Origin: an uncultured Desulfospira sp.
Lineage (GTDB): Bacteria; Desulfobacterota; Desulfobacteria; Desulfobacterales; Desulfobacteraceae
Length of the DNA stretch: 64,000 nucleotides
Assembly (NCBI GenBank): GCA_963663165.1
Contig: OY760175.1
Span: 5,376,001-5,440,000 of the forward strand
Reading direction: 5' to 3'
Made by a program: the position numbers and the translations under genes. Shown here piece by piece: positions 1 to 64,000 of this stretch; positions within the stretch are counted from its first letter, which is position 1, and every line of letters starts with the position of its first letter. The notes under the pieces were generated by a model, which saw only the letters and a program-made list of their open reading frames with translations, had not been told where the DNA came from and did not search any database.

Positions 1-1062
1 CCCGCCCCCGGGTTCGGGAAGCTGCCGTTTGTCCACCAGGACCGGCACATCCATGCTTATGTCGTAAATGTTGAGGCTGTCGGCTTCGCCCAGGTGCTGG
101 TTGACCAGGATTCCCTCCCGGGTGGCCACGGCCACAAGGCCTGTGGCCTTACAGCACCCTTTGGCCGGTTCATTTTCTCTGGGAACGGTAACGGTCATGT
201 CTTCCTCATTGATCATGGACTGGAGCATCATGTTATCCATGAGCTTTATGTCTTCTTTTTCTCCTAATTTGCCCACCGCATCGGCCCGGCACCGGGTACA
301 GTGAAGCATTTGAGGGATGTAGGCCCCGGTTTTTTTCCGGATGGCCTTCATGGTCTCTTTGTCCGGCTCTGCCAGGTGGGACAGGTTGGAACCTTCGCAA
401 GGGTAGTAGGCAATGCAGTTGTGCAGGTCCACGTTCAGTTCGGCCATTTTTTGGGCAATTTCTTGGGCATGGGTATCGTTGATGCTGGGCAGGATAATGG
501 TGTTTACCTTGACGATGATCCCCCGCTCCTTAAGGCCTTTGATGGATTCAAGCTGTTTTTCAAGCAACAGCCTGACCCCTTGTTCCGGCCCCATGGATCT
601 TTTTCCGAACCTGACCCATGCGTAGATTTTTTCCGCAATCTTCGGGTCTATGGCATTCACCGTGATGGTGACATGGCTGACATCCAGGCGCTTGACATCA
701 TCCAGGTAGGGGGGCAGGTTGAGCCCGTTGGTGGCCAGACACAGGATCATTTCCGGATATCTCTTGCGGACCAGTTCCATGGTGGCCAGGGTTTCTTCAG
801 GGTTGGCAAAGGGGTCCCCGGGGCCGGCAATGCCGGCAACCGCGATATAGGGTTTTTCCTTCATGACCGCATCCAGGTAGTTAAGGGCCTGAAAGGGCTT
901 TAAGATGGTGGAGCAGACCCCGGGCCGGGATTCATTGACGCAGTCAAATTTTCTGGAGCAGAAGTTGCACTGGATATTGCACCGGGGTGCCACGGGCAGA
1001 TGGACCCGGCCAAAGGATTTGCATGCCCCGGGATTAAAGCAGGGATGGTTTTCAAGATTCAT
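1..1062 (-). CDS. nifB: FeMo-cofactor biosynthesis radical SAM protein NifB (3' end beyond window edge)
   Basis: Not in the ORF track. Manual minus-strand translation from ATG at 1062 gives MNLENHPCFNPGACKSFGRVHLPVAPRCNIQCNFCSRKFDCVNESRPG, with the HPC, CxxxCxxC and ESRPG motifs of NifB. AAGGA RBS upstream. Confidence 0.95.
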   Translation of the reverse strand, partial: MNLENHPCFNPGACKSFGRVHLPVAPRCNIQCNFCSRKFDCVNESRPGVCSTILKPFQALNYLDAVMKEKPYIAVAGIAGPGDPFANPEETLATMELVRKRYPEMILCLATNGLNLPPYLDDVKRLDVSHVTITVNAIDPKIAEKIYAWVRFGKRSMGPEQGVRLLLEKQLESIKGLKERGIIVKVNTIILPSINDTHAQEIAQKMAELNVDLHNCIAYYPCEGSNLSHLAEPDKETMKAIRKKTGAYIPQMLHCTRCRADAVGKLGEKEDIKLMDNMMLQSMINEEDMTVTVPRENEPAKGCCKATGLVAVATREGILVNQHLGEADSLNIYDISMDVPVLVDKRQLPEPGGG

Positions 1063-1080
1063 GATCATTCCTTTTTTTCA

Positions 1081-1161
1081 AGCTATTAGCCGTTAGCGGT
1101 TAGCTATTAGTTGTTTGAGAAGCCTTAACAGCTAAAGGCTAACCGCGAACAGCTAAAGGCT
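1081..1161. repeat. Degenerate heptamer tandem repeats (TTAGC-based), partly inverted, between nifN and nifB
   Basis: agctattagccgttagcggttagctattag followed by inverted-type taacagctaaaggctaaccg units. Confidence 0.6.
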
Positions 1162-1167
1162 CCCAAT

Positions 1168-2565
1168 TTACATATATGAATACCCCACAGGAGAAGACTC
1201 CTGCCGGTGGCATATAATGGCGTTGACAATGGTATCAAACAAAGCCTGGGCCCCTTTGTACCCGATGTGAAGGATCCGAGATCCGCCCATTCGGTCATGG
1301 ATGGGAAATCCGGTTCTGACCAGGGGAACCCCCATTTTTCTGGCCATGGCATACCCCTTGGAATTGCCGATGATCAGGTCCGGTTCAAGGCCTTTGGCCA
1401 TTTCTTCGATACTGGCGAAATCCATGTTGTCATGGATTTGAACCTGTTCGAAGATATTCGGGGCCAGAATATCTTTAAGGGCGGTTTTAAGGCGACAGCT
1501 GTGTCCGCCGGAAGCGCACAATACCGGAATCATGCCGATTTCCCCTAGGAACCCGGCCATGGACGTCACCAGATCTTCTTCCCCGTAAACCACGGCTTTT
1601 TTTCTGGACAGATACTTGTTCCCGTCCACATAGGCGTCCACCAGCCGCCATCTCTGGCTTTTGTAGGTTTCACGAACCGGCTTCCCCGTGATGGATTCAA
1701 TCTGTGCGAACAGCTGGTCCGTGGCCTTGACCCCGATGGGGATGGGGATGCGGACATTGGGAATATTGAAGCGTTCTTCAAGCAGGGCACCGGCGCTGGA
1801 TTCCTCTTTGTTAACCGAAGAAGTCGGGAAGGTGGTGCCAAACTCAATGGATTTGACCGCCAGGTGCATTTTTTCAATTTTGTCAATGGGGGTGCCGCCT
1901 TCCTGGATGGGCTGGTATTCACTCCATGAGGGGCCTTCGAGCCGGTCTGAAACATCGGGAAGAATCACGCAGTTGGCCTTGTGGTCCCTGAATATTTCTT
2001 TTAAATGACGGATGTCCTCATTGGAAAGCATTCCCGGGAACAGGTTAATGGTTTTTTTCTTTTTGGGCCGGTAGGTCACCTTTACGTCTTTGGGGTTGAA
2101 CCGGTCCACAACCGCCCGGACCGCCTGGTGGAACCCGTCAATATGGGTTCCTGAGTAGCTCGGGGTGGACACGTGAACCAGGGTGGTCCGGCCAAGTTTT
2201 CCATTGAGCTCATCTATGAGCATGGGCACATTGTCCCCGATGGTTTCGCTCAGACAGGTGGTGGCAATGCCGATCATGGCCGGGGAATACTGCCGGACCA
2301 CGTTTTCAATGGCCAGCTTCAGGTTGGCGCCGCCGCCGAAGATGGCGGTTTCCTCAGTAAAATTGGATGAGGCGATGTCGATGGGTTCTTTGTAATGGCT
2401 GATCAGATACCGCCGCATATAGGTGGAGCAGCCTTGGGACCCGTGGAGCAGCGGGACCGCGCTTTCGATTCCCTGAAACGCCAGGGTGGCCCCAAGGGGC
2501 GTACACATTTTACAGGCATTCCGTGTGGCGGTGTATGGCTGGTCTTTTTTACTCTGGGCTTTCAT
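1168..2565 (-). CDS. nifN: Nitrogenase FeMo-cofactor scaffold NifN
   Basis: NACKMCTPLGA, LLHGSQGCSTYMRRY, TTCLSETIGD. Start placed at 2565 (ATGA overlap with the nifE stop) rather than 2604. Confidence 0.93.
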   Translation of the reverse strand: MKAQSKKDQPYTATRNACKMCTPLGATLAFQGIESAVPLLHGSQGCSTYMRRYLISHYKEPIDIASSNFTEETAIFGGGANLKLAIENVVRQYSPAMIGIATTCLSETIGDNVPMLIDELNGKLGRTTLVHVSTPSYSGTHIDGFHQAVRAVVDRFNPKDVKVTYRPKKKKTINLFPGMLSNEDIRHLKEIFRDHKANCVILPDVSDRLEGPSWSEYQPIQEGGTPIDKIEKMHLAVKSIEFGTTFPTSSVNKEESSAGALLEERFNIPNVRIPIPIGVKATDQLFAQIESITGKPVRETYKSQRWRLVDAYVDGNKYLSRKKAVVYGEEDLVTSMAGFLGEIGMIPVLCASGGHSCRLKTALKDILAPNIFEQVQIHDNMDFASIEEMAKGLEPDLIIGNSKGYAMARKMGVPLVRTGFPIHDRMGGSRILHIGYKGAQALFDTIVNAIICHRQESSPVGYSYM

Positions 2566-3923
2566 TTTCCTTTCCTTCCAGCCCGTCTGGGGACCAGGTC
2601 CCATACCGGGCTTGTAACGGTCTGGTGGGCTTCTATGGCAAAATTTTTCATGCCGACGAATCCGGCCAGGGGAATCTTTCTTTCATGGTTATGGTCGCAG
2701 AAGCCAATGCCCATCTTAAAGGCAATGGGCCGCTCTTTGACCCCGCCGATAAACAGGTCGGCATCCTTTTCCACGATATACTTGGCCAGTTCTATGGGGT
2801 TGGCGTCGTCCAGGATCACCGTGCCCGGGTTGCACATTTCCTCAAGGATGGCATAATCTTCCTTGGTCCCGGTCTGGGAGCCGGCCAGAACCACTTCCAT
2901 GCCCAGGTGCTTTAAGGCCTTGATCAGGGAAAAGGCCTTAAAGGCGCCCCCCACATAGATGGCCGCTTTTTTCCCTTCAAGGTCTGCACGAATCCGGGTG
3001 AGTTCCGGCATGATGTCAAAGGTCTCCTGAAATACCAGTTCTTTGGTTTTTTCCAGAATTTCAGGCGCGTCGTCAAAGAATTCCGCCACCCGGTAAAGGG
3101 CTTCAGCCGTATCTTCAATGCCGAAGTAGGAGACCCGGATATAGGGAATGCCGTACTCTTTTTCCATCCACTGGGCCAGATGGGTCATGGCCCCGGAGCA
3201 TTGGACCACGTTCAGGCAGGCCGATGCCGCACGACTGACTTCGGCCACCCGGCTGTCCCCGGTAAACACGGAGACCACGTTCACGCCCATGGATTCGTAA
3301 TAGTCCCTGATGATCCAGGTTTCCCCGCCGATGTTAAATTCCCCCATGATATTAATGCTGTGGGGTATCTTTTGGGGGGCAGGGGTCCTGGAAATCAGGG
3401 CGCTTAAAGCATCACAGGCGGCCTTGTACCCGTCTTTTTTGGTCCCTTTAAACCCTTCGGAATGAACCGGCAGGACCGGGATGTTCTTTAGGGCTTCCAC
3501 CTTTTTGCAGACCGCCTCCACATCATCGCCAATAATGCCGATGATGCAGGTGCAGTAGACAAAGGCGGCTTTGGGGGCGTATTTGTCGATGAGCTGGCAT
3601 AATGCCTTTTCCAGCTTTTTCTCTCCCCCGTAAATCACATCGGTTTCAGACAGGTCTGTGGAAAAACTCATCCGGTGAAGTTCCGGGCCCGAGGACAGGG
3701 CCCCCCGGATGTCCCAGGTATAGGAGGCACATCCGATGGGGCCGTGGATCAGGTGAAGGGCATCGGCAATGGGGTAGAGAACCACCCGGGAACCACAGAA
3801 TACGCAGGCCCTCTGGCTTACGGAACCGGCCAGGCTCTTTTTTTCACAGGCAATCTCAAAATTGCCGCTGCCCTTCTCATGGATCTGTTTCTTTCGTTCT
3901 TTGAGAATCGTTAAGGTTTCCAT
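2562..3923 (-). CDS. nifE: Nitrogenase FeMo-cofactor scaffold NifE
   Basis: SQRACVFCGSRVVLYPIADALHLIHGPIGCASYTWDIRG; position between nifK and nifN. Confidence 0.95.
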   Translation of the reverse strand: METLTILKERKKQIHEKGSGNFEIACEKKSLAGSVSQRACVFCGSRVVLYPIADALHLIHGPIGCASYTWDIRGALSSGPELHRMSFSTDLSETDVIYGGEKKLEKALCQLIDKYAPKAAFVYCTCIIGIIGDDVEAVCKKVEALKNIPVLPVHSEGFKGTKKDGYKAACDALSALISRTPAPQKIPHSINIMGEFNIGGETWIIRDYYESMGVNVVSVFTGDSRVAEVSRAASACLNVVQCSGAMTHLAQWMEKEYGIPYIRVSYFGIEDTAEALYRVAEFFDDAPEILEKTKELVFQETFDIMPELTRIRADLEGKKAAIYVGGAFKAFSLIKALKHLGMEVVLAGSQTGTKEDYAILEEMCNPGTVILDDANPIELAKYIVEKDADLFIGGVKERPIAFKMGIGFCDHNHERKIPLAGFVGMKNFAIEAHQTVTSPVWDLVPRRAGRKGK

Positions 3924-3983
3924 AACATTTTTTCGCTTTGAACCTGTTAAATCAAAAATCTATGCCTGTGCTTAGGCTTTTGG

Positions 3984-5360
3984 TTACTCAACCAGTTCGA
4001 ACCGTTCTTCGGGTGCATCCCGGTCGATGCGGTCCATAATAACGCCCAGGATTTTGTCCAGAAGGTGCAGGGCGCCCTTGTATCCCACTGTGGGGAAATA
4101 GGAATGACCGATCCGGTCCAGGATAGGAAATCCGTGCCGGACAAAGGGGATGTCTTCGTCACGGGCAATGTATTTGCCGTAAGTGTTGCAGATGAGCAGG
4201 TCTACCGGCTCGTTCTTGATCCACTGGTGCAGGTGGAACAGGTCACTCGGGCCTTTGACGTTGATCTCATCGCCGAACCGGGCCGTGACCTCTTTAATCC
4301 GCTGGGTAAACATCTTGCCCGGGGTCCCGGTCACGATATGAACCGGTTTCATGCCCATGGTGACCAGAAATTCGGTCAGGGGGATGAGCTGGTCCGGGTC
4401 ACCGGCAATGGCCACTTTTTTGCCGTACAAGTGGGGCTGCATGTCGGAAATCACGTCCAACAGCTGTCCCCGCTGCCGGGTAATGGTATCGGGAACGGAA
4501 ACCCCGGCAGCCGTGCGCAGGGTATCAATAAACCGGTCCGTGGCCAGAAGGCCGATGGGCAGGTCCAGGACCTGGCAGGGAACCTTGAACTGGCTGTCAA
4601 GGGCCCGGACCGCATCGGCAGAGGCAAAGGCCCCTAACCCGATGGACCCGAGGCTGTCACCGGTACTCTTTAATTCGCTGATGGTGACCCCGCCCTTGGG
4701 GTACATTTTAAATTTGCCGGTCAACGGGCCGTTCAGGATCCCGGAGGTGTCCGGAAAGAGGATGGGATCAATGCCCAGGGTCTGGACCATTTCCTTGATT
4801 TCGGTCATGTCTGAAGGTTCTACAAATCCCGGGACAATATTGAATTTGCCGTTGGTTTTGCCGGTCTTTTCAGCTAACTGGACGGCCATGGATTTAACCA
4901 TATTGGAAAACCCCGTGACATGGGATCCCACATAGGACGGGGTGGAGGTGTGGATCACATATTTGCCCACCGGCACCTTGCCCTCTTTTCTGGCCTTGTT
5001 GGCAATCTGGTTGACATCGTCCCCAATGGTTTCCGACAGGCAGGTGGTATGAACCGCCACGATGTCCGGATTATAAGTGGTAAAAATGGTTTCAAGGGCC
5101 TGGAGCAGGTTGGCCTGGCCGCCGAACACCGACGCCCCTTCGGTAAAGGAGGAGGTGGCCGCCATAATGGGCTCCCGGTAATGACGGGTCAGGGTGGACC
5201 GGTGGTAGGCGCAGCAGCCCTGGGACCCATGGCTGTGAGGCAGGCAGCCGTGAATCCCTAAGGCCGCATACATGGCCCCGATGGGCTGGCAGGTCTTGGC
5301 CGGATTGATCGCCAAAACTTTTCGTTCTTTGATTTCTTTTGGTGTATGTCGAAGCAGCAT
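3984..5360 (-). CDS. nifK: Nitrogenase MoFe protein beta chain
   Basis: INPAKTCQPIGA, HSHGSQGCCAYHR, TTCLSETIGDD (P-cluster cysteines). Confidence 0.97.
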   Translation of the reverse strand: MLLRHTPKEIKERKVLAINPAKTCQPIGAMYAALGIHGCLPHSHGSQGCCAYHRSTLTRHYREPIMAATSSFTEGASVFGGQANLLQALETIFTTYNPDIVAVHTTCLSETIGDDVNQIANKARKEGKVPVGKYVIHTSTPSYVGSHVTGFSNMVKSMAVQLAEKTGKTNGKFNIVPGFVEPSDMTEIKEMVQTLGIDPILFPDTSGILNGPLTGKFKMYPKGGVTISELKSTGDSLGSIGLGAFASADAVRALDSQFKVPCQVLDLPIGLLATDRFIDTLRTAAGVSVPDTITRQRGQLLDVISDMQPHLYGKKVAIAGDPDQLIPLTEFLVTMGMKPVHIVTGTPGKMFTQRIKEVTARFGDEINVKGPSDLFHLHQWIKNEPVDLLICNTYGKYIARDEDIPFVRHGFPILDRIGHSYFPTVGYKGALHLLDKILGVIMDRIDRDAPEERFELVE

Positions 5361-5391
5361 ATTGTTTTTTCTCCGTTTTTAATTAGGTGAT

Positions 5392-5474
5392 TAGGCTGAA
5401 GGGGTTTAGGCTGAAGTCTCTCGATTGTCTAATAGCCTTCAGGCTATTTCCCTTCTACCTATCCACCTTCAGTC
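5392..5474. repeat. AGGCTGAAG repeats with inverted copies between nifD and nifK
   Basis: ttaggctgaaggggtttaggctgaag ... ccttcaggct ... ccttcagtct; the same unit recurs at 8008-8040. Confidence 0.55.
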
Positions 5475-5476
5475 TT

Positions 5477-7108
5477 TTATTCCCATACATATTTGGCAGA
5501 AAGTTCAGGTGCCGCCTGCCAGGGCGCTTCCAGGTACTGCCAGATATTGGCGTTGAGCATCCGGTCAATTTCATCGTAAAAGTTCACGGCCCCTTTGAAT
5601 ACCGCATAGGGCCCGCCCGTGTCATAAGAGTGCAGCTGCTTCATGGGAATACCATGCTTCTGGACAGCGTATTTTTCCTTGATGCCGGCACAGAAGATAT
5701 CGGGTTTGTACATGGCAATAAGGGTTTCGGTTTCATGCTGGCTGATATCATCTACGATCAGGGAGCCTTTGACCATGTCCGGCACCATGCCGTCATATTC
5801 CTTAAAGGGATAGCCGGCCTCTTCCAACGCCTTCATCTGTTCAGTGGTTTTTCTGGGGTTGTACCGGGTTTCATCCTGTTCTATTTCCAGTTCCTCAATG
5901 TTTCTGGAGTCCGCATCAATTTTAATGTCCGGAATCACGTGCCGGCCTTCATAGTCATCCCTGTGGGCAAACTCATACCCGGCGGAAAGGACTTCCATGC
6001 CCATATCCCTGAACAGTTCCTGGTAGTGGTGGGCCCGGGAGCCGCCCACAAACATCATGGCTGTTTTTCCCGTACACCGTTTTCTGACGTCTTCAAGTTT
6101 GGCCTCAACCGGGGCCATTTCCTCGGCAATGACTTCTTCCACCCGGTCAATGAGCTCCTGGTCTTCAAAATAGGCCGCGATTTTGCGCAGGCTTTTGGCC
6201 GTTGATCTGGGCCCCAGGAAACTGACTTTTATCCAGGGAATGCCGTATTTGGTTTCCAGCATGTCGGCCACATAGTTGATGGACCGGTGGCACATGACCG
6301 TGTTCAGGTCGGCGGTGTGGCAGTTGGCAAACTGGTCATAGGTGGAGTTGCCGCTGAAGGTGGAGACCAGGCTGATGCCGCATTTGTTGAGCAGTTCTTC
6401 AATGATGAAACCGTCTCCGCCGATATTGTATTCGCCCAGAAGATTGATTTTATACTTGGCATCCATGATGGTGTCGTCTTCACCGATCACATGTTTAAAG
6501 ATGGCGTTGTTGGCAATGTGATGGCCGGCAGACTGGCTGACGCCCTTGTATCCTTCACAGGAGAATCCCCAGATGTTGATGCCCAGTTTTTCTTTCATCT
6601 CCTTTGCCACCGCATGGACATCGTCACCGATCAGCCCCACCGGACAGGTGGAAAAGATGGAGATGGCCTTGGGTTTGAAAATGTCATAGGCCTCCTGGAT
6701 GGCGGCCTTGAGTTTCTTTTCACCGCCAAAAACAATGTCCTCATCCTGCATGTCCGTGGAAAAGCAGTAGGTCATATAATTGTCGTCTTCATCCGATTTG
6801 GGACGGGTCTGGTTCCGCCGGGTCAGCCAGGAGTAGAATCCGCAGCCGATGGGCCCGTGGGTCAGATTGATAATATCCCGGGTCGGCCCCATGATCACGC
6901 CCTTGCAGCCGGCATAGCAGCATCCCCTCTGGGTGATGATGCCCGGGACCGTCCTGACATTGGCCCCGACCTTCAGTCCTTCTTTTTCATCGCTTGCAAC
7001 CGGTGTGATCTGTTTGGCCCTTTTCCGGGCTACTTTGGGTGGATACTTTGCCAGAATTTCTTTTTTTATGTCTTCCGGGTTAACGGCAATGGTTCGGTCG
7101 CCTGTCAT
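5477..7108 (-). CDS. nifD: Nitrogenase MoFe protein alpha chain (clostridial/group II-type, with long insertion)
   Basis: TQRGCCYAGCKGV, HGPIGC, VMCHRSINY (FeMo-co Cys), LHSYDTGGPY (FeMo-co His); insertion after HRDDYEGR. Confidence 0.97.
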   Translation of the reverse strand: MTGDRTIAVNPEDIKKEILAKYPPKVARKRAKQITPVASDEKEGLKVGANVRTVPGIITQRGCCYAGCKGVIMGPTRDIINLTHGPIGCGFYSWLTRRNQTRPKSDEDDNYMTYCFSTDMQDEDIVFGGEKKLKAAIQEAYDIFKPKAISIFSTCPVGLIGDDVHAVAKEMKEKLGINIWGFSCEGYKGVSQSAGHHIANNAIFKHVIGEDDTIMDAKYKINLLGEYNIGGDGFIIEELLNKCGISLVSTFSGNSTYDQFANCHTADLNTVMCHRSINYVADMLETKYGIPWIKVSFLGPRSTAKSLRKIAAYFEDQELIDRVEEVIAEEMAPVEAKLEDVRKRCTGKTAMMFVGGSRAHHYQELFRDMGMEVLSAGYEFAHRDDYEGRHVIPDIKIDADSRNIEELEIEQDETRYNPRKTTEQMKALEEAGYPFKEYDGMVPDMVKGSLIVDDISQHETETLIAMYKPDIFCAGIKEKYAVQKHGIPMKQLHSYDTGGPYAVFKGAVNFYDEIDRMLNANIWQYLEAPWQAAPELSAKYVWE

Positions 7109-7142
7109 AGTGTTACCCCTATTTTCTTTTTCTTGTTGATAT

Positions 7143-7177
7143 ATAGCTGTTAGCTTTTAGCTGTTAGCCGTTAGCCT
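7143..7177. repeat. Heptamer tandem repeat between nifI2 and nifD
   Basis: tagctgt tagcttt tagctgt tagccgt tagcc. Confidence 0.65.
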
Positions 7178-7239
7178 TTTAATATGTGTTGTGGACACGG
7201 TGTTTACAGATTAATTGTCCGGACGGCCCGGGCCGTTGT

Positions 7240-7620
7240 TTAAAATTCATCCAGGACGGTGTTGCCGTTTTCCGATGTCCGGACGGAAACGGCGTCTTCG
7301 GTGGGCAGCACCCAGATAACCCCGTCCCCGGATTTCCCGGTCTGGTTGGCCTTGATGATGGTGTCCACGGTCTTGTCCACCAGATTGTCCGGTACGACGA
7401 TGAAGATGGCCCGTTTGGGAACGAGGCGGTCGATCTGCCCGAGCTGGGCAATGGCCTCTTCATACCCTTGTTCCGCACCCTTGAGCAGTTCCAGGTTGAC
7501 CATGCCTTTTCCCCGGCCCAGGCATTCCATGGCGGTCATGGAAGACACCCCGGCTTCAATCAGGGCCTTTTTGGTAAGGTTGATCTTGTTCATGCGGACA
7601 ATGGCCATAACCTCTTTCAT
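7240..7620 (-). CDS. nifI2: PII-family nitrogenase regulator NifI2
   Basis: PII fold (GRGKG, GKSGDGVIWV); second PII gene between nifH and nifD. Confidence 0.9.
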   Translation of the reverse strand: MKEVMAIVRMNKINLTKKALIEAGVSSMTAMECLGRGKGMVNLELLKGAEQGYEEAIAQLGQIDRLVPKRAIFIVVPDNLVDKTVDTIIKANQTGKSGDGVIWVLPTEDAVSVRTSENGNTVLDEF

Positions 7621-7982
7621 GATGACACCTCTTCGGACGCTGCCTCCTCAACCCCGCCTTCCTTTACCCCTGAACTGATGGTATAGGTCTCGATGACGGG
7701 GGAAACAAAGATCTTGCCGTCACCAAAGGCGCCTTTTGTACCTGTTTTTGCCGTGGCCAGGATGGTTTTAAGGACAAATTCCTTGTCTTTTTCATTCACA
7801 ACAGAAATCAGCATTTCTTTTGGAATTTCGTCATAGGTGATCTCGCCGATTTTGATCCCCCGCTGCTTTCCCCGTCCTGCCACGCTCATCCGGGTAACCG
7901 CCGGGTATCCGGCTTCCATGAGGGCGGCCATGACTTCGTTGACTTTTTCAGGGCGGACAATGGATTTAATCATTATTTTCAT
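7617..7982 (-). CDS. nifI1: PII-family nitrogenase regulator NifI1
   Basis: VAGRGKQRGIKIGEITYDEIPKEML, GAFGDGKIFV; directly after nifH. Confidence 0.92.
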   Translation of the reverse strand: MKIMIKSIVRPEKVNEVMAALMEAGYPAVTRMSVAGRGKQRGIKIGEITYDEIPKEMLISVVNEKDKEFVLKTILATAKTGTKGAFGDGKIFVSPVIETYTISSGVKEGGVEEAASEEVSS

Positions 7983-8107
7983 GGATGGTCTTCCTTGTTT
8001 TTGTGAAAGGCTGAAGGTTTTTAGGCTGAAGGCTGTTAGCCAGCCATTGTTGCCATCTTCATTGCTTTCATGGTTTGTTGGCTGTTATTAAATTCGGTTG
8101 TTCTTGT

Positions 8108-8986
<879 letters not shown>

Positions 8987-9000
8987 TTAAAACCTGATAA

Positions 9001-9016
9001 AGCAATGGGTGTTCCA
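9001..9016 (-). promoter_or_regulatory. sigma54 (-24/-12) promoter of the nif operon
   Basis: Minus strand TGGAAC-ACCCA-TTGCT matches TGGCAC-N5-TTGCW with exact spacing, ~70 bp upstream of nifH. An AT-rich tract lies further upstream. Confidence 0.8.
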
Positions 9017-9269
9017 GGCGTGCCGAAAGGAAAGAAATAATTTTTAACTGCTCGGAAAAAAAGAAGAATATTTTTTATTATTAAAATAATTAGAACAAAG
9101 TCAGGCTCGGACTAAACATAAAAAAATCCAAATTCGTTATTAGTTGATTACAATTATGAAACTATTTATATAATATAGATTTTTTTTGCAAAAAATTAAA
9201 ACTCAGCCTCGAACGCCGCCCTGAGACACCATAACCGTATCAACATTAATCTTGCAGGAAAACCGGGAA

Positions 9270-9470
9270 ACAAATTTGAAGCTGATAAATTCGCTTATTA
9301 CCAAACGATTCCTGCGCTCAAAGAATATATTCTTGTATCTTTTTTATATGAAATTCTCGCTAACGAGCTGAAAAGACTTTCATTTTTCGTTGTGGACGGT
9401 GCTTGGTTGGATAATCCAAGCCGTCCGTGACGGTTATCCGAAATTTACCAGAATGTTGAGGTTGAATCAA
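9270..9470 (+). pseudogene. Uma2/DUF820-like endonuclease remnant
   Basis: Reads DKFAYYQTIPALKEYILVS, a typical Uma2 motif; no intact ORF. Confidence 0.45.
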
Positions 9471-9494
9471 AATAGATGAACGTGAAGCTGTATA

Positions 9495-9740
9495 TCAATT
9501 AAAAACCGTTTTGTATTTTTGTTCAATGGCCTGAGCTTCCGATGAGGTCAGCTCTTTGAATTCTTTTTCCCGGGCACGGTTTGAAAGCGTGCCATGGTGT
9601 TGGACAAGAAAACGGATGAGCAGGTCAACAAGCTTATCCGGCATATCAATATCGTTTTTTATGAGCTTGTTGAGAAGATTGTATTCTCTTAAGTATTCGA
9701 CTTCTTCAGGAACATTTTTCTTTGATTTCATATTATTTTC
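9495..9740 (-). pseudogene. C-terminal fragment of a Fic-family protein
   Basis: PEEVEYL...DMPDKLVDLLIRFLVQHHGTLSNRAREKEFKELT resembles Fic-family C-termini; no catalytic Fic motif present. Confidence 0.55.
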
Positions 9741-9818
9741 ATAATATATCTTCCCCAATTGACGAACGCTGGAATTTTTCTCCAGGCATAACCCGGGGAT
9801 AAAGATCAGGGAGGACTG

Positions 9819-12194
9819 TTGGCAAAATCAAAAGCGGAAAAACGCAAGCTCAAACGCAGGCAGAAGCAGGTGCAGGCCAGGCAGGTCAGGGCCGGGCAGG
9901 CCGCCGCAGACAAAGGGTGGTTTTATTATGAAGAAGCCTGCTATTATCATGATGTTCTAAATTTTCCCCAGGCGCTTAAATTTGTAAAAAAAGCGCTCAA
10001 GCTGCTCCCGAAAGAAGATAAGGTGATCCGCTTAATGGGGCAGATAGGCCTGTCTTCCCGCGACGACCAGGCCCAGCTGGATGCCTTTGACTGTCTTGAG
10101 AAAATCGAAGAATTACCGGATGAAATGCAGTTTGCCCGGGTTATTTTTTTGGTCAATCTGGAGAAATATGAACGCTGTCTGGAATTGGCTGAACCCCTGC
10201 TTCAAAACTTTAAACAGCTTAAAATTGACGACAAACGTGTAAAAAAGGCCACCATCAAAGATATCATCAGGCATTGTGAGCAAAGGGTGGCAGCGGACCG
10301 GGAGCGTGAAGACACCATCCGGCAGGTAAAAGAAATTTTAAGGCAGCAAACCCTTTTGGATGAAGCCCGCGCCAAACTCGGGGATGATATGGACGCCCCG
10401 GTTTCCCCAACACCTGAACCGCTGACGGGCCAGCCGGGTAAACGGAAAGCGCCTGAGAAACCGGCCTCGGTTCCTGTGACGGTAAACATTGACAAAGATG
10501 CCTTTGCCACGGCCCTGGCCGGGACACAAACCGTCGGCCCCGATCTGTATGAACTGGCGCTCATGAGTCATGAGATCCGGTTTGCGGAATCCTTTGAAAC
10601 CCTGATCTGCCTGCCGGGCTTAAGCGAAATCCAGTCCTTCTGGTATCAGGAGGAGACAGCCAAAAAAGTACTCAAGCAATTTCGGGGGCGGGCCCTGCTC
10701 TCGGATGAGGTGGGCTTGGGCAAAACCATTGAGGCACTGATCATCCTGTCGGAGTATTTGCGCCGGGGCATGGTGAAAACGGCGCTGATCCTGACACCGA
10801 CGCCGCTGGTCTCCCAGTGGCAGGCTGAGATGGCTTCCAAATTCAACCTCAAGGTACCGTCAACCGACAGTCCGGAATTCAAATCCGGGGATAAAAATTT
10901 CTGGGGCCAAAACCTTGTGGTGGCTTCCATCAACCAGGCAAAGTCAAAGAAAAACCAGGATCTGATCACCAGCCGGGAATATGACATGGTGATTGTTGAT
11001 GAGGCCCATCATCTGAAAAACAAATCCACGTTGAACTTCAAGCTGGTCAATGCCCTGAAGAAAAAATTTATCCTTTTGCTGACCGCCACGCCTGTGGAAA
11101 ACAACCTCATGGAGCTGTACAACCTGATCACCCTGCTTAAACCGGGGCAGCTTGAGACAGCCACCTCTTTCAGGGAACGGTTCATGAAGCGCGGCGACCC
11201 CACAGATCCGCAAAACAGGGAAATGCTCAAACATCTGCTAAGCCAGGTGATGATCAGAAACACCCGGGCCCTGGCAGGGATTCATATTCCGCCCAGGTTC
11301 GCCAGCACCATCCGCATTCCGCCCACAAAGGGCGAAACCGTTTTTTATGAACGGCTCCAGGTCCTTTTACACCGGCTTAACGATGAAAAAAAAGGGCAGG
11401 CCAAACTGATGATTAAAAATTTACTGGCCCAGGCCGGATCATCCCCCAAGGCTGTGGAAGCCACCCTGGACCGGATGCTTGCCAACCGGTCCTGGACACT
11501 GGAGATTGAAAATGAGATCAAAGCCGTTCGAAACCTGTGCCGGACAACGGTGGATACCCCTAAAAACATGGCCTTGCTCAGGCTGGTCAAGGCGGACAAA
11601 GAAAAGCTCATTGTCTTTGTAAAATACACGGCAACCCTGGAACATCTGTCGGAATTTCTGGAATGGAACAATGTGTCGTTTGTTCTTTTCCACGGCGGCA
11701 TGGCCAATGAGAAAAAAGATGCCGCCATCCAGGCGTTCAGGGACAACGTCCAGGTGCTGGTCACCACGGAAATCGGCGGAGAGGGGCGCAATATCCAGTT
11801 TTGTTCCCGGATGGTCAATTATGACCTGCCCTGGAACCCCATGAAAATTGAACAGCGGATCGGCCGAATCCACCGCATCGGCCAGGACAGGGAGGTGCAG
11901 ATTTACAACTTTTGCGCCCAGGGTTCCATTGAGGATTACATCCTGGACATTCTGGACCGGAAAATCAACATGTTCGAGATGGTCATCGGAGAGATTGACA
12001 TGATCCTGGGCCGGGTAAGAGGCGAAAAGGAATTTTCGGACATGGTCTGTGACATCTGGGTGGATTCACAAAGCCCGGAAGAGCGAAATCAGTCCTTTGC
12101 CAAACTGGGCACAAAACTGAAACGGGCCAAAACAGGGTACGAAAAAACAAGGGAACTGGACGGCAAGCTTTTTGGAGACAGCTATGAGCTATAA
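9819..12194 (+). CDS. SNF2-family helicase with N-terminal TPR-like region (YqhH-like)
   Basis: LSDEVGLGKT, VDEAHH, LTATP, GGEGRNIQ, YDLPWNPMKIEQRIGRIHRIGQ; GGAGG RBS before a TTG start. Confidence 0.92.
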   Translation: MAKSKAEKRKLKRRQKQVQARQVRAGQAAADKGWFYYEEACYYHDVLNFPQALKFVKKALKLLPKEDKVIRLMGQIGLSSRDDQAQLDAFDCLEKIEELPDEMQFARVIFLVNLEKYERCLELAEPLLQNFKQLKIDDKRVKKATIKDIIRHCEQRVAADREREDTIRQVKEILRQQTLLDEARAKLGDDMDAPVSPTPEPLTGQPGKRKAPEKPASVPVTVNIDKDAFATALAGTQTVGPDLYELALMSHEIRFAESFETLICLPGLSEIQSFWYQEETAKKVLKQFRGRALLSDEVGLGKTIEALIILSEYLRRGMVKTALILTPTPLVSQWQAEMASKFNLKVPSTDSPEFKSGDKNFWGQNLVVASINQAKSKKNQDLITSREYDMVIVDEAHHLKNKSTLNFKLVNALKKKFILLLTATPVENNLMELYNLITLLKPGQLETATSFRERFMKRGDPTDPQNREMLKHLLSQVMIRNTRALAGIHIPPRFASTIRIPPTKGETVFYERLQVLLHRLNDEKKGQAKLMIKNLLAQAGSSPKAVEATLDRMLANRSWTLEIENEIKAVRNLCRTTVDTPKNMALLRLVKADKEKLIVFVKYTATLEHLSEFLEWNNVSFVLFHGGMANEKKDAAIQAFRDNVQVLVTTEIGGEGRNIQFCSRMVNYDLPWNPMKIEQRIGRIHRIGQDREVQIYNFCAQGSIEDYILDILDRKINMFEMVIGEIDMILGRVRGEKEFSDMVCDIWVDSQSPEERNQSFAKLGTKLKRAKTGYEKTRELDGKLFGDSYEL

Positions 12195-13290
12195 TGAAAA
12201 TGACCGGGACCGAAATGACCGGAACAGGCATGAACACATTAACGCCATGGATTTTGCCTGCCGTTTTTTTAAAGCCCGGGGCGGGGTGGTGGAGGACCGG
12301 GGCCTGACCCGGGATATCCTGCTGCCCGAAGCGGCGGCCCGGACCCTTGGCATGGATGAATTTTTCCGGGTGGGGCCTGAAGATGTTGTGGAACAGGGCC
12401 GGTCAACGGTCCATGCCGTGCAGCTGCACACCCCGTTTCTTGACCGGATGCTTACCCTGGCAGGGGAATCTTCCCCGTTTGCCCGGGCTGAATTGAAATT
12501 TGACTATATCAAAACCCAGGGGTTTGACCGGCTCATTTCAGACCGGTTTCAATTCCACAAGTCCAAAGTCCGGGTGATGAAGACCGGCGAGGCAAGAACC
12601 CGGTATCTAATGCTTACCTGCCGGTACACGGCCCAAAGTGATGAGATAAAACAAGGCCTGGTGGAGATCTGCGTCAACCTGGATACCGGTGTGGTGATCC
12701 CGGACATGGCTGCCGGCATTTCCAATGTTCAAAAGGCATTCAGCGTCAAAACAGCCGGGGGGTTAAATGAAAAGGAAATTGAAGGGATCCGCAAGATTGT
12801 CTTCCGATATGGGCAGGACCTGGTAAAAGACCGGCTGGCCTCATTTGTTGAGAGCATGAACCGGCGGTTTCAAAGGGATACGGCAAGCCTTGAGGCATAT
12901 TACCAGGCACTTGAAACCGAGATGCGGCAAAATCTTGGCAGGACCGGACTTTCAAAGGACCTGATCAGGGAGCGGAAAGAAAAGATCGCCATGATTCCGG
13001 ACGAACTGGCAGCCAAGAAAAAAGACCTGCTCAACAAGTACGGCATCCGTATTGATTTTAAACCGGCCGCAGCCCTGCACCTGACCTGTGCCTGTGTAAC
13101 GGTGTTTGCCCGGCTCATATCCGGCCGCAGCCATACGGATTTTACCCTGACCTATAATCCCGTGACCAAGGACATGGACCCGGTGGCCTGCCGATCCTGC
13201 GGTGCCGGCACCTATGGCCTGGGACTGGCCCCCAACCGGCACATCACCTGCCCGGAGTGCCTGGGCCTGCATCTGACTTTTAACGAATAA
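12184..13290 (+). CDS. YqhG-like partner of the SNF2 helicase, with C-terminal Zn finger
   Basis: Overlaps the helicase stop; coiled-coil SLEAYYQALE...ELAAKKKDL; C-terminal CRSC...CPEC. Confidence 0.65.
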   Translation: MSYNENDRDRNDRNRHEHINAMDFACRFFKARGGVVEDRGLTRDILLPEAAARTLGMDEFFRVGPEDVVEQGRSTVHAVQLHTPFLDRMLTLAGESSPFARAELKFDYIKTQGFDRLISDRFQFHKSKVRVMKTGEARTRYLMLTCRYTAQSDEIKQGLVEICVNLDTGVVIPDMAAGISNVQKAFSVKTAGGLNEKEIEGIRKIVFRYGQDLVKDRLASFVESMNRRFQRDTASLEAYYQALETEMRQNLGRTGLSKDLIRERKEKIAMIPDELAAKKKDLLNKYGIRIDFKPAAALHLTCACVTVFARLISGRSHTDFTLTYNPVTKDMDPVACRSCGAGTYGLGLAPNRHITCPECLGLHLTFNE

Positions 13291-13296
13291 AGTTGA

Positions 13297-14508
13297 TCAA
13301 TACAAAAAACCAAACAAATGCAGGGGAATTTCATACCGTGATCCAAAAAGGATTCCATCCTTAACAAGAAACGCCTGGTCCAGGTTATCTTTTATCTGCT
13401 TTTTTTCCTTGTTTTTTCCCCCGATTTCAAAAAAAACACCGTTAACCTCAAAGTCGCCGGTTTCGCTGTAATGAATTTTGAAACCTGCATTTTTCAGCAT
13501 CCGGATAAAAAATATCTCCCTGACGGTTCCAAGCTGGGCGGCAAACCCTGTTTGGTCAACAACGGCTGCATAAATATCAGGATTATCCAGATAAATTTTC
13601 TCGGTCTGCTTGAGCAGGCCGCCACCGGATTTATTCTTTTTAAACAGCTCGGCAAGTCCGCTTTCATGCAGAATATTCAAATAATTGTTAACGGTTTTAT
13701 TATCCACACCCAGGTGCCCGGCAATGCTGTTCCGGTTCAGGGCCTCCGGCGGGACAGCACTAAGATAAGAGATGATTCGTTTAAAATAATGCAGATTTTC
13801 CGTTTTTAATTTGTAAAAGTTTGCGATATCCTCAAACACGGTTTTTTCCATTACCCTTAATATTTTCTGGTGATAGGTTTGCCTTCCTTCCAGATGAAAC
13901 GGGTAATACCCCTGCCCCAGGTAGGTCTTGAAATGGCCTTTAAGCCTATTGATTTCAGCAGTTTGTTCCTCAAGATCCAGGCGGTTGCCCAACAAAGACT
14001 CAAGCTGAACCGGGGCCATATCGGCAACCTGGTTAAACAGCAGGTACTCCCTGAATGACAACCCTTCAAGGCGGTAAAGCACCCCCCGCCTTGACAGGTC
14101 GTGGCTTTCCCTGACAAGATCAATGCTGGAACTTCCCGAAAAAACAATCCGGATCCCGGGATAGGCATCATAAATATTTTTCAGTTCCTGGCCCCAGTTG
14201 GCGTACTTATGGATTTCATCAAGGAAAAAAAAGTGGATTCCATACTCCTCAGACAGCTCACTGACAAACTCAATCAACAGCCGGTTTGAAAAATAGATAT
14301 GGTCCATTGAAACATAAATACAGTCATCCGGGTCCTGAATCTTTTCTTTGATATATTGAAGCAGGAGCGTGGTTTTCCCCGTTCCCCTGGGGCCGATCAG
14401 GCCTGTCAGCCGATTGTCCAGGTTAAAAGAATCAAAAAGATACCGGTGGTGGGGATATTGTGTAGCATTCAGCAGCCGCTTATAGGTCTGGATAAAATAA
14501 GGTATCAT
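13297..14508 (-). CDS. AAA_14 + DUF4143 ATP-binding protein
   Basis: GPRGTGKTT, FLDEIH, SGSSS, KIYLDNP, C-terminal D-F...EIG motif. Confidence 0.85.
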   Translation of the reverse strand: MIPYFIQTYKRLLNATQYPHHRYLFDSFNLDNRLTGLIGPRGTGKTTLLLQYIKEKIQDPDDCIYVSMDHIYFSNRLLIEFVSELSEEYGIHFFFLDEIHKYANWGQELKNIYDAYPGIRIVFSGSSSIDLVRESHDLSRRGVLYRLEGLSFREYLLFNQVADMAPVQLESLLGNRLDLEEQTAEINRLKGHFKTYLGQGYYPFHLEGRQTYHQKILRVMEKTVFEDIANFYKLKTENLHYFKRIISYLSAVPPEALNRNSIAGHLGVDNKTVNNYLNILHESGLAELFKKNKSGGGLLKQTEKIYLDNPDIYAAVVDQTGFAAQLGTVREIFFIRMLKNAGFKIHYSETGDFEVNGVFFEIGGKNKEKKQIKDNLDQAFLVKDGILFGSRYEIPLHLFGFLY

Positions 14509-14644
14509 TTGGAGTTCATTCCTGTTTTTTATTCATTTTTCTGGAGTGTACTCCAAATTATCCTGTTTTGCAATTCAAGAAGAAAATTTAAACGGTTACC
14601 TGCTGCCAAGGTCCTCAAAATTCTGTATCAGGTTTCTTGTCTCT

Positions 14645-14680
14645 TGACCAATCCTCTCTAATCGAGGCAATCGTTCTGAC
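14645..14680 (-). CRISPR. Orphan trailer-type CRISPR repeat (relic third array)
   Basis: tgaccaatcctctctaatcgaggcaatcgttctgac shares the core and the degenerate tgacc end with the trailer repeat of array 1 (43289-43324). Confidence 0.85.
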
Positions 14681-14727
14681 GCCGAACAAGATCCATGGAC
14701 GGCTTTGGAGTACGCATTTTATGGCCC

Positions 14728-15125
14728 CTATAGACTGATCTTTTGTCTCGCATGATTGGCCTCACCTTTTAAAATATCCTCGGAGATCAGGGAAAAGGCT
14801 TTTCCACAAGTTTGAAAATTCGGCGTGCTGATCCAGTTGATTGAGTTAAATTGTTCAACCGGAAACAGACGAAGCATCCGGCTGATTTCAATGGGGTCAA
14901 CCCAGAGGTCTTTTTCCCTTGCTTCGGTTACGACCTCTTTCCAGTTGAAATCATAGGCGTTTGAGATAAACAGGATGTCCGCATAATCCTTTGGTTCCAT
15001 CCGGCTCAGTGCGCACAGTTTGTTTGAAAGAATATTGCGCCAGTCGTCAATGTCCCCAAACCCTTCCCGATTGGTGATGCAGCCAAAATGAGCAGCCACA
15101 TCATTGACCATATCAATTTTCAGGG
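14728..15125 (-). pseudogene. C-terminal half of an AbiEii-like nucleotidyltransferase (N-half at 36367-36664)
   Basis: LKIDMVND...NKLCALSRMEPKDYADI; joins in frame to 36367-36664 across the duplicated TTTTCAGGG. The ORF-track N-terminus is IS sequence. Confidence 0.9.
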
Positions 15126-15253
15126 GGGTGCAATCCCATTTAGTGGCATGAACTGACATGTATCCAATTTTTCCGTTTTTCATGCTGCATTGAATACTCT
15201 GCCCTCCCAAAAAAAGCTGGACTCCTGGCTCATGAAAGGTTATATAGATTTGC

Positions 15254-16126
15254 ATGAGCAGGACTTTAACCATTCAAGGACGTGAATTTTCAGAAGTTGA
15301 TATACAAACGATACGCCATTTGATTAACGACAATCCCGCCTGGCACCGCACTCGTTTATCCAAAGAATTGTGTGCTCGCTGGGATTGGCGCACGGAAAAA
15401 GGTCTGCTCAAGGACATGGCCTGTCGAAGCATGCTGAGAAAACTTGAGCAAAAAGGGATGGTCACACTTCCCGTTGCCCGTCATAGCGGTAACCGTCAGC
15501 GGCGTATTCCCGATGTCCCCCATGATTGTAAGCCGATAGAAACCACTTTGCGTAAGATCCGCCCGATACAATTGATACCGGTATCGGGCCGTGGAGATAT
15601 TGATGATTTATTCCATTGCCTTATGGATCGACATCATTACCTTGGGTGTAAAGGGTATGTCGGAGAACATATGAAGTATATGGCTTTTGATCGCAATTCT
15701 CGTCCGGTTGCCTGCCTGCTTTTTGGCTCAGCAGCATGGAAAACGGCCCCTCGTGACCGATTCATCGGTTGGGATAGGTCGGCTCGTCGCAGGAACCTGC
15801 ATATGACGACCAACAATACCCGATTTTTGATTTTGCCATGGATTCGAATTCCCCATCTTGCCAGTCATATTCTGGGTTCATGTCTTAGGCGGCTGAGCCG
15901 GGACTGGACAGCTAAATATGGTCACGATATCTGTCTGGTAGAAACTTTCGTGGATCGATCACGCTTTGCCGGAACTTGCTACCAGGCGGCAAATTGGCAA
16001 AAAATTGGTCAAAGCAAAGGGCGAAGCCGTCAAGACAGGCACCACAGACTTCAGGTGCCGATAAAAGACATCTATGTATACCCGTTGACTTCCAATTATA
16101 AAAAGCAGCTATGCACACAAACTTGA
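15254..16126 (+). CDS. DUF4338 (Druantia DruA-like) protein
   Basis: HHYLG, RDRFIGW, NNTRFLILPW, ETFVD...GTCYQAANW. Confidence 0.85.
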   Translation: MSRTLTIQGREFSEVDIQTIRHLINDNPAWHRTRLSKELCARWDWRTEKGLLKDMACRSMLRKLEQKGMVTLPVARHSGNRQRRIPDVPHDCKPIETTLRKIRPIQLIPVSGRGDIDDLFHCLMDRHHYLGCKGYVGEHMKYMAFDRNSRPVACLLFGSAAWKTAPRDRFIGWDRSARRRNLHMTTNNTRFLILPWIRIPHLASHILGSCLRRLSRDWTAKYGHDICLVETFVDRSRFAGTCYQAANWQKIGQSKGRSRQDRHHRLQVPIKDIYVYPLTSNYKKQLCTQT

Positions 16127-16183
16127 GGGTTTCAGTCATCGAAATGACAGGTAATTTTTCAACCTGCAATTCGAGGACTGATC

Positions 16184-17584
16184 ATGAAACTTGCTTCCAC
16201 TATAAGGGATATTCGAACCCTTCTAACAAAAGCCGTAGCTGATTTCCAAAACCATCAAAATGCTAATATCCTGTGTGAGCAGGTACGGAACGGCCTCTTC
16301 ATTATTGTGGAAGCATTTCTGATTCCCGTCATTGAAAAGGCACTGTCTGACCCGGATCTTTTATCTGAACTGAAAATTGGTGCCGGTAAAAAGGGACTGC
16401 GTTTCAACGGATACCGCCCCAGCAGCATTCGATTATTGACAGGAACTACCCTGAGCATCCGATCCCCTTACTTTTCAAAAGTTGTTTCCAAACAACGGCC
16501 AGGCCCTAAAACAAAAAAACGACAAAAGGGGACAGGCCGCCATTTTGGGCTTGATTACCTTGGTTTTATCGGCAGGTGTTCAACGCTGTTCGCTTCGTCG
16601 GTGGTCCATGCAGCATTGCTCTGTCCCTCTTTTGAAATTGCCCGAAGATCCCTGGAAAACCATGCAATCAACTTAAATGTCAAAACCATACGCCGCATAA
16701 CAATGAATCTTGCACAGGAAGCTATGCCCCTGCGTGGCCGGGTATCTTTTGGAGATACTGATCGCGTTGGTGGCAAAACGGTTCTGGTTTGTATCGACGG
16801 CGGTCGCCTTCGAGAACGGAGGCCAAAACGGGGACGTAAATCAAAAGGCCAAAAGCGGCAGGGATATCATACTGAATGGAAAGAACCCATTCAGTTTGTC
16901 ATACATATTGTCGATCCGGACGGCACAATATCCAAAAAACACTTGCCGGTTTATGATGCCACAATGGGCGGTATTGATGCCGCTTTTGATATTCTTGAGA
17001 TCTACTTGCGTGAATTAGATATTCCCAAAGCCAAGCGTGTTGTTTTCTGCTGTGACGGTGCACGTAGCTATTGGAAGCGAACAGGCCCGCTGGCCAAACG
17101 GCTTGAAATCGAATCCTATTATGAGGTAATCGACTACACCCATGCAAAACAGAATTTACATGAAATCGTGGACAAATTGCCAAAGAGAATCCCTATAAAA
17201 GAAAGAAACCGGATAGCAGAATCTTGGAAGAACCTCCTTTGGGATGGCAGATTCAAAGACCTTAGAAAAGAAATTGTAAAACACATTACGTACCCTAAAA
17301 GGCGCATAGAAGCACTATCCAAATTTAAAAGTTACTTCGTGAAAAATCGAAACAGAATGCAGTATCGCCAGTTCCGCAGCCTGAAAATACCTACTGGCAG
17401 CGGCTGTGTTGAAAGTGCAATACGTCGGGTTATAAATCTCAGAATGAAATCACCGGGTATATTCTGGAAACCGGAAACATCCGAATCAATGTTGTTCTTA
17501 AGGAGTCAGCTCCTTTCCGGGAGGTGGAACATCTTGACTGACAATATCTTCATACAAATTCGGTCACTTTGCTTAGGCCACTAA
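16184..17584 (+). CDS. DDE transposase (ISKra4/ISLre2-like)
   Basis: CIDGG, CDGA..W, IDYTHA, GSGCVESAIRRVINLRMK. Confidence 0.88.
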   Translation: MKLASTIRDIRTLLTKAVADFQNHQNANILCEQVRNGLFIIVEAFLIPVIEKALSDPDLLSELKIGAGKKGLRFNGYRPSSIRLLTGTTLSIRSPYFSKVVSKQRPGPKTKKRQKGTGRHFGLDYLGFIGRCSTLFASSVVHAALLCPSFEIARRSLENHAINLNVKTIRRITMNLAQEAMPLRGRVSFGDTDRVGGKTVLVCIDGGRLRERRPKRGRKSKGQKRQGYHTEWKEPIQFVIHIVDPDGTISKKHLPVYDATMGGIDAAFDILEIYLRELDIPKAKRVVFCCDGARSYWKRTGPLAKRLEIESYYEVIDYTHAKQNLHEIVDKLPKRIPIKERNRIAESWKNLLWDGRFKDLRKEIVKHITYPKRRIEALSKFKSYFVKNRNRMQYRQFRSLKIPTGSGCVESAIRRVINLRMKSPGIFWKPETSESMLFLRSQLLSGRWNILTDNIFIQIRSLCLGH

Positions 17585-17732
17585 ATGGGAATGCACCCCT
17601 TCGATTATTGAAATCCCTTGGAAATTTTCTGCCCGGTCTTACCGGTTCTATAGTCCTGACAAAGGATAGGAACTTGCTTTTTACCAAGCAAGATATAACA
17701 AAAGTTGAAAATATGATCAAGAGCTGGAATAT

Positions 17733-17784
17733 GGCCCCAACAGGGAACGGCTACAACATGTTGTAGCCGTTCCCTGTTGGGGCC
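17733..17784. repeat. Perfect 52-bp palindrome
   Basis: ggccccaacagggaacggctacaacatgttgtagccgttccctgttggggcc is its own reverse complement. Confidence 0.95.
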
Positions 17785-17932
17785 TCGTCGCCTTAACGGT
17801 TGTTTGAAATAAAAAGAATCCTTGAAGAGAAAAATAAGAATTGGGCCTTTGTGTTATTGAAAAAGTGCTAAACAGCTATTTTTTAGGCCATTTTTGAGCA
17901 TACCCCACCGGAAATCCCCTAAAGCATCAAAA

Positions 17933-18650
17933 TTAATGCCAGCCACTGACAGGGATTTGAGAGTCAGAAAAGTCATAAACCAAATCAGGAATAAAATCGG
18001 AAATAGCTGATTCCGGCGGATCATGGTTGCGTATATCCCAAAGTCCAAGATGACGTAAAATTTTTTCGATAAGGTATAGCTCCTCAATGAAGGCTACTAT
18101 TTTCATGGAACCCTCGCATTTGGGGCATATAAGAGGATCAACCTCATAAATTTTCTGGATTAACCGTGCCCAATTCTGCTTGGCTTCCTTAGAAGATAGC
18201 GTGTTTGGCATGATTGTTGGAATTGTCTCGTCAGCCTCAGCCTTTTTTCTCATTCCCCTGGATTTGTTAGAAAAGTGACCGTAGTATCTTACCGTATGCT
18301 CATATCTTTCTGGGATATGTGTCACCAGCCGAGCCAACCAATCCAAAGCATTAAAAGCTTCCTGACTTTTCCTGTCTTTTGATGTATAAACCACCTTGGC
18401 AATACCATCTGATGCTTCTTCAGCAGGGATATATACCATTCGTTCCTGACTGAAACATGCACGTATGATGTAGCGGGCCAGATTGCCAAGGCCTGCTTTA
18501 TCATCAGGTTCAATTTTGTCTCCAATATAAACACTAAACCCGGAATGATGCCAGGAAAGCATGTTTTCAATGATATCATCATTAATTTCCCCCTCTTTCT
18601 TGAGCATTTTCAGTACTTCATACCGAAATGCTTCTTTATACCTCCTGGCA
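17933..18650 (-). pseudogene. IS91-family transposase, C-terminal fragment
   Basis: SWHHSGFSV, LARYIIR, HIP...VRYYGHFSN, WARLIQKIYEVDPLICPKC. Confidence 0.85.
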
Positions 18651-18861
18651 TTCTCATGCAAACGCAGACAATTCTGTCCCTCCTGCCATCAAAAACGGGT
18701 TGTGGAATACGGCGAGTGGCTGCTTTCAAATGTACTCAAGGATGTGCACCACCGGCAGTGGGTGTTCAGCATCCCCAAACGGCTGCGGATCTATTTTCTC
18801 TTTGACCGGAAGCTCTTGGCTAAGTTGTCTGTATGCGCCTGGAACGTCATCAAAAGGTATC
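18640..18861 (+). pseudogene. IS91-family transposase, N-terminal Zn-binding fragment, inverted relative to the C-terminal part
   Basis: AFSCKRRQFCPSCHQKR...HRQWVFSIPKRLR. Confidence 0.8.
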
Positions 18862-19013
18862 GGGTGCATTCCCATTTAGTGGCCTAAGCAAAGTGACCGA
18901 ATTTGTATGAAGATATTGTCAGTCAAGATGTTCCACCTCCCGGAAAGGAGCTGACTCCTTAAGAACAACATTGATTCGGATGTTTCCGGTTTCCAGAATA
19001 TACCCGGTGATTT
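18862..19013 (-). mobile_element. Isolated inverted right end (~150 bp) of the ISKra4-like element
   Basis: Reverse complement of the last ~150 bp of 15126-17598, including the TIR. Confidence 0.9.
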
Positions 19014-19225
19014 GGTCCTGTCGGAATATCTTTCCGTGCGAACATTCTTCTATAAAAATGAGTATCGCAACGCCCTGTTTATCTCGAAAAAAGGAAACCG
19101 CCTGGCCGTTCGTACCATGGAGGACAACTTTAAAAAAATCGTTTTGAAATCCGGCCTGCAAACCCGGTTCAACGTATCCTGCCACACCCTGCGGCATTCT
19201 TTTGCTTCCCACCTCAATGATAAGG
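19014..19225 (+). pseudogene. Tyrosine recombinase (XerC/D-like) fragment
   Basis: ALFISKKGNRL...SCHTLRHSFASHL; cut by IS1634. Confidence 0.8.
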
Positions 19226-19409
19226 CTCACATTCCACACCCCTAACAGGGATATATCTGGAATTTTGAAATAAGATCTTTATCTGTTTGTTCAGTTGGTT
19301 AAGATTTCTGACTACCTTGAATAGAATTCACACACTGAATCGTATTTAGCCTAGATTTTTCTAGCAAGTTCTATTATGATCAGTCCTCAATGAAAAAACA
19401 GCCATTGAG

Positions 19410-19721
19410 GTGAGCATGAAAGATTTTCCCGCAGTTGATGGATTTACCGTTGAACATCTTCCGATTATTACAGCGTATGCCCAAAAAATAGGGATAGTTG
19501 ATATTATCAACACGCTTATTCCAACACAGATGGCTATTGATGCCGGCACAGTGATTCTTGGAATGGTTCTTGACACCCTGACCGGGAGAAGTCCCCTTTA
19601 TAAACTGGATAAATTTTTTGAACATCAGGACACCGAACTTCTTCTGGGCAAAGTGGTCGATCCATTAAGCTTTTCAGATTATACTGTTGGCCGAGTTCTG
19701 GATAGAATTCACGACTATGGG
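19410..19721 (+). pseudogene. IS1634 transposase, N-terminal part
   Basis: VEHLPII...GIVDIIN...GRVLDRIHDYG, ending at the insertion site. Confidence 0.85.
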
Positions 19722-19983
19722 TGTTATCGCCGGTGATCAAGGTCACCACCTTTGCCGGCAACGAACCGTCCCCACCTGTGATATATTGACTTGTCAGGGC
19801 TTTTCGCAGGTGTAATATTTGAGGGAAGATACCATTCTCATTTGTATCGATAATTTGCAACACAATCAGCTAAAACAAGATATATTAATGGAATAGCGCC
19901 ATAGCAATCAATTTGGTTGCAGTAAAGCACCTGCGGTTGGAAGAACACGCTCACCAACAGGCGTCAATCCCGATTTTGGAAGT

Positions 19984-20023
19984 AAAAAAGCCGGGTTTTA
20001 TACGAGGACGTATAAAACCCGGC
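19984..20023 (-). terminator. Rho-independent terminator after istB
   Basis: Hairpin gccgggttttatacg-agga-cgtataaaacccggc followed by a T run on the minus strand. Confidence 0.7.
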
Positions 20024-20039
20024 AGATGTGAAGAGATGG

Positions 20040-20828
20040 TTATTGGGGTATGGACTGGGGATTAGTAGTGTTCGTTGTGTTGGGACCTTCCGTTCGATAA
20101 CTGAGTCCGTCCCGGATATTAATGATGTGAACATTGTGCATCAATCGATCGATAATGGCATGAGTTACAACCGGATCTCCCAGAGTCGTCCCCCAATCCT
20201 CAAGACTGATTGAAGATGTGGCAATAAAGGCGGTATCGTCCTGGCAGACGCTGATCAAATCCAGCAGCAGGCTGGGATATTCCGGCTTTGTGCGGATACC
20301 GCCCACATTATCTATGATCAGAAGATCAAAACGGCTTAAGCCGGCGACCACCTCATCGGTGGATTCGTCAGCCAATGACGTATACAGCATGGCCAGAAGT
20401 TTTTGCAGGGAAAAAAATCGAACCTTATAACCCGCACGGCAGGCCTGGTCGCCAAGGGCTGAGGCAATATGAGTTTTGCCCGTGCCGGTTTTCCCAAAAA
20501 TAAGCAGCGGCTGCTTTCGATCCACAAAGGATAGCTCCATCAGATCTTTGAGGTGCTCTACATTCAGGCTTGGCTGGAAGTTAAAATCAAAGTTATCAAA
20601 GGTCATGTTTCTGGGGAAATCCGCTGTTTTTAGCCGCTTTTCAAGGGATCGGTGCTTTCTTGCCTTCATCTGTACGTCCACGATGTCGGCCAGGAACGCC
20701 AAATGACCGGATTGATTTTTCTGCGCCTTGGCAAGGGCCTGCTCCAGATATTGGGCCATATCCTTGAGATAAAGCTTGCGCAGTTTCTTTTTAACCTGGT
20801 CGCTTAAGTTTTCATTCATCCTTGCCAT
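20040..20828 (-). CDS. istB: IS21 ATPase IstB
   Basis: FDFNFQP, GKTGTGKTHIA, DLLIIDNVG, AIIDRLMH. Confidence 0.92.
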   Translation of the reverse strand: MARMNENLSDQVKKKLRKLYLKDMAQYLEQALAKAQKNQSGHLAFLADIVDVQMKARKHRSLEKRLKTADFPRNMTFDNFDFNFQPSLNVEHLKDLMELSFVDRKQPLLIFGKTGTGKTHIASALGDQACRAGYKVRFFSLQKLLAMLYTSLADESTDEVVAGLSRFDLLIIDNVGGIRTKPEYPSLLLDLISVCQDDTAFIATSSISLEDWGTTLGDPVVTHAIIDRLMHNVHIINIRDGLSYRTEGPNTTNTTNPQSIPQ

Positions 20829-22314
20829 CCATTGTTTTTCTGTTAATCAGGTGGTCATACCTTTGTGGGTTATCCTGCTCCACTGAACAGGATTTCAAAT
20901 AGCTCCGGGTGTTGTTGGGCAGACCTTTTCCGGCTTTTGTTTTGTTTGAAGCTTTAATGTTTTTCCCCTGGATGATACGCAGGACGGCATCAGCACTAAA
21001 TGAGTCAAACCGCGTGGCATGAGCTAATGCCCCTGAGACCACATCCGCACCATAGCGGTCGGCATATTTGAGGATACGGCCCATATGGTACCCGGCAGCG
21101 CTTTTCCGGGTTTCTTTCAATCCGTTATAATAGACCTGCGCCACCTCACCCAATCTCAAAAAGGCATCTTTGAGCAATTGACTCTGGCCTGTCATCTTCC
21201 TGTACAGGGCTTCATGTTCAGGCAACACCTGCCTGTCTTCTTGAGTGTAAACATGCCGGCAATCCATCGTTTCATCACACCATATTTCAATGTGATCACG
21301 GAACAAACGGACCTGGACATAACGGCCTATCAGTTCAGGATTGGCAGAGTATCGTTTTTTGTCGATGGTGACACAAAAATCAACGTTAACAAGTCGACGT
21401 ACTTCCTTAAAAAATTGATCCGTTTTATTCCATGGCACAGGCTTTAACAGACTTTTTTCCCTTGCCAGGCGATCCACAGGCCTTTCCCGGGTGGTACCGT
21501 GGATACGGACATTGGCTGTGTTCGCCCGCCAGGCATCGGCCTTGTTATTGAGATCCTCAAGATCAATAAATTCTTTGCCTCTAAGGAAATTGTCTTCAAT
21601 ATACCGGAACGGCCGCTCTACCTTGCCGTGTCGTTCCTTTTTGCCGGGTAGAAGGATGACGATCTCAAAGTCATACTCCTGGGCAAACCGTTTAAATACC
21701 GGATTGATCCAAACGGTTCCGGGGCCCGTGTGCCTGCCCACCGTGGTCATATTGTCATAGGTGATTTTGTGGGGAACCGCCCCGATCTCGTCAAACGCCT
21801 CTTCATGCAACCGGATCACTGATTCTATAGTTTCATCAAAAAAGTGACGTATAAATATCCAACGACTGAAGCACAATACAAAAGATCCGGTATGCACCAC
21901 CACGCGTTGTCCACCCATGTACACACTATGAGGACTCCAGTCCATCTGCCCCTCATCTCCAGGGGCATGATCAATTGGAGGCCTGGGCACCTTCAAGCCT
22001 TTGGGCCGGATTATTCTGATATACTCCTTGAGGATGGAGTATCCGCCCGTGTACCCCAACAACGTGATCTCTTCCAACACCCGAACCCCGCTGAGATGTT
22101 TTTCTTTTACAAGGTAACCGATTTTGGCCTTGTAAGGATCAAGTTTGCTTTTGCGGGGACTGGTTTGAGGCGCATTAATAACATTGTTGCAGCCCAATGC
22201 CCTGCGCACTGCCTTGCGGCTGTGCCCGGTCTGTTTTGCTGTCTGACGGATGGATGCTGTGCGCCCAAAGACTTTACGAATACGTTCCTGTTCCTTTTCA
22301 CTCAACCGGCTCAT
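20812..22314 (-). CDS. istA: IS21 transposase IstA
   Basis: SKLDPYK, PGDEGQMDW, YDNM, GKVERPFRYI, RIHGTTRERP. Confidence 0.92.
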   Translation of the reverse strand: MSRLSEKEQERIRKVFGRTASIRQTAKQTGHSRKAVRRALGCNNVINAPQTSPRKSKLDPYKAKIGYLVKEKHLSGVRVLEEITLLGYTGGYSILKEYIRIIRPKGLKVPRPPIDHAPGDEGQMDWSPHSVYMGGQRVVVHTGSFVLCFSRWIFIRHFFDETIESVIRLHEEAFDEIGAVPHKITYDNMTTVGRHTGPGTVWINPVFKRFAQEYDFEIVILLPGKKERHGKVERPFRYIEDNFLRGKEFIDLEDLNNKADAWRANTANVRIHGTTRERPVDRLAREKSLLKPVPWNKTDQFFKEVRRLVNVDFCVTIDKKRYSANPELIGRYVQVRLFRDHIEIWCDETMDCRHVYTQEDRQVLPEHEALYRKMTGQSQLLKDAFLRLGEVAQVYYNGLKETRKSAAGYHMGRILKYADRYGADVVSGALAHATRFDSFSADAVLRIIQGKNIKASNKTKAGKGLPNNTRSYLKSCSVEQDNPQRYDHLINRKTMDGKDE

Positions 22315-23134
22315 GGTGCCCTCCTATCAACTCATTGAGCCGTTTCATCCGGGCACCGGCCCGCCCTATAAAGTCTTTAAGGGCGCAGACCTTGGAACCA
22401 TTGATCGTGCCGCTGCCAATGCAGTTGTTCAGCTTGGACATTTTTGAAAGAATGGCATCAATAATCAAATAATAATTTTCCTTGTCCCGGCTTACGGACT
22501 CCAGCGCTTGCCTGGGAGATTCAAGCAGGTGGCGCCTGGCTCCGGGATCACTGGTCTTGCACCACAGGTCCACCAGACGGTTCACCTCCCGGGTTTTAAG
22601 GTTGTGTTTTTGAATACAAAGAGAAAAATCGGCCTGGGTTGCAGGCTGCAACCGCGCCAGTGACGGACCGACCCCGGCAGGGAGCAGCCCAAGTTTGATA
22701 TCGTGGACAATTTCCGGGGTCAGGCTGCGGATCATGGAAAGCCGTCGGCAAACCCAGCTTTTATGCCGCTCAAGGAGTATCGCCGCTTCAACCTGATTGA
22801 GCCCTTCTATTTCTACAAGTTCCCAGACCACCAGGGCCTCCATGATCGTGGAAAACCCATCCGGGCGGTTCAGAAGGTAGAGCAATGCCTTGGCTTCTGC
22901 AGCACTTTTTTTCAACACAGCCACTTTAAGCGTCTTCATGCCAAGAAGGCCTGCACAGCGATGCCGCTTGAAACCGTCTATTAAAATATGGCAACCTCCT
23001 TGCTCAACCGCAACAACAGCCGTTAATTGGCCATGCTTGACTAATGAAGCCGCCATCTTTTCCTGGGCACCGGCGTGGACCGGCCGCAGGAATCCCAGAC
23101 GTAAATCCAATTGGTCCGGACGCAGGTTAATCAT
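22298..23134 (-). CDS. ParB/Srx N-terminal domain + HTH protein
   Basis: SLVKHGQL..V, LIDGFKR, HTH QVEAAILLERHKSWVCRRL. Confidence 0.8.
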   Translation of the reverse strand: MINLRPDQLDLRLGFLRPVHAGAQEKMAASLVKHGQLTAVVAVEQGGCHILIDGFKRHRCAGLLGMKTLKVAVLKKSAAEAKALLYLLNRPDGFSTIMEALVVWELVEIEGLNQVEAAILLERHKSWVCRRLSMIRSLTPEIVHDIKLGLLPAGVGPSLARLQPATQADFSLCIQKHNLKTREVNRLVDLWCKTSDPGARRHLLESPRQALESVSRDKENYYLIIDAILSKMSKLNNCIGSGTINGSKVCALKDFIGRAGARMKRLNELIGGHHEPVE

Positions 23135-23549
23135 TTGGACCTCCGGCTATATTGAGGCTTTTTTGAAAAATCTCCCCGATTGAGATAAGGCCACTGCCGC
23201 CGGTGGGTTGCTTAGGCGCCTTGGACGTCGGTGCTGCAACATTTTTTTTGGGAAGGGAAAGCACTTGAAACAGTCGGCCGTCAAAGGCTATGAGATCTTT
23301 ATCAATGAGCCCGTTCCTGGCCTGGATATATTCGTCCAGGCGGATGGCCGTCAATGAACAGATTTTATCATAGCCGTAATAAGACATTCCCTGACGATCT
23401 GCCACCATCACCAGAAAAAGGTACAGCACAAGCTCCTGGTGGTTCAGGCTGCCCCAATACCCCTGGCGGATAAACCGGTGGCTTATCCATGCGAAACTGC
23501 CGTTAATTTTTCTAATTCGATGGTCCTTCAACGGTTCCTTGGTAATCAT
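23127..23549 (-). CDS. Small winged-HTH-like hypothetical protein
   Basis: RIRKINGSFAWI...LYLFL..VADRQGMSYY; start at 23549 after an AAGGAGG RBS. Confidence 0.65.
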   Translation of the reverse strand: MITKEPLKDHRIRKINGSFAWISHRFIRQGYWGSLNHQELVLYLFLVMVADRQGMSYYGYDKICSLTAIRLDEYIQARNGLIDKDLIAFDGRLFQVLSLPKKNVAAPTSKAPKQPTGGSGLISIGEIFQKSLNIAGGPND

Positions 23550-23982
23550 TTTTACCCTCCTTGGAAATATAATGATGAAAATTGTCGCCTGAATACCGTC
23601 TGCCATATCCCCGCCGGGGGAATTGATCTACAATCAGACCTTTTCTTCCGCAAAAACAGCAGCATGGATGGGAAGACGGAGGCGTTACCCGAAGACTATC
23701 ATTGGATTTGGAGGGTGTTGAAGTGTCATCATCCACGGTTTTTTGAGAATTTCTTAATCTCCGCTCTTTTTCCTGCCGACGATGGGCTAACTTACCTTTT
23801 TCAGTTTGTCGATATTTCTTCTGGGCGTTACGGTGAGCTTCTCTTTGAGCAGTTTCCCGACAGGATTCACAGCAATAAATCTGTCCACGCCAGCAACTGT
23901 GGCAGATATAAAAAATGCTGCCGCATCGTTTACACTGGATTTCTTTTAATAAAACGATCTCCACATTTTCCGTTCTTGCCAT
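23512..23982 (-). CDS. Cys-rich Zn-finger hypothetical protein
   Basis: CKRC...ICHSCWRGQIYCCESC; C-terminal CCFCG. Confidence 0.65.
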   Translation of the reverse strand: MARTENVEIVLLKEIQCKRCGSIFYICHSCWRGQIYCCESCRETAQREAHRNAQKKYRQTEKGKLAHRRQEKERRLRNSQKTVDDDTSTPSKSNDSLRVTPPSSHPCCCFCGRKGLIVDQFPRRGYGRRYSGDNFHHYISKEGKNDYQGTVEGPSN

Positions 23983-24261
23983 AAAACGGAAGCCGTGATT
24001 ATATGAAGATGTTGGGTAGCTTCCGTATTTTATATGGATGTCTGCTTTTTGAAGGCTCGAAGCGGCCTACTTCGAGCCTTCCTTATTTTTCAAATCCATC
24101 CAAGAAACAAAACCAAATTCAAAGAAAAAAAGGAAGAAAATATATTTTTAAAATATGGGATGAAGAAGAGACAAAGTAAAAAGGATGGAGGCTTTGTTAC
24201 CGGCTAAAGGGGTGGCCTGCTTCATCGCCATAGGTGGGGACGGTTACGACCGGCGGTAACA

Positions 24262-25639
24262 CTATGGGGCCATGAAGACATTCTCAGAGATTACTATGCG
24301 AGCATTGAATTATTTCAATATCAGCCACAAGCATCTGAGTTTCGACACAACTTCAGTAACTGTCCAAGGCGACTACCTTCTATACTCGAAAGAAAAAGGG
24401 CCTGACGATACGATGAATATTGTACACGGCCACAGCAAGGACCACCGTCCGGATCTCAAACAGTTTCTGGTAAAGATGTTATGTGTGGACCGAACAATCC
24501 CGGTATTCGGTCAAACTGAGGATGGAAACGCATCTGATAAAACGGTCAATAACGAAGTCCTGTCATCAATATCAAAATATATGGCGAACAACGGAATCCA
24601 TAAAGATGGATTCATCTACATTGCAGACTCAGCCATGGTGACTAAAAAGAACCTTGAAGAAATAGGAGACAAAATTCAATTTATCAGCAGGCTTCCCGCA
24701 AACTATAAAGCGTGTTCTCAATTGATCAAAGAGGCCGTAACCAAAGACGATTGGACAACTCTTGGCAAGTTATCCGAGACAACAGAAACTCAAAATCGTC
24801 CTGCAGCAGTGTACAAGTCATGGGAAACCGAAACCACCCTTCATGGCAGATCCTACCGGGTAATCGTAGTGCACTCCAGTGCCCATGACAAAAGGAGACA
24901 AAAACGGATTGACCGTGAGCTGGAGAATGAGCATGCGGATCTTTCAAAAAAAGCAAACGCTCTGGCAAAACAAGAGTTCTTCTGCCAGGAAGATGCAGAA
25001 AAGGCCGCCGTTGACCTGAAAAATGGTAAACATAAATATTATGCCCCGACAACAAAAATCTCTGAGCGCCCAAAATACAAACGAGGCAGACCTAAAAAGG
25101 ATGGTTCCCGTTCATTGGACAAAATGATGTATGCTGTTACATCTGAACTAGAAGAGACCGAGGCTGCAACAGATCTGCGAAAAGAAGCAGGATGCTTTGT
25201 TCTGATATGCAATGTGCCTTCGGCCGGGGCTGACAAATATAGTTCCTACGATGTCCTTCGGGCCTACAAGGATCAGTACGGGATTGAACAGAACTTTGGA
25301 TTTCTGAAAAACACCCCCCTTGTAAATTGCGTATTTCTCAAAAAAGCAGAACGAATAGAGGTGCTTGCCCTTGTCTTGCTATTGTCTCTTTTGATTTGGC
25401 GGCTTATTGAGTACAATATGAGACGATATACAAAAGAGGAAAATAGAGACCTTCCCGGCTGGAAAAAAAGAAGGACAGATAAACCGACATCTTTCATGGT
25501 GATGAGTAGTTTCCAATATCAGTTGGTTCTTAAAATTGGAAAGCACCGAAAACTGGCCAGGCCGCTAAACAATAATCAACGGGAGTATTTGATGGCCTTG
25601 GGGTTAAACTCCAAAATTTTCACAGTACCTGGAGGGTAA
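24262..25639 (+). pseudogene. IS1634 transposase, C-terminal part
   Basis: SFDTTS, GHSKDHRPDLKQ, GNASD, IADS, YKDQYGIEQNFGFLK. Confidence 0.9.
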
Positions 25640-25699
25640 TTGACGTTGCACGCACAAAAAAAATACGGATTTATCACAAATTAGGGTGCGGAATGTGAG

Positions 25700-26207
25700 C
25701 TCCAGGCAACAAAAATGACCTGAAGGGCAGATTGGATATTTTGGTGCTTCCGAAAAAAGGCAGATGCAACAAGGCGGAATATGAAGAAGAAACAGCGGAA
25801 GATTTCATTCGTTTTAAAAGAAAACATTCAGCGGTGGAATCTGCCATAAACGGACTGGAAAATCATGGTCTTGACAGATGCCCGGATCATGGCATTCAAG
25901 GGTTTAAGAGGTATGTGAGCCTGTCGGTTTTGGCAAGAAATCTCCAGATCATCGGGCATCACATACAACAAAAGGGATTAAAAAAGCTGCAAGGGTCTGA
26001 ACAGCGCAAAGCAGCTTAAAACAGGCCATTGCTTAAAAAAAACACGGCAAACACTACAGTTGCGTCCGGAAAAGGAGAAAGTTGCCGAAAACCGGCAGAG
26101 ATGGAAGCATTTCTCCCGGTTTGTGATGACAGGAACAACAAAGATTTAAGGTTTTTTCAAACATCGACCCCCTGAAAATTTCAAAATCGGGGTTTCCGGT
26201 CAGGCAC
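25700..26207 (+). mobile_element. Truncated right part of the ISNCY-like element
   Basis: Near-identical to ~29885-30392; left side removed by IS1634. Confidence 0.9.
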
Positions 26208-26670
26208 TAAATAATATTAAAAAATATCGTTTCCACTCGGAAAGAGTGGGTATCCCTGAACCATTGGGGGCAGTATTATAGTTAATGGTTACAGTTTCTT
26301 CCCAAACTGATGGTATCCATGGTGATCCTGAAGGCCCCTGTAACTGGAAGCTGATTTCCATTATTGAGCCATTTTCTGCATCCCCAACGGCTCTATAAAC
26401 AAGACTTGCGTTTTCTCCAACCAGGATACTATCGGGGATGTCTTCTTCTTTTTCTAGAAAATCGACCCCCTGAATAACAGTTTTAGTTACGGTAATATTT
26501 ATTCCTGTCATGCTGTCGGCACTATCACCGGCATTATTTGCCGTAAAGCTTATTGTTTCTCCCGGCATAATTGTATATTCAGAATAACAATTATTTACAC
26601 TTATACATATCAAAAAGAAAATAAAAAAAGATGCCACGATATTTTTTATAAAAATTTTCAGAATACTCAT
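26208..26670 (-). pseudogene. Secreted protein with IPTL-CTERM sorting motif, truncated by IS
   Basis: N-terminal signal peptide; GIPTLSEW followed by a hydrophobic stretch cut at the IS end. Confidence 0.7.
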
Positions 26671-27542
26671 TGTTGTTGTCCCTCCCTGTAAAAAATTTTT
26701 AATTTTTTATCGAGTTCAGCATTTTCAACATCAACAACAAATTCAAATCCATTAAACATCGTTATTACTGCAAACTCTTTTCGTTTAATCTGCTTTGCCG
26801 TGAATTTGTTTTGATACCTTTCTGGCAATTGCTTTTTCAAAATTGCTTTATTATTTAAATCAACTATAATTACATAATTCGAGTTATTTTCAAAATTAGT
26901 AAATAATATATTACTTTCATCAATCCAGGTTATCCCAGATGTAATACTATAAAGATTCGCCTTTTCATAAACAATGCTTGAATATGTATTTTTTCCCTGA
27001 TTCTCTTTATCGAATCTGGGATATAGAGGTGTGCCACATTCTCTAGGGTCTAGTTTTTCTTGAATTTGAATACGATTTTGTCGTGGGGTCAATTCCAAAT
27101 TATAAAGCATCAATATGTCTCTACTAAAAGCATTGCTACTATAACTTCTTGGATAGTGTTTGATATAAACTAAATATTTATTGTCACTTGATACAGATGC
27201 ATTATAACCCCAAATTGTGTCAATCAATTCCAGTGAAGGAAAACTAATAATTATAAACAAATCTCCACCGGCCTTTAAGGCACCTCTTACTATTATTTTA
27301 TTATTAAATGTTGTCAATTTTATTATTTCTCTAGCGCGAATCAAATATTCCCGAACGGTTTTGTTTTTTGTCCTTTTTTCGACCGATTCGATCTTAATAT
27401 TTATTTTATTTTTTTGTTTAGTACATAATGATTTTATTAAATATGCATTAGTTTCTGTCTCTATTATATTTTCTGCTATGCTTATATTTGGATATATAAA
27501 AAAAAACATCACAAATAATATAAAAAATTTGATTATTCTCAT
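26667..27542 (-). CDS. Secreted hypothetical protein (candidate immunity protein)
   Basis: Signal peptide MRIIKFFILFVMFFF...SIA; very AT-rich; directly downstream of the 3D-like domain gene. Confidence 0.65.
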   Translation of the reverse strand: MRIIKFFILFVMFFFIYPNISIAENIIETETNAYLIKSLCTKQKNKINIKIESVEKRTKNKTVREYLIRAREIIKLTTFNNKIIVRGALKAGGDLFIIISFPSLELIDTIWGYNASVSSDNKYLVYIKHYPRSYSSNAFSRDILMLYNLELTPRQNRIQIQEKLDPRECGTPLYPRFDKENQGKNTYSSIVYEKANLYSITSGITWIDESNILFTNFENNSNYVIIVDLNNKAILKKQLPERYQNKFTAKQIKRKEFAVITMFNGFEFVVDVENAELDKKLKIFYREGQQQ

Positions 27543-27701
27543 CGCATATTCCTTTAATTAGATACTTTTATTGTCAAAAAATTACCGAGTGTTTGCACTT
27601 CATTGCACCCGGATGCCCCACCATAATTATCAATATGATGAAAATTATTATCACTACAAGCAGGACAGTAATCGGTCACGGTTTTTTTCCCAATAGTATG
27701 T

Positions 27702-27825
27702 CAATGTCATTAACTTAAGCGTTAATACAAGAAACTGGAAACAAGAGACAAGAGGGTGAAGCGCCGTTGGCGCCCATTTTATAACCCCTGCGCGCTATGC
27801 AAAATTTCTTAAGTTAATGGCATTG
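27702..27825. mobile_element. 124-bp MITE (IS4-like ends)
   Basis: 18-bp TIRs CAATG(T/C)CATTAACTTAAG; 10-bp TSD AATAGTATGT (27692-27701, 27826-27835). Confidence 0.9.
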
Positions 27826-28514
27826 AATAGTATGTATATAAATTATATCTCCACATTGAAGCACTGGATGATTTGGATGAACAGCAACGGTCTGCCCTGC
27901 TTGAACCGAGCTACCACATGACCCTATAATATTATTCACTTGAGCAAATGTGTTCGAAGTCCCACAAGGAGATGTTAATGGGTACCCAGTTGTCCAGCAG
28001 TAATTCCCCCATTGTAGACTTCCATACTCCGCAGATTCCCCACTTCCATTTTCATATACTTCAGAGATAAAATCAGATAATAAGGTTATGCTTGTATATT
28101 GGCATTGGGTATCAGACAAACAAGCATTGGCTGCCGTTCCTCCACATTCGTTTTCTATAGGGGTATTATATTGTGTATGTAAGTATATCCCCAAAACAGT
28201 AAAATAATAATAATACGAGGCTTGAATGGAAGAATCACCAGACGTCAATGTGGCTATAATTGAAGTGTATTCCCCTTCAGGTAAATTTTCTACATTAAAA
28301 GGGACTATATGTGTTCCGCCCGTTACAATGTCATTTAGGATTTCATGGATTAAACCATTATTATATTCTGCGGTTACTTGAAGAATTCCTAACATACTTG
28401 AAGGTTCAATAGCTACTGTTATTCCATTTTCAATATCAACCGATGTGATATCTATGCCTACAACAATAAAATTTTCTTCGAGAACAACATCATCTGCAAA
28501 AGATATTTTATATA

Positions 28515-30392
28515 GTGCCTGACCGGAAATTGGAACCATCATATTTTCCAGGGGTATCTGGGCTGAAATTCGTTTGAAGTTTCTGTTGTGATATGAATTA
28601 CTTGTTGCTTTTTACTAATTACTATGTTAATCTAACCCTATAAAATTATATAGGATTTATGTTTTGTGAGACAAGCCAATAGTAATTCAAACTTCAACAT
28701 TCCATCAGAACTTCGAGGTCGTTTTGCGTAAAATTTTTGAACTACAGATGACATTCGGGCAGACCCCTATCGATCAAATTAAAATTGATATGAGAGCCAG
28801 GGATGAAATCCCCAAACTTCTTTTGGGACTCCAACATATCTATTGCGACCAGAGTCTTCGACAAAAAGTTTTTGATATCCTCACGGACATGATCCCAGAA
28901 AGTACCGATTCTAAAAATGGACGTCCCGGTATGGACCTGTGGAAGATCCTTGTAATGGGCGTCATTCGGCTCAATTGCAATTGGGATTATGATAAACTCC
29001 AGGAAATGGTGAACAACCACAAAACAATAAGGCAGATGCTGGGGCATGGCATGATGGACAATGATATCGCCTACCCCCTTCAGACCCTGAAAGATAATGT
29101 CAGGCTTATGACCCCAGATATTCTTGACAAAATCAACACTCTGGTTGTGCAAGAAGGCCATAAACTTCTGATGAAAAAAAAACTTCGGACGATGGAGCCT
29201 TGATTGGGCGGTGTGATTCATTCGTTGTAGAAACCAATGTTCATTATCCCACAGATATCAACCTGCTTTTTGATGCAGTCCGAAAAATGATTCAAATTGC
29301 CGCTATTATCAGCCAGGACATTGGAACGAGTATGTGGCGGCAATCAGCGTATAATATTAAAGCATTTAAAAAGCTTTATCGAATAGTCCAGCGTTTGAAA
29401 CATTCCACATCAAAGGATGAAAAGAAAAAGGCCAAAAGAGTCCAGCAAATTATGGATGCCCATACAGCATATATCAAGCTTGCTGAAAAATATATTCAAA
29501 AGGCGCGATTGACCGTGGAAATGATACCGGCATCCGATATTATATGTGCAGCCCGAGCTGAAGAATTACAAACATATATCAACTACGCACTTTGGCAAAT
29601 TGATTTGATCAAACGCCGGGTGTTACAGGATGAAAAGATCCCCCATGAAGACAAGATTTTTTCGATTTTCGAACCCCACACGGAGTGGATTTCAAAAGGC
29701 AAGGCCGGTGTTCCCCAGGAATTGGGCTTGCGGGTATGTATCCTGGAGGACCAATATGGCTTTATCCTGCACCACCGGGTGATGGAGAAAGAAACCGATG
29801 ATAAAGTCGCCGTTGCGATGGTAACATTGGCACAAAGCAAATTTTCTGATCTCAAAGGATGCAGTTTTGATAAAGGGTTTTACTCTCCAGGCAACAAAAA
29901 TGACCTGAAGGGCAGATTGGATATTTTGGTGCTTCCGAAAAAAGGCAGATGCAACAAGGCGGAATATGAAGAAGAAACAGCGGAAGATTTCATTCGTTTT
30001 AAAAGAAAACATTCAGCGGTGGAATCTGCCATAAACGGACTGGAAAATCATGGTCTTGACAGATGCCCGGATCATGGCATTCAAGGGTTTAAGAGGTATG
30101 TGAGCCTGTCGGTTTTGGCAAGAAATCTCCAGATCATCGGGCATCACATACAACAAAAGGGATTAAAAAAGCTGCAAGGGTCTGAACAGCGCAAAGCAGC
30201 TTAAAACAGGCCATTGCTTAAAAAAAACACGGCAAACACTACAGTTGCGTCCGGAAAAGGAGAAAGTTGCCGAAAACCGGCAGAGATGGAAGCATTTCTC
30301 CCGGTTTGTGATGACAGGAACAACAAAGATTTAAGGTTTTGTCAAACATCGACCCCCTGAAAATTTCAAAATCGGGGTTTCCGGTCAGGCAC
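28515..30392 (+). mobile_element. ISNCY/IS5-like insertion sequence
   Basis: TIRs GTGCCTGACCGGAAA / TTTCCGGTCAGGCAC; TATATA on both flanks. Confidence 0.9.
28724..30204 (+). CDS. Transposase in two ORFs (28724-29203, 29200-30204), probably joined by a frameshift
   Basis: GRPGMDLW, RCDSFVVETNVHYPTD, SFDKGF, HSAVESAIN; A9 run at 29174-29182. Confidence 0.82.
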
Positions 30393-30457
30393 TATATAGT
30401 GAACACGAAATCAAACAAATCAATAACCATACTTTCCACATTGAATCATTCCCTCAG

Positions 30458-30751
30458 TTATAAATTGCCATTATTAATACTGCCACTAGCTTGAGAAATT
30501 GAATCTTCACCAGTAATAATGTCCCAATTTACAGGCATTGCTGGCTTTGTTTCCAAATATACTTTTTCCCCAAGCCCTAATGTAGTTCTATCTCGATTAG
30601 AAGGAGTTTCTGAAATTGTTCTTGATATGATATTAAAAACAGTAAACATTTAACTAAGAATGACATCGCTTGCAAAAATAGATGTTGCGTTAAAAACAAA
30701 TAGAGCAACAAACAACTTAATTGTTAGCAGATTTCTAATCACTTTCAACAC
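30458..30751 (-). pseudogene. Degraded secreted protein
   Basis: AGGAG RBS, GTG start and signal peptide; in-frame TAA, then SETPSNRDRTTLGLGEKVYL. Confidence 0.5.
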
Positions 30752-31904
30752 AACGTTCTCCTATAACATTTTAATATAACCCCTGGTGTTGCCGAAACCA
30801 AACTCATTATTGGAGTACAAACATTTTATAAAAATAAACAATCTAAAAAACAAAGAACTGTTTTTTATTCGATGTAAGTCAGTAGTGTCCGGTTAGGTTC
30901 TTGCATATAAAAACCCATTAAATTTATTGAAAATTTTTTATTTTTTCTATTGACAAATGTGCGCAAAAATTTTTGCGCGCCTTGAAAATTTTTCTTTCAA
31001 GGAGGCCAATATGGCGCACATTTCAGTCCCGAAAAAACCAATACAGTCCCTGAATTTTGACAATTTCTTCTTTCCTTTGATAAAGTTGCATCCCATGGCA
31101 CCAGAATTAAAATCACGAGGTGATCGGCCTCTGAAAATGACATTTGAAGACCAGCTAAAAGCGTTGGTATATTTTCATCTTCAAGAACACAAATCTGCTC
31201 GACACCTGATCCAGGATCTCAAAGAGAATGTTTTTGCTAAAGAGTATATTGCTCCAGATGGTGGTATCAGCCGTAGCAGTTTTTCTGAGGCGATAAATCA
31301 CCGGGGTCTTGAACAGCTGCAATTCCTTTTTGAAAATCTTTATAAACAAGCCCGCAAGGTGCTCCCCAAAGAACATGCGCAATTGGGAGAGTTAGTTTCC
31401 ATCGACGGCAGTTTAATTGATGCGGTTTTATCAATGCACTGGGCTGATTACAGAAAAGGAGCTAAGAAAGCAAAAGCGCATTGTGGGTTTGATATCAACC
31501 ATGGCATCCCAAGCAAAATATTCCTTACAGATGGCAACGGTGGAGAGCGTCCTTTTGTAATGCGTATCCTTTCCAAGGGGCAAACCGGTGTGATGGATCG
31601 AGGGTATCAATCGCATAAAGACTTTGATCTGCTTCAGGAAGAAGGCAAACATTTTGTTTGTCGTATTAAAAGCAAAACAACCCGAACCGTAATCGAAAAG
31701 CATGCGGTAAACCCTGACAGCCATATTTTTTATGATGCATTGGTCCTGCTTGGTACTCCTAATCAGAATCAGACCGTCAAACCTGTTCGAGTTGTCGGTT
31801 ATGAAATTGCAGGGGTCAAATACTATGTGGCCACTGATCGACATGATTTAACAGCAGAACAGATAGCCAGTGTGTATAAACTCAGATGGACTATTGAAAA
31901 TTTT

Positions 31905-33336
31905 CTGATTATAACGGATTTAGGGGAACAGAGGCCAAAACCGCTCTAATCATTGGAAGGGGGTAAAAAACTTTTTCGTAACCCATTGAAATCAAAGGGA
32001 ATTCCGACTAGACTTTTTGTCAATAATTTCATATAGTTAGAGACCAAACCCGCCAAGGAGGTCTCTAACTATATGTGGGAAACAGATACAGAATCCGCAA
32101 TCCGAAACCATAGAACCATATGTGTGCCTTTTTCTCAAGATGATTATAATGACAACATTCAAAATCCTGACAAATTTCGGAACTGTCTCAATGAAAGGAT
32201 TGAGCTTTTCCCGGAACTATTTCCAGCTGAAATTTCCAGAGAAGGATATCGAATGAAAGATATCTATCACTCAAAAAAAATGTTGATCCCTATTCGGCGA
32301 ATCGAGATGTCCGGCATTGCTTACACAGTCCGCCCTTCCTTTGTGACACCCTATCTCACCGGCTTGGTCGATGAGGTTGAAAAAGCTCTTTTTATGCGAA
32401 AATTTAATGTGCCCTTCTGGGCACTGAGCCACATTTTCGGTAAGGATCCAATGTATTGGTACCGGATTGAGCAGTCACTTGGTCGCAATAGTATCGTTGG
32501 AACAACCATCCGACAACCGGAAGACATCCCGCAACATCTTGCGGCGGATGAGAAGCATACCCGGATTCTGGGAGAAAAAACTTATGTGGCAACAACTGTT
32601 GGAAATGGCTGCATTCTTGGAGCGTCTGTTGCTCAAAATGCTGGAAAACAAGCCTTGACTGGAGCTTATCAATTTTACCGGGATGAAGCCCAATGCCTTC
32701 GGCCTGAATATTCTCCGGAGACCGTCAATATAGACGGATGGAAAGCTACCCGGCAGGCATGGAAAAGCCTTTTTCCATCGGTAGCCATCGTTTGTTGTTT
32801 TTTGCATGTATTCATAAAAATTCGTGATAGGGCAAAGAAGAAATACAGAGACATTTTTGATGAAACAGCATCAAAACTATGGGATTGTTATCGGGCTGAA
32901 AGCAAAATATCATTTTCACAGCGAATCAGGAGGTTGATCGAATGGTGCAAAAAGCAAGATGCTCCGAATGTTATATCAGACCCCATAAACAAATTACGGA
33001 AAAATATTGTTTCATACAGAAACGCCTATGATCATCCCAAGGCACACAGAACGAGCAACATGGTTGACAGATTGATGCAAAGAATGGATCGCCATCTGTT
33101 CAGCACTCAATATTTTCATGGAGTAATGGATGCAGCGCAACTGAGCATTCGAGGATGGACACTCATTCATAATTTTGCTCCTTACAACCCGGAAACCGTC
33201 AAAAGGCATAACGGATTCAAAAGCCCAGCTGAAAGGCTGAATCAATTTAGATATCACGACAACTGGTTGCATAACCTTTACATTTCGGCTTCTTTGGGTG
33301 GGTACCGAAGCCCTCCCCAAAATCCGATATAATCAG
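31905..33336 (+). mobile_element. IS of uncertain family nested in the IS4 transposase
   Basis: TIRs CTGATTATAACGGATTT / AAATCCGATATAATCAG; 8-bp TSD AAAATTTT. Confidence 0.9.
32073..33332 (+). CDS. DDE-type transposase
   Basis: ADEKH, IDGW, CFLH, TSNMVDRLM; the ORF fills the element. Confidence 0.8.
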   Translation: MWETDTESAIRNHRTICVPFSQDDYNDNIQNPDKFRNCLNERIELFPELFPAEISREGYRMKDIYHSKKMLIPIRRIEMSGIAYTVRPSFVTPYLTGLVDEVEKALFMRKFNVPFWALSHIFGKDPMYWYRIEQSLGRNSIVGTTIRQPEDIPQHLAADEKHTRILGEKTYVATTVGNGCILGASVAQNAGKQALTGAYQFYRDEAQCLRPEYSPETVNIDGWKATRQAWKSLFPSVAIVCCFLHVFIKIRDRAKKKYRDIFDETASKLWDCYRAESKISFSQRIRRLIEWCKKQDAPNVISDPINKLRKNIVSYRNAYDHPKAHRTSNMVDRLMQRMDRHLFSTQYFHGVMDAAQLSIRGWTLIHNFAPYNPETVKRHNGFKSPAERLNQFRYHDNWLHNLYISASLGGYRSPPQNPI

Positions 33337-34021
33337 AAAATTTTTTCAAATGGTGGAAAGAGCATTTAAAGGTGTACCATTTGATTGCCCGCAGTGAATA
33401 TGGGCTTATGGTTCAAATCCTTGCAGGCCTTATCACTTATCTCCTGCTGGCAATCTACTGCCGGGAACAGTTTAACGAGAAAGTCTCCATCAAAAGAGTC
33501 CGGCAGTTGCGTACTGCAATTCTTAATGACCTTTTCACCGGCCACAATGGACCACCGGATTCAGACAGGGACAGTATTGTCAAAGAACAAAAAAAATTAT
33601 CACAAGCAAAAACCTAACCGGACATTACTGGATGTAAGTGACACATTATTTCAAAATCGAACTAATTTATAAAAAGGTATATTATAGAAGCCGCATATCA
33701 ATTTCGCAATCAGGTGTCAACCCAATAAAATGTTAGTAATGAAAAAAATAATATTTCCAATATTGGTCTTCATAATAAAGCTCCAGTTGAAAGAAGGACA
33801 ACATTAGGCTCAAATCTATTTATTAATTGTAACTCAATGTCATTAACTTAACGAAGCGGTTTATAACAGCAGTGGAAACGGCCGCTTCGATTAGGGTGCA
33901 ATCCCATTTAGTGGCATGAACTGACATGTATCCAATTTTTCCGTTTTTCATGCTGCATTGAATACTCTGCCCTCCCAAAAAAAGCTGGACTCCTGGCTCA
34001 TGAAAGGTTATATAGATTTGC

Positions 34022-34894
34022 ATGAGCAGGACTTTAACCATTCAAGGACGTGAATTTTCAGAAGTTGATATACAAACGATACGCCATTTGATTAACGACA
34101 ATCCCGCCTGGCACCGCACTCGTTTATCCAAAGAATTGTGTGCTCGCTGGGATTGGCGCACGGAAAAAGGTCTGCTCAAGGACATGGCCTGTCGAAGCAT
34201 GCTGAGAAAACTTGAGCAAAAAGGGATGGTCACACTTCCCGTTGCCCGTCATAGCGGTAACCGTCAGCGGCGTATTCCCGATGTCCCCCATGATTGTAAG
34301 CCGATAGAAACCACTTTGCGTAAGATCCGCCCGATACAATTGATACCGGTATCGGGCCGTGGAGATATTGATGATTTATTCCATTGCCTTATGGATCGAC
34401 ATCATTACCTTGGGTGTAAAGGGTATGTCGGAGAACATATGAAGTATATGGCTTTTGATCGCAATTCTCGTCCGGTTGCCTGCCTGCTTTTTGGCTCAGC
34501 AGCATGGAAAACGGCCCCTCGTGACCGATTCATCGGTTGGGATAGGTCGGCTCGTCGCAGGAACCTGCATATGACGACCAACAATACCCGATTTTTGATT
34601 TTGCCATGGATTCGAATTCCCCATCTTGCCAGTCATATTCTGGGTTCATGTCTTAGGCGGCTGAGCCGGGACTGGACAGCTAAATATGGTCACGATATCT
34701 GTCTGGTAGAAACTTTCGTGGATCGATCACGCTTTGCCGGAACTTGCTACCAGGCGGCAAATTGGCAAAAAATTGGTCAAAGCAAAGGGCGAAGCCGTCA
34801 AGACAGGCACCACAGACTTCAGGTGCCGATAAAAGACATCTATGTATACCCGTTGACTTCCAATTATAAAAAGCAGCTATGCACACAAACTTGA
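34022..34894 (+). CDS. DUF4338 (DruA-like) protein
   Basis: Protein identical to 15254-16126. Confidence 0.85.
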   Translation: MSRTLTIQGREFSEVDIQTIRHLINDNPAWHRTRLSKELCARWDWRTEKGLLKDMACRSMLRKLEQKGMVTLPVARHSGNRQRRIPDVPHDCKPIETTLRKIRPIQLIPVSGRGDIDDLFHCLMDRHHYLGCKGYVGEHMKYMAFDRNSRPVACLLFGSAAWKTAPRDRFIGWDRSARRRNLHMTTNNTRFLILPWIRIPHLASHILGSCLRRLSRDWTAKYGHDICLVETFVDRSRFAGTCYQAANWQKIGQSKGRSRQDRHHRLQVPIKDIYVYPLTSNYKKQLCTQT

Positions 34895-34951
34895 GGGTTT
34901 CAGTCATCGAAATGACAGGTAATTTTTCAACCTGCAATTCGAGGACTGATC

Positions 34952-36352
34952 ATGAAACTTGCTTCCACTATAAGGGATATTCGAACCCTTCTAACAAAAG
35001 CCGTAGCTGATTTCCAAAACCATCAAAATGCTAATATCCTGTGTGAGCAGGTACGGAACGGCCTCTTCATTATTGTGGAAGCATTTCTGATTCCCGTCAT
35101 TGAAAAGGCACTGTCTGACCCGGATCTTTTATCTGAACTGAAAATTGGTGCCGGTAAAAAGGGACTGCGTTTCAACGGATACCGCCCCAGCAGCATTCGA
35201 TTATTGACAGGAACTACCCTGAGCATCCGATCCCCTTACTTTTCAAAAGTTGTTTCCAAACAACGGCCAGGCCCTAAAACAAAAAAACGACAAAAGGGGA
35301 CAGGCCGCCATTTTGGGCTTGATTACCTTGGTTTTATCGGCAGGTGTTCAACGCTGTTCGCTTCGTCGGTGGTCCATGCAGCATTGCTCTGTCCCTCTTT
35401 TGAAATTGCCCGAAGATCCCTGGAAAACCATGCAATCAACTTAAATGTCAAAACCATACGCCGCATAACAATGAATCTTGCACAGGAAGCTATGCCCCTG
35501 CGTGGCCGGGTATCTTTTGGAGATACTGATCGCGTTGGTGGCAAAACGGTTCTGGTTTGTATCGACGGCGGTCGCCTTCGAGAACGGAGGCCAAAACGGG
35601 GACGTAAATCAAAAGGCCAAAAGCGGCAGGGATATCATACTGAATGGAAAGAACCCATTCAGTTTGTCATACATATTGTCGATCCGGACGGCACAATATC
35701 CAAAAAACACTTGCCGGTTTATGATGCCACAATGGGCGGTATTGATGCCGCTTTTGATATTCTTGAGATCTACTTGCGTGAATTAGATATTCCCAAAGCC
35801 AAGCGTGTTGTTTTCTGCTGTGACGGTGCACGTAGCTATTGGAAGCGAACAGGCCCGCTGGCCAAACGGCTTGAAATCGAATCCTATTATGAGGTAATCG
35901 ACTACACCCATGCAAAACAGAATTTACATGAAATCGTGGACAAATTGCCAAAGAGAATCCCTATAAAAGAAAGAAACCGGATAGCAGAATCTTGGAAGAA
36001 CCTCCTTTGGGATGGCAGATTCAAAGACCTTAGAAAAGAAATTGTAAAACACATTACGTACCCTAAAAGGCGCATAGAAGCACTATCCAAATTTAAAAGT
36101 TACTTCGTGAAAAATCGAAACAGAATGCAGTATCGCCAGTTCCGCAGCCTGAAAATACCTACTGGCAGCGGCTGTGTTGAAAGTGCAATACGTCGGGTTA
36201 TAAATCTCAGAATGAAATCACCGGGTATATTCTGGAAACCGGAAACATCCGAATCAATGTTGTTCTTAAGGAGTCAGCTCCTTTCCGGGAGGTGGAACAT
36301 CTTGACTGACAATATCTTCATACAAATTCGGTCACTTTGCTTAGGCCACTAA
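34952..36352 (+). CDS. DDE transposase (ISKra4/ISLre2-like)
   Basis: Protein identical to 16184-17584. Confidence 0.88.
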   Translation: MKLASTIRDIRTLLTKAVADFQNHQNANILCEQVRNGLFIIVEAFLIPVIEKALSDPDLLSELKIGAGKKGLRFNGYRPSSIRLLTGTTLSIRSPYFSKVVSKQRPGPKTKKRQKGTGRHFGLDYLGFIGRCSTLFASSVVHAALLCPSFEIARRSLENHAINLNVKTIRRITMNLAQEAMPLRGRVSFGDTDRVGGKTVLVCIDGGRLRERRPKRGRKSKGQKRQGYHTEWKEPIQFVIHIVDPDGTISKKHLPVYDATMGGIDAAFDILEIYLRELDIPKAKRVVFCCDGARSYWKRTGPLAKRLEIESYYEVIDYTHAKQNLHEIVDKLPKRIPIKERNRIAESWKNLLWDGRFKDLRKEIVKHITYPKRRIEALSKFKSYFVKNRNRMQYRQFRSLKIPTGSGCVESAIRRVINLRMKSPGIFWKPETSESMLFLRSQLLSGRWNILTDNIFIQIRSLCLGH

Positions 36353-36366
36353 ATGGGAATGCACCC

Positions 36367-36664
36367 TTTTCAGGGTAATGTCTTCTTTTTCTACAAACAG
36401 CCGAACAAAAGATTCCTCAACCATTGAGGGGGTGCTTTTGTAAGGCAAGCGGTCCAGGCAGGATAAAATCACCTTGCATTGCTTTTTAAACTCTGGATGG
36501 TTATTTACAAAAAAGTCCAGATCATCTGAATACCGGTGACCAAGGTAGCATCGGCCTAAGGCCGTTCCACCGGTCAAATAAAAATCCGTGTGCAGGAATT
36601 GGATTTTTTCCAGAATTTCATCCTGAAAAGGATACAGTTTATGGGAATAATATTTGTCTGGCAT
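36367..36664 (-). pseudogene. N-terminal half of the AbiEii-like nucleotidyltransferase
   Basis: FYLTGGTAL...HRYSDDLDFF. Confidence 0.9.
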
Positions 36665-36929
36665 ATCTGTATTTATCTATTCGTGCTTTGGGGAACAAGT
36701 CGTTTAAAATTTCATCGGACAATGCCTTTTTCAAAGTTTCCTCCGGGAGAAGGGCTCTCAAGGTATACCAGTCAAAGGTAGATAAAAGTTTGATATAAAT
36801 GCTTTTGGAAGAAATATGGGGGATATTGTCCATTTCACCATTGATAAAGGAATTCAGGACGTCCAGGTCAATTTTTTTGTCCCAGAACGCTTTTTTGAGA
36901 ATTTGTTTTCTTTCATCAGTCGTATACAT
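36639..36929 (-). CDS. Small partner (putative antitoxin) of the nucleotidyltransferase
   Basis: 96 aa with an FWD motif; overlaps the NTase start; a TTGTCA-N18-TATAGT promoter-like sequence lies upstream. Confidence 0.65.
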   Translation of the reverse strand: MYTTDERKQILKKAFWDKKIDLDVLNSFINGEMDNIPHISSKSIYIKLLSTFDWYTLRALLPEETLKKALSDEILNDLFPKARIDKYRYARQILFP

Positions 36930-37030
36930 TTTAAATATCCATCCTTATCATTCTCAAACTATACCAGATGGTGTTCCCGGTTGACAAGCTTCCTGAAAGG
37001 TGTGGAAAAATTAAAATCCAAAAGCCATCC

Positions 37031-37114
37031 GTCTCAATCCTCTCTAATCGAGGCAACGGTTCTGGCAAAGAACAGCTGGCCTTTATTCGAGATGGTTATC
37101 AAGTCTCAATCCTC
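37031..37114 (-). CRISPR. Relic array fragment: repeat, 36-bp spacer, partial repeat
   Basis: gtctcaatcctctctaatcgaggcaacggttctggc (37031-37066), spacer 37067-37102, gtctcaatcctc (37103-37114). Confidence 0.85.
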
Positions 37115-37583
37115 CCTGCCGGGTGTAAACCGTTTGGGCCTGGTGGCTAACGGATTCCAGGGTAAAGCCGGCCCGTCTGCCCGCTACCTTTTTGCCCAGG
37201 CCGATCTTGCCCATCTGGTCAAAGGCATAGATGAAATAGGGCAGGTTTTTATTCAAAGAACCAAAAAGGATCAGGCCGCAGTTTAAAAATTCTCCGGCTG
37301 CGAAATCGGTTTTTGGGGTTAGGGGCGGTTCCAGGACCATGGGATGGGGCGGGTCTGAGATTCGTTTGTTTTCCGGGACGGGCAGGGCATGGGCGGTTTC
37401 AAAGACCAGGGCATAGGTGCAGTTCGACCTTAAAATGCAGGCGCGGCAATCGTGGTTTTTTAAGGCACAGACCGTTCTCTTAAGCGCATGGCCGAACAGC
37501 CCCCTGAAGGTGGCGCCTTTATACCGGGGCAAAAAAGCATCCCGGCCAAGTTTGATTTGAAAGGTGTATTTTCCGTATTCCAT
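37115..37583 (-). pseudogene. cas6: Cas6-family RAMP endoribonuclease, C-terminally truncated
   Basis: YKGATFRGLFGHALK..VC...CRACILRSNC.Y..VFE, PPHP, GKIGLG; the second RRM and C-terminal G-loop are absent; the frame runs into a repeat remnant. Confidence 0.8.
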
Positions 37584-37630
37584 AAGATAAAGGTTCCCGT
37601 TTAAAAAGGGTTGGTTTCTCTTTTTCACTA

Positions 37631-37657
37631 TACAGAATTCGGCGGATTGGTTTTAAA
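37631..37657 (-). promoter_or_regulatory. Putative ECF-type promoter upstream of cas6
   Basis: TTTAAA-N15-TCTGTA; same motif and spacing at 49820-49846 and 57756-57782. Confidence 0.55.
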
Positions 37658-37894
37658 AAAAGTTTCAATCCGGATTGTGCAAAACAGAACTGCTTGAGGT
37701 CAATAAAAAAAGCAGAAGCAAATTTATTTTGATAGACCACTTTTCGCTTGGCATGTCAACAATTTATGGGAACAAATAAGCTTGGTTTCCTAACCCGGAT
37801 ATTTCACGAAGTTTCTTTGCCTCATATGCAAGGCACAGGCCGGAAAGCCAATAAAACAGACGGTCCCGATCGTTAACTGGTTTTGGGCGGCGAT

Positions 37895-38731
37895 TTATTT
37901 CATGCCGGTAAGTGTAATGCCCTCGACAAATTTGCGTTGAGCAATCAGGAATATTAAGACCAGGGGGGCTGTTATGATTGCCATTGCGGCCATTAGGGCG
38001 CCATAGTCGTTCCCAGCCTCCTCGTTGATGAACAGGATCGCACCAAGGGGCGGGGTGGCCAGCTTTTCTGAATGAATTACAATCAAAGGCCAGAATAAAT
38101 CATTCCAGTGGGAGACCAGCGAGAAAATTCCAAATGCAGCAACCGCTGGATACGCTGCCGGCAGCATGATGCGCCAGATGATGCTGAACTCGCTTAGACC
38201 GTCAATGCGCGCTGCATATATAAGATCATCGGAAACCGTCCGAAAGAACTGCCGCATAAGAAAAATACCGAAGACCGAAATGGTAAAAGGCGCAATCAGT
38301 GCCGCATAAGTATCCAGAATTCCGGCTTTGTAGCAAAGAATATATCTCGGGATGGCAAGAACCTGGGGCGGTACAAGCAGCCCGATCAGTACCATGGCAA
38401 ACAATGCTTTTTTACCCGGAAAATTTAATTTTGCCAGGGCATAAGCACAGGGAAGGGCAAACAGAACCTGGAAAAAAAAGATACCCGCACACACAATGAC
38501 CCCGTTTGCAATATAGCGAAGCAATGGAGATTCAGTCAGGGCCATTGAATAATTGCGCCAGACAGCCCAGCTGTTTGGCAGAATATGAAATTGAGGACTG
38601 AATAGTTCCTCGGGCGGCCTGAAAGAAATAAGGACGGCCCAGATAAAGGGCGCAAGTGCGATGAATGCACCGGCTATGAGCAGGCAATGCCTGACAGCAG
38701 ACCATACAAATTGTCTTTTTAAATGTTTCAT
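37895..38731 (-). CDS. Carbohydrate ABC transporter permease (UgpE/MalG-like)
   Basis: AARIDG EAA loop, WNDLFWPL. Confidence 0.92.
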   Translation of the reverse strand: MKHLKRQFVWSAVRHCLLIAGAFIALAPFIWAVLISFRPPEELFSPQFHILPNSWAVWRNYSMALTESPLLRYIANGVIVCAGIFFFQVLFALPCAYALAKLNFPGKKALFAMVLIGLLVPPQVLAIPRYILCYKAGILDTYAALIAPFTISVFGIFLMRQFFRTVSDDLIYAARIDGLSEFSIIWRIMLPAAYPAVAAFGIFSLVSHWNDLFWPLIVIHSEKLATPPLGAILFINEEAGNDYGALMAAMAIITAPLVLIFLIAQRKFVEGITLTGMK

Positions 38732-39678
38732 GAATAGTGTATCCGTTTATCCATGAACCATACCTGCAAAAGTGTGAGCGTCAGGATAATTGCCAAATAA
38801 ACAATTGCCAGTGAAGCGGCATGTCCGGTGCGGAAAAAGACAAAGGCCTCATTATAAATTGTGTAGAGCATTACCTCAGACGCCTTGTTCGGTCCCCCCC
38901 TTGTCAGAACGGCAACCGTATCAAAGACCTGAAAGGCCCGGATAGCCGTAATCACCAGAACAAACATGAAAGTGGGGCCAAGAAGGGGCCAGGTGACCAT
39001 GTGAAACTTATCCCAGGCATTGTCTGCACCGTCCACCTGGGCGGCCTCATACAGGTCGCCGGGAATGGATGCAAGCCCGGCAAGAAAAAGAACCATATTA
39101 AAGCCAAATGCCTGCCAGATACCAATGACACACAAAGTGCCCAGAACAGTGGTTTCATTTTGCAGCCAGCTTTTGGAGAGATCCGGCCCCAGGAGCCTGA
39201 TGGCATGATTTAAAAGGCCGATCTGGGGGTGGAGAACCATCTGCCAGGCCACTGCCATGGCTGCCATTGTGGCCATGACCGGCAGAAAATAGGCGGCTTT
39301 ATAAAATGATTTAAGACAGGTGCACGACTCAATCATGATGGCGGCAACAAGACCCATAACCACTGATATGGGAACAACAACGGCCACATAAATGGTCGTG
39401 TTTACCAAAGATTTCAAAAAGACCGGGTCATTGAACAAAACCTGAAAATTATCCAGGCCGACAAAGGAAAACGTGCCGGCACCAAATTCCCAGTCGGTAA
39501 CGCATATGATGATTACCGCCGCTACCGGGCCGATAATCATAAGAAAGATCAGCAACACGGCAGGGGCTGACAGGATATAGGCCGTCAGGGCCTCCATGTT
39601 GCCGTTCAGTCCTCGGGGATTTTTCGGAACAACGCTGTCAGCGGTCATGGTATGTGATATTGGGGGTTTCTCAACCAT
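38728..39678 (-). CDS. Carbohydrate ABC transporter permease (UgpA/MalF-like)
   Basis: FVGLDNF, LYEAAQVDGA; start approximate. Confidence 0.9.
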   Translation of the reverse strand: MVEKPPISHTMTADSVVPKNPRGLNGNMEALTAYILSAPAVLLIFLMIIGPVAAVIIICVTDWEFGAGTFSFVGLDNFQVLFNDPVFLKSLVNTTIYVAVVVPISVVMGLVAAIMIESCTCLKSFYKAAYFLPVMATMAAMAVAWQMVLHPQIGLLNHAIRLLGPDLSKSWLQNETTVLGTLCVIGIWQAFGFNMVLFLAGLASIPGDLYEAAQVDGADNAWDKFHMVTWPLLGPTFMFVLVITAIRAFQVFDTVAVLTRGGPNKASEVMLYTIYNEAFVFFRTGHAASLAIVYLAIILTLTLLQVWFMDKRIHYS

Positions 39679-40840
39679 AGGCCGGTTCGCATTTTCTGGA
39701 TAAAGGCCGGGCATTAATCCGTTTTCCCTGTTCATTGAATACAAGCAGGCGGCGTAACGGCAGCTTGAGCCACACCTTTGATCCGGTCGGCACATCGCTG
39801 CCGGCCAGAGGATCAAGCCGGACGGTTACCTTTTGTTCGCAGTTGTTGATCCTGACATAGGCGAGCACCTCGGATCCCAGGTTTTCTCGAAAAATTACGG
39901 TTCCGGGAATACCTTGCTTTTGGCTATTGGTAAAAAGATTTACCGCCTCGGGGCGGGCGGCGACAATCACTTTGGTACCCGGAGAAAGCCCTGTCTCCAC
40001 CGGGATGAAATGATTAAAAACGTCTAGTCCGCCCATGGCGGATACGAGGGCCGGAAGCGTGTTGATTCCAGGGCTGCCTATGAATTCAGCCACACGCAGG
40101 TCAACCGGCTCGCTGTAGATTTCATCAGGGGATGCCGCCTGAAGAATACGGCCGTTCATCATCACGGCGATCCTGTCGGACATGGTCATGGCCTCGGCCT
40201 GATCGTGGGTGACATAAATAAAAGTCACCCCCAGGCGCTGGTGAAGCTGCACAATCTCCGTTCGCATCTGCACTCTCAATTTGGCATCAAGGTTGGACAA
40301 CGGCTCATCCATTAAAAAGACAACCGGCTGTCGAACCATGGCACGCCCCAATGCGACACGCTGGGCCTGTCCGCCGGACAGTTGCCTGGGTTTCCGGGTT
40401 AAAAGGTGCTCGATGCCCAGCATCCGGGCGGTTTCCATAACATCTTTTTCAATACGGCTTAAAATCCGGCCTGTGCCCGGGAAAAAGCGGCCTATCAGCG
40501 GAAGGCGCTGGTATCTTTTTAAACGGCGCATCTGCAGTGGTACCGCAATATTGTTAAAAACCGTCATGTGAGGATATAGGGCATAGGATTGAAAGACCAT
40601 GGCTGTATTGCGCTCTTTGGGTTTTTTGCCGTCAATACATTCATTCTCAAGATAGATATTGCCACTGGTTTGTTCTTCAAGGCCGGCGATGATGCGCAAA
40701 AGTGTTGTTTTGCCGCAGCCGGAGGGCCCTACAAGACTAATAAATTCTCCTTTACCGATGTCAAGTTCAATATTTTTCAGTATCTGGGAGCTGCCAAAGT
40801 TTTTGCAGATATTCCTGATTAAAACGCCGGGCATATCCAA
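39671..40840 (-). CDS. ABC transporter ATPase (UgpC/MalK-like)
   Basis: GPSGCGKTT, LSGGQ, MDEPLSNLDAKLR. Confidence 0.95.
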   Translation of the reverse strand: MDMPGVLIRNICKNFGSSQILKNIELDIGKGEFISLVGPSGCGKTTLLRIIAGLEEQTSGNIYLENECIDGKKPKERNTAMVFQSYALYPHMTVFNNIAVPLQMRRLKRYQRLPLIGRFFPGTGRILSRIEKDVMETARMLGIEHLLTRKPRQLSGGQAQRVALGRAMVRQPVVFLMDEPLSNLDAKLRVQMRTEIVQLHQRLGVTFIYVTHDQAEAMTMSDRIAVMMNGRILQAASPDEIYSEPVDLRVAEFIGSPGINTLPALVSAMGGLDVFNHFIPVETGLSPGTKVIVAARPEAVNLFTNSQKQGIPGTVIFRENLGSEVLAYVRINNCEQKVTVRLDPLAGSDVPTGSKVWLKLPLRRLLVFNEQGKRINARPLSRKCEPAYG

Positions 40841-40886
40841 CCCTCATGAGTCCTGACAAAAATCAAAGCCTATGTTTTTCCTGCCG

Positions 40887-41759
40887 TTATTGAGGCTTGG
40901 CATACTCTCCGGTTGCATGCCTCAGATAAACAGCCAGTCCGTTTTTAAGCCAATTGCCGACATCGTGGTTAATCAGTTCCAAAGGTTCATGCCGCTTGTG
41001 GGTTGCTTTTTTGCCTTTGAATAAAAACTCCAGATAACCGACCCGCCGGATGCCGCCATGCCTGGCCCACCAGCTTCCTTCATAGATAAATGCCGTGGAC
41101 GGGCACCAGACCATACGCGTTTTCCCAAGAGAACGGCTGCGGTATTCATGGGTATGGCCTGTGGCCACCAGGTCGACCTGGTACGTTTTGAGCAGTTCAA
41201 TCAGTTTTTCGCGCGGTTCAGGGTACACGCTGTGCTGTCTGATCCCCTGGTCCGAGGGTTTCCACAAATACAACGGTTTATGGAAAAAAAGGGCAATGGC
41301 TTTGCCCTGCTGTTTTCCCTGGCTCAATGTCGATATCAGCCACTCCAACTGTTCTGTTTCCGCCAAAAGCCCGCTTCCGAACAAAAGGCCGTTGAGCCCG
41401 ATAAGCCGCCAGTCCGCTTTATCAAGGCACCAGTAATCCTGCCCGAAATGGTGCAGAAACCGATCGCGCCGCTGGTCGTTAATAATGTGTTCTCCCCTGA
41501 CATCGGGAGGGCAATTGCCCACATCATGATTTCCGGGTACAACCATAACCTGTGTCCGGATACGCTTGAGTTGCTGACTTGCAAATACCAGATCTTCTTC
41601 CATGTCTGCACCGTTAAAGGAGAGATCCCCGGTGCAGACCACAAGGTCAGGGTTCTGTTCATTAATCTTTTCTAAGACAACATCCCAGTTATGAAAAAAG
41701 TACGGTCTTTCACCACTCAGATGAATATCGGAGATCTGAATCAGCCTGAAAGATGACAT
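40887..41759 (-). CDS. Calcineurin-like metallophosphoesterase
   Basis: SDIH, GDLS, GNHD, GHTH. Confidence 0.9.
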   Translation of the reverse strand: MSSFRLIQISDIHLSGERPYFFHNWDVVLEKINEQNPDLVVCTGDLSFNGADMEEDLVFASQQLKRIRTQVMVVPGNHDVGNCPPDVRGEHIINDQRRDRFLHHFGQDYWCLDKADWRLIGLNGLLFGSGLLAETEQLEWLISTLSQGKQQGKAIALFFHKPLYLWKPSDQGIRQHSVYPEPREKLIELLKTYQVDLVATGHTHEYRSRSLGKTRMVWCPSTAFIYEGSWWARHGGIRRVGYLEFLFKGKKATHKRHEPLELINHDVGNWLKNGLAVYLRHATGEYAKPQ

Positions 41760-41769
41760 TTTTGTTGCC

Positions 41770-43038
41770 TTAATTGCCGGGCAGCAGTTTCTGCACGTCC
41801 TGGGCCATTTCTTTTAAGATCTTTTCCGGATCATCCTGCTTGGTAACGACCCGCTGCATATGATCCTTGATCACATCCGTGATTTTCAGGCCGTTCTTGC
41901 CGGGAAACGCATACCACTGGGTCATGATGGGAAGCTGCCGGACGCTTGCCATGTAGTTTGGGTTTTCTTTATAGAAGTTTCCTAAAAGATCCGGATCTTT
42001 GGGGGGGATTTCGTTACCGGCCATGTATCCCGTACTTTTTACCATATAAGTGGAGCCTATTTTGCCTGTGGCGAATTTGATATATTCCCAGGCCGCTTTT
42101 TGTTTCTTTTTGTCCTTGGTGTGAATAACAGCCATATTTCCCCCGGCCGGTACCTTGCTGTTTAAACTGTCTTCGGGAAGGGGGAATGTGGTGGTCTTAA
42201 GTTCAAACTTGTCGCCGACCATACGGGTCACGGCGCCAAGTTGAGATGTTGAGGTAATGTGTAAACCAATAGTGCCTGCTGCAAAAGACTGCCTGGACTC
42301 AGGCCGCGTAATATTGGGCATAGTGGTTTTTGTTACCATGTCACTTAGCAGGTTGATTGCCTTGATGCCTGCCTGACCGTCAAAGGCAACCTTTTTTTCG
42401 TCCTCGGTCAGCATGGTCCCGCCATTGGAAAAAACAAGGGCCTGCCACAGCCAGTTGCCAGTGATACTCCAATCAAAGTACATGCCAAAAACCGTATCCC
42501 CTAAGTTGTCAATTTTCTTTGCAAGATCAATCACGCCGTCCCAGGTCTTGGGCAGGTTGTCCGGATCACCGCCGGCCTGTTTTATTAGGTCCGCATTGGC
42601 GTACATGATGGGGGTTGATACGGCAAAGGCAAGCCCGTATTGTTTGCCCTGATGCCGGCCAAGGGAAAGTATGCTCGGGCTGTAGCCCTGCTCCTTCCAA
42701 TCCGTTTCCGCTTCAATAAATCCATCTAACGGTACAATCAGGTCACGATCAACAAAGATGCGGACCCGGTTGTGCCCCTGATAAGATACATCCGGCATAC
42801 TTCCTGTAATGGCGCCGCGCAGAACAATTTGAACACATTCCTCATATGCCTTTGCCGGTGCCAGAAACTTAATTTCCACATCCGGATGGTTTGCCATAAA
42901 TTCATTGGCAATTTGATGGTGTACATCCTTGAATACAAATGCTTTTTCATGCAGGACGGAAAGTGTAATTTTTTCTGCTTCCACAGTGCCTGAAAAAAGT
43001 AAAACCGCAAGGCCGATGGCAATCAATAGTTTTTTCAT
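41770..43038 (-). CDS. ABC substrate-binding protein (UgpB-like)
   Basis: Signal peptide, STPIMYAN, PKTWD, AAWEYIKF. Confidence 0.9.
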   Translation of the reverse strand: MKKLLIAIGLAVLLFSGTVEAEKITLSVLHEKAFVFKDVHHQIANEFMANHPDVEIKFLAPAKAYEECVQIVLRGAITGSMPDVSYQGHNRVRIFVDRDLIVPLDGFIEAETDWKEQGYSPSILSLGRHQGKQYGLAFAVSTPIMYANADLIKQAGGDPDNLPKTWDGVIDLAKKIDNLGDTVFGMYFDWSITGNWLWQALVFSNGGTMLTEDEKKVAFDGQAGIKAINLLSDMVTKTTMPNITRPESRQSFAAGTIGLHITSTSQLGAVTRMVGDKFELKTTTFPLPEDSLNSKVPAGGNMAVIHTKDKKKQKAAWEYIKFATGKIGSTYMVKSTGYMAGNEIPPKDPDLLGNFYKENPNYMASVRQLPIMTQWYAFPGKNGLKITDVIKDHMQRVVTKQDDPEKILKEMAQDVQKLLPGN

Positions 43039-43288
43039 GTTATCCCTTTCCAAAGGCGGCTATCCGTGTTCTTTCCAAGGAGGATGTCTCCCTCATTGCC
43101 GGAAAGCCTTTAATGATTAAGATAAATGGCTAAGACCCAATTAATAATGATATCCGCAAATAACGCATCCCTTATATAATCGGGAATGGTATATGTAAAA
43201 TTGATAGATTCGATCCAATAGGGGTAGCACATTTGTCATATCAATTGCTTTCGCCATGGTTTCAGGATTTTCAAGTTTCCTGTTTTTT

Positions 43289-45429
43289 TGACCAATCCTC
43301 TCTAATCGAGGCGGTGTTTCTGACAAAGGAGATTACCATGTCATCATTAATTTTCAATTCAGTCTCAATCCTCTCTAATCGAGGCGGTGTTTCTGACTGA
43401 ACGCACTCGCAGCCGCCCCCACCGTAGCAACAAGTCTCAATCCTCTCTAATCGAGGCGGTGTTTCTGACGGCCTTGGTAAATTATACGCAGACCGACAAG
43501 GGAGCCGTCTCAATCCTCTCTAATCGAGGCGGTGTTTCTGACTACATGGCCTTTGATCAGGATGGGATGGAAGATTATTGTCTCAATCCTCTCTAATCGA
43601 GGCGGTGTTTCTGACTGATGCTTCATTTCAAACCGACAAAGGCACGTTTGAGTCTCAATCCTCTCTAATCGAGGCGGTGTTTCTGACGACATAAACCATT
43701 TAGCTTCTGCGCAAGAATTGATTTTGTCTCAATCCTCTCTAATCGAGGCGGTGTTTCTGACGGAAGTATACAAAATATAGAAGAGCTTTGGAAATCGTTG
43801 TCTCAATCCTCTCTAATCGAGGCGGTGTTTCTGACCAAAAAAGTAGTTGAAAAATTTCCCCACATGACTAAGTCTCAATCCTCTCTAATCGAGGCGGTGT
43901 TTCTGACAAAAAATGGATGGAAAGAAGGAATTGCGTATGTGGGTCTCAATCCTCTCTAATCGAGGCGGTGTTTCTGACATGGACGAAACAGGAGGGTACG
44001 CGTTTGAAGGTGATTTGTCTCAATCCTCTCTAATCGAGGCGGTGTTTCTGACTGAGAAAAGTAGAATTTAAAAAAATGTACCAGAAGCGTCTCAATCCTC
44101 TCTAATCGAGGCGGTGTTTCTGACGTACCAGAAGCTGATGGAGCACATCGGCAAGAAGGTGGTCTCAATCCTCTCTAATCGAGGCGGTGTTTCTGACAAA
44201 AATTTAAGTAAGATTAACAAGCCCGGCCATTAATTTGGTCTCAATCCTCTCTAATCGAGGCGGTGTTTCTGACACAACTACAATTTCACCCATGATGAAC
44301 CTGAATCAGTCTCAATCCTCTCTAATCGAGGCGGTGTTTCTGACCGGCATCCGTCCTGGCGGCACTGGGGATTCTGCCCACGTCTCAATCCTCTCTAATC
44401 GAGGCGGTGTTTCTGACATCAGAAAACAAATCAACCGCAACTTATCTATCCAAGTCTCAATCCTCTCTAATCGAGGCGGTGTTTCTGACCGGGAACAGCT
44501 GTTAACTATCGAATTGGACGAATATGTCTCAATCCTCTCTAATCGAGGCGGTGTTTCTGACTGAAACTTTTTATCACAACCACCATCAGCCCTATGATGT
44601 CTCAATCCTCTCTAATCGAGGCGGTGTTTCTGACCTTGGCGTTCTGCAAGACCTGGAGCCCGAGGAAATTAGTCTCAATCCTCTCTAATCGAGGCGGTGT
44701 TTCTGACAAATTCAATTTTCAAGTACGTCCTTGGGGCCGTCAGTCTCAATCCTCTCTAATCGAGGCGGTGTTTCTGACTGAATTAAGATTTTTTTAAATA
44801 CATAACCATTTTGAGTCTCAATCCTCTCTAATCGAGGCGGTGTTTCTGACTTGAAATGTCAAAATTGTACATTACCACGACCATCAGTCTCAATCCTCTC
44901 TAATCGAGGCGGTGTTTCTGACACAGTTAAGAAAGAAATCTGTCCAGGAGTTAATGAAGTCTCAATCCTCTCTAATCGAGGCGGTGTTTCTGACTGTCCA
45001 GGAGTTAATGAAAATTGGCGAAAGTGGAATGTCTCAATCCTCTCTAATCGAGGCGGTGTTTCTGACCTTGACGGAGAGCTTTACAACCACGATATGAATT
45101 TGTCTCAATCCTCTCTAATCGAGGCGGTGTTTCTGACCTGGTGCGGAGAAGTTTGGAGATATTATCTTTATGAGTCTCAATCCTCTCTAATCGAGGCGGT
45201 GTTTCTGACTCGAATATTTAAAATAATCTCCTGTCAATTTCTCTCGTCTCAATCCTCTCTAATCGAGGCGGTGTTTCTGACTCTTTGTCTTTGGCTGGTG
45301 ACAAGGAATTAAGAGATAAAAGTCTCAATCCTCTCTAATCGAGGCGGTGTTTCTGACGTTCGATCTTGAAAGCGTCATAGCGGCAAATGCCGAGTCTCAA
45401 TCCTCTCTAATCGAGGCGGTGTTTCTGAC
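43289..45429 (-). CRISPR. CRISPR array 1: 30 repeats, 29 spacers
   Basis: 36-bp repeat GTCAGAAACACCGCCTCGATTAGAGAGGATTGAGAC (minus strand); spacers ~35-40 bp; degenerate repeat at the left (trailer), leader at the right. Confidence 0.99.
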
Positions 45430-45590
45430 TCTGGGTATCTGGAACCTTTGTCCGGCAAGGGTTTCCAAGGCGGTTTTGCCGGACCACCCCTGTTTTTGGG
45501 CTTTGGAAAAAAAGTTCCCACTTAAATTTATGCCGTTTTTAATACAACGCATTGATTTCAAAAGCAATATAAAAATGCCGGACCTCCTTG
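45430..45590 (-). promoter_or_regulatory. CRISPR leader 1
   Basis: Homologous to 59026-59182 (tctgggtatctggaac...ttttgccggacc...tataaaaatgccggacctc). Confidence 0.85.
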
Positions 45591-45660
45591 GGGCTGCCAG
45601 GGTCTGGGGTTGCCCTGTGTTGCCCGGAAAAATAACAGGTTGTCAAAGACCATATGGGCT

Positions 45661-46674
45661 CTAAAACGTCACCGGCTGATACCGGGCTTCTGTGCCTAAA
45701 AGATAGCCGGCAAAACAGCGGACCTGGGTCTGGATGGTGCCGCGAAAGGAGGCAGAACCCCGCATCAGCTCTTCATATGAGACAATAAAGGTCTTATAAA
45801 GGTGGGGCTTCATTTCAACGGGCCTGAGGGCGGCCATCTCCTTTTCATCTGCATAGGTTTTCATCGGGGTGTCCCGGTAATGGAAATCATCCGGCCGGAC
45901 CATTTTCCGATTCAGCAGGTTCAGCACAAACCGGTCGCCGATCAGGCACCGGTACTCCTCCACCAGATCACAGGCCAGGGAAGGCCGGCCATATGCAATT
46001 TCATGCAGGGTCCCCATATAGGGATCAAGCCCACAGCTTTTTATTGCGGATATCACCTCATTTGTCAACAGGGTATAAACAAAGGAAAGCAGGGCATTGA
46101 CCGGATCTTTGGGCGGCCGCCGGTTCCGGTTGGGAAAATGAAAATCCTTGTTCCGAATCAGCAGGTTAAATACGCTAAAGTAAATCCGGGAGCCCGCCCC
46201 TTCAAATCCCCGGACCGCTTCGGGGGTATCGGCCCGGTTCAGGCCGGCGGACAGCGACTTTAAACCGGCAGCCGCCGCCCCAATGCGCGGCTCTTTATAG
46301 TCCCGCCCCCGCCGGGCCAGGAACCAGGCCATGTTGGCCAGTTTTCCAGAGACAATGGCCTTCATCACCAAAAGCTTGAAGGCCGGTTCTTCAAGCCTTG
46401 TGTACTGGGCTTTGCGCAAGGCCACATGCTTGTGTTCATCAATCATAAGCCGGGCCCTGAACCGCCCGGCGGCCGTTAGGAATACGGTTTCCACCCGGTT
46501 TTGGATCAAAAAATCCATAACCGGTCCGCTCAGGGAGATGTTGCCGGTTAAAACCAGTTTATCCAGGCCCTTTGCCGGCAGGCTGTCCACCAGGTGCCCC
46601 TGCTTGACAATATCAAGGCTGGCGCCGTTCTTTTTAAGATACGCCCCCGGCTCAACCACGTACAGGGTTTCCAT
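45661..46674 (-). CDS. cas1: CRISPR-associated integrase Cas1
   Basis: RGFEGAGSRIYF, RNRRPPKDPVNALLSFVY, GLDPYMGTLH, SLACDLVEEYR. Confidence 0.97.
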   Translation of the reverse strand: METLYVVEPGAYLKKNGASLDIVKQGHLVDSLPAKGLDKLVLTGNISLSGPVMDFLIQNRVETVFLTAAGRFRARLMIDEHKHVALRKAQYTRLEEPAFKLLVMKAIVSGKLANMAWFLARRGRDYKEPRIGAAAAGLKSLSAGLNRADTPEAVRGFEGAGSRIYFSVFNLLIRNKDFHFPNRNRRPPKDPVNALLSFVYTLLTNEVISAIKSCGLDPYMGTLHEIAYGRPSLACDLVEEYRCLIGDRFVLNLLNRKMVRPDDFHYRDTPMKTYADEKEMAALRPVEMKPHLYKTFIVSYEELMRGSASFRGTIQTQVRCFAGYLLGTEARYQPVTF

Positions 46675-46690
46675 GCCGTAACCTCCGGTT

Positions 46691-48352
46691 CTATTTTAAA
46701 AATTTTTCCAGCTGGACTATGGCGGTTTTCATGTTTTCAACCGCATGGGCCAGGCTCTCTATTTTTTCACTTTTCACCATGGGGTCCGGGCCCACCCCGG
46801 CCCATGATTCAAGATGGACCAGGGGGTGCAGATACCCTGAGGCATCAGGCTCAATCCGGCAAAAGTCCCGGTCATAACCGGTCAGGGAGTGGATCCTGCG
46901 GCAGCCTAAAGGGGTGCCCCGGACCCGGCTGAGCTTATAATCCACCAGATGGGGATTGTAGTCCCGGGTGGTGGATAAAAGATAATGGAGCATGGCCTTG
47001 CCGCCGGGCAGAAATCCCAGGGTCTGGTATAAAATTTTCTCTTCACGCACCCCGATGCTGTGATGCTCCCGCAGCATGGCGGTCAAACGGCCAATGGCCG
47101 GGCACTTATGTTCCAGTTCAAACAGGTCGGGAAATTTTTTTTTCAAGGCCGTCATTTCAGGGTGCCAAATCAGTTTGGCGGCCTGGGCAGTCTGCATGTG
47201 GTCTGAAAGCCGGTCCGGATTAGACCGGGCAACCGTATTAATGAACTTAAGCTGGGCATCCACATCCTTTTGGGGGCAGTCCGGGAAAAAAGAGCGCCCG
47301 CCACTTTGCCGGTGAATGCCCAGGGGCAGCTTGACCAGGTTGCCCAGCCCTTTGCCGGACAAATGGTCCTGCTTGGGAAATACCTCCAGCTTAAAGCATG
47401 ACAGGTCCGGGGCCAGGCTGTCGCAGATCTCGGTCAGGGCCTGGCGGATCCGGCCGGCCGGAACCGGTGACGCCATGAAAAACCAGAAATGGTATCCTTT
47501 TCCCCCGCTGAACTCAATCACCGGGGACAGCCCCAGTTTTCCGGCAGCTTCGCTGATTCGCGCCGCCATGTAAGCCCGGTCTTTGCGGATCCGGCCCCTG
47601 GCCCGGGCAAGGTCCGGACCTCCGGCGCTGCGCAGTTCGGGAACCAGGTCGGCATCAATCACCGCACACTTGACCGTGGCATCTGTGTTCATCAGATAAA
47701 ACCCGTAGGTTTTGGTGCCTTTAAAATGGTCTTCCATATCCCCGCAGGTCACCGGCCGACGGACCGGGACATACCCGCAGGTGCCTTTTTGCCGGTCTGC
47801 CCACTGCCGGGCAAACACATCGGTCCGGGAGAAAAACAGATCCATAAACCCTGAGACCATTTGCTGCCGGGTATGCATTCGCTCAAAGGGCGCTGTACAG
47901 GCATCCAGGCCCGGGCCGGAGTTACTTTTTTCCGGACCGTTATAAACGCTGTGTACCCAGGACAGGGCCTTTTCTTTGCCCACATGGCCCTGGGCCCGGA
48001 GGAGAAGGGACGCCAGGGCCTTCTTTTGCCCCAAAATATCCAGGAGTTCGATCCAGGCCTGCCAGGCGCTTTCAAAGGCCGGATCTTTTGTGGTTAAATA
48101 TTTATAGATTTCCAGGGCCGGGTCCACGCATCCCGCGATCTGGGCAATCCTGGCCCACTGCATGGCCTGGTCAGGGGTCAGCCTTTGCCAAACCTCTGCC
48201 CTGCCAAGCACCTTTCGGCATTTGTCCGGGGCCTTATCTTCCAGAACTGCCTGTTCCAGCTGCCGCAACAAAAGCGTATAATCGGTGCGGCCCTGCCCGG
48301 GTGACCGGTTCCGGTCAGGGGCCGTTTGGGGGGCATGTAGCGATTGTTCCAT
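46691..48352 (-). CDS. CRISPR-associated primase-polymerase (CAPP, TPR-AEP-PriL type)
   Basis: N-terminal TPR-like region; AEP motifs VIDAD, FSGGKGYHFW, EVFPKQD, GNLVKLPLG; C-terminal Cys residues; directly upstream of cas1. Confidence 0.88.
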   Translation of the reverse strand: MEQSLHAPQTAPDRNRSPGQGRTDYTLLLRQLEQAVLEDKAPDKCRKVLGRAEVWQRLTPDQAMQWARIAQIAGCVDPALEIYKYLTTKDPAFESAWQAWIELLDILGQKKALASLLLRAQGHVGKEKALSWVHSVYNGPEKSNSGPGLDACTAPFERMHTRQQMVSGFMDLFFSRTDVFARQWADRQKGTCGYVPVRRPVTCGDMEDHFKGTKTYGFYLMNTDATVKCAVIDADLVPELRSAGGPDLARARGRIRKDRAYMAARISEAAGKLGLSPVIEFSGGKGYHFWFFMASPVPAGRIRQALTEICDSLAPDLSCFKLEVFPKQDHLSGKGLGNLVKLPLGIHRQSGGRSFFPDCPQKDVDAQLKFINTVARSNPDRLSDHMQTAQAAKLIWHPEMTALKKKFPDLFELEHKCPAIGRLTAMLREHHSIGVREEKILYQTLGFLPGGKAMLHYLLSTTRDYNPHLVDYKLSRVRGTPLGCRRIHSLTGYDRDFCRIEPDASGYLHPLVHLESWAGVGPDPMVKSEKIESLAHAVENMKTAIVQLEKFLK

Positions 48353-48388
48353 GATATCTGCTTTCTTGTATTTGTGTGAACCGGGCCG

Positions 48389-49759
48389 TCAATGTCTGAC
48401 CATGGCCCGGAGCCGGTCTATTTTGGGATAATGGTACGCTGCGCAGGATTCCAGCTCGGTCAGCAGCTGATCCGCCTTTCGTGTATCCCCGGCTTTAAAT
48501 GTGCAAAGGCTTTGCCAGAAAAGGCCTTCCAGGAAAGGGTTGCCGAATGTGGTGCTGAAAAAATCACAGGCCCGGGCCGCATGGGCCGCAGCCGCATCAA
48601 AATGGTCCAGCCGGTATTCAATTTTGGTCAGGCGGATCAGGCCCACATGCCGGGAACGCGAATCCTTTTCCACCACCCGGGTTAATATCTGCCTGGCCTG
48701 ATCAAACCGGCCTGCGGTACACAGTACGTCGGCTTCAGTCCAGCGGTAGTAGGGCCGGCGAATTTTTTCAGGCACATGGCCAATGGTTTCAAGGGCTTTA
48801 TCCACCTGCCCCAGGGCCAGATAGGTCCGGGCCAAAAGTTCGTGGATAAAATCCGTGGGCCGCCCTTTGCCGCTGCTTTGAAGGGCAAACATCAGTGCGT
48901 TCCGGGCCTCATCAAACCGGTCCAGGGCAAAATGGACCTTGCCCAGGGCGAAATACTTGAATCCCAGGTTGATATGGTTGGTCTGCTCATCTATCTTCAG
49001 GCAGCCGGTGATCCGGTCCATGGCCTTTTTGCCGTTTCCCAGGGCCAAAGAGAGGCTGGCGCTGCGGTACAGGGATTTAATGTAATTCTTTTTTTCCTGG
49101 TGGCGTTCCTCCCGCTCCCGGTCGGTTAAGCCTTCCCAGTTTGAGCAGGCTTTGTCAAAACAGGAAAGCCCCGGTTTGGGCTTGTTTTCAATCTGGGAGA
49201 AAAGCATGCCCTCCCGGTAAAAGTTGGTCACCGTGTCCGGCCGCAGCTTCTGGGCCTTTTGAAAATATTCGTGGGCCAGGGAGATCCGTTCAGCCCGGGC
49301 TTTCCCGGCCAGAAACACCTGTTTGTTTTTGGCGGCCCACAGACTATTGTACGCGGTATATGCCAGGGATGCGCAGGCCATGAAGTGATCCGGTTCCGCC
49401 GCCACGCAGGTCTTAAGTTCCTTGAGGGCCTCGTCAAACCGGCCCGCCTGGCCCAGGGCAAAGGCCACCTTCAGCCGCACCGGGCCGTCCATCTTCCCGG
49501 ATACCAGATCCGGCACTTTTTCGTCTACCGGATGGTACAGGCTTAGCAGATCATCCCACCGGCAGCCCCTGGACAACTCGTCAATGTCGGAAAGGACCTG
49601 GTTTCTGTTTTTTTTCATGTACCGGCCCGCGGCCACCCCGAAAAGCTCCCGGTCCGAGAACAGCTCTTTTTGCCCGGGTTCCGGTACCACTGTTTCCGGA
49701 CCCGGTGTTGCCGTCCGGACAGATCCGATAATTCTTGCTGCTGCCTGAAGTTCTACCAT
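48389..49759 (-). CDS. TPR-repeat protein heading the CAPP-cas1 operon
   Basis: Multiple TPR units (AFALGQAGRFDEAL, LGKVHFALDRFDEA, LARTYLALGQVDKAL). Confidence 0.85.
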   Translation of the reverse strand: MVELQAAARIIGSVRTATPGPETVVPEPGQKELFSDRELFGVAAGRYMKKNRNQVLSDIDELSRGCRWDDLLSLYHPVDEKVPDLVSGKMDGPVRLKVAFALGQAGRFDEALKELKTCVAAEPDHFMACASLAYTAYNSLWAAKNKQVFLAGKARAERISLAHEYFQKAQKLRPDTVTNFYREGMLFSQIENKPKPGLSCFDKACSNWEGLTDREREERHQEKKNYIKSLYRSASLSLALGNGKKAMDRITGCLKIDEQTNHINLGFKYFALGKVHFALDRFDEARNALMFALQSSGKGRPTDFIHELLARTYLALGQVDKALETIGHVPEKIRRPYYRWTEADVLCTAGRFDQARQILTRVVEKDSRSRHVGLIRLTKIEYRLDHFDAAAAHAARACDFFSTTFGNPFLEGLFWQSLCTFKAGDTRKADQLLTELESCAAYHYPKIDRLRAMVRH

Positions 49760-49819
49760 GATGGCCTCCTTTTACATCTAAACCATTTTGGGCTGGATAT
49801 TTGTTTGTCTGATATCCAT

Positions 49820-49846
49820 TACGGAGGCAGATTCATAAATTTTAAA
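49820..49846 (-). promoter_or_regulatory. Putative ECF-type promoter upstream of TPR-CAPP-cas1
   Basis: TTTAAA-N15-TCCGTA. Confidence 0.6.
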
Positions 49847-50076
49847 TTTTTAGCTGTAAATTAAATAAGTATTGACTTTCCCCTTGGACTTCTCAAACTG
49901 ATTGATGAAGAGTGCCGCCGTATTGGCGTGGCAAGGCAGGCATGGATTAAAATGGCCTGTGATGAAAGAATTCGCCAGATTAAAAAAGGCTCGGCCGCAG
50001 CCTGAAAACGTCAGCGTGTCAAAGTCACAACAGGGTTCGGACCGCTGTGAAAATACCCTGAACGCCAGGCTTTATT

Positions 50077-51351
50077 TCATCTGAAATTCTTACCGTGGTC
50101 TTCAAATGAAAACGGATTAAGAAACTGGCGGCCCCAAAGCAGTTTTTTATCCACATCACTGAGCTGGGCTTCCTCACAGACCTCATCCCAATGGTCCCGG
50201 ATCACGGCTTCAATATGGGCGCACATGTCAAGGGCCTCTTTTTCCGCCAATAAGAAATGGTGGGCCGTCTCAATGCAATTTTTTAATTGGCTCAGGTTGT
50301 TGCTGCCATGAATTTTCATGGCCTGGGATGCCTCATTTCCGGCCCGGCCCTGGGGGCAGATGTCATATGCCGGTGTCAGTTCAAGCTGTTTGCCATCCCA
50401 GAACGCCGCATGGTTTCTGGCATGGTCATCGGTGTTGCCGCACAGGATATTGAACACCAACCGGCCAAACATCTCCTTGAGGGCCTTTTTAGGGGTTATA
50501 AACCGGTTTCGGATAATCTGGGCCAGATCCTGGTAGCTGGCGTACCTGGCCGTCATGTCGGTCAGCTCAAACAGGGTCAGCGCAGATACCATAAGCTTGC
50601 GTGTCCAGCCGGCCGCTGTTTTTATCCGGTCAAAGCGCTGGACCAGCAGCACATCTTTACCGGCCGCTTTAACCAGTTTCACGGGTGCCACATCAAGCCC
50701 GGCTGTCCCAGCCAGCCGCATGGCAATGAACTCTGCTTTAATCACGCTGTAAAGATCGGTATGGGAGGAAAATTTAGCAATATATTTAGTGCCGTGATCC
50801 TCTATCAATGCCTTTGGCCGGGCACCGCCGATGGAGGTGCCGTGAAACAGGGCCTGATCCAGTTCAGGACTTAACGGGGTGCCCTGCTCAACCCTTTGGG
50901 CCGATGCCAGTAACTCTTCCAGGCCGGCGTTGATCGCCGATCTTGGTACATACCGGGTTGGTGATGCCTGAAAATCCAGTGCGCCGATGCGATCCGACCC
51001 GGATTCCAATAAATAGGTGATCTCGCCCAGTTGCGTGGTGTCGGCGGTCACACCGTTGCGCCCCAGTTTCTTGTTGATGATCACACGGCGTCCCCAAGCG
51101 TCGGGCGCGGCATCTCTTATGCAGTTTGGCATATCCAGGCCGCCGATCAAGGGCAGTTTGCCGTGGATCAGGGGCAGCTCCGGTTCATAGATTGGAATCC
51201 CGGGTCTATCCGCGTTGGTGCGCTCAAGATAGCTTCTGCCGTAGTTGAATGTGATGACATGATCATCTGCTTCAAGTTTGCCTGCCACCACCGGATCAAC
51301 AGCGCCCGGCAGCCATATCCAGACAAATGCCTCATGGCCCTTAGAAGTCAT
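50077..51351 (-). CDS. hipA: HipA-family kinase toxin
   Basis: DAAPDAWGR, SIGGARPKA, RFDR, GNTDDHARNH, LTPAYDI. Confidence 0.92.
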   Translation of the reverse strand: MTSKGHEAFVWIWLPGAVDPVVAGKLEADDHVITFNYGRSYLERTNADRPGIPIYEPELPLIHGKLPLIGGLDMPNCIRDAAPDAWGRRVIINKKLGRNGVTADTTQLGEITYLLESGSDRIGALDFQASPTRYVPRSAINAGLEELLASAQRVEQGTPLSPELDQALFHGTSIGGARPKALIEDHGTKYIAKFSSHTDLYSVIKAEFIAMRLAGTAGLDVAPVKLVKAAGKDVLLVQRFDRIKTAAGWTRKLMVSALTLFELTDMTARYASYQDLAQIIRNRFITPKKALKEMFGRLVFNILCGNTDDHARNHAAFWDGKQLELTPAYDICPQGRAGNEASQAMKIHGSNNLSQLKNCIETAHHFLLAEKEALDMCAHIEAVIRDHWDEVCEEAQLSDVDKKLLWGRQFLNPFSFEDHGKNFR

Positions 51352-51673
51352 CGTCCACCTTGTCTGATGTTGACCGGATACGCTTGGGCAAAAGACAGAT
51401 TTTATCATCCATATGTTTTAACCTTATGGGCAGGGCCACCCCATCCTGCTCAAACAAATTAAGACCGGCCAGGGCGGCCACCTCAAAGGCCAGCCCGATG
51501 GACGGGGTCATTTCGCCTGATTCGATTTTTTGAAGGGTTGCCCTTGAGATCCCGGCACGTTCAGCCAAATTTTGTTCAGACCATCCCCGCTGCTTTCGGA
51601 ACAGTTTAATCTGTTTTCCAAGCAATAGGACCGCTTCTTTTGCGGTTGTGGAATATGTCCGTTTTCGTTTCAT
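51341..51673 (-). CDS. XRE-HTH antitoxin (HipB-like)
   Basis: RKQRGWSEQNLAERAGISRATLQKIESG; overlaps the hipA start. Confidence 0.88.
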   Translation of the reverse strand: MKRKRTYSTTAKEAVLLLGKQIKLFRKQRGWSEQNLAERAGISRATLQKIESGEMTPSIGLAFEVAALAGLNLFEQDGVALPIRLKHMDDKICLLPKRIRSTSDKVDDDF

Positions 51674-51876
51674 GGTGACTAATATAATTAATTTTAAGAC
51701 ATTCAATGGCTATTATATTGATCATATTCTGGTTTGTCAAACGATATGCTTTGAAAAATTGAGGATCGGGGTCAGGTAATGTAATGGAGGCCGGAAACCG
51801 GAAGAAGGGAGACCGGATGCGCCCTCCAAGGGAACCCGGCATCCGGCATCTATCGCTCCATTTTGGGTCAATGCAA

Positions 51877-51929
51877 GGTAGGAGCGGGCCATGCCCGCGA
51901 TCAAATCGCGGGCATGGCCCGCTCCTACC
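51877..51929. repeat. GTAG-type REP doublet (REPIN-like)
   Basis: ggtaggagcgggccatgcccgcgat-caa-atcgcgggcatggcccgctcctacc. Confidence 0.85.
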
Positions 51930-52074
51930 CTACCGCTCAAACCAGGGAACCTGACGGTTTCGGTCTCCCGTCTCCCTTCCTTCCGGTCTCCATTCTTTAT
52001 TGTCCTTATCATCAAAAGGGATACCACCTGTGTGCAAGTTACATGCATTCACCCTGTTGTCCACATGCGAAAAT

Positions 52075-53352
52075 TTATGGTTCCGGCTGCATCAGAAAAC
52101 CTTCCTGATTCAATGCCTGAACAATGGCTTGAAGGCTTTTAAAAAATGCCTCGCCCTTTTTCATAATATCTGTTTTTGCCTCTTTTTTGCTGGTCCAGGC
52201 ATGGTCAAACCCGTTTCGGTACGCGATCAGGTCTTGGGCGATTTCTTTCATTTTTATGATAATTTTTTTTTCCGCCATTGCCCGGAAAAGCGGTAGAATC
52301 GTTTGATGATGCGCCAGGCGCTCACCGCGAAAGTTCCACTCATTTTCATTTACCTGAAGCATATTAATGAACACATCTGCCTTTTGCCGTTGATCTCTCC
52401 TTTCCTTGTTGGTTATTCCCATATTTTCTTTCATCCGGATAAGCCCAAAAGACCCCAGCATCTCCCGCATCACCGTATAGGCCTGCATGAACAGCTTGTG
52501 TTCAAGGAGCAGCCGGACGATTTCCAACTGGATTTTGAAATAATCAAGGTCATACCGGCCGGAAAATGTTTTTTCAAAAACCAGGGAGACGAATTTTTCC
52601 TTGACCAGGTCGAACAGAATTTTGCCGGTCACACCGGCGTCATTTTCTTTTTGCCGGACAATGTCCAGTGCCCTGGATGCTTTCTGGGACACATTGTGGA
52701 TATCCACATTCTTCAATGCACCGGTAAGGTCTTGGAAGGCACAGATCAATTCCGGATCATTAAATTCATCGAGCTTGCCGGCTGCCTCATTTTCAGCCAC
52801 CACCGCCAATTTCCCCGGGTCGGCATCTTCAACCAGACGGGACACGGCATCGGTCCATTCATTGATCACGTAAAAATCTTTCATGTCAATAATGGGCGAC
52901 AGCTCTTTATTGCTCTCATAGGCCCCGTAATACACGGCTTTAAGCCGGACGCTCTTGGCTTTTTGCAAAAAATTCAGGGCCGTGGAAAAAACAATGGGAA
53001 TGATTCTGTATCCATGGGTCATATCAACGTACAGCTCATCCCCATGGTCGATATGACTGAGGATCTCCTCAAACCAGGACCATTGATCTTCAGGGTTGAG
53101 TTCTTCGGTTATGTCAATTTCCCGGACGTCATTAATCCCGATTTTTGAAAGTTCCTGTTGTAAACTCAGATAGTGCTTTTTCCGGGATGTGCTTGTCATG
53201 ACCAGGAAAATTTGATCGAAAAATCCCGGGCCGGCCAATTGAAGCTCAGCAAACTGGACATATGGGGATGGATCGGCTTTTTGGCCGTTAATATGGTAAA
53301 CAGCAGAATCATATTTGCCTGCCCCTAAAAAACTGATGTATATGCGCCTCAT
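52075..53352 (-). CDS. csx1: CARF-HEPN CRISPR ancillary nuclease (TM1812/Csx1-like)
   Basis: ISFLG, VDMTHGYRIIP, VYYGAYE, IIDM...W; HEPN motif RNGFDH. Confidence 0.85.
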   Translation of the reverse strand: MRRIYISFLGAGKYDSAVYHINGQKADPSPYVQFAELQLAGPGFFDQIFLVMTSTSRKKHYLSLQQELSKIGINDVREIDITEELNPEDQWSWFEEILSHIDHGDELYVDMTHGYRIIPIVFSTALNFLQKAKSVRLKAVYYGAYESNKELSPIIDMKDFYVINEWTDAVSRLVEDADPGKLAVVAENEAAGKLDEFNDPELICAFQDLTGALKNVDIHNVSQKASRALDIVRQKENDAGVTGKILFDLVKEKFVSLVFEKTFSGRYDLDYFKIQLEIVRLLLEHKLFMQAYTVMREMLGSFGLIRMKENMGITNKERRDQRQKADVFINMLQVNENEWNFRGERLAHHQTILPLFRAMAEKKIIIKMKEIAQDLIAYRNGFDHAWTSKKEAKTDIMKKGEAFFKSLQAIVQALNQEGFLMQPEP

Positions 53353-53388
53353 ATTTTTCTCCTGATATCATTAACGTTTTAAATCACA

Positions 53389-55491
53389 TTATCCGTAAGA
53401 AAACGGGAAAACCCTGTCATGGTTTTCTCTGACATACCTTAAGGCCTCTGGGAAAGGCCGGTCAAACAGAAAGTAGAAATGGTCCGGGTTCAACGCAGAA
53501 GCTGCCGGTTTGATCTGTTTTTCCCATTGGGAAAGGCCGGATAAAAAGGGTTGTTCCGGGGGCAGATCCGGCACAAAGGCCAGGGGCTTGAGGGCCATGA
53601 TTTCAATGGTCGGCCCCTGCCCGGTATTCAGGCAGACCCCCAGGCTTTTTTCAAAAAGCTGCCTGGCCGTTCCCCGGTCTTCCTTTATTAAGGCGGTCCG
53701 GCCCAGGTTAAAGAAAACAAGCTGCCAGGGGTGCTGAGTCTTAAATTGTTCAAAGGCATGGGACACCAGGGGATGATACCATTCATCAAGGCCCGGTAAA
53801 TTGCCCCGGGCCGCGAACCGGCAGAGCATGGAAATCTGCCATGGGGTAAGGGCATGAATGCTGTCCGGGCCCCGGCCGTCAAGGCAGGTTTCAAGGCAGG
53901 CATCGGCCCCGGCCATATCCTTTGCATTGAGCCGGGCCGTGCCAAGGTAGTCGTACTGGCGAATCCACTGATTTTTAAGTTCTGGCGAAAGGGGCTCGCC
54001 AAGGGCCTGCCGGGCCTTTACCGACAGGGTTTCAGTTTCCCGAATAGCATCCGGGCCGCAAAAGGCGAAATTTTGAACCAGGGTTCCGTATACCCGGCCA
54101 AGGGCAAGATCGGTCATGCAGCCAAAGGCCTGCTGGACAGCCTGCCGGCGTTCCATAAATTCAAGGAGCCGGGCCAGGGCCTTTGGCACTTTGGGTGAAA
54201 ATTCATACCGGTTGTGGGCCGCCACCAGGGCGTGGTTGAAAAAGTCAGCGGCAAGGTTGATATCCAGCCCCATGACCGGGTCTATAAATGCATTCCCCGT
54301 ATTCTCCCATTCCGTTGCCTGTCCGATTTTTCCTGAATGGTTGGCCAGGCTCAGATTGGCCGTACACCAGACCAGGCAGGCCATGGGCATGGCCCCGGGC
54401 AGGCCTTTGGGAGAAAATTCTGCCAGGGCCGCTGCCCTTTCAACCTCAAATTCTTCCACCATCAGGGCAAACTTGCGGACAAATCGTCCAAACAGGTCCG
54501 GGCAGCTGAATATCCGGCCCAGCAGGTCCTGAACCGCTTGCTTTTCGTGAAAGATCCAGTCTGCGGGCAGGCTGTCCATCTTATCAATAAAGGATGCCGG
54601 GTCCTGAAGGGCCCGGGAAAAAACAAAGAGCAGGTTGTCCTGCCGGCCGGAGTATAGGGAGGCCACGGTAACGCTTTCGGCAAAACAGGACACCGGCACA
54701 AGCCCTCTGGCGTTATGTCCGGGCCTTGAGCCTGCCGGAATCAGCAGGCATTTGAACCTGGAAGAGAGCGCGGCCCGGATTTTCCGGTCGAGCATGCCAA
54801 CGGGCAGCACATCCCCTGAATCATTCAGGCCGCCTGTAGCGATCAGGTCTCCGGAAACCGGAATTTTATTCAAAAGGCTTTTAAAACCAATGCCCATACT
54901 TAAGCCCCCGGAGCGTCCTTTAAATTGGATCTGGCCGTTGGCCGGGGCCATGGGAAACAGAACAAACCGTGAATTTCCAGGGTCAGGCCCCGGGCGGCGG
55001 GCCAGGCGCTCTGCCGTTTTTATCGTTTCAATGAAGGGGGTGTCCATGGCCTTTTGTGCCCATTTCGGAATATGGACCGGCCCGGCTTCTCCAGGCACAA
55101 GGCCTGCCACAAACCAGGCGACCCTCGCCATGCCGCTGCCGGCCCCAAGTACGGGAACCCTGGCCCAGTCTCCTTGCACCAACCGGTTGAAGTCAACGCC
55201 TGAATATGTTTCAGGCCGGGTGTTTTCGGCTATAAAATCCCTGACCCATGCCGGCTTTGAAGGGCCAAGCAAATATACGGCCCCCAGGGCGCGGTGGAAT
55301 AATTCCAGGAGAACCGGATCATCCATATAAGAGAGGATATCATGATAGGCGGCCTTAAAATCATCAGGACCGGTTCCGCTCCAGGGAACACAGGCCAGAT
55401 CCGATATCATGGCCTGGAAGTGGCCCATGGCGTTTCGGGCGGCAAAGCACAGGTCCTTAATGGTATTCACATGGCTCACGGCAAATCCCAT
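53389..55491 (-). CDS. Lon-protease (S16 catalytic) domain protein with C-terminal TPR-like region
   Basis: KGRSGGLSM...IATGGL..SGDVLPVGMLDRKIRAA...LLIP; Ser and Lys 43 residues apart; no AAA module. Confidence 0.85.
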   Translation of the reverse strand: MGFAVSHVNTIKDLCFAARNAMGHFQAMISDLACVPWSGTGPDDFKAAYHDILSYMDDPVLLELFHRALGAVYLLGPSKPAWVRDFIAENTRPETYSGVDFNRLVQGDWARVPVLGAGSGMARVAWFVAGLVPGEAGPVHIPKWAQKAMDTPFIETIKTAERLARRPGPDPGNSRFVLFPMAPANGQIQFKGRSGGLSMGIGFKSLLNKIPVSGDLIATGGLNDSGDVLPVGMLDRKIRAALSSRFKCLLIPAGSRPGHNARGLVPVSCFAESVTVASLYSGRQDNLLFVFSRALQDPASFIDKMDSLPADWIFHEKQAVQDLLGRIFSCPDLFGRFVRKFALMVEEFEVERAAALAEFSPKGLPGAMPMACLVWCTANLSLANHSGKIGQATEWENTGNAFIDPVMGLDINLAADFFNHALVAAHNRYEFSPKVPKALARLLEFMERRQAVQQAFGCMTDLALGRVYGTLVQNFAFCGPDAIRETETLSVKARQALGEPLSPELKNQWIRQYDYLGTARLNAKDMAGADACLETCLDGRGPDSIHALTPWQISMLCRFAARGNLPGLDEWYHPLVSHAFEQFKTQHPWQLVFFNLGRTALIKEDRGTARQLFEKSLGVCLNTGQGPTIEIMALKPLAFVPDLPPEQPFLSGLSQWEKQIKPAASALNPDHFYFLFDRPFPEALRYVRENHDRVFPFSYG

Positions 55492-56627
55492 CCCGTGTGG
55501 TGGACAATAAACACGGCCAGGCTTTGGCCCGGGGAAAGGGGGCGGTCAAACAGGGCCATAAACCGCTTGCCGTGTCCTTCCCATACCCATTTGCAGGCCA
55601 TGAGCAGCCGGTTGTTTTCGTCCTTTATATAGCATTGAAACGCATCTTCGGGGATGTCATCGGGCAATCCCTCGATAACGCCGTTGACCGAATAGGACGC
55701 CGGAGGTGAGGCCTCGTATTTGATGTTGCATTCAATGGGCCTGGCATCCTGCATGCCCTCCTGGTTGAAACAAAAATACCCTGCCGTGATGGTGAGCCCG
55801 TCATTCTCAGCGGCCCTCATGGGCAGGACATGGGAAGGAAAGCGCAAAAGCGCCATGCACTCTTCAACGGTCCCGGGGGGCCAGTCCCAGCCAATGCCGG
55901 TGAATTTTTCTTCAAGTTTTGCCTTAAGCGCTTCAAGGCCGATGGGGACAGGGCGCTTTTCATGTTCAGCGGCTGTGCGCCCTGGGGCCATGGCGGCAAA
56001 GGCCTGCCCGATTTTCAGCTCAAGCTCCCTGAAAAAAATTCTGGGATCATGGTCCTGCATGGGCATGGGCTTAAGGGCCCATTCCGGCAAATGGTCCGGA
56101 TCTTTGGCCATCTTAAGGGCGCTTTCAATCACCTTTGGGGCCAGGGTCCCTAATAATGGCCCCATAAAGCGCTCCGGAAGGGTGTAGATATTCCAGGTCT
56201 GAATCAAAATTTCCGAAAGGCCCTGGATCATGTTTTCCGGGGGGACCAGGTCGCCGGGACCGGCCAGGGCCGTATCGGGCCACACCTGGGCCAGGGTCAC
56301 CATGCCGCCGGGTTTGATTTCAAGAAGCGCTGCCTGGGGGGCGTTGTAATAATCATCCCCCTGCCAGAACGAGAGTTCAGGGTCAAGTATCCGCACCTGG
56401 CCGGTTTGAATCGGGGAATTCTCCGGGGAAACGGTGAAATCGGCTTCCAGTTTTTCAGACAATATTTCCCAGGCCTCTATTTCGTCTTTGAGCATTGTGG
56501 AACAAAAGGGGCAGACCGCCAGATGACGCCGGAACTGCTCTGCATGTTCGAGATTCTGTTTAACCTTTAACGGCGGACAGGTTCTCAATTGTCTGGCCAG
56601 TGCCAGTGCCTGTTTTCTGGTATACAT
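55476..56627 (-). CDS. Putative zinc-binding anti-sigma factor with a MazF/CalpT-like middle domain
   Basis: HLAVCPFC (Hx3Cx2C ZAS motif); IQTGQVRIL...IQTWNIYTLP...LGTL; directly downstream of the sigma-like gene. Confidence 0.7.
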   Translation of the reverse strand: MYTRKQALALARQLRTCPPLKVKQNLEHAEQFRRHLAVCPFCSTMLKDEIEAWEILSEKLEADFTVSPENSPIQTGQVRILDPELSFWQGDDYYNAPQAALLEIKPGGMVTLAQVWPDTALAGPGDLVPPENMIQGLSEILIQTWNIYTLPERFMGPLLGTLAPKVIESALKMAKDPDHLPEWALKPMPMQDHDPRIFFRELELKIGQAFAAMAPGRTAAEHEKRPVPIGLEALKAKLEEKFTGIGWDWPPGTVEECMALLRFPSHVLPMRAAENDGLTITAGYFCFNQEGMQDARPIECNIKYEASPPASYSVNGVIEGLPDDIPEDAFQCYIKDENNRLLMACKWVWEGHGKRFMALFDRPLSPGQSLAVFIVHHTGWDLP

Positions 56628-56640
56628 GGATCATCCTTTC

Positions 56641-57690
56641 TTACATTTGTTCCCGGGGCGTGAGCCAGTCGTTTAAATTCCGGCACAGGCAGTCCATGAA
56701 AAAATCAAAATCCCTGCCGTCCTGGCCGTCGCCGTCATAGTCCGGCGACAGCCAGTTAAGGTCTCGCAAAAACGATTTAAGCTTTTTGTGGATCAACTTT
56801 TTCTGGTAGGAAAGGTTTGATTTCATCTTCATTAACTCGGATACGGCCTTGTGGGGCAGCCCTTTGCATTCATAATAAAAGAACAGGCGTTTTTCCCGGT
56901 CTTTTAACCGGTGAAAAAAATTACCGGCCCAGGTTGTGATCAGGCTGTTTTGGGTCTGATCCGCAGACTGGGTTCCGGGATGATGGGCCAGGGGATTAAA
57001 TTCGTCTTTATCCGTCCCGGCCATGGGGTATGAATCAACCCCGGGCTGCAGCACCACATACCGGCTCACCCAGGCTAGAAAATCCATAAGGTCGATCCGG
57101 ATACCGGGCTCACCGGTAAGCTTGGCTGAAGATGTCCAGAAATGGCGGGCCAGCCTGAGGATATTATCCCGGGTGTTCAGGGCGGTGTACTCCCCGGGCA
57201 GGTCAGGGGGAAAGCCTATGGTCATGAGATCTTCAATCATGACCAGGGTTCGCGGAAGGCCTTCAGAGCGGCTGAACAGGGTTTTTCCTCGGGGGGTGTC
57301 TTTGACTTTGAAAAATTCACCGGACTGGTTCAGGACATCCAGCACATGGCGGTAAAACAGGCGCCAGGTGTCTTTATAGATGTCCTGGCTGCCTTGTCTG
57401 CTCCTGGACAGGTCCATCATCCGGTGCCACAGGAATGTCCTGACCCGCTTCATGGCCCCTGGGCTTTTGCCCATCAGTTCGGCGGGCACGGTCTTGTCCC
57501 TGATCAGAAAAATCATCAGTTCCTGCCGGATATCATCGGGGTGGATCTGTTCCGGGGCAACGCCGTACAGGCCAAGTCTGGAAAGTTTCATTTTTTTGTG
57601 AACCGCATCAACAAGCCGGTCTACTGCATCGGCGTTTTCTTTTTTTTCAAGCCAGGCCTGGAATTTAAGTTTGAAACAGTTGTCATTCAT
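56641..57690 (-). CDS. ECF-like sigma factor with a long inter-domain insertion
   Basis: Region 2-like DDIRQELMIFL...FLWHRMMDLSR; region 4-like RLKDREKRLFFYYECKGLPHKAVSELM...IHKKLK. Confidence 0.72.
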   Translation of the reverse strand: MNDNCFKLKFQAWLEKKENADAVDRLVDAVHKKMKLSRLGLYGVAPEQIHPDDIRQELMIFLIRDKTVPAELMGKSPGAMKRVRTFLWHRMMDLSRSRQGSQDIYKDTWRLFYRHVLDVLNQSGEFFKVKDTPRGKTLFSRSEGLPRTLVMIEDLMTIGFPPDLPGEYTALNTRDNILRLARHFWTSSAKLTGEPGIRIDLMDFLAWVSRYVVLQPGVDSYPMAGTDKDEFNPLAHHPGTQSADQTQNSLITTWAGNFFHRLKDREKRLFFYYECKGLPHKAVSELMKMKSNLSYQKKLIHKKLKSFLRDLNWLSPDYDGDGQDGRDFDFFMDCLCRNLNDWLTPREQM

Positions 57691-57755
57691 GGGTCCCCGC
57701 CGTTATCAGGTGAGTGAATTGTTTTCAATCATGGGTGCCGTTCTTTTATTACATA

Positions 57756-57782
57756 TACGGAGCCGGAAAGGAAAGTGTTAAA
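57756..57782 (-). promoter_or_regulatory. Putative autoregulatory ECF-type promoter of the sigma operon
   Basis: TTTAAC-N15-TCCGTA, 66 bp upstream of the start codon. Confidence 0.6.
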
Positions 57783-57884
57783 ATCGGGAGGAAACACAGC
57801 GCCGTTGCCGCCACTCATCTATATGGCCCTTTTTTCTCCAGGCCCAGGTTTATCTAATGTCATATTAACGATGAGATATCCGGG

Positions 57885-58050
57885 CTAAAGAACCCCGCCG
57901 GTTTTTATAAGATAGTCTGTGAAAAAAGCATTGGACCAGAGGGTTAACTCTTCTTTGCGTTTTGTATCTTTAAGAAAGGGTTCAACATCTTTTTTTGCCA
58001 ATTCAAAATCAATTCCATTGGCCTTTTCGCATAATAACCGGTGAAGCATT
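57885..58050 (-). pseudogene. C-terminal fragment of an AbiEii-type nucleotidyltransferase
   Basis: IDFELAKKDVEPFLKD...LTLWSNAFF; abuts the trailer repeat of array 2. Confidence 0.55.
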
Positions 58051-59025
58051 TCCTTCCTCTCTAATCGAGGCAGTCTTTCTGACTTAGCAATTGAGCATCT
58101 CGAAAAAGTCATTCATGAGGTCTCAATCCTCTCTAATCGAGGCAGTCTTTCTGACCAAAATTTTATCGAAGAAAATTGGTCGGCATTTGAGGTCTCAATC
58201 CTCTCTAATCGAGGCAGTCTTTCTGACTTGAAACATAGTTATTTTGGTTGGCAAGCTGTTAAGTCTCAATCCTCTCTAATCGAGGCAGTCTTTCTGACCA
58301 GACAATGAATTTGTTCAAAGTGTGAACAAAAAAGTCTCAATCCTCTCTAATCGAGGCAGTCTTTCTGACAAATGTTAATAAAGCGGAATGGAAAGTTGTT
58401 CAGCCGTCTCAATCCTCTCTAATCGAGGCAGTCTTTCTGACTTGAATACCAGAATGAAATCAATGGATGAAAAGTACAGTCTCAATCCTCTCTAATCGAG
58501 GCAGTCTTTCTGACTGTTTATGGCGAAGACATGGTTACCGAATGCCTGAATGGTCTCAATCCTCTCTAATCGAGGCAGTCTTTCTGACCAATTTACTTGG
58601 TCTCGTGCAAAGACCTTGCTTACAGGTCTCAATCCTCTCTAATCGAGGCAGTCTTTCTGACGTGCAGGCTCGAATAATTGACTACCGCGCTATATTTAGT
58701 CTCAATCCTCTCTAATCGAGGCAGTCTTTCTGACCTACCAGCCCGACGAATTATCGGGTTATAACATGGTGTCTCAATCCTCTCTAATCGAGGCAGTCTT
58801 TCTGACTGGTTGGCACATAAACAAGAAATAACTAAAACACTAAGTCTCAATCCTCTCTAATCGAGGCAGTCTTTCTGACTAATCCATCTGTGCCCTTTGG
58901 GGCAGAATTTTCTGTGTCTCAATCCTCTCTAATCGAGGCAGTCTTTCTGACAAACAGGAGCTTGTAGTATTCAATAATTGGGTTAATGAGTCTCAATCCT
59001 CTCTAATCGAGGCAGTCTTTCTGAC
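58048..59025 (-). CRISPR. CRISPR array 2: 14 repeats, 13 spacers
   Basis: 36-bp repeat GTCAGAAAGACTGCCTCGATTAGAGAGGATTGAGAC (minus strand); leftmost repeat degenerate. Confidence 0.99.
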
Positions 59026-59182
59026 TCTGGGTATCTGGAACGCTTATCAGGCAAGGCTCTCCAAGGCCGTTTTGCCGGACCTACCCTGTTTTCGGGTTTC
59101 GGAAAAAAAATTCACTCTTAAATTCAGGCTGATTTTTGCATAATATACTGATTTTAAATATAATATAAAAATGCCGGACCTC
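59026..59182 (-). promoter_or_regulatory. CRISPR leader 2
   Basis: Homologous to leader 1. Confidence 0.85.
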
Positions 59183-59225
59183 TTTTGGATATTTTGCGAA
59201 CAAATTGTCAAAGATCGATAAGGCC

Positions 59226-59549
59226 TCATGACACGGAATACGCCTTTGTATTGGGCAGATCCCCGGTGCCGGAGAATTCAACATGCCCGACGCAATGCCT
59301 GCAAAGCGGGTAATACCGGATGGTATCCTCCCCATGGTCAATGACTTCTTCCAGGTCAGACTGCATTTTCATGAACTTGTATTCGGTCATGTTGCTGCAC
59401 TCAAATACGGATTTCTGAACCCGTGTCCCTTACCCTTTCAGGATTTTCACTACCCTGTACCGGACCCGGTTGTCAACAATATCAAAGCAGACCAGGAAAA
59501 ATTTATACCCCGAACCAGAAAAATTCAAACCCGTATTCAGACTCTCCAT
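59226..59549 (-). pseudogene. cas2: Cas2 with an in-frame stop codon
   Basis: Not in the ORF track. Reads MESL...FFLVCFDIVDNRVRYRVVKILKG*GTRVQKSVFEC...DTIRYYPLCRHC; TAA at 59430-59432. Confidence 0.92.
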
Positions 59550-60232
59550 GGCAAAGCGGCCCGGACGTTGGCCGGTATTGTATATTCCGGCAACCGGTAA
59601 CCGCCGGATTCATGGAAAGACTGAAGTACATCTATCAGGAAATAATCATTGGAGACTACTACAATGGTATGATCGCTATGCTTTCGTGCATACTCGCAGG
59701 AAAACGAAGCGATAACCGAATCCAGGCCGTCAAGGAGTTTGCCGTTTTTAAGGCTTTTTTCATTTCGCTTCTTTTTTTTGGCGAACTTCTCATCAAAGGG
59801 ATTCTCAATGAGCTTTTGCTCACTGTATTGAATGTTTTTTCTAAGCCTTTTTGTTATTTTTTTTATTGCGCCCTGTGACATTTTCTGGTTTGTAATACTT
59901 TCGGCCCCTTTAAAAATATCAGTGTACGAAATATGCGATTCCTCGCACAACGTCCCCCGGTACTTTTTTAAATGACGGTACAGCAGGCCAAAAACGGAAA
60001 ATCTGTTTTCAAACCATTTGTCGTAGTTTTCCAGATCAACATTCTTATGAAACCATAACCCGAGAAATTCCGCCCACACAAGGGAGGGGATGCGCGTCTT
60101 TGCCCCGCATTTTTCCCAGTACCTGAGCGTAGATGTGTGCCAGGGCTCGCACTTTTTTGATCCAAGCAGAATGGCCTCGGCCAGGTTAAACAGGATATTG
60201 GTATCCGGAAGAAAAATTGGATTTTTAATCAT
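59537..60232 (-). CDS. PIN-domain protein
   Basis: FLPDTNIL, VWAEF, LDSVIA, VVSND (PIN acidic residues). Confidence 0.75.
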   Translation of the reverse strand: MIKNPIFLPDTNILFNLAEAILLGSKKCEPWHTSTLRYWEKCGAKTRIPSLVWAEFLGLWFHKNVDLENYDKWFENRFSVFGLLYRHLKKYRGTLCEESHISYTDIFKGAESITNQKMSQGAIKKITKRLRKNIQYSEQKLIENPFDEKFAKKKKRNEKSLKNGKLLDGLDSVIASFSCEYARKHSDHTIVVVSNDYFLIDVLQSFHESGGYRLPEYTIPANVRAALPWRV

Positions 60233-61202
60233 TGTCCATGTCCTCCGCATCATCCAAGTCTTCCCATTCGTCCGGTTTCAGTCCGGCGATATCTTCCGCT
60301 GTCATGGGAACATAGGGAACCTGATCCTGATCCGGAAAATTAAAAATTTCATTTTCGCCATACCAGAGCAGGGCCTCTTCAACAGCCTTATCAAACTCTT
60401 TTTCAAATACCGGAGAGTTAAGATCAAGCATCCGGAAGGGTGAGGCATTAATAATTTTCAGGATCTGTTTTTCATCTTCTTTTGCCGCACCCGTACAAAC
60501 AATCACGTTGGGGGTCGGCTGGACCGAAAATGCTGCTGTGATATGATCTTTAAAAAATTTTCGTCCCCGCAGGTCTTTGGGGGGGGAGGGTATAAGAATG
60601 ACAACCAGGCAGGGATCATGCTCCCGGCATTTATCAGGAATCAGGTCCAGACTGTCAACAACGACCAGGTCTTTATCAAGCTTGGATTTAATGAAATCCA
60701 GAGAAATCTGACAGGATTCCCGGTACAGCAGTACAGCATTCGAATGGGACCGGACGGAAGGAGCCGGTATGCTATGTGAGATCTGCTCCTGACTTTCAAA
60801 CAGCTTGTTAACAACCGATATAAGCTGCTCTTCGCCTCCTCCCCCTCTTTTGTCTTTGTGAACATAGGCGTAAAAATGGTAGTTGGCAGCCGTAAACCAG
60901 TCTTTTACAGTTCCCCTGGCACTGTAAACAATCACGTTTCTCAGAGAGGAGAGCCGCCGCAACACCTCGCCAACGGTTGCCCCGTTGCCGTCAAACTCAT
61001 CCTGCACCTTCCCCATGTCGATATCCAGCAGGTAAAGATGAAAGTAATGCCGGCGGGAAAGGGAGAGCACCTCAGACATATGGTCTGTGCGATGCACGGC
61101 ATACCCCAGTTCTTCAAGGCTCTGTGCAGCCATAAAAGCCGGCTCATCCGGGTTGAAAATTTCATCGTCAAGAAAAAGAATGTTAAACTCGTTTTTATCC
61201 AT
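60225..61202 (-). CDS. Response regulator (receiver + probable degenerate second receiver, no DNA-binding domain evident)
   Basis: ILFLDDE, LLDIDM, GNG, IVYSA, AYVHK. Confidence 0.85.
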   Translation of the reverse strand: MDKNEFNILFLDDEIFNPDEPAFMAAQSLEELGYAVHRTDHMSEVLSLSRRHYFHLYLLDIDMGKVQDEFDGNGATVGEVLRRLSSLRNVIVYSARGTVKDWFTAANYHFYAYVHKDKRGGGGEEQLISVVNKLFESQEQISHSIPAPSVRSHSNAVLLYRESCQISLDFIKSKLDKDLVVVDSLDLIPDKCREHDPCLVVILIPSPPKDLRGRKFFKDHITAAFSVQPTPNVIVCTGAAKEDEKQILKIINASPFRMLDLNSPVFEKEFDKAVEEALLWYGENEIFNFPDQDQVPYVPMTAEDIAGLKPDEWEDLDDAEDMDND

Positions 61203-61215
61203 GTCAGATTCCTTT

Positions 61216-62583
61216 CTATTGTGGGATCTTGCTTCTAATTATAAAGATAGTGGACGCCCGGCTCACTGAGATGTCGATGCTTAATTCCATCATATCACAG
61301 GCCTTTTTGACAAGAGAGAGCCCTAATCCCGTATTCTGGGCCACCCCTTTTTCTGAAACATAGGGATCAAAGACCCGGTTGTTGCGCAACAGGTCCTCTG
61401 GGATCCCTCCGGCAAAATCTTTGAATGTAACAGTATCCCTGTCATAATCCACATCAATGGTCACTGCCGGATCCGGCACGGGGATGTTCCGGCGTTCATA
61501 AGCCTCTTTCGAGTTTAGTATCAGATTTTCAAAAATGATCTTCAGATACCCCCGGTCAGAGAGCCACAGCTTTGCCTCGCCCTCAAAAGAAACAGAAATT
61601 GTAACAGGACTCCAGCTTGTCAGTGTTTTAAAAAATTCTTTCAGGTCCACATCTTCAGGTTCAGGTCCTTGGTTTCTGGATAGACTGAGGATCACCTCCA
61701 TATCCCGGATAACCTGTTCCATTATTACCGGTTCTTTCATATCCGGGGCCTTTTTCCTGGTTCTGTCCACCAGGGAGGTGAGGCTGGATATCTTGGAGTT
61801 GACATCATGATCAAACCTGTGGAGCTGTTCCTGGACCGTAAGGCTGTCAATGAGCTGGCTTCGCCGTGTATGGGCAAAAGAATTTCCGGGATAGGCTTCA
61901 AGACTTTTATCCAGAAAATCCACAGCCCTGCGGGTCAAAAAATAGTAGTTTTGATCTTCGGCTTCAGGATCTGAATATGCCAGTTCCGAGAGAAGTAAAA
62001 ACAGGTTGGAACGGCTTCTGTCAAGATCATCGGCGTTTTGGGTCAGATCAAAGAAAAAATGGATCAGATTTTTGGTGTTGACCACATTCTGGTAATTATT
62101 TCCCCGGCGACGGAAATTGGCCCGCTCCCTGAAAATTTCCCTGATAATGACATCGTAAAAAAGCCTTGCATCCCGTTTGCCTTCAATGGTCAAAGCCTTT
62201 ATAAAGCCGGGAACAACATCCGCCAGCCAGGATTTCAGATGTGGTGCCTGACGGGTAAATGGATCATTGTTTTCCGTGAACCGAACCAGGCCCGTGTCAA
62301 TGGTGTAGTGGAGCAGTTCCTCTATGATATTGTTGGCCCATGTCACTGTATCCGTTTTTCGGGCAATGTCCAGATACTCAAAAAGACGGTTTTTAAACTG
62401 GGTGAACATGGCCTGTTCTTTTGAACGGGTATAAACAAAATAGATGCAGATCAGAATATTGTTCAGATTCCTGTAGCGGTATTCATCTGCAGGCGTACTG
62501 TCCAGGATCTCTTTATAGGCCCTGTAAGCCTTGTCATATTCCTTGGCCCTTAACAGGCTAAGGGCGTTTTGGGGATTTTCCAT
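61216..62583 (-). CDS. Cytoplasmic TPR-containing histidine kinase
   Basis: H-box RFDHDVNSKI, N-box FENLILNSKEA, DFAGGIP, FDPYVS, GLGLSLV; no transmembrane segment. Confidence 0.88.
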   Translation of the reverse strand: MENPQNALSLLRAKEYDKAYRAYKEILDSTPADEYRYRNLNNILICIYFVYTRSKEQAMFTQFKNRLFEYLDIARKTDTVTWANNIIEELLHYTIDTGLVRFTENNDPFTRQAPHLKSWLADVVPGFIKALTIEGKRDARLFYDVIIREIFRERANFRRRGNNYQNVVNTKNLIHFFFDLTQNADDLDRSRSNLFLLLSELAYSDPEAEDQNYYFLTRRAVDFLDKSLEAYPGNSFAHTRRSQLIDSLTVQEQLHRFDHDVNSKISSLTSLVDRTRKKAPDMKEPVIMEQVIRDMEVILSLSRNQGPEPEDVDLKEFFKTLTSWSPVTISVSFEGEAKLWLSDRGYLKIIFENLILNSKEAYERRNIPVPDPAVTIDVDYDRDTVTFKDFAGGIPEDLLRNNRVFDPYVSEKGVAQNTGLGLSLVKKACDMMELSIDISVSRASTIFIIRSKIPQ

Positions 62584-64000
62584 ATTTTCTCTTCGGCTTT
62601 TTAATCATGAATTGGTCAATGGGATAATAGGTTACATGTGCCAGGCTTTCAAAGGGATTGACAGGAGAAAACAAAATAACCTGCTTGAATTCTTTCAGCC
62701 TGTCAAGAAGGGATAAGCTTTTAATGGTATTGTCGCAGATCAATACGGCCAGATGTGTTGCCTTTTCAGCAACGGCATTGTCCAGCAGGTTGTAAATAAT
62801 TTTTTCCTGGGACTCATTTTTTCCTGAGGCTTGCCATTGGATGCCCATTTGCTTTAATGTTTTCTCGTAATTTTCCGGAGGAGCGTTATGTAAAATGATG
62901 TGCTTTTTAATTAACGCTTTTCCTGAAGTTTTGTTAACGATTTTACCAAGTTCGCGGAACTCAATTTTGAATCCTCGAAGGGCCTGGGTGAACTGAATCT
63001 GAATGCCGCCCCTGCCGGCTGCAGGCCGGGGCGCCTTTTTTAGCGGCCGGTCCTTTAAAACGGAGAGGGCCTCGGCAAGACTTAACCGCATCCGGGGTAA
63101 GGGGTTGAGCAGGCCGAGCAGGACATCTTTGAGCTTGGATGAAACCGTCATATTCCGGACCAGGTTCTCATAATCTGTTTTCCGGGTCAGACACTTCTGG
63201 CTGTACAGGTCATATGTATGGGCCGGTTTAATGGATAAAAGAACGTGGATTCCGGCCAGGTAAGCCAGGCTTTTTTCTTTTTCCCAGGCCTGATGTTCCA
63301 CTACTTCCGGCGGAATAATGACCCGGCTGCCCACGACCCGGCTGATCAGGGGATTGAGGCCGAATGGAAACATATTTTCGGACAGCAGCAGCCAGTATTC
63401 AAATATAAAGGGGTTACCCAGGGTGTCGGTCAGGAGAGTCTGCTCCGAGATACCGATCATCCTGAAATTGAGTTTATCCAGGGACAAGAACAGATAAAGC
63501 GTTTTCTCCAGGCCGGATTGAATGATCCAGGATTCCTGCCGGCTGTTCCGCCCTTCTATAAAGCCGGGCATGTGAAGGATATGCCGGTTGTCCCGGACGG
63601 TCTCGATCAGTTCGGGGCAGAAGGTTAAGTTCATGGTAAGGTGGCGAACTGCATTGTCAAGAAGACTGTCCCTTAACTGGGCAGTCATGGGATCAGGCTC
63701 TAATCCGTCATGAACAAAAGTACTCCATGCCGGGATATTAAAAAAATTTTCCTGTTTGCTGGCGGGAATATTGAAAATCGGCTGCCCTGATGCTTCCAGA
63801 TCGCGGATATTTTTGGGGTCTGCGGTCCAGTCCGGACTGAGGCGATAGGGCTTGTCCGGTGTCTTGCGTGAATAAGCATACGCCGGACGTCCCTTTTTTT
63901 TAACCTTCCTCTGGGTCAGGGCAAAGGAAAATTCCTGCATGGTTGAATAGCGCCGGTCCGGATCCTTGTCCAATGCGGTTTTAAATACGGGAATCCAGAA
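62558..64000 (-). CDS. Ser/Thr kinase-like protein (5' end beyond window): kinase C-lobe end, degenerate second kinase-like domain, possible degenerate NYN-like C-terminus
   Basis: Frame is open to the edge: PVFKTALDKDPDRRYSTMQEF; later IIPPEV...LLNPLPRMRLSLAEAL. Confidence 0.7.
   Translation of the reverse strand, partial: FWIPVFKTALDKDPDRRYSTMQEFSFALTQRKVKKKGRPAYAYSRKTPDKPYRLSPDWTADPKNIRDLEASGQPIFNIPASKQENFFNIPAWSTFVHDGLEPDPMTAQLRDSLLDNAVRHLTMNLTFCPELIETVRDNRHILHMPGFIEGRNSRQESWIIQSGLEKTLYLFLSLDKLNFRMIGISEQTLLTDTLGNPFIFEYWLLLSENMFPFGLNPLISRVVGSRVIIPPEVVEHQAWEKEKSLAYLAGIHVLLSIKPAHTYDLYSQKCLTRKTDYENLVRNMTVSSKLKDVLLGLLNPLPRMRLSLAEALSVLKDRPLKKAPRPAAGRGGIQIQFTQALRGFKIEFRELGKIVNKTSGKALIKKHIILHNAPPENYEKTLKQMGIQWQASGKNESQEKIIYNLLDNAVAEKATHLAVLICDNTIKSLSLLDRLKEFKQVILFSPVNPFESLAHVTYYPIDQFMIKKPKRKYGKSPKRP

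Follow-up and report, generated by a model that had tools for sequence, protein, structure and literature searches.

A promoter-like signal in front of most gene blocks of a type III-D CRISPR island is probably read by an island-encoded sigma factor that a protease would free from its inhibitor

The sigma operon and its neighbors

We analyzed a stretch of 64,000 nucleotides (the window) from the 6.74-Mb genome of an uncultured Desulfospira sp. (G000; other G-numbers are comparison genomes). The window overlaps a type III-D CRISPR island that has two multi-subunit III-D cassettes with Cas10, and both Cas10 proteins keep GGDD. The features described here all lie on the minus strand. The sigma operon encodes an ECF-like sigma factor of 349 amino acids (56641..57690), a putative anti-sigma factor of 383 amino acids (55476..56627), an ATPase-less Lon protease of 700 amino acids with a TPR-like C-terminal half (Lon-TPR; 53389..55491), and, as its last gene, a CARF-HEPN (Csx1-like) effector (52075..53352; PADLOC family CARF2--CARF_HEPN, E = 9e-162). 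Next come a HipBA-like pair (50077..51740), which has its own perfect sigma70 promoter (51740-51712) and is outside the regulon considered below, and an adaptation operon (45661..49759) for a TPR protein, CAPP (CRISPR-associated primase-polymerase), and Cas1. PADLOC assigns these to TPR, PrimPol, and Cas1, and the operon matches NCBIfam NF040561 and TIGR00287 above cut-off. An array of 30 CRISPR repeats (43289..45430) directly follows cas1, and another with 14 repeats (58048..59025) lies upstream of the sigma operon; the strand of both arrays was assigned from the position of the leader. Finally, a truncated cas6 that encodes the N-terminal half of the protein (166 amino acids; 37083..37583) precedes a single isolated CRISPR repeat near 37031. 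A search of the window against Rfam gave no match.

The initial annotation described an ECF-type promoter motif in front of the sigma operon, and we agree that the sigma factor of this operon is ECF-like, based on HMM matches for sigma4 (at about residues 237-316) and on fold matches to sigma factors. Sigma70_r4_2 from Pfam was found in 24 of 50 homologs (best E = 9e-7), and sigma chains in the PDB match positions 233-315 of the family's profile (best E = 1.4e-4). When the structural model (pLDDT of 84) was compared to known structures with VIA-align, the top 24 rows were sigma factors (best Z = 8.2, rmsd of 4.2 over 79 residues, with Z near the stated background range of the search). The sigma4 part of the model aligns to SigK with an rmsd of 1.4 over 62 residues. 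Foldseek found no match for the model at E ≤ 0.001; the best match to a sigma factor had E = 0.02. For the sigma2-like N terminus, the evidence is the fold: this part of the model aligns to an N-terminal fragment of SigR (Z = 5.7, rmsd of 3.1 over 76 residues), and an HMM search with Sigma70_r2 found no match. The protein does not have the classic ECF layout of sigma2 and sigma4 joined by a short linker, as about 130 additional and mostly folded residues lie between the domains.

The putative anti-sigma factor resembles zinc-binding anti-sigma factors: C17, H35, C39, and C42 are invariant in the alignment. An Ala-Ala pair at about residues 272-273, before the C-terminal domain, is kept in 28 of 30 full-length homologs (one of them doubtful; 20 of 30 by a strict pattern) and in all four members of clade B, which is described below. 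The middle region presumably has a MazF-like look. Searches of Pfam and PDB gave no sequence match, including none to CalpT; neither the anti-sigma nor gene X had an informative match in the PDB, and the profiles of these two do not match each other. Sigma and anti-sigma are predicted to form a complex with a score of 0.82 (best of three controls, 0.00), which may reflect likeness, because pairs of sigma factors and zinc-finger anti-sigma factors have already been solved. The mark for this score is reached by 116 of 157 solved pairs and by 2 of 215 mismatched pairs. At least 92% of contacts are shared between prediction runs, the partner has a pLDDT of at least 87, and the predicted interface on sigma comprises residues 9-33, 67-89, 250-261, and 305-318.

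In the protease, the Lon catalytic dyad (S194 and K237) is invariant in 15 of 15 members. Lon_C was identified in 13 of these and TPR_2 in 6, and the 10 families listed for them include neither SAVED nor CARF. The protease has no PADLOC family. It matches CalpL weakly (E = 5.7e-4, residues 188-266) and in the Lon domain only, and no chain of Csx29 is among the 60 PDB matches listed. The single-sequence fold had a pLDDT of 41 and was not used, so the TPR-like half rests on HMM matches. The family comprises 356 clusters at 50% identity (E ≤ 1e-30).

A promoter-like motif in front of the gene blocks

Three 27-nt sites with identical spacing had been reported shortly upstream of the first genes of three units, and the coordinates, the strand, and the layout (6+15+6 in all three) are as described. 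Site 1 (57756..57782), a candidate autoregulatory promoter, is 65 nt before the ATG of sigma; site 2 (49820..49846) is 60 nt before the ATG of TPR; and site 3 (37631..37657), with TCTGTA instead of TCCGTA, is 47 nt before the truncated cas6. Site 3 is not independent: the full-length cas6 gene and its promoter are duplicated here in a stretch of 632 nt (81% identical), which contains the site and encodes only the 166 amino acids. The cas6 unit had been proposed to belong to the regulon. A full-length cas6 outside the window does carry a site, but the cas6 in the window is a truncated duplicate, so it is the full-length gene that carries the argument on crRNA processing.

The exact pattern (TTTAA(A/C)A-N14-TC(C/T)GTA) occurs six times in the genome: the three sites above, one upstream of the full-length cas6, which is 43 kb beyond the window, and two elsewhere. 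With other spacer lengths (8-23, not 14), the pattern has 0 to 4 matches per length. The count is only modestly above background, so the signal lies in the clustering and the positions of the matches.

We also used a matrix, which was trained on 25 sites, all from other genomes. The refined motif is TTT(A/G)A(A/C)-N15(14-16)-(T/G)CCGT(A). At a score of 24 or above, six of the seven matches in the genome are on the minus (coding) strand of the island (0.04 expected); at 18 or above, 10 of 37 are on the minus (coding) strand of the 72-kb island (0.20 expected). The plus strand of the island has no matches at these scores, and neither does the island when the matrix is used with wrong spacers (10, 11, 12, 19, 20, or 21). 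Site 2 scores 24.5 (rank 6 in the genome) and site 3 scores 18.4. Site 1 matches the consensus exactly, yet it scores just 10.9, because the training set has no C at the sixth position; its ortholog is present in G504. Weak sites near the array leaders (scores of 12-16) were also seen; we do not claim them as sites.

Beyond the window, the matches in the island head the full-length cas6, cas2-RT-cas1, the second cas10, and accessory genes. Three of the intergenic sites are wholly new from the matrix (G000:C1 5466300, 5467567, and 5466922) and have orthologous sites in G419. The candidate regulon, in which the initial annotation had grouped the sigma operon, adaptation, and crRNA processing, is wider and takes in both III-D effector operons and accessory genes. 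Overall, promoter-like sites precede most gene blocks here and in related islands.

We considered whether the sites could be chance matches or inherited sequence with no function, given that leaders are A/T-rich and that some sites could be copies of a few ancestral promoters. Site 3 is indeed a duplicate, the exact pattern has two matches off the island and up to four with other spacers, and orthologous promoters share ancestry. However, the sites head unrelated genes (cas6, TPR, cas2, cas10, PARP-like, receiver-domain, anti-sigma, and primase) and have only the boxes in common; CCGT is near-invariant while the spacers vary. Similarly, the 15 distinct promoters that are orthologous to site 2 keep the boxes and vary in the spacer. 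The enrichment also persists without those cas6 and TPR sites whose orthologs were used for training: 7 of 34 matches are still in the island (binomial P = 6e-10). We regard this explanation as largely excluded.

Another reading is that the element is an operator, bound by a sigma-like protein that works without RNA polymerase or by some other regulator. The fold-based case for sigma2 and the unusual insertion of about 130 residues would fit this. On the other hand, the motif has the anatomy of a promoter: it is non-palindromic and strand-specific, with two boxes 14-16 nt apart, and it is 24-138 nt before the start codons. An operator therefore seems highly improbable.

Conservation and co-occurrence with the sigma factor

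Orthologous units carry the motif: sites precede the sigma operon, TPR-CAPP-cas1, and cas6 units in G233, G504, G437, and G432, which are assembled in one or two contigs each. We also ran a fixed test, which asked for a matrix score of at least 18 within 300 nt upstream of cas6 or TPR. (The sigma alignment is too variable for a locus scan, so TPR was used as the query.) Among genomes with clade-A sigma, 15 of 17 scored, a count that is partly circular, as these genomes supplied the training sites, which had been selected by the consensus first seen in G000. Four genomes that were first scored as lacking sigma carry a distant second clade (B) of the sigma/anti-sigma/Lon-TPR trio, and two of these four scored. 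A fifth such genome, with a fragment of Lon-TPR at a contig end, also scored (1 of 1). Where no module was found, 2 of 14 genomes scored. Related loci share ancestry, so the genomes in this test are not independent. The test left out G496 (whose contig lacks the upstream sequence), TPR fragments without a 5' end (L093, L096, L098, and L100-L102), and cas6 matches without a returned locus (15 of 45 places). Held-out families in this order gave 5 matches across eight large loci (against 0.9 expected) and also matches in 5 of 19 small ones. The stretches examined from G412, G092, and G070 and the sigma locus of G146 had no site.

These data bear on whether a host sigma factor (FliA, RpoH, sigma70, or another ECF factor) reads the motif, with the island's sigma as a bystander. 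TAAA-N15-xCCG resembles the sigma28 consensus and TTGAAA-N14 resembles the sigma32 consensus; G000 has five Sigma70_r2 genes; and sites occur in four genomes in which no module was found. Two of these four (G507 and G517) have sites but no module with either alignment, and their TPR or cas1 genes are broken; the other two (G160, which is 97% complete, and G410) have single sites. A search of G160, G406, G507, G517, and G410 (drafts, 87-97% complete) with the clade-B alignment found nothing. Against this reading, five near-complete genomes that lack sigma have just 4-10 scattered matches each, no more than a control with the reversed pattern and with no cluster, and the best matches in G000 are grouped in the island instead of being spread across the genome. 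Known targets of the host factors also score poorly: one flagellin gene with a canonical sigma28-like site ending in CCCGATA scores 10.6, the five remaining flagellin-family genes do not exceed 4.5, and groES, three hsp20 starts, and grpE score at most 9.9. Just two of nine sites in G000 have TAnnnT at the sigma70 position. We rejected sigma70, sigma28, and sigma32 on these scores, and a host sigma factor of any kind seems very unlikely. ECF promoters commonly follow an "AAC/CGT" rule. The motif is probably read by the island-encoded sigma factor, which a protease would free from its inhibitor.

Sigma was also proposed to induce itself, as is common but not universal among ECF factors. A site that would allow this is clear in a minority of loci: of 42, 5 have an exact match in front of the first gene of the sigma operon and a sixth has one with a single mismatch, so self-induction does not appear to be general. 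In G419, sites are upstream of accessory genes that precede the sigma operon, and in 10 genomes the site is between sigma and anti-sigma instead of at the operon head. Right before the sigma gene itself, the motif was absent from all 29 homologous loci, because a gene of about 155 amino acids usually precedes sigma; the counts above are for the operon head.

The trio adjoins systems of type III-A (G109 and G437), III-B (G504, G049, and G233), and III-D (G000), which argues against contact that is specific to a subtype. In most of the large loci that we examined in this order, it is beside cas6, CARF, or csm/cmr genes. In contrast, the sigma homologs in G146 and G376 have no CRISPR genes nearby, and some homologs away from CRISPR genes have a shortened anti-sigma and no adjoining protease (G146).

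A proposed switch and its relatives

We think it likely that the island's sigma reads the motif, that the zinc anti-sigma holds it, and that the SAVED-less Lon-TPR protease releases it, so that the whole island is transcribed. TTT(A/G)A(A/C) and (T/G)CCGT(A) would be the -35 and -10 boxes of a dedicated alternative sigma factor. At rest, the zinc-finger N terminus of the anti-sigma would clamp sigma across sigma2 and sigma4. By analogy with CalpL-CalpT-CalpS, a signal would cause Lon-TPR to cut the anti-sigma at the conserved Ala-Ala, which would expose a C-terminal Ala-Ala degron; host proteases would then remove the remaining anti-sigma and free sigma. The freed sigma would transcribe cas6 and the first III-D effector operon, the second cas10 operon, accessory genes, and two adaptation modules (TPR-CAPP-cas1 and cas2-RT-cas1). 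In this lineage, it would also transcribe its own operon; in others, it would transcribe the anti-sigma and the protease, which would reset the switch.

The trigger is the least certain part. We favor a diffusible product of Cas10 that binds the TPR half, to which we give almost an even chance. Since sigma would drive cas10 itself, such a trigger would need basal expression. A phage or stress ligand is possible if doubtful, and direct contact with the effector complex is improbable.

With the same promoter and sigma, the switch might instead be independent of CRISPR: the TPR half would respond to a phage protein or stress ligand by turning on a normally quiet island, much as DdvS does. This would fit the lack of SAVED or CARF among the families listed for the 15 proteases, the motif's presence in front of the cas10 operons themselves, the homologs of sigma that are away from CRISPR genes, and the precedent of DdvA/DdvS in Myxococcus. 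However, the trio is beside CRISPR genes in most of the large loci examined in this order, the cyclase motifs of Cas10 are intact and CARF effectors are present, and the anti-sigma keeps a CalpT-like site. We consider independence from CRISPR somewhat unlikely.

The logic of a sigma factor that is released by a protease is already known from CASP-sigma and CalpL-CalpT-CalpS. As described in the available text of bioRxiv 10.1101/2024.05.08.593097, the Calp system also has three adjoining genes by a type III locus, which encode an ATPase-less Lon with a catalytic serine, an anti-sigma that has two parts and an alanine-rich site, and an ECF-like sigma. CalpL is activated by cA4 and cuts CalpT, which has MazF-like and DUF2080 domains, within LAAA. 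Unlike CalpL, which has a SAVED domain, the protease here is TPR-like in its C-terminal half; the anti-sigma exceeds CalpT in length, contains a zinc finger, and has no PDB match to it; and sigma, at 349 amino acids, has a large insertion. That text gives no promoter motif for CalpS, whereas a motif and regulon are defined here.

In the type III-E CASP system (Cas7-11/Csx29, Csx30, and CASP-sigma), the protease is a TPR-CHAT protein bound to Cas7-11 (PMC10028731), whereas the Lon-TPR protease is beside multi-subunit III-A, III-B, and III-D systems. By eye, the sites of CASP-sigma (TCACATT-N13-CGAC; PMC10028731, Table S2) have other boxes and another spacing, and the regulon here also takes in the cas6 and cas10 operons. 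DdvA/DdvS of Myxococcus xanthus likewise pairs an ECF sigma with a zinc-binding anti-sigma, and it controls a whole type III-B CRISPR/CBASS island as well as its own gene (PMC11506125). DdvA sits in the membrane and carries its TPR-CHAT domain in the periplasm (PMC11506125), whereas the anti-sigma here appears to be soluble and the protease is a separate protein. SAVED-CHAT/PCaspase/PCc-sigma is also a type III locus with a protease-controlled sigma, but its proteases are caspase-like and activated by cA3 (bioRxiv 10.1101/2023.06.23.546230). In the available parts of these sources, targets of a protease-released CRISPR sigma are given only for CASP-sigma, at three sites in one locus (PMC10028731); none are named for CalpS (bioRxiv 10.1101/2024.05.08.593097), and those of PCc-sigma are left open (bioRxiv 10.1101/2023.06.23.546230). 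Our literature search, with most subscription journals outside its scope, found no paper on the Lon-TPR/sigma module or on this motif.

The motif, the list of target operons, and the candidate cut site given here all come from comparative data. Lon-TPR might be a new class of type III effector whose TPR-like half serves as a so far undescribed receptor, either for a second messenger from Cas10 or for a phage ligand. Sigma would be the master switch of the whole island (processing, interference, acquisition of DNA and RNA spacers, and accessory genes), with feedback that is self-amplifying where the site is at the head of the sigma operon or self-resetting where it precedes anti-sigma and protease. 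The promoter code might then be readable from sequence across the 356 protease clusters. We hold this joint reading tentatively, with somewhat more doubt than belief.

Although the protease adjoins systems of types III-A, III-B, and III-D, it has no known nucleotide sensor; its activator could therefore point to a new second-messenger receptor or to a new alarm upstream of CRISPR expression. In addition, the motif marks accessory genes that lack annotation as likely defense genes, including those for PARP-like, receiver-domain, and small membrane proteins and a HerA/TraD-like ATPase. The targets of the released sigma are now testable, and if our reading is true, one alarm could switch on the whole immune locus.

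Motif sites in the window and the CRISPR island

The initial annotation reported three minus-strand copies of a promoter-like motif with equal spacing, and all three are present, each with two 6-base boxes 15 bases apart. Site 1 (window 57782-57756) lies 65 nt before the start codon of the first of four genes, whose products have 349, 383, 700, and 425 amino acids; the first three are a sigma factor, a putative anti-sigma factor, and a Lon-TPR protease (the module), and the fourth is a CARF-HEPN effector. Site 2 (49846-49820) is 60 nt before the TPR start codon, ahead of the TPR, CAPP (CRISPR-associated primase-polymerase), and cas1 genes. Site 3 (37657-37631) is 47 nt before a cas6 fragment of 166 amino acids. 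Between the first two sites is a hipBA-like gene pair with a perfect sigma70 promoter of its own.

Site 3 and the cas6 fragment are within a 632-nt copy that is 81% identical to the full-length cas6 and its promoter, so site 3 is not an independent case. As a proposed target, cas6 itself holds up, since the motif precedes the full-length gene (5483387/5483388, outside the window), but the window's cas6 is a fragment in a duplicate. In both copies, a TTGACA hexamer lies about 100 nt upstream of the motif (window ~37755, minus strand, for the fragment), and judging from this sequence, it could be a source of basal sigma70 expression.

The source genome (G000; 6.74 Mb, single contig) has a 72-kb CRISPR island that extends to about 5484000, and the window (C1:5376001-5440000) covers its downstream end. 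The island includes two type III-D cassettes, cas6, a CARF nuclease, csx20, cas2 genes, RT-cas1, and four CRISPR arrays of 11-30 repeats each; both Cas10 proteins retain GGDD. Erosion seems to have affected the low end of the island: there are two lone, slightly divergent repeats (window 14630-14680 and 37016-37066), with a stretch rich in insertion elements between them and a segment that is duplicated at 15126 and 33894. A nitrogenase cluster (NifH and four component-1 family genes; window 1-8932) adjoins the island.

The exact pattern from the initial annotation has just 6 matches in the genome: the three that were reported, one before full-length cas6 (5483387), and two elsewhere. With other spacer lengths, the same pattern has 0-4 matches each. 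This bare count is weak, so we tested the position of the matches instead. For 24 TPR and 30 cas6 orthologs from the same family, we examined the 300 nt before each gene. The refined consensus is TTT(A/G)A(A/C)-N14-16-(T/G)CCGTA, and a scoring matrix was trained on 25 sites (23 distinct) with at most 1 mismatch to it, excluding the source genome; the matrix is not fully independent because the selecting consensus was first seen in that genome. In aligned orthologous promoters, the CCGT box is nearly invariant and the spacers are variable.

The matrix shows clustering by island and strand. At a score of at least 24, 6 of the 7 matches in the genome are on the minus strand of the island, as bounded by its outermost cas6 genes (0.04 expected); at 18 or above, it is 10 of 37 (0.20 expected), or 7 of 34 (P = 6e-10) with the cas6 and TPR sites left out. 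No matches at 18 or above were found on the island's plus strand, and none were found in the island with six wrong spacer lengths. Among 4,544 ORFs of at least 150 amino acids, 11 have a site of this quality near the start, including 7 in the island. Site 1 scores only 10.9.

Beyond the window, sites precede full-length cas6 (5483388), cas2-RT-cas1 (5470457), and the second cas10 (5459202); the cas10 and cas2 sites were known before the matrix was trained. Three accessory-gene sites were newly found by the matrix, before 57- and 113-amino-acid ORFs (5467567), a receiver-domain gene (5466922), and a PARP-like gene (5466300), and all three are also present in a related genome (G419). Two further sites are within an AAA gene, ahead of a 193-amino-acid ORF.

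The accessory cluster with three sites (5462658-5467473) encodes small ORFs, a cyclic-phosphate-processing receiver domain, a HerA/TraD-like ATPase, and a PARP-like protein with a hydrophobic N terminus; the sigma operon of G419 has the PARP-like and receiver genes directly upstream of it. The AAA gene with the two internal sites belongs to a long operon between two arrays (5435537-5449767; its low end is window 59537-64000), which also encodes coiled-coil, radical-SAM-like, PP2C phosphatase, and vWA proteins, a 789-amino-acid ORF that is kinase-like by eye, and histidine kinase-like and receiver proteins; the AAA protein is a double ATPase. The segment 5459225-5459620, flanked by a Mutator-family transposase and the second cas10, contains a gene X-like remnant (HMM E = 6e-8; gene X is described below) and, by eye, a remnant resembling the C-terminal part of Lon-TPR; these sequences suggest that an earlier module copy was broken up there. 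The top match outside the island (4583771, minus strand, score 25.2) lies immediately ahead of a response-regulator gene, and the next ORF is rubrerythrin-like by eye; the match is a possible chromosomal target or due to chance.

Co-occurrence of the motif and the sigma module

The 349-amino-acid sigma family was found in 34 of 401 genomes from the order and 21 of 161 from the family. Gene order is conserved: sigma, anti-sigma, and Lon-TPR, often preceded by gene X (about 155 amino acids). In four relatives (G233, G504, G437, and G432) whose loci differ in type III subtype, the motif precedes all three kinds of units, bearing out the earlier claim that the sigma operon, TPR-CAPP-cas1, and cas6 share it. 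Using a fixed test (a best score of at least 18 upstream of cas6 or TPR), we found the motif in 15 of 17 genomes with the window's sigma family (clade A), which is partly circular, versus 2 of 14 genomes in which no module was found. We give no P value across genomes because related genomes are not independent.

Some apparent exceptions are explained by a second, distant sigma clade (clade B; profile match 72.7%, E = 3e-5) in G492, G354, G413, and G412 (L167:2736-10616 in G492; loci L163, L179, and L180). These sigmas adjoin anti-sigma-like genes, and Lon-TPR was seen in G492 and G354. Motif sites end in TCCGTT in three of these genomes (G492, G354, and G413), and the stretches scanned in G412 contain no site; this -10 box is a clade-B tendency, yet it also occurs in two clade-A genomes. 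In another genome (G406), part of a Lon-TPR gene lies at the end of a contig. Four drafts in which no module was found nevertheless have sites: in G507 and G517, a site precedes broken TPR or cas1 genes, and G160 and G410 each have one site within a wider locus. The 10 other module-negative genomes were scanned upstream of cas6 or TPR only. In families outside the training set, 8 large loci gave 5 matches (0.9 expected), which precede TPR, cas6, an anti-sigma gene, and a primase-like gene, with the fifth lacking a gene assignment; the large loci of G092, G070, and G146 had no match. Among small order-level loci, 5 of 19 had a match.

A host sigma factor might read the motif instead, but this fits poorly. 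Flagellin-family genes score at most 10.6 and heat-shock starts at most 9.9, a sigma70 -10 element fits just 2 of 9 sites, and five near-complete genomes without the island sigma show no cluster of the pattern.

That the sigma induces itself, as had been proposed, fits the lineage of the source genome but is not the rule. Of 42 loci, 5 have an exact site at the head of the sigma operon, and these belong to close relatives (G000, G504, G233, G437, and G432); G404 has a site with one mismatch there. In 10 genomes (G479, G449, G162, G180, G261, G117, G484, G481, G462, and G446), the junction of sigma and anti-sigma carries a site, from which the anti-sigma and the protease would be transcribed.

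Two other observations concern these loci. Gene X (L035:2532-3011 and homologs, alignment A4) is directly before the sigma in many relatives and is absent from in front of the window's sigma. Its nearest named Atlas cluster is PemK/MazF-like (0.86), which is a lead only; the PDB gave no match for it, and PADLOC no common family. Also, G146 has a tandem array (C1:1541898-1546339; L235:11898-16339) in which a unit of about 168 bp containing a long perfect palindrome is repeated 26.6 times. Exact motif matches in 19 units are all directed toward a 292-amino-acid ORF, which we take to be phage-antirepressor-like (it had no NCBIfam match). The array had no Rfam match, no comparable run was seen in five related draft genomes, and at another location G146 encodes a sigma homolog whose anti-sigma is shortened. 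Duplication may have multiplied what was originally a chance match.

Sigma factor, putative anti-sigma factor, and protease

The 349-amino-acid protein contains a sigma4 domain (Pfam match in 24 of 50 homologs), and it matches sigma chains in the PDB (best E = 1.4e-4). The top 24 VIA-align rows for its structural model (pLDDT 84) are sigma factors (best Z 8.2, rmsd 4.2 over 79 residues), and the N terminus matches a sigma2 fragment (Z 5.7); the Foldseek match is weak (E = 0.02). About 130 residues separate the sigma2-like and sigma4 domains, an unusual arrangement for an ECF sigma.

In the 383-amino-acid protein, C17, H35, C39, and C42 are invariant across the alignment, presumably a zinc anti-sigma pattern. 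The protein is predicted to bind the sigma: a modeled complex with its first 225 residues scored 0.82, versus 0.00 for the best of 3 controls, on a scale whose mark is reached by 116 of 157 solved pairs and 2 of 215 mismatched pairs, although the score may show likeness only, because similar pairs are already solved. Runs share at least 92% of contacts, partner pLDDT is at least 87, and the predicted contacts span both sigma domains. Of 30 full-length rows, 28 (one of them doubtful) have Ala-Ala before the C-terminal domain, or 20 under a strict pattern; all 4 clade-B anti-sigmas have it as well.

The Lon dyad of the 700-amino-acid protein (S194/K237) is invariant, and a profile search found 356 clusters at E ≤ 1e-30. 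Of 15 family members, 13 match Lon_C and 6 match TPR_2, and no SAVED or CARF family is among the 10 families listed as matching.

Precedents and proposed regulatory model

The regulatory logic has precedent, as described in the accessible portions of several sources. In type III-E, the CASP-sigma locus contains three matches to its motif (TCACATT-N13-CGAC), at cas1 and two other genes (PMC10028731); DdvS governs an entire III-B island (PMC11506125); and the targets of PCc-sigma were left open by its authors (bioRxiv 10.1101/2023.06.23.546230). CalpL-CalpT-CalpS (CalpLTS) has the same three-part layout but includes a SAVED sensor, and CalpL cleaves CalpT within LAAA, giving an Ala-Ala degron (bioRxiv 10.1101/2024.05.08.593097). 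The accessible text of a type III effector survey includes CalpL and does not contain the word TPR (PMC11229360). Our literature search, with most subscription journals outside its range, found no paper on the module or motif, nor a sensorless protease, enlarged sigma, or island-wide promoter code.

By analogy with CalpLTS, the protease would cleave the anti-sigma and free the sigma. The trio adjoins III-A, III-B, and III-D systems, so a diffusible signal is favored over subtype-specific contact. Since the motif also precedes cas10 operons, there would be two options: a feedback loop primed by basal expression, or a trigger upstream of CRISPR. The latter, with the same promoter and sigma, seems rather unlikely to us. 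We think it probable that the protease-released sigma reads this promoter; once freed, it would transcribe the island's genes for processing, interference, and adaptation, along with its accessory genes.

Follow-up and report, generated by a model that had tools for sequence, protein, structure and literature searches.

Three minus-strand genes in the 64,000-nucleotide window analysed here, a stretch of the chromosome of an uncultured Desulfospira sp., probably encode a Calp-like switch in which a protease releases a sigma factor, wired to a type III CRISPR island; the trigger is left open. On the best reading, where CalpL carries its cyclic-nucleotide-binding SAVED domain, this switch has a conserved TPR-like solenoid instead. 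No published description of a Lon-TPR sigma switch was found in the literature.

The list of open reading frames contained all three genes as first described, and their coordinates agreed with the tight coupling between array 2 and csx1 claimed in the sequence-only reading. The sigma-like and anti-sigma-like genes are separated by 13 nt (56628-56640), and the anti-sigma-like and protease genes overlap by 16 nt (55476-55491). Database entry P0001 (696 aa) begins the protease at a GTG four codons farther downstream, which would leave an overlap of 4 nt. The sigma operon lies directly downstream of array 2 (about 58048-59025), and the triad is flanked on its other side by a TIGR02221/DxTHG CARF gene (52075-53352). 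This csx1-type gene carries the motifs DxTHG and RNGFDH (Rx4H, residues 379-384) and is the final gene of the same-strand block, a position kept in loci L001 and L002. Features were located as follows.

43289..45429, plus strand: CRISPR array 1, 36-nt repeats, about 30 of them, recurring every 71-76 nt
45661..49759, minus strand: adaptation operon (TPR-S, CRISPR PrimPol and Cas1)
45661-46674, minus strand: Cas1 (Pfam Cas_Cas1, E 1.1e-87)
46691-48352, minus strand: CRISPR-associated primase-polymerase (NCBIfam NF040561 PrimPol_Msp, E 3.3e-135)
48389-49759, minus strand: TPR-S protein (Pfam PF20308, E 7.4e-9)
52075..53352, minus strand: csx1-type CARF-HEPN gene (TIGR02221, E 3.1e-32; TIGR02549, E 3.7e-6)
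53389..55491, minus strand: Lon protease without ATPase module, 700-aa ORF
55476..56627, minus strand: anti-sigma-like protein, 383-aa ORF
56641..57690, minus strand: sigma-like protein, 349-aa ORF
58048..59025, plus strand: CRISPR array 2, 13-14 repeats of the array 1 family with two base changes

The protease was divided into the following parts.

Residues about 1-100, minus strand: N-terminal helical docking domain, from the predicted interface
Residues about 170-290, minus strand: Lon S16 domain, from Pfam Lon_C and PDB profile matches
54910-54912 and 54781-54783, minus strand: codons of Ser194 and Lys237, the Lon catalytic pair by alignment
Residues 290-700, 53392-54624, minus strand: TPR-like solenoid, from AlphaFold2 and Foldseek

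Pfam Lon_C matched residues 186-254 (E 3.9e-6), and the protease belongs to a large family (at E<=1e-30, 287 cluster representatives), whose profile matched LonB-type protease domains in the PDB (E 4e-12). Ser194 and Lys237, spaced by 43 residues, both align to the Lon catalytic pair, and 149 of 150 family members retain them. As no AAA+ module was detected in Pfam and NCBIfam profile searches, the earlier description of an ATPase-less Lon domain with intact Ser-Lys spacing stands. An AlphaFold2 model of the protease (mean pLDDT 74.5) was all-helical over residues 290-700, with pLDDT of about 85-95; the Lon domain was poorly predicted (pLDDT <50). Foldseek matched the model to TPR-type proteins (LGN/Pins, NprR, Rap, importin-alpha), with neither SAVED nor CARF among the matches listed, and no known cyclic-nucleotide-binding fold was found in the model or these matches. 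By the model, the C-terminus (about 290-700) is a TPR-like helical solenoid, neither SAVED nor CARF, and the proposed 400 or so residues of TPR-like helices without a SAVED sensor were thereby recovered. Sequence and profile searches with the protease gave no PDB match relating its TPR to Csx29.

The sequence-only reading had taken this solenoid for a protein-contact sensor as in Csx29, through which Lon would be activated by Cas10, by a phage protein or by a type III effector complex engaged on its target, and not by a nucleotide. TPR solenoids usually bind proteins or peptides, and the conserved Asn, Gln and His residues of such solenoids typically read peptide backbone. Both the best fold matches, which are peptide receptors or scaffolds (LGN, NprR, Rap, importin-alpha), and the conservation of H426, N427, Q473, N474, H587, Q590 and N595 in at least 118 of 150 members speak for such a sensor, which is nevertheless rather unlikely on the evidence of the neighbouring effectors given below.

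The anti-sigma-like protein was divided likewise.

C17/H35/C39/C42, 56502-56579, minus strand: zinc-motif helical N-domain, by alignment
Residues 70-180, 56088-56420, minus strand: MazF-fold domain, by Foldseek and VIA structure comparison
Residues 195-241, minus strand: helices, from the model
Residues 268-273, 55809-55826, minus strand: LPMRAA linker, a conserved alignment motif
Residues 278-377, 55497-55796, minus strand: C-terminal beta-sandwich, from the model

Thirty-four homologues were found, and in the 28 in which invariance was counted C17, H35, C39 and C42 (C17/H35-x3-C39-x2-C42) were invariant throughout (28/28), so that the Hx3Cx2C anti-sigma motif noted before is present and strictly kept; the Pfam zf-HC2 match of the single sequence was weak (E 0.18). 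In the AlphaFold2 model (mean pLDDT 85.8) the core has a predicted fold of MazF/Kid/CcdB type, with MazF matches by Foldseek at E 8e-5 (TM to target 0.63-0.71) and a VIA match of residues 71-179 at Z 10.2 (rmsd 2.8 A, 103 aligned). Such a core could also mean that cleavage frees an active MazF-type RNase for abortive infection, with the "sigma" as an accessory. We regard this as very improbable: by sequence the protein barely resembles MazF (E 0.16), its partner belongs to the sigma family proper and has a plausible regulon, and in CalpT the homologous logic serves sigma sequestration. Just N-terminal of the C-terminal domain, which has no DUF2080 match in Pfam, lies the linker consensus [LP][ML]xAA[DE], with A272 at least 90% conserved. 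LPMRAA, proposed earlier as the cut site, falls within this conserved xAA[D/E] motif and resembles the published CalpT LAA|A site, and so remains a good candidate.

In the sigma-like protein, a region-2-like stretch (about 50-100) and region 4 (about 250-310; 56761-56943) flank a conserved insertion of about 140 aa. The single sequence scored weakly (Sigma70_r4_2, E 0.062; TIGR02937, E 0.006), and a profile of 27 sequences matched only sigma factors in the PDB (17 of 17), best FliA region 4 at E 8.4e-7. Pfam Sigma70_r4_2 was found in 13 of the 27 members and Sigma70_r4 in 7. Region 2 was not detected by Pfam in the window's own protein, either as a single sequence or in the family scan, in which Sigma70_r2 appeared in one member (1/27, E 0.057). 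In the aligned member L042, TIGR02937 positions 23-163 matched residues 36-301 (E 8.4e-9), and from this match and by eye region 2 is placed at about residues 50-100. The proposed ECF-like sigma thus has a region 4, and its region 2 is indicated only indirectly.

The complex of protease and anti-sigma, suggested earlier as a check, was predicted with a score of 0.74 against 0.00 for the best control, a mark that 116 of 157 solved complexes attained, as did 2 of 215 mismatched pairs; these counts hold only roughly because own alignments were used for the complex model. Runs agreed in at least 61% of contacts, with partner pLDDT of at least 73. The predicted interface joins protease residues 7-34, 121-124 and 239-245 to anti-sigma residues 278, 301-316 and 348-366. 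The model therefore places the anti-sigma C-terminal beta-sandwich against the protease's N-terminal helices and not on the TPR, which would be left free for a partner, as a contact sensor would need. This docking mirrors the solved complex of the CalpL N-domain with CalpT10, and the high score may therefore come from resemblance to it.

CalpL-CalpT-CalpS is described as a type III CRISPR SAVED-Lon protease with a MazF-like anti-sigma and an ECF-like sigma (Rouillon et al. 2023, cited in bioRxiv 10.1101/2024.05.08.593097, PMC11417357). [quoted passage not shown] The comparison with CalpT held and, with the MazF-fold core, is closer than had been seen. In contrast to CalpL, the protease has a TPR-like solenoid of about 410 aa in place of SAVED, and its Lon domain scores best against LonB-type domains. 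The anti-sigma differs from CalpT in its extra N-terminal Hx3Cx2C zinc-motif domain and in a C-terminal domain that gives no Pfam match to DUF2080, and the sigma from CalpS in its size (about 350 aa) with the insertion of about 140 aa. PDB profile searches at E<=10 gave no sequence relation of protease or anti-sigma to CalpL or CalpT; the likeness may therefore be convergent.

Neighbourhoods were surveyed in genomes and metagenomes. Of 19 TPR-type genome loci, 16 had CRISPR arrays or cas genes in the stretch retrieved, the other three being contigs of 5.8-10.8 kb; of 41 metagenome loci with a length of at least 10 kb, 34 had them beside the protease, the other seven being without a cas gene by a limited query set. 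Sigma, anti-sigma and protease occurred together in 18 of 20 genome loci and 33 of the 41 metagenome loci. Homologous triads are thus strongly CRISPR-linked, and the objection that they might show no CRISPR association fails. The family adjoins III-A, III-B and III-D modules alike (csm-like 11, cmr-like 9 and III-D-like 6 among the 41 metagenome loci), and all four adjoining Cas10 proteins checked contain GGDD. This compatibility favours a diffusible Cas10 product over protein contact, since one conserved solenoid would otherwise have to offer one surface to very different complexes. The effector operons of the Desulfospira genome also lie 20-50 kb from the triad, with unrelated genes between, a distance that speaks against contact and also counts against the switch itself. 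The Csx29-like trigger proposed earlier, contact made by way of the TPR, was not supported; the anti-sigma is also predicted to dock away from the TPR.

Part of the case for contact comes from locus L034, where a full-length protease member is the immediate neighbour of genes resembling Csx30, Csx31 and the III-E sigma, which make up the substrate set of contact-activated Csx29; that genome, however, carries Cas10 genes and gave no gRAMP match. PMC10028731 describes type III-E Csx29 (TPR-CHAT)/Csx30/Csx31/CASP-sigma as a contact-activated protease with an anti-sigma-like substrate and an ECF-like sigma. Alike are a protease with a TPR-type module that cuts an anti-sigma-like protein and so frees an ECF-like sigma (both steps being proposed here), and a sigma that targets promoters in its own CRISPR locus, cas1 included (here suggested by the motif below). 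Unlike Csx29, with its CHAT Cys-His domain and N-terminal TPR, the window's protease has a Lon Ser-Lys domain and a C-terminal TPR; effectors near the triad contain Cas10, and no gRAMP match above the cut-off was obtained in the Desulfospira genome. Comparing profiles of the window's anti-sigma and sigma by hhalign with the L034 Csx30-like and III-E-sigma-like proteins revealed no relation (probabilities 1.8% and 0.1%).

Two cousins (L043 and L044) lie beside curli genes without CRISPR and keep the sigma, the anti-sigma and the N-terminal half of the protease. They are consistent with a stress-responsive CRISPR regulator deaf to the effector, which would answer another cue such as zinc-thiolate oxidation (RsrA-like) or a phage or envelope signal; Lon would serve turnover only, and the CRISPR linkage would arise because the regulon is the CRISPR island. 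Regulated anti-sigma proteolysis is known from RseA with DegS-RseP and ClpXP, and zinc (ZAS) anti-sigmas from proteins such as RsrA. The triad resembles RseA in the predicted Ala-Ala C-terminal degron, exposed by a cut, that passes the fragment to house-keeping proteases, and RsrA in the Hx3Cx2C zinc motif of the sigma-binding domain, whose invariance in all 28 homologues would fit such a regulator. It differs in being cytoplasmic and CRISPR-embedded, with a dedicated Lon-TPR protease and a MazF-fold domain within the anti-sigma. A precedent for ECF sigma/anti-sigma control of CRISPR-cas expression is DdvS/DdvA (PMC6061681). The proteases of the two cousins lack the C-terminal half of the solenoid, which is highly conserved in CRISPR-linked members and points to a CRISPR-specific input. 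Linkage is moreover to interference modules with cyclase-competent Cas10 and CARF effectors, as for other signal-dependent accessories, and a sensor domain of about 400 aa would be left without a role. We therefore hold the stress regulator, turnover version included, to be improbable.

Seven operons of the CRISPR island have an ECF-like motif, TTTAA-N15/16-[CT]TCCGTA, in front of them: the sigma operon, the two adaptation modules TPR-S/PrimPol/Cas1 and RT-Cas1, both type III effector operons, and small PARP-like and cREC genes. Two sites lie in the triad's surroundings.

57756..57782, minus strand: candidate ECF-like promoter of the sigma operon, TTTAAC-N14-CTCCGTA, 65 nt upstream of the sigma ATG
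49820..49846, minus strand: TTTAA...CTCCGTA-type site upstream of the TPR-S/PrimPol/Cas1 operon

The former was also found in L001, the latter in L001 and L002. Across the 6.74-Mb genome the exact motif gave 5 matches (reversed control, 4); three of the five sites sit 47-65 nt upstream of a CRISPR operon's first gene, and two are antisense inside ORFs. With at most one mismatch there were 35 matches genome-wide against 40 for the control, and 7 of the 35, from two of which the motif was derived, cluster within a single 58-kb stretch, 0.85% of the genome, where about 0.3 would be expected; each of the seven is on the strand of its operon. The motif could belong to another sigma or regulator.

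For the preferred protease-released switch, a mechanism can be proposed. At rest, the anti-sigma would bind the sigma with its zinc-motif helical domain and its MazF-fold core, and its C-terminal beta-sandwich is predicted to rest against the helices at the N-terminus of the Lon protease. In the least certain step, a type III effector would recognise foreign RNA, and a signal common to III-A, III-B and III-D would reach the TPR-like domain. Given the switch, the likeliest signal turning the protease on is a diffusible molecule made by the GGDD cyclase of Cas10, for instance cA4, at slightly under an even chance; direct protein contact is put well below this, and another cue takes the remainder. 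We know of no TPR-type cOA receptor. Activation may proceed by assembly, one protease cutting the substrate held by another, as in CalpL. Ser194/Lys237 would cut the anti-sigma in the xAA[D/E] linker LPMRAA (residues 268-273), the new Ala-Ala end would act as a degron, and house-keeping proteases would remove the N-terminal fragment, freeing the sigma. Judging from the sequence statistics, the sigma would then direct RNA polymerase to TTTAA-N15/16-[CT]TCCGTA promoters. The triad thus probably lets the CRISPR immune system turn on its own genes through protein cutting and, if this is true, would give a feed-forward boost of CRISPR immunity and spacer uptake.

Directly downstream of CRISPR array 2, four genes were located on the same (minus) strand. 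The first three form the triad of sigma-like protein, anti-sigma-like partner and Lon-TPR protease. Downstream of the fourth gene, csx1, a HipBA pair, an adaptation operon and array 1 follow in this order:

about 58048-59025, CRISPR array 2
56641-57690, minus strand, sigma-like gene (349 aa)
55476-56627, minus strand, partner gene (383 aa), beginning after a 13-nt gap behind the sigma gene
53389-55491, minus strand, protease gene (700 aa), overlapping the partner gene by 16 nt
52075-53352, minus strand, TIGR02221/DxTHG CARF gene csx1 (425 aa) with an Rx4H motif
45661-49759, adaptation operon encoding a TPR-S protein, a CRISPR-associated primase-polymerase and Cas1

Effector genes were not found within the 64-kb window. 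Two type III operons are located beyond its end, with an RT-Cas1 gene between them:

11-19 kb beyond the window end, first effector operon (III-D): cas10 (GGDD), csx10, three csx7 genes, csx19 and a TIGR03986 RAMP gene
34-43 kb beyond the window end, second effector operon: a cas6-like gene, cas10, fused RAMPs, TIGR04423 and csx20

Several further features of the region were recorded. The trio of TPR-S, primase-polymerase (AEP-TOTE / PrimPol_Msp) and Cas1 genes recurs beside the Lon-TPR triad in five related loci (L001, L002, L033, L035 and L040) and in metagenome loci. Between csx1 and this operon the window carries a HipA/HipB-type toxin-antitoxin pair (50077-51706; HipA_C E 1.9e-49, HTH_3 E 7e-13), which looks like a local insertion, since the same interval holds no gene in L001 and DprA-like and RecQ-like genes in L002. 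A run of same-strand genes (window 59537-63973, continuing at 914-9767 of a further stretch, L006) fills the space between array 2 and the III-D operon. It encodes a PIN-like protein, a response regulator, a histidine-kinase-like ATPase, a 471-aa unknown protein, a VWA protein, a PP2C phosphatase, a double AAA+ protein (SpoVK/CbbX-type) and a radical-SAM activase, and may represent another defence or signalling system. Solo degenerate CRISPR repeats were detected far from the arrays (14630-14680 and 37016-37066), and a DruA-like gene together with a 466-aa gene is present in two copies (15126-17584 and 33894-36352) that share a 300-nt stretch of 100% identity. Several transposase genes are also found in the window, and mobile elements appear to have rearranged the island. 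Positions 1-8932 are occupied by a nitrogenase gene cluster (nifH-like, four Oxidored_nitro genes and one radical-SAM gene).

For the protease, Lon S16 was the only protease family matched in Pfam and NCBIfam, and no ATPase or AAA+ family was matched in either. The Lon_C match to the single sequence was modest (E 3.9e-6); the family profile clearly retrieved LonB-type protease domains from the PDB (E 4e-12). Ser194 and Lys237 align with the Lon catalytic pair, and 149 of 150 aligned relatives retain both. An AlphaFold2 model was calculated from a 10-sequence alignment (mean pLDDT 74.5, pTM 0.61). Here the Lon domain was poorly modelled (pLDDT <50), and residues 290-700 formed an all-helical region of about 20 helices with pLDDT of about 85-95. 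Foldseek comparison with the PDB yielded TPR/ARM solenoids (LGN/Pins, NprR, Rap and importin-alpha; best E 7.7e-4); NprR and Rap are peptide receptors. SAVED and CARF were not seen among the Foldseek matches listed, nor in Pfam or NCBIfam. The proposal of the sequence-only reading, that the C-terminus is TPR-like and lacks SAVED or CARF, is thus upheld by the all-helical model and by the TPR-type matches among those listed.

Conservation within the protease family is highest in the solenoid, where H426, N427, G469, Q473, N474, H587, P588, Q590, N595, P696 and F697 each recur in 118-148 of 150 members. A 726-aa protein of the related locus L031 (G080:C21, 14411-16591) carries this C-terminal solenoid as well (profile positions 326-709, E 2.3e-21), preceded there by a different N-terminal domain of about 320 aa. 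This gene adjoins a variant of the Lon-TPR triad and two CRISPR arrays, and the solenoid may be a portable module. A weak ESM Atlas lead assigning the N-terminal 320 aa to DUF3800 (score 0.91, 157 shared features) was set aside.

For the partner, 34 homologues were collected by word-index search, and a model with a mean pLDDT of 85.8 was obtained. It consists of five parts:

N-terminal helical domain, with C17, H35, C39 and C42 invariant in 28/28 homologues
residues 70-180, beta-rich domain of MazF/Kid/CcdB fold
following the MazF-fold domain, two long helices
residues 268-273, linker with LPMRAA, where the model is less confident
residues 278-377, C-terminal beta-sandwich

The N-terminal domain contains an Hx3Cx2C motif with an upstream Cys ligand, a ZAS-type signature with putative metal binding; Pfam zf-HC2 scored below its cut-off (E 0.18). 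A CRISPR-independent stress input received through this zinc motif is improbable in our estimate. The MazF fold was recognised by Foldseek (E 8e-5, TM to target 0.63-0.71) and, independently of Foldseek, by VIA (model residues 71-179, Z 10.2, rmsd 2.8 A, 103 of 108 residues aligned). It matters for the interpretation because CalpT, the substrate of the protease CalpL, is described as a MazF-like domain joined to DUF2080 (bioRxiv 10.1101/2024.05.08.593097). Release of a MazF toxin, the other function that such a fold might suggest, is in our judgement very improbable. DUF2080 itself gave no Pfam match on the partner at E<=1, and a VIA-wide search of the partner model returned only weak fold matches for the C-terminal beta-sandwich (Z about 5), which was therefore not assigned to a family. 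Against PDB sequences, the partner alone gave chance-level matches only.

The linker follows the consensus [LP][ML]xAA[DE], with A272 at least 90% conserved in the 28-sequence alignment. According to the same source, CalpT is cut in LAA|A between its two domains, which exposes an LAA degron (bioRxiv 10.1101/2024.05.08.593097). LPMRAA, put forward previously from the sequence as a candidate cut site, is therefore well placed, since a conserved Ala-Ala linker resembles the CalpT site; cleavage itself is predicted.

The sigma-like protein scored barely as a single sequence in Pfam and NCBIfam, and no match was obtained with it among PDB sequences. With a profile of 27 relatives, all 17 PDB matches were sigma factors, the best being FliA region 4 (E 8.4e-7). 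Among the 27 members, the Pfam region-4 model Sigma70_r4_2 matched 13 and a second region-4 model matched 7, and region 4 (the helix-turn-helix binding the -35 element) is present by profile and Pfam. Sigma70_r2 matched one of the 27 (E 0.057). One family member (in L042) matched TIGR02937 at positions 23-163 (E 8.4e-9), spanning region 2 to region 4 across the insertion. In the window protein, the stretch DDIRQEL...FLWHRMMDLSR resembles region 2 by eye only. We read this protein from its sequence as an ECF-like sigma factor with an insertion of ~140 aa and a putative region 2. In another relative (L032, G181:C26, 12349-15099), a 916-aa protein ends with the sigma homologue (350 aa), and its N-terminal 550 aa gave no family match.

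Family size was determined by exhaustive profile search, which returned 1555 protease relatives at E<=0.001; at E<=1e-30 there were 287 cluster representatives (50% identity), most of 700-720 aa. The word-index search had found only 10 relatives and understated the family. Likewise, scanning the genome contigs with the single protease gave no relative, and three loci were obtained when the scan was repeated with an alignment. A relative was present in 18 of 401 sampled genomes of the window's phylum. The genome set comprised 20 loci outside the window, including three from Desulfospira and Desulfobacter relatives, and in 18 of these 20 all three triad proteins were found by profile search. The two exceptions, L031 and L034, encode a full-length protease with other partners. 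In L031 these are a 254-aa ECF sigma and a zf-HC2 anti-sigma. In L034 (G193:C19, 559-10338), III-E-type sigma-, Csx31- and Csx30-like genes are followed by the full-length Lon-TPR gene and then by RT-Cas1. Cas10 genes are present in the genome of L034 and no gRAMP (Cas7-11) match was found in it, as though Csx29 had been replaced by Lon-TPR.

Linkage to CRISPR was assessed in both sample sets. Counting the window, 19 genome loci have a full solenoid, and in 16 of them the fetched stretch included cas genes or arrays; the three without are contigs of 5.8-10.8 kb. A metagenome scan, seeded on the solenoid motif and thus sampling the same subfamily, yielded 78 loci. Of the 41 that were at least 10 kb long, 34 carried cas genes or arrays, as called by phmmer with 41 query proteins from annotated loci plus a repeat finder, so that the seven negatives may be misses. 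Sigma and partner were both found in 33 of these 41, and effector genes in 22 (csm-like in 11, cmr-like in 9, III-D-like in 6). A CRISPR association of homologous triads, on which the earlier proposal depended, was accordingly found both in the genomes (16/19) and in the long metagenome loci (34/41). That the module is real, widespread and CRISPR-linked is well supported. Two cousins, L043 and L044, keep sigma, partner and protease profile positions 23-412 without the C-terminal half of the solenoid. Both adjoin curli genes (csgA/B/G, csgD), and CRISPR was not found in the fetched loci. CRISPR-free branches thus clearly exist in the wider family.

In many loci, a very well conserved gene of ~310 aa directly follows the protease gene (copies at L028 11383-12156 and L056 10378-11313, and in L071, L076, L080, L082, L083, L090 and L091). 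The copies match each other at phmmer E values down to 1e-131 and the Cas6 model only weakly (E about 1e-5). In the window's genome, this gene heads the second effector operon.

For complex prediction, the whole protease (111-row alignment) was combined with partner residues 190-383. This pairing scored 0.74, with 0.00 for the best control. Of 157 solved complexes, 116 attain that mark, as do 2 of 215 mismatched pairs, a calibration that is rough here because our own alignments served as input. The runs agreed in at least 61% of contacts, with a partner pLDDT of at least 73. The predicted interface joins protease residues 7-34, 121-124 and 239-245 to partner residues 278, 301-316 and 348-366 of the beta-sandwich. 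The predicted contact surface thus consists of the N-terminal helices of the protease and the edge of the Lon domain, not of the solenoid. The same arrangement is reported for the CalpL N-domain and CalpT10 (bioRxiv 10.1101/2024.05.08.593097), so the pass may partly reflect likeness to that solved complex. The modelling supports binding of the partner's beta-sandwich by the protease N-domain.

Taken as parts, these proteins fit a switch of the CalpL/CalpT/CalpS type. The partner would be parked on the N-domain of the protease, a cut would fall in its Ala-Ala linker, the MazF-fold fragment would then be degraded, and the freed sigma would turn on the CRISPR island.

The input is the weakest step of this scheme. 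Within the switch model, we give a diffusible Cas10 product slightly less than an even chance of being the signal. We lean to it because csm-, cmr- and III-D-type neighbours are all accompanied by a single conserved solenoid, because neighbouring Cas10 proteins keep GGDD (4/4 checked) and CARF effector genes are frequent (18/41 long metagenome loci), and because it is precisely the C-terminal solenoid half that sets the CRISPR-free cousins apart. The sequence-only reading had instead suggested that the solenoid may sense protein contact. We regard this as rather unlikely, but it stays alive because a nucleotide-binding fold was not found in the protease and TPRs usually bind peptides; the L034 protease, which accompanies a Csx30 set, also speaks for it.

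For the output of the proposed switch, the upstream regions of two genes, sigma and TPR-S, were aligned across the window, L001 and L002, which gave a candidate promoter motif. The shared motif is TTTAA-N15/16-CTCCGTA, whose AAC...CGTA flavour recalls ECF promoters. It occurs twice in the window, 65 nt before the sigma gene and about 60 nt before the TPR-S gene (0.00 expected), a count that is circular because the pattern was derived from those two sites. The adaptation trio thereby shares the motif of the triad. In the 6.74-Mb genome, five exact matches were found versus four for the reversed control. A third exact match in the CRISPR region lies 47 nt upstream of the cas6-like first gene of the second effector operon, and the remaining two are antisense inside ORFs. 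With up to one mismatch allowed, there were 35 genome matches versus 40 for the control. Seven of the 35 fall within 5,425,820-5,483,387 (0.85% of the genome; about 0.3 expected), all on the strand of the operons. The additional sites are:

24 nt before the Shine-Dalgarno-preceded ATG of the III-D cas10
58 nt before a PARP-like gene
69 nt before a cREC-domain gene
344 nt before RT-Cas1

The PARP-like gene (E 4.3e-5) and the gene for a cREC_REC cyclic-phosphate-processing receiver (E 1.9e-8) are small genes at positions 5673-6826 of L007, a further stretch of the same genome (G000:5460001-5475000). The sigma gene of the triad is the only one seen in the island, and the first motif site precedes its own operon. 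Seven sites of one motif (TTTAA-N15/16-[CT]TCCGTA) before interference genes, adaptation genes and the operon of the sigma itself constitute a rare and directly testable prediction of sigma output.

Two CRISPR cascades leading from a protease to a sigma factor are known, CalpL, which responds to cA4 via SAVED, and Csx29, which responds to contact with Cas7-11. The triad resembles CalpL/CalpT/CalpS in its way of working, with a Lon Ser-Lys dyad without AAA+, a MazF-fold partner, predicted N-domain docking and an Ala-Ala linker in common. CalpL, however, carries a C-terminal SAVED domain that binds cA4, and the window protease lacks SAVED and is by that defining domain not a member of the CalpL family. 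The CalpL chain was absent from 56 PDB matches at E<=10 with the family profile and from 46 matches with the single protease, which leaves room for a remote relation. No CalpL, CalpT or Csx29 chain appeared in PDB sequence searches with protease, partner or sigma as single sequence or profile.

With Csx29/Csx30/CASP-sigma, the triad shares the logic of a protease-to-sigma cascade. Csx29 has a CHAT caspase-like protease, whereas the window protease has Lon S16 in place of CHAT. Csx29 also goes with Cas7-11 and without Cas10, in contrast to the Cas10 with GGDD of the effectors neighbouring the window protease. For gRAMP, the window's genome gave only sub-threshold partial matches to NF041225 (best 57 bits; cut-off 700). 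When compared by hhalign with the Csx30-like and III-E-sigma-like proteins of L034, the profiles of the partner and the window sigma gave probabilities of 1.8% and 0.1%, respectively, and both relationships were rejected.

No description of a Lon-TPR Calp variant was found by full-text literature searches, nor in passages of published surveys (PMC11229360, PMC6546367, bioRxiv 10.1101/270033), whose supplementary tables could list the family by cluster number. The Lon entries in these passages comprise a membrane CARF-Lon fusion and a type III accessory cluster that bears only the label "Lon protease". The input domain of the window protease is of neither known kind, SAVED or Csx29-type contact, and its sensing principle is potentially new.

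We tentatively suggest, as a possibility well short of even, that the solenoid (~410 aa) is either a receptor for a second messenger made by Cas10, which would be the third such kind besides CARF and SAVED, or a universal contact sensor for Cas10-containing III-A, III-B and III-D complexes. Either way it would gate a Lon protease with interchangeable substrates (MazF-fold anti-sigma, Csx30/Csx31 set or another zf-HC2 anti-sigma), and a dedicated sigma would act at a defined promoter motif to switch on the whole island, which comprises its own gene, two adaptation modules and two effector operons. Protease/reporter pairs of Csx29 and CalpL have already been made into RNA sensors. The family is common (287 clusters) and is found beside III-A, III-B and III-D systems. 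Once known, the input of its solenoid would establish either a new class of cyclic-nucleotide receptor or signalling by contact from Cas10-type complexes, and it bears on how the sensing of infection feeds back on CRISPR expression and spacer acquisition.
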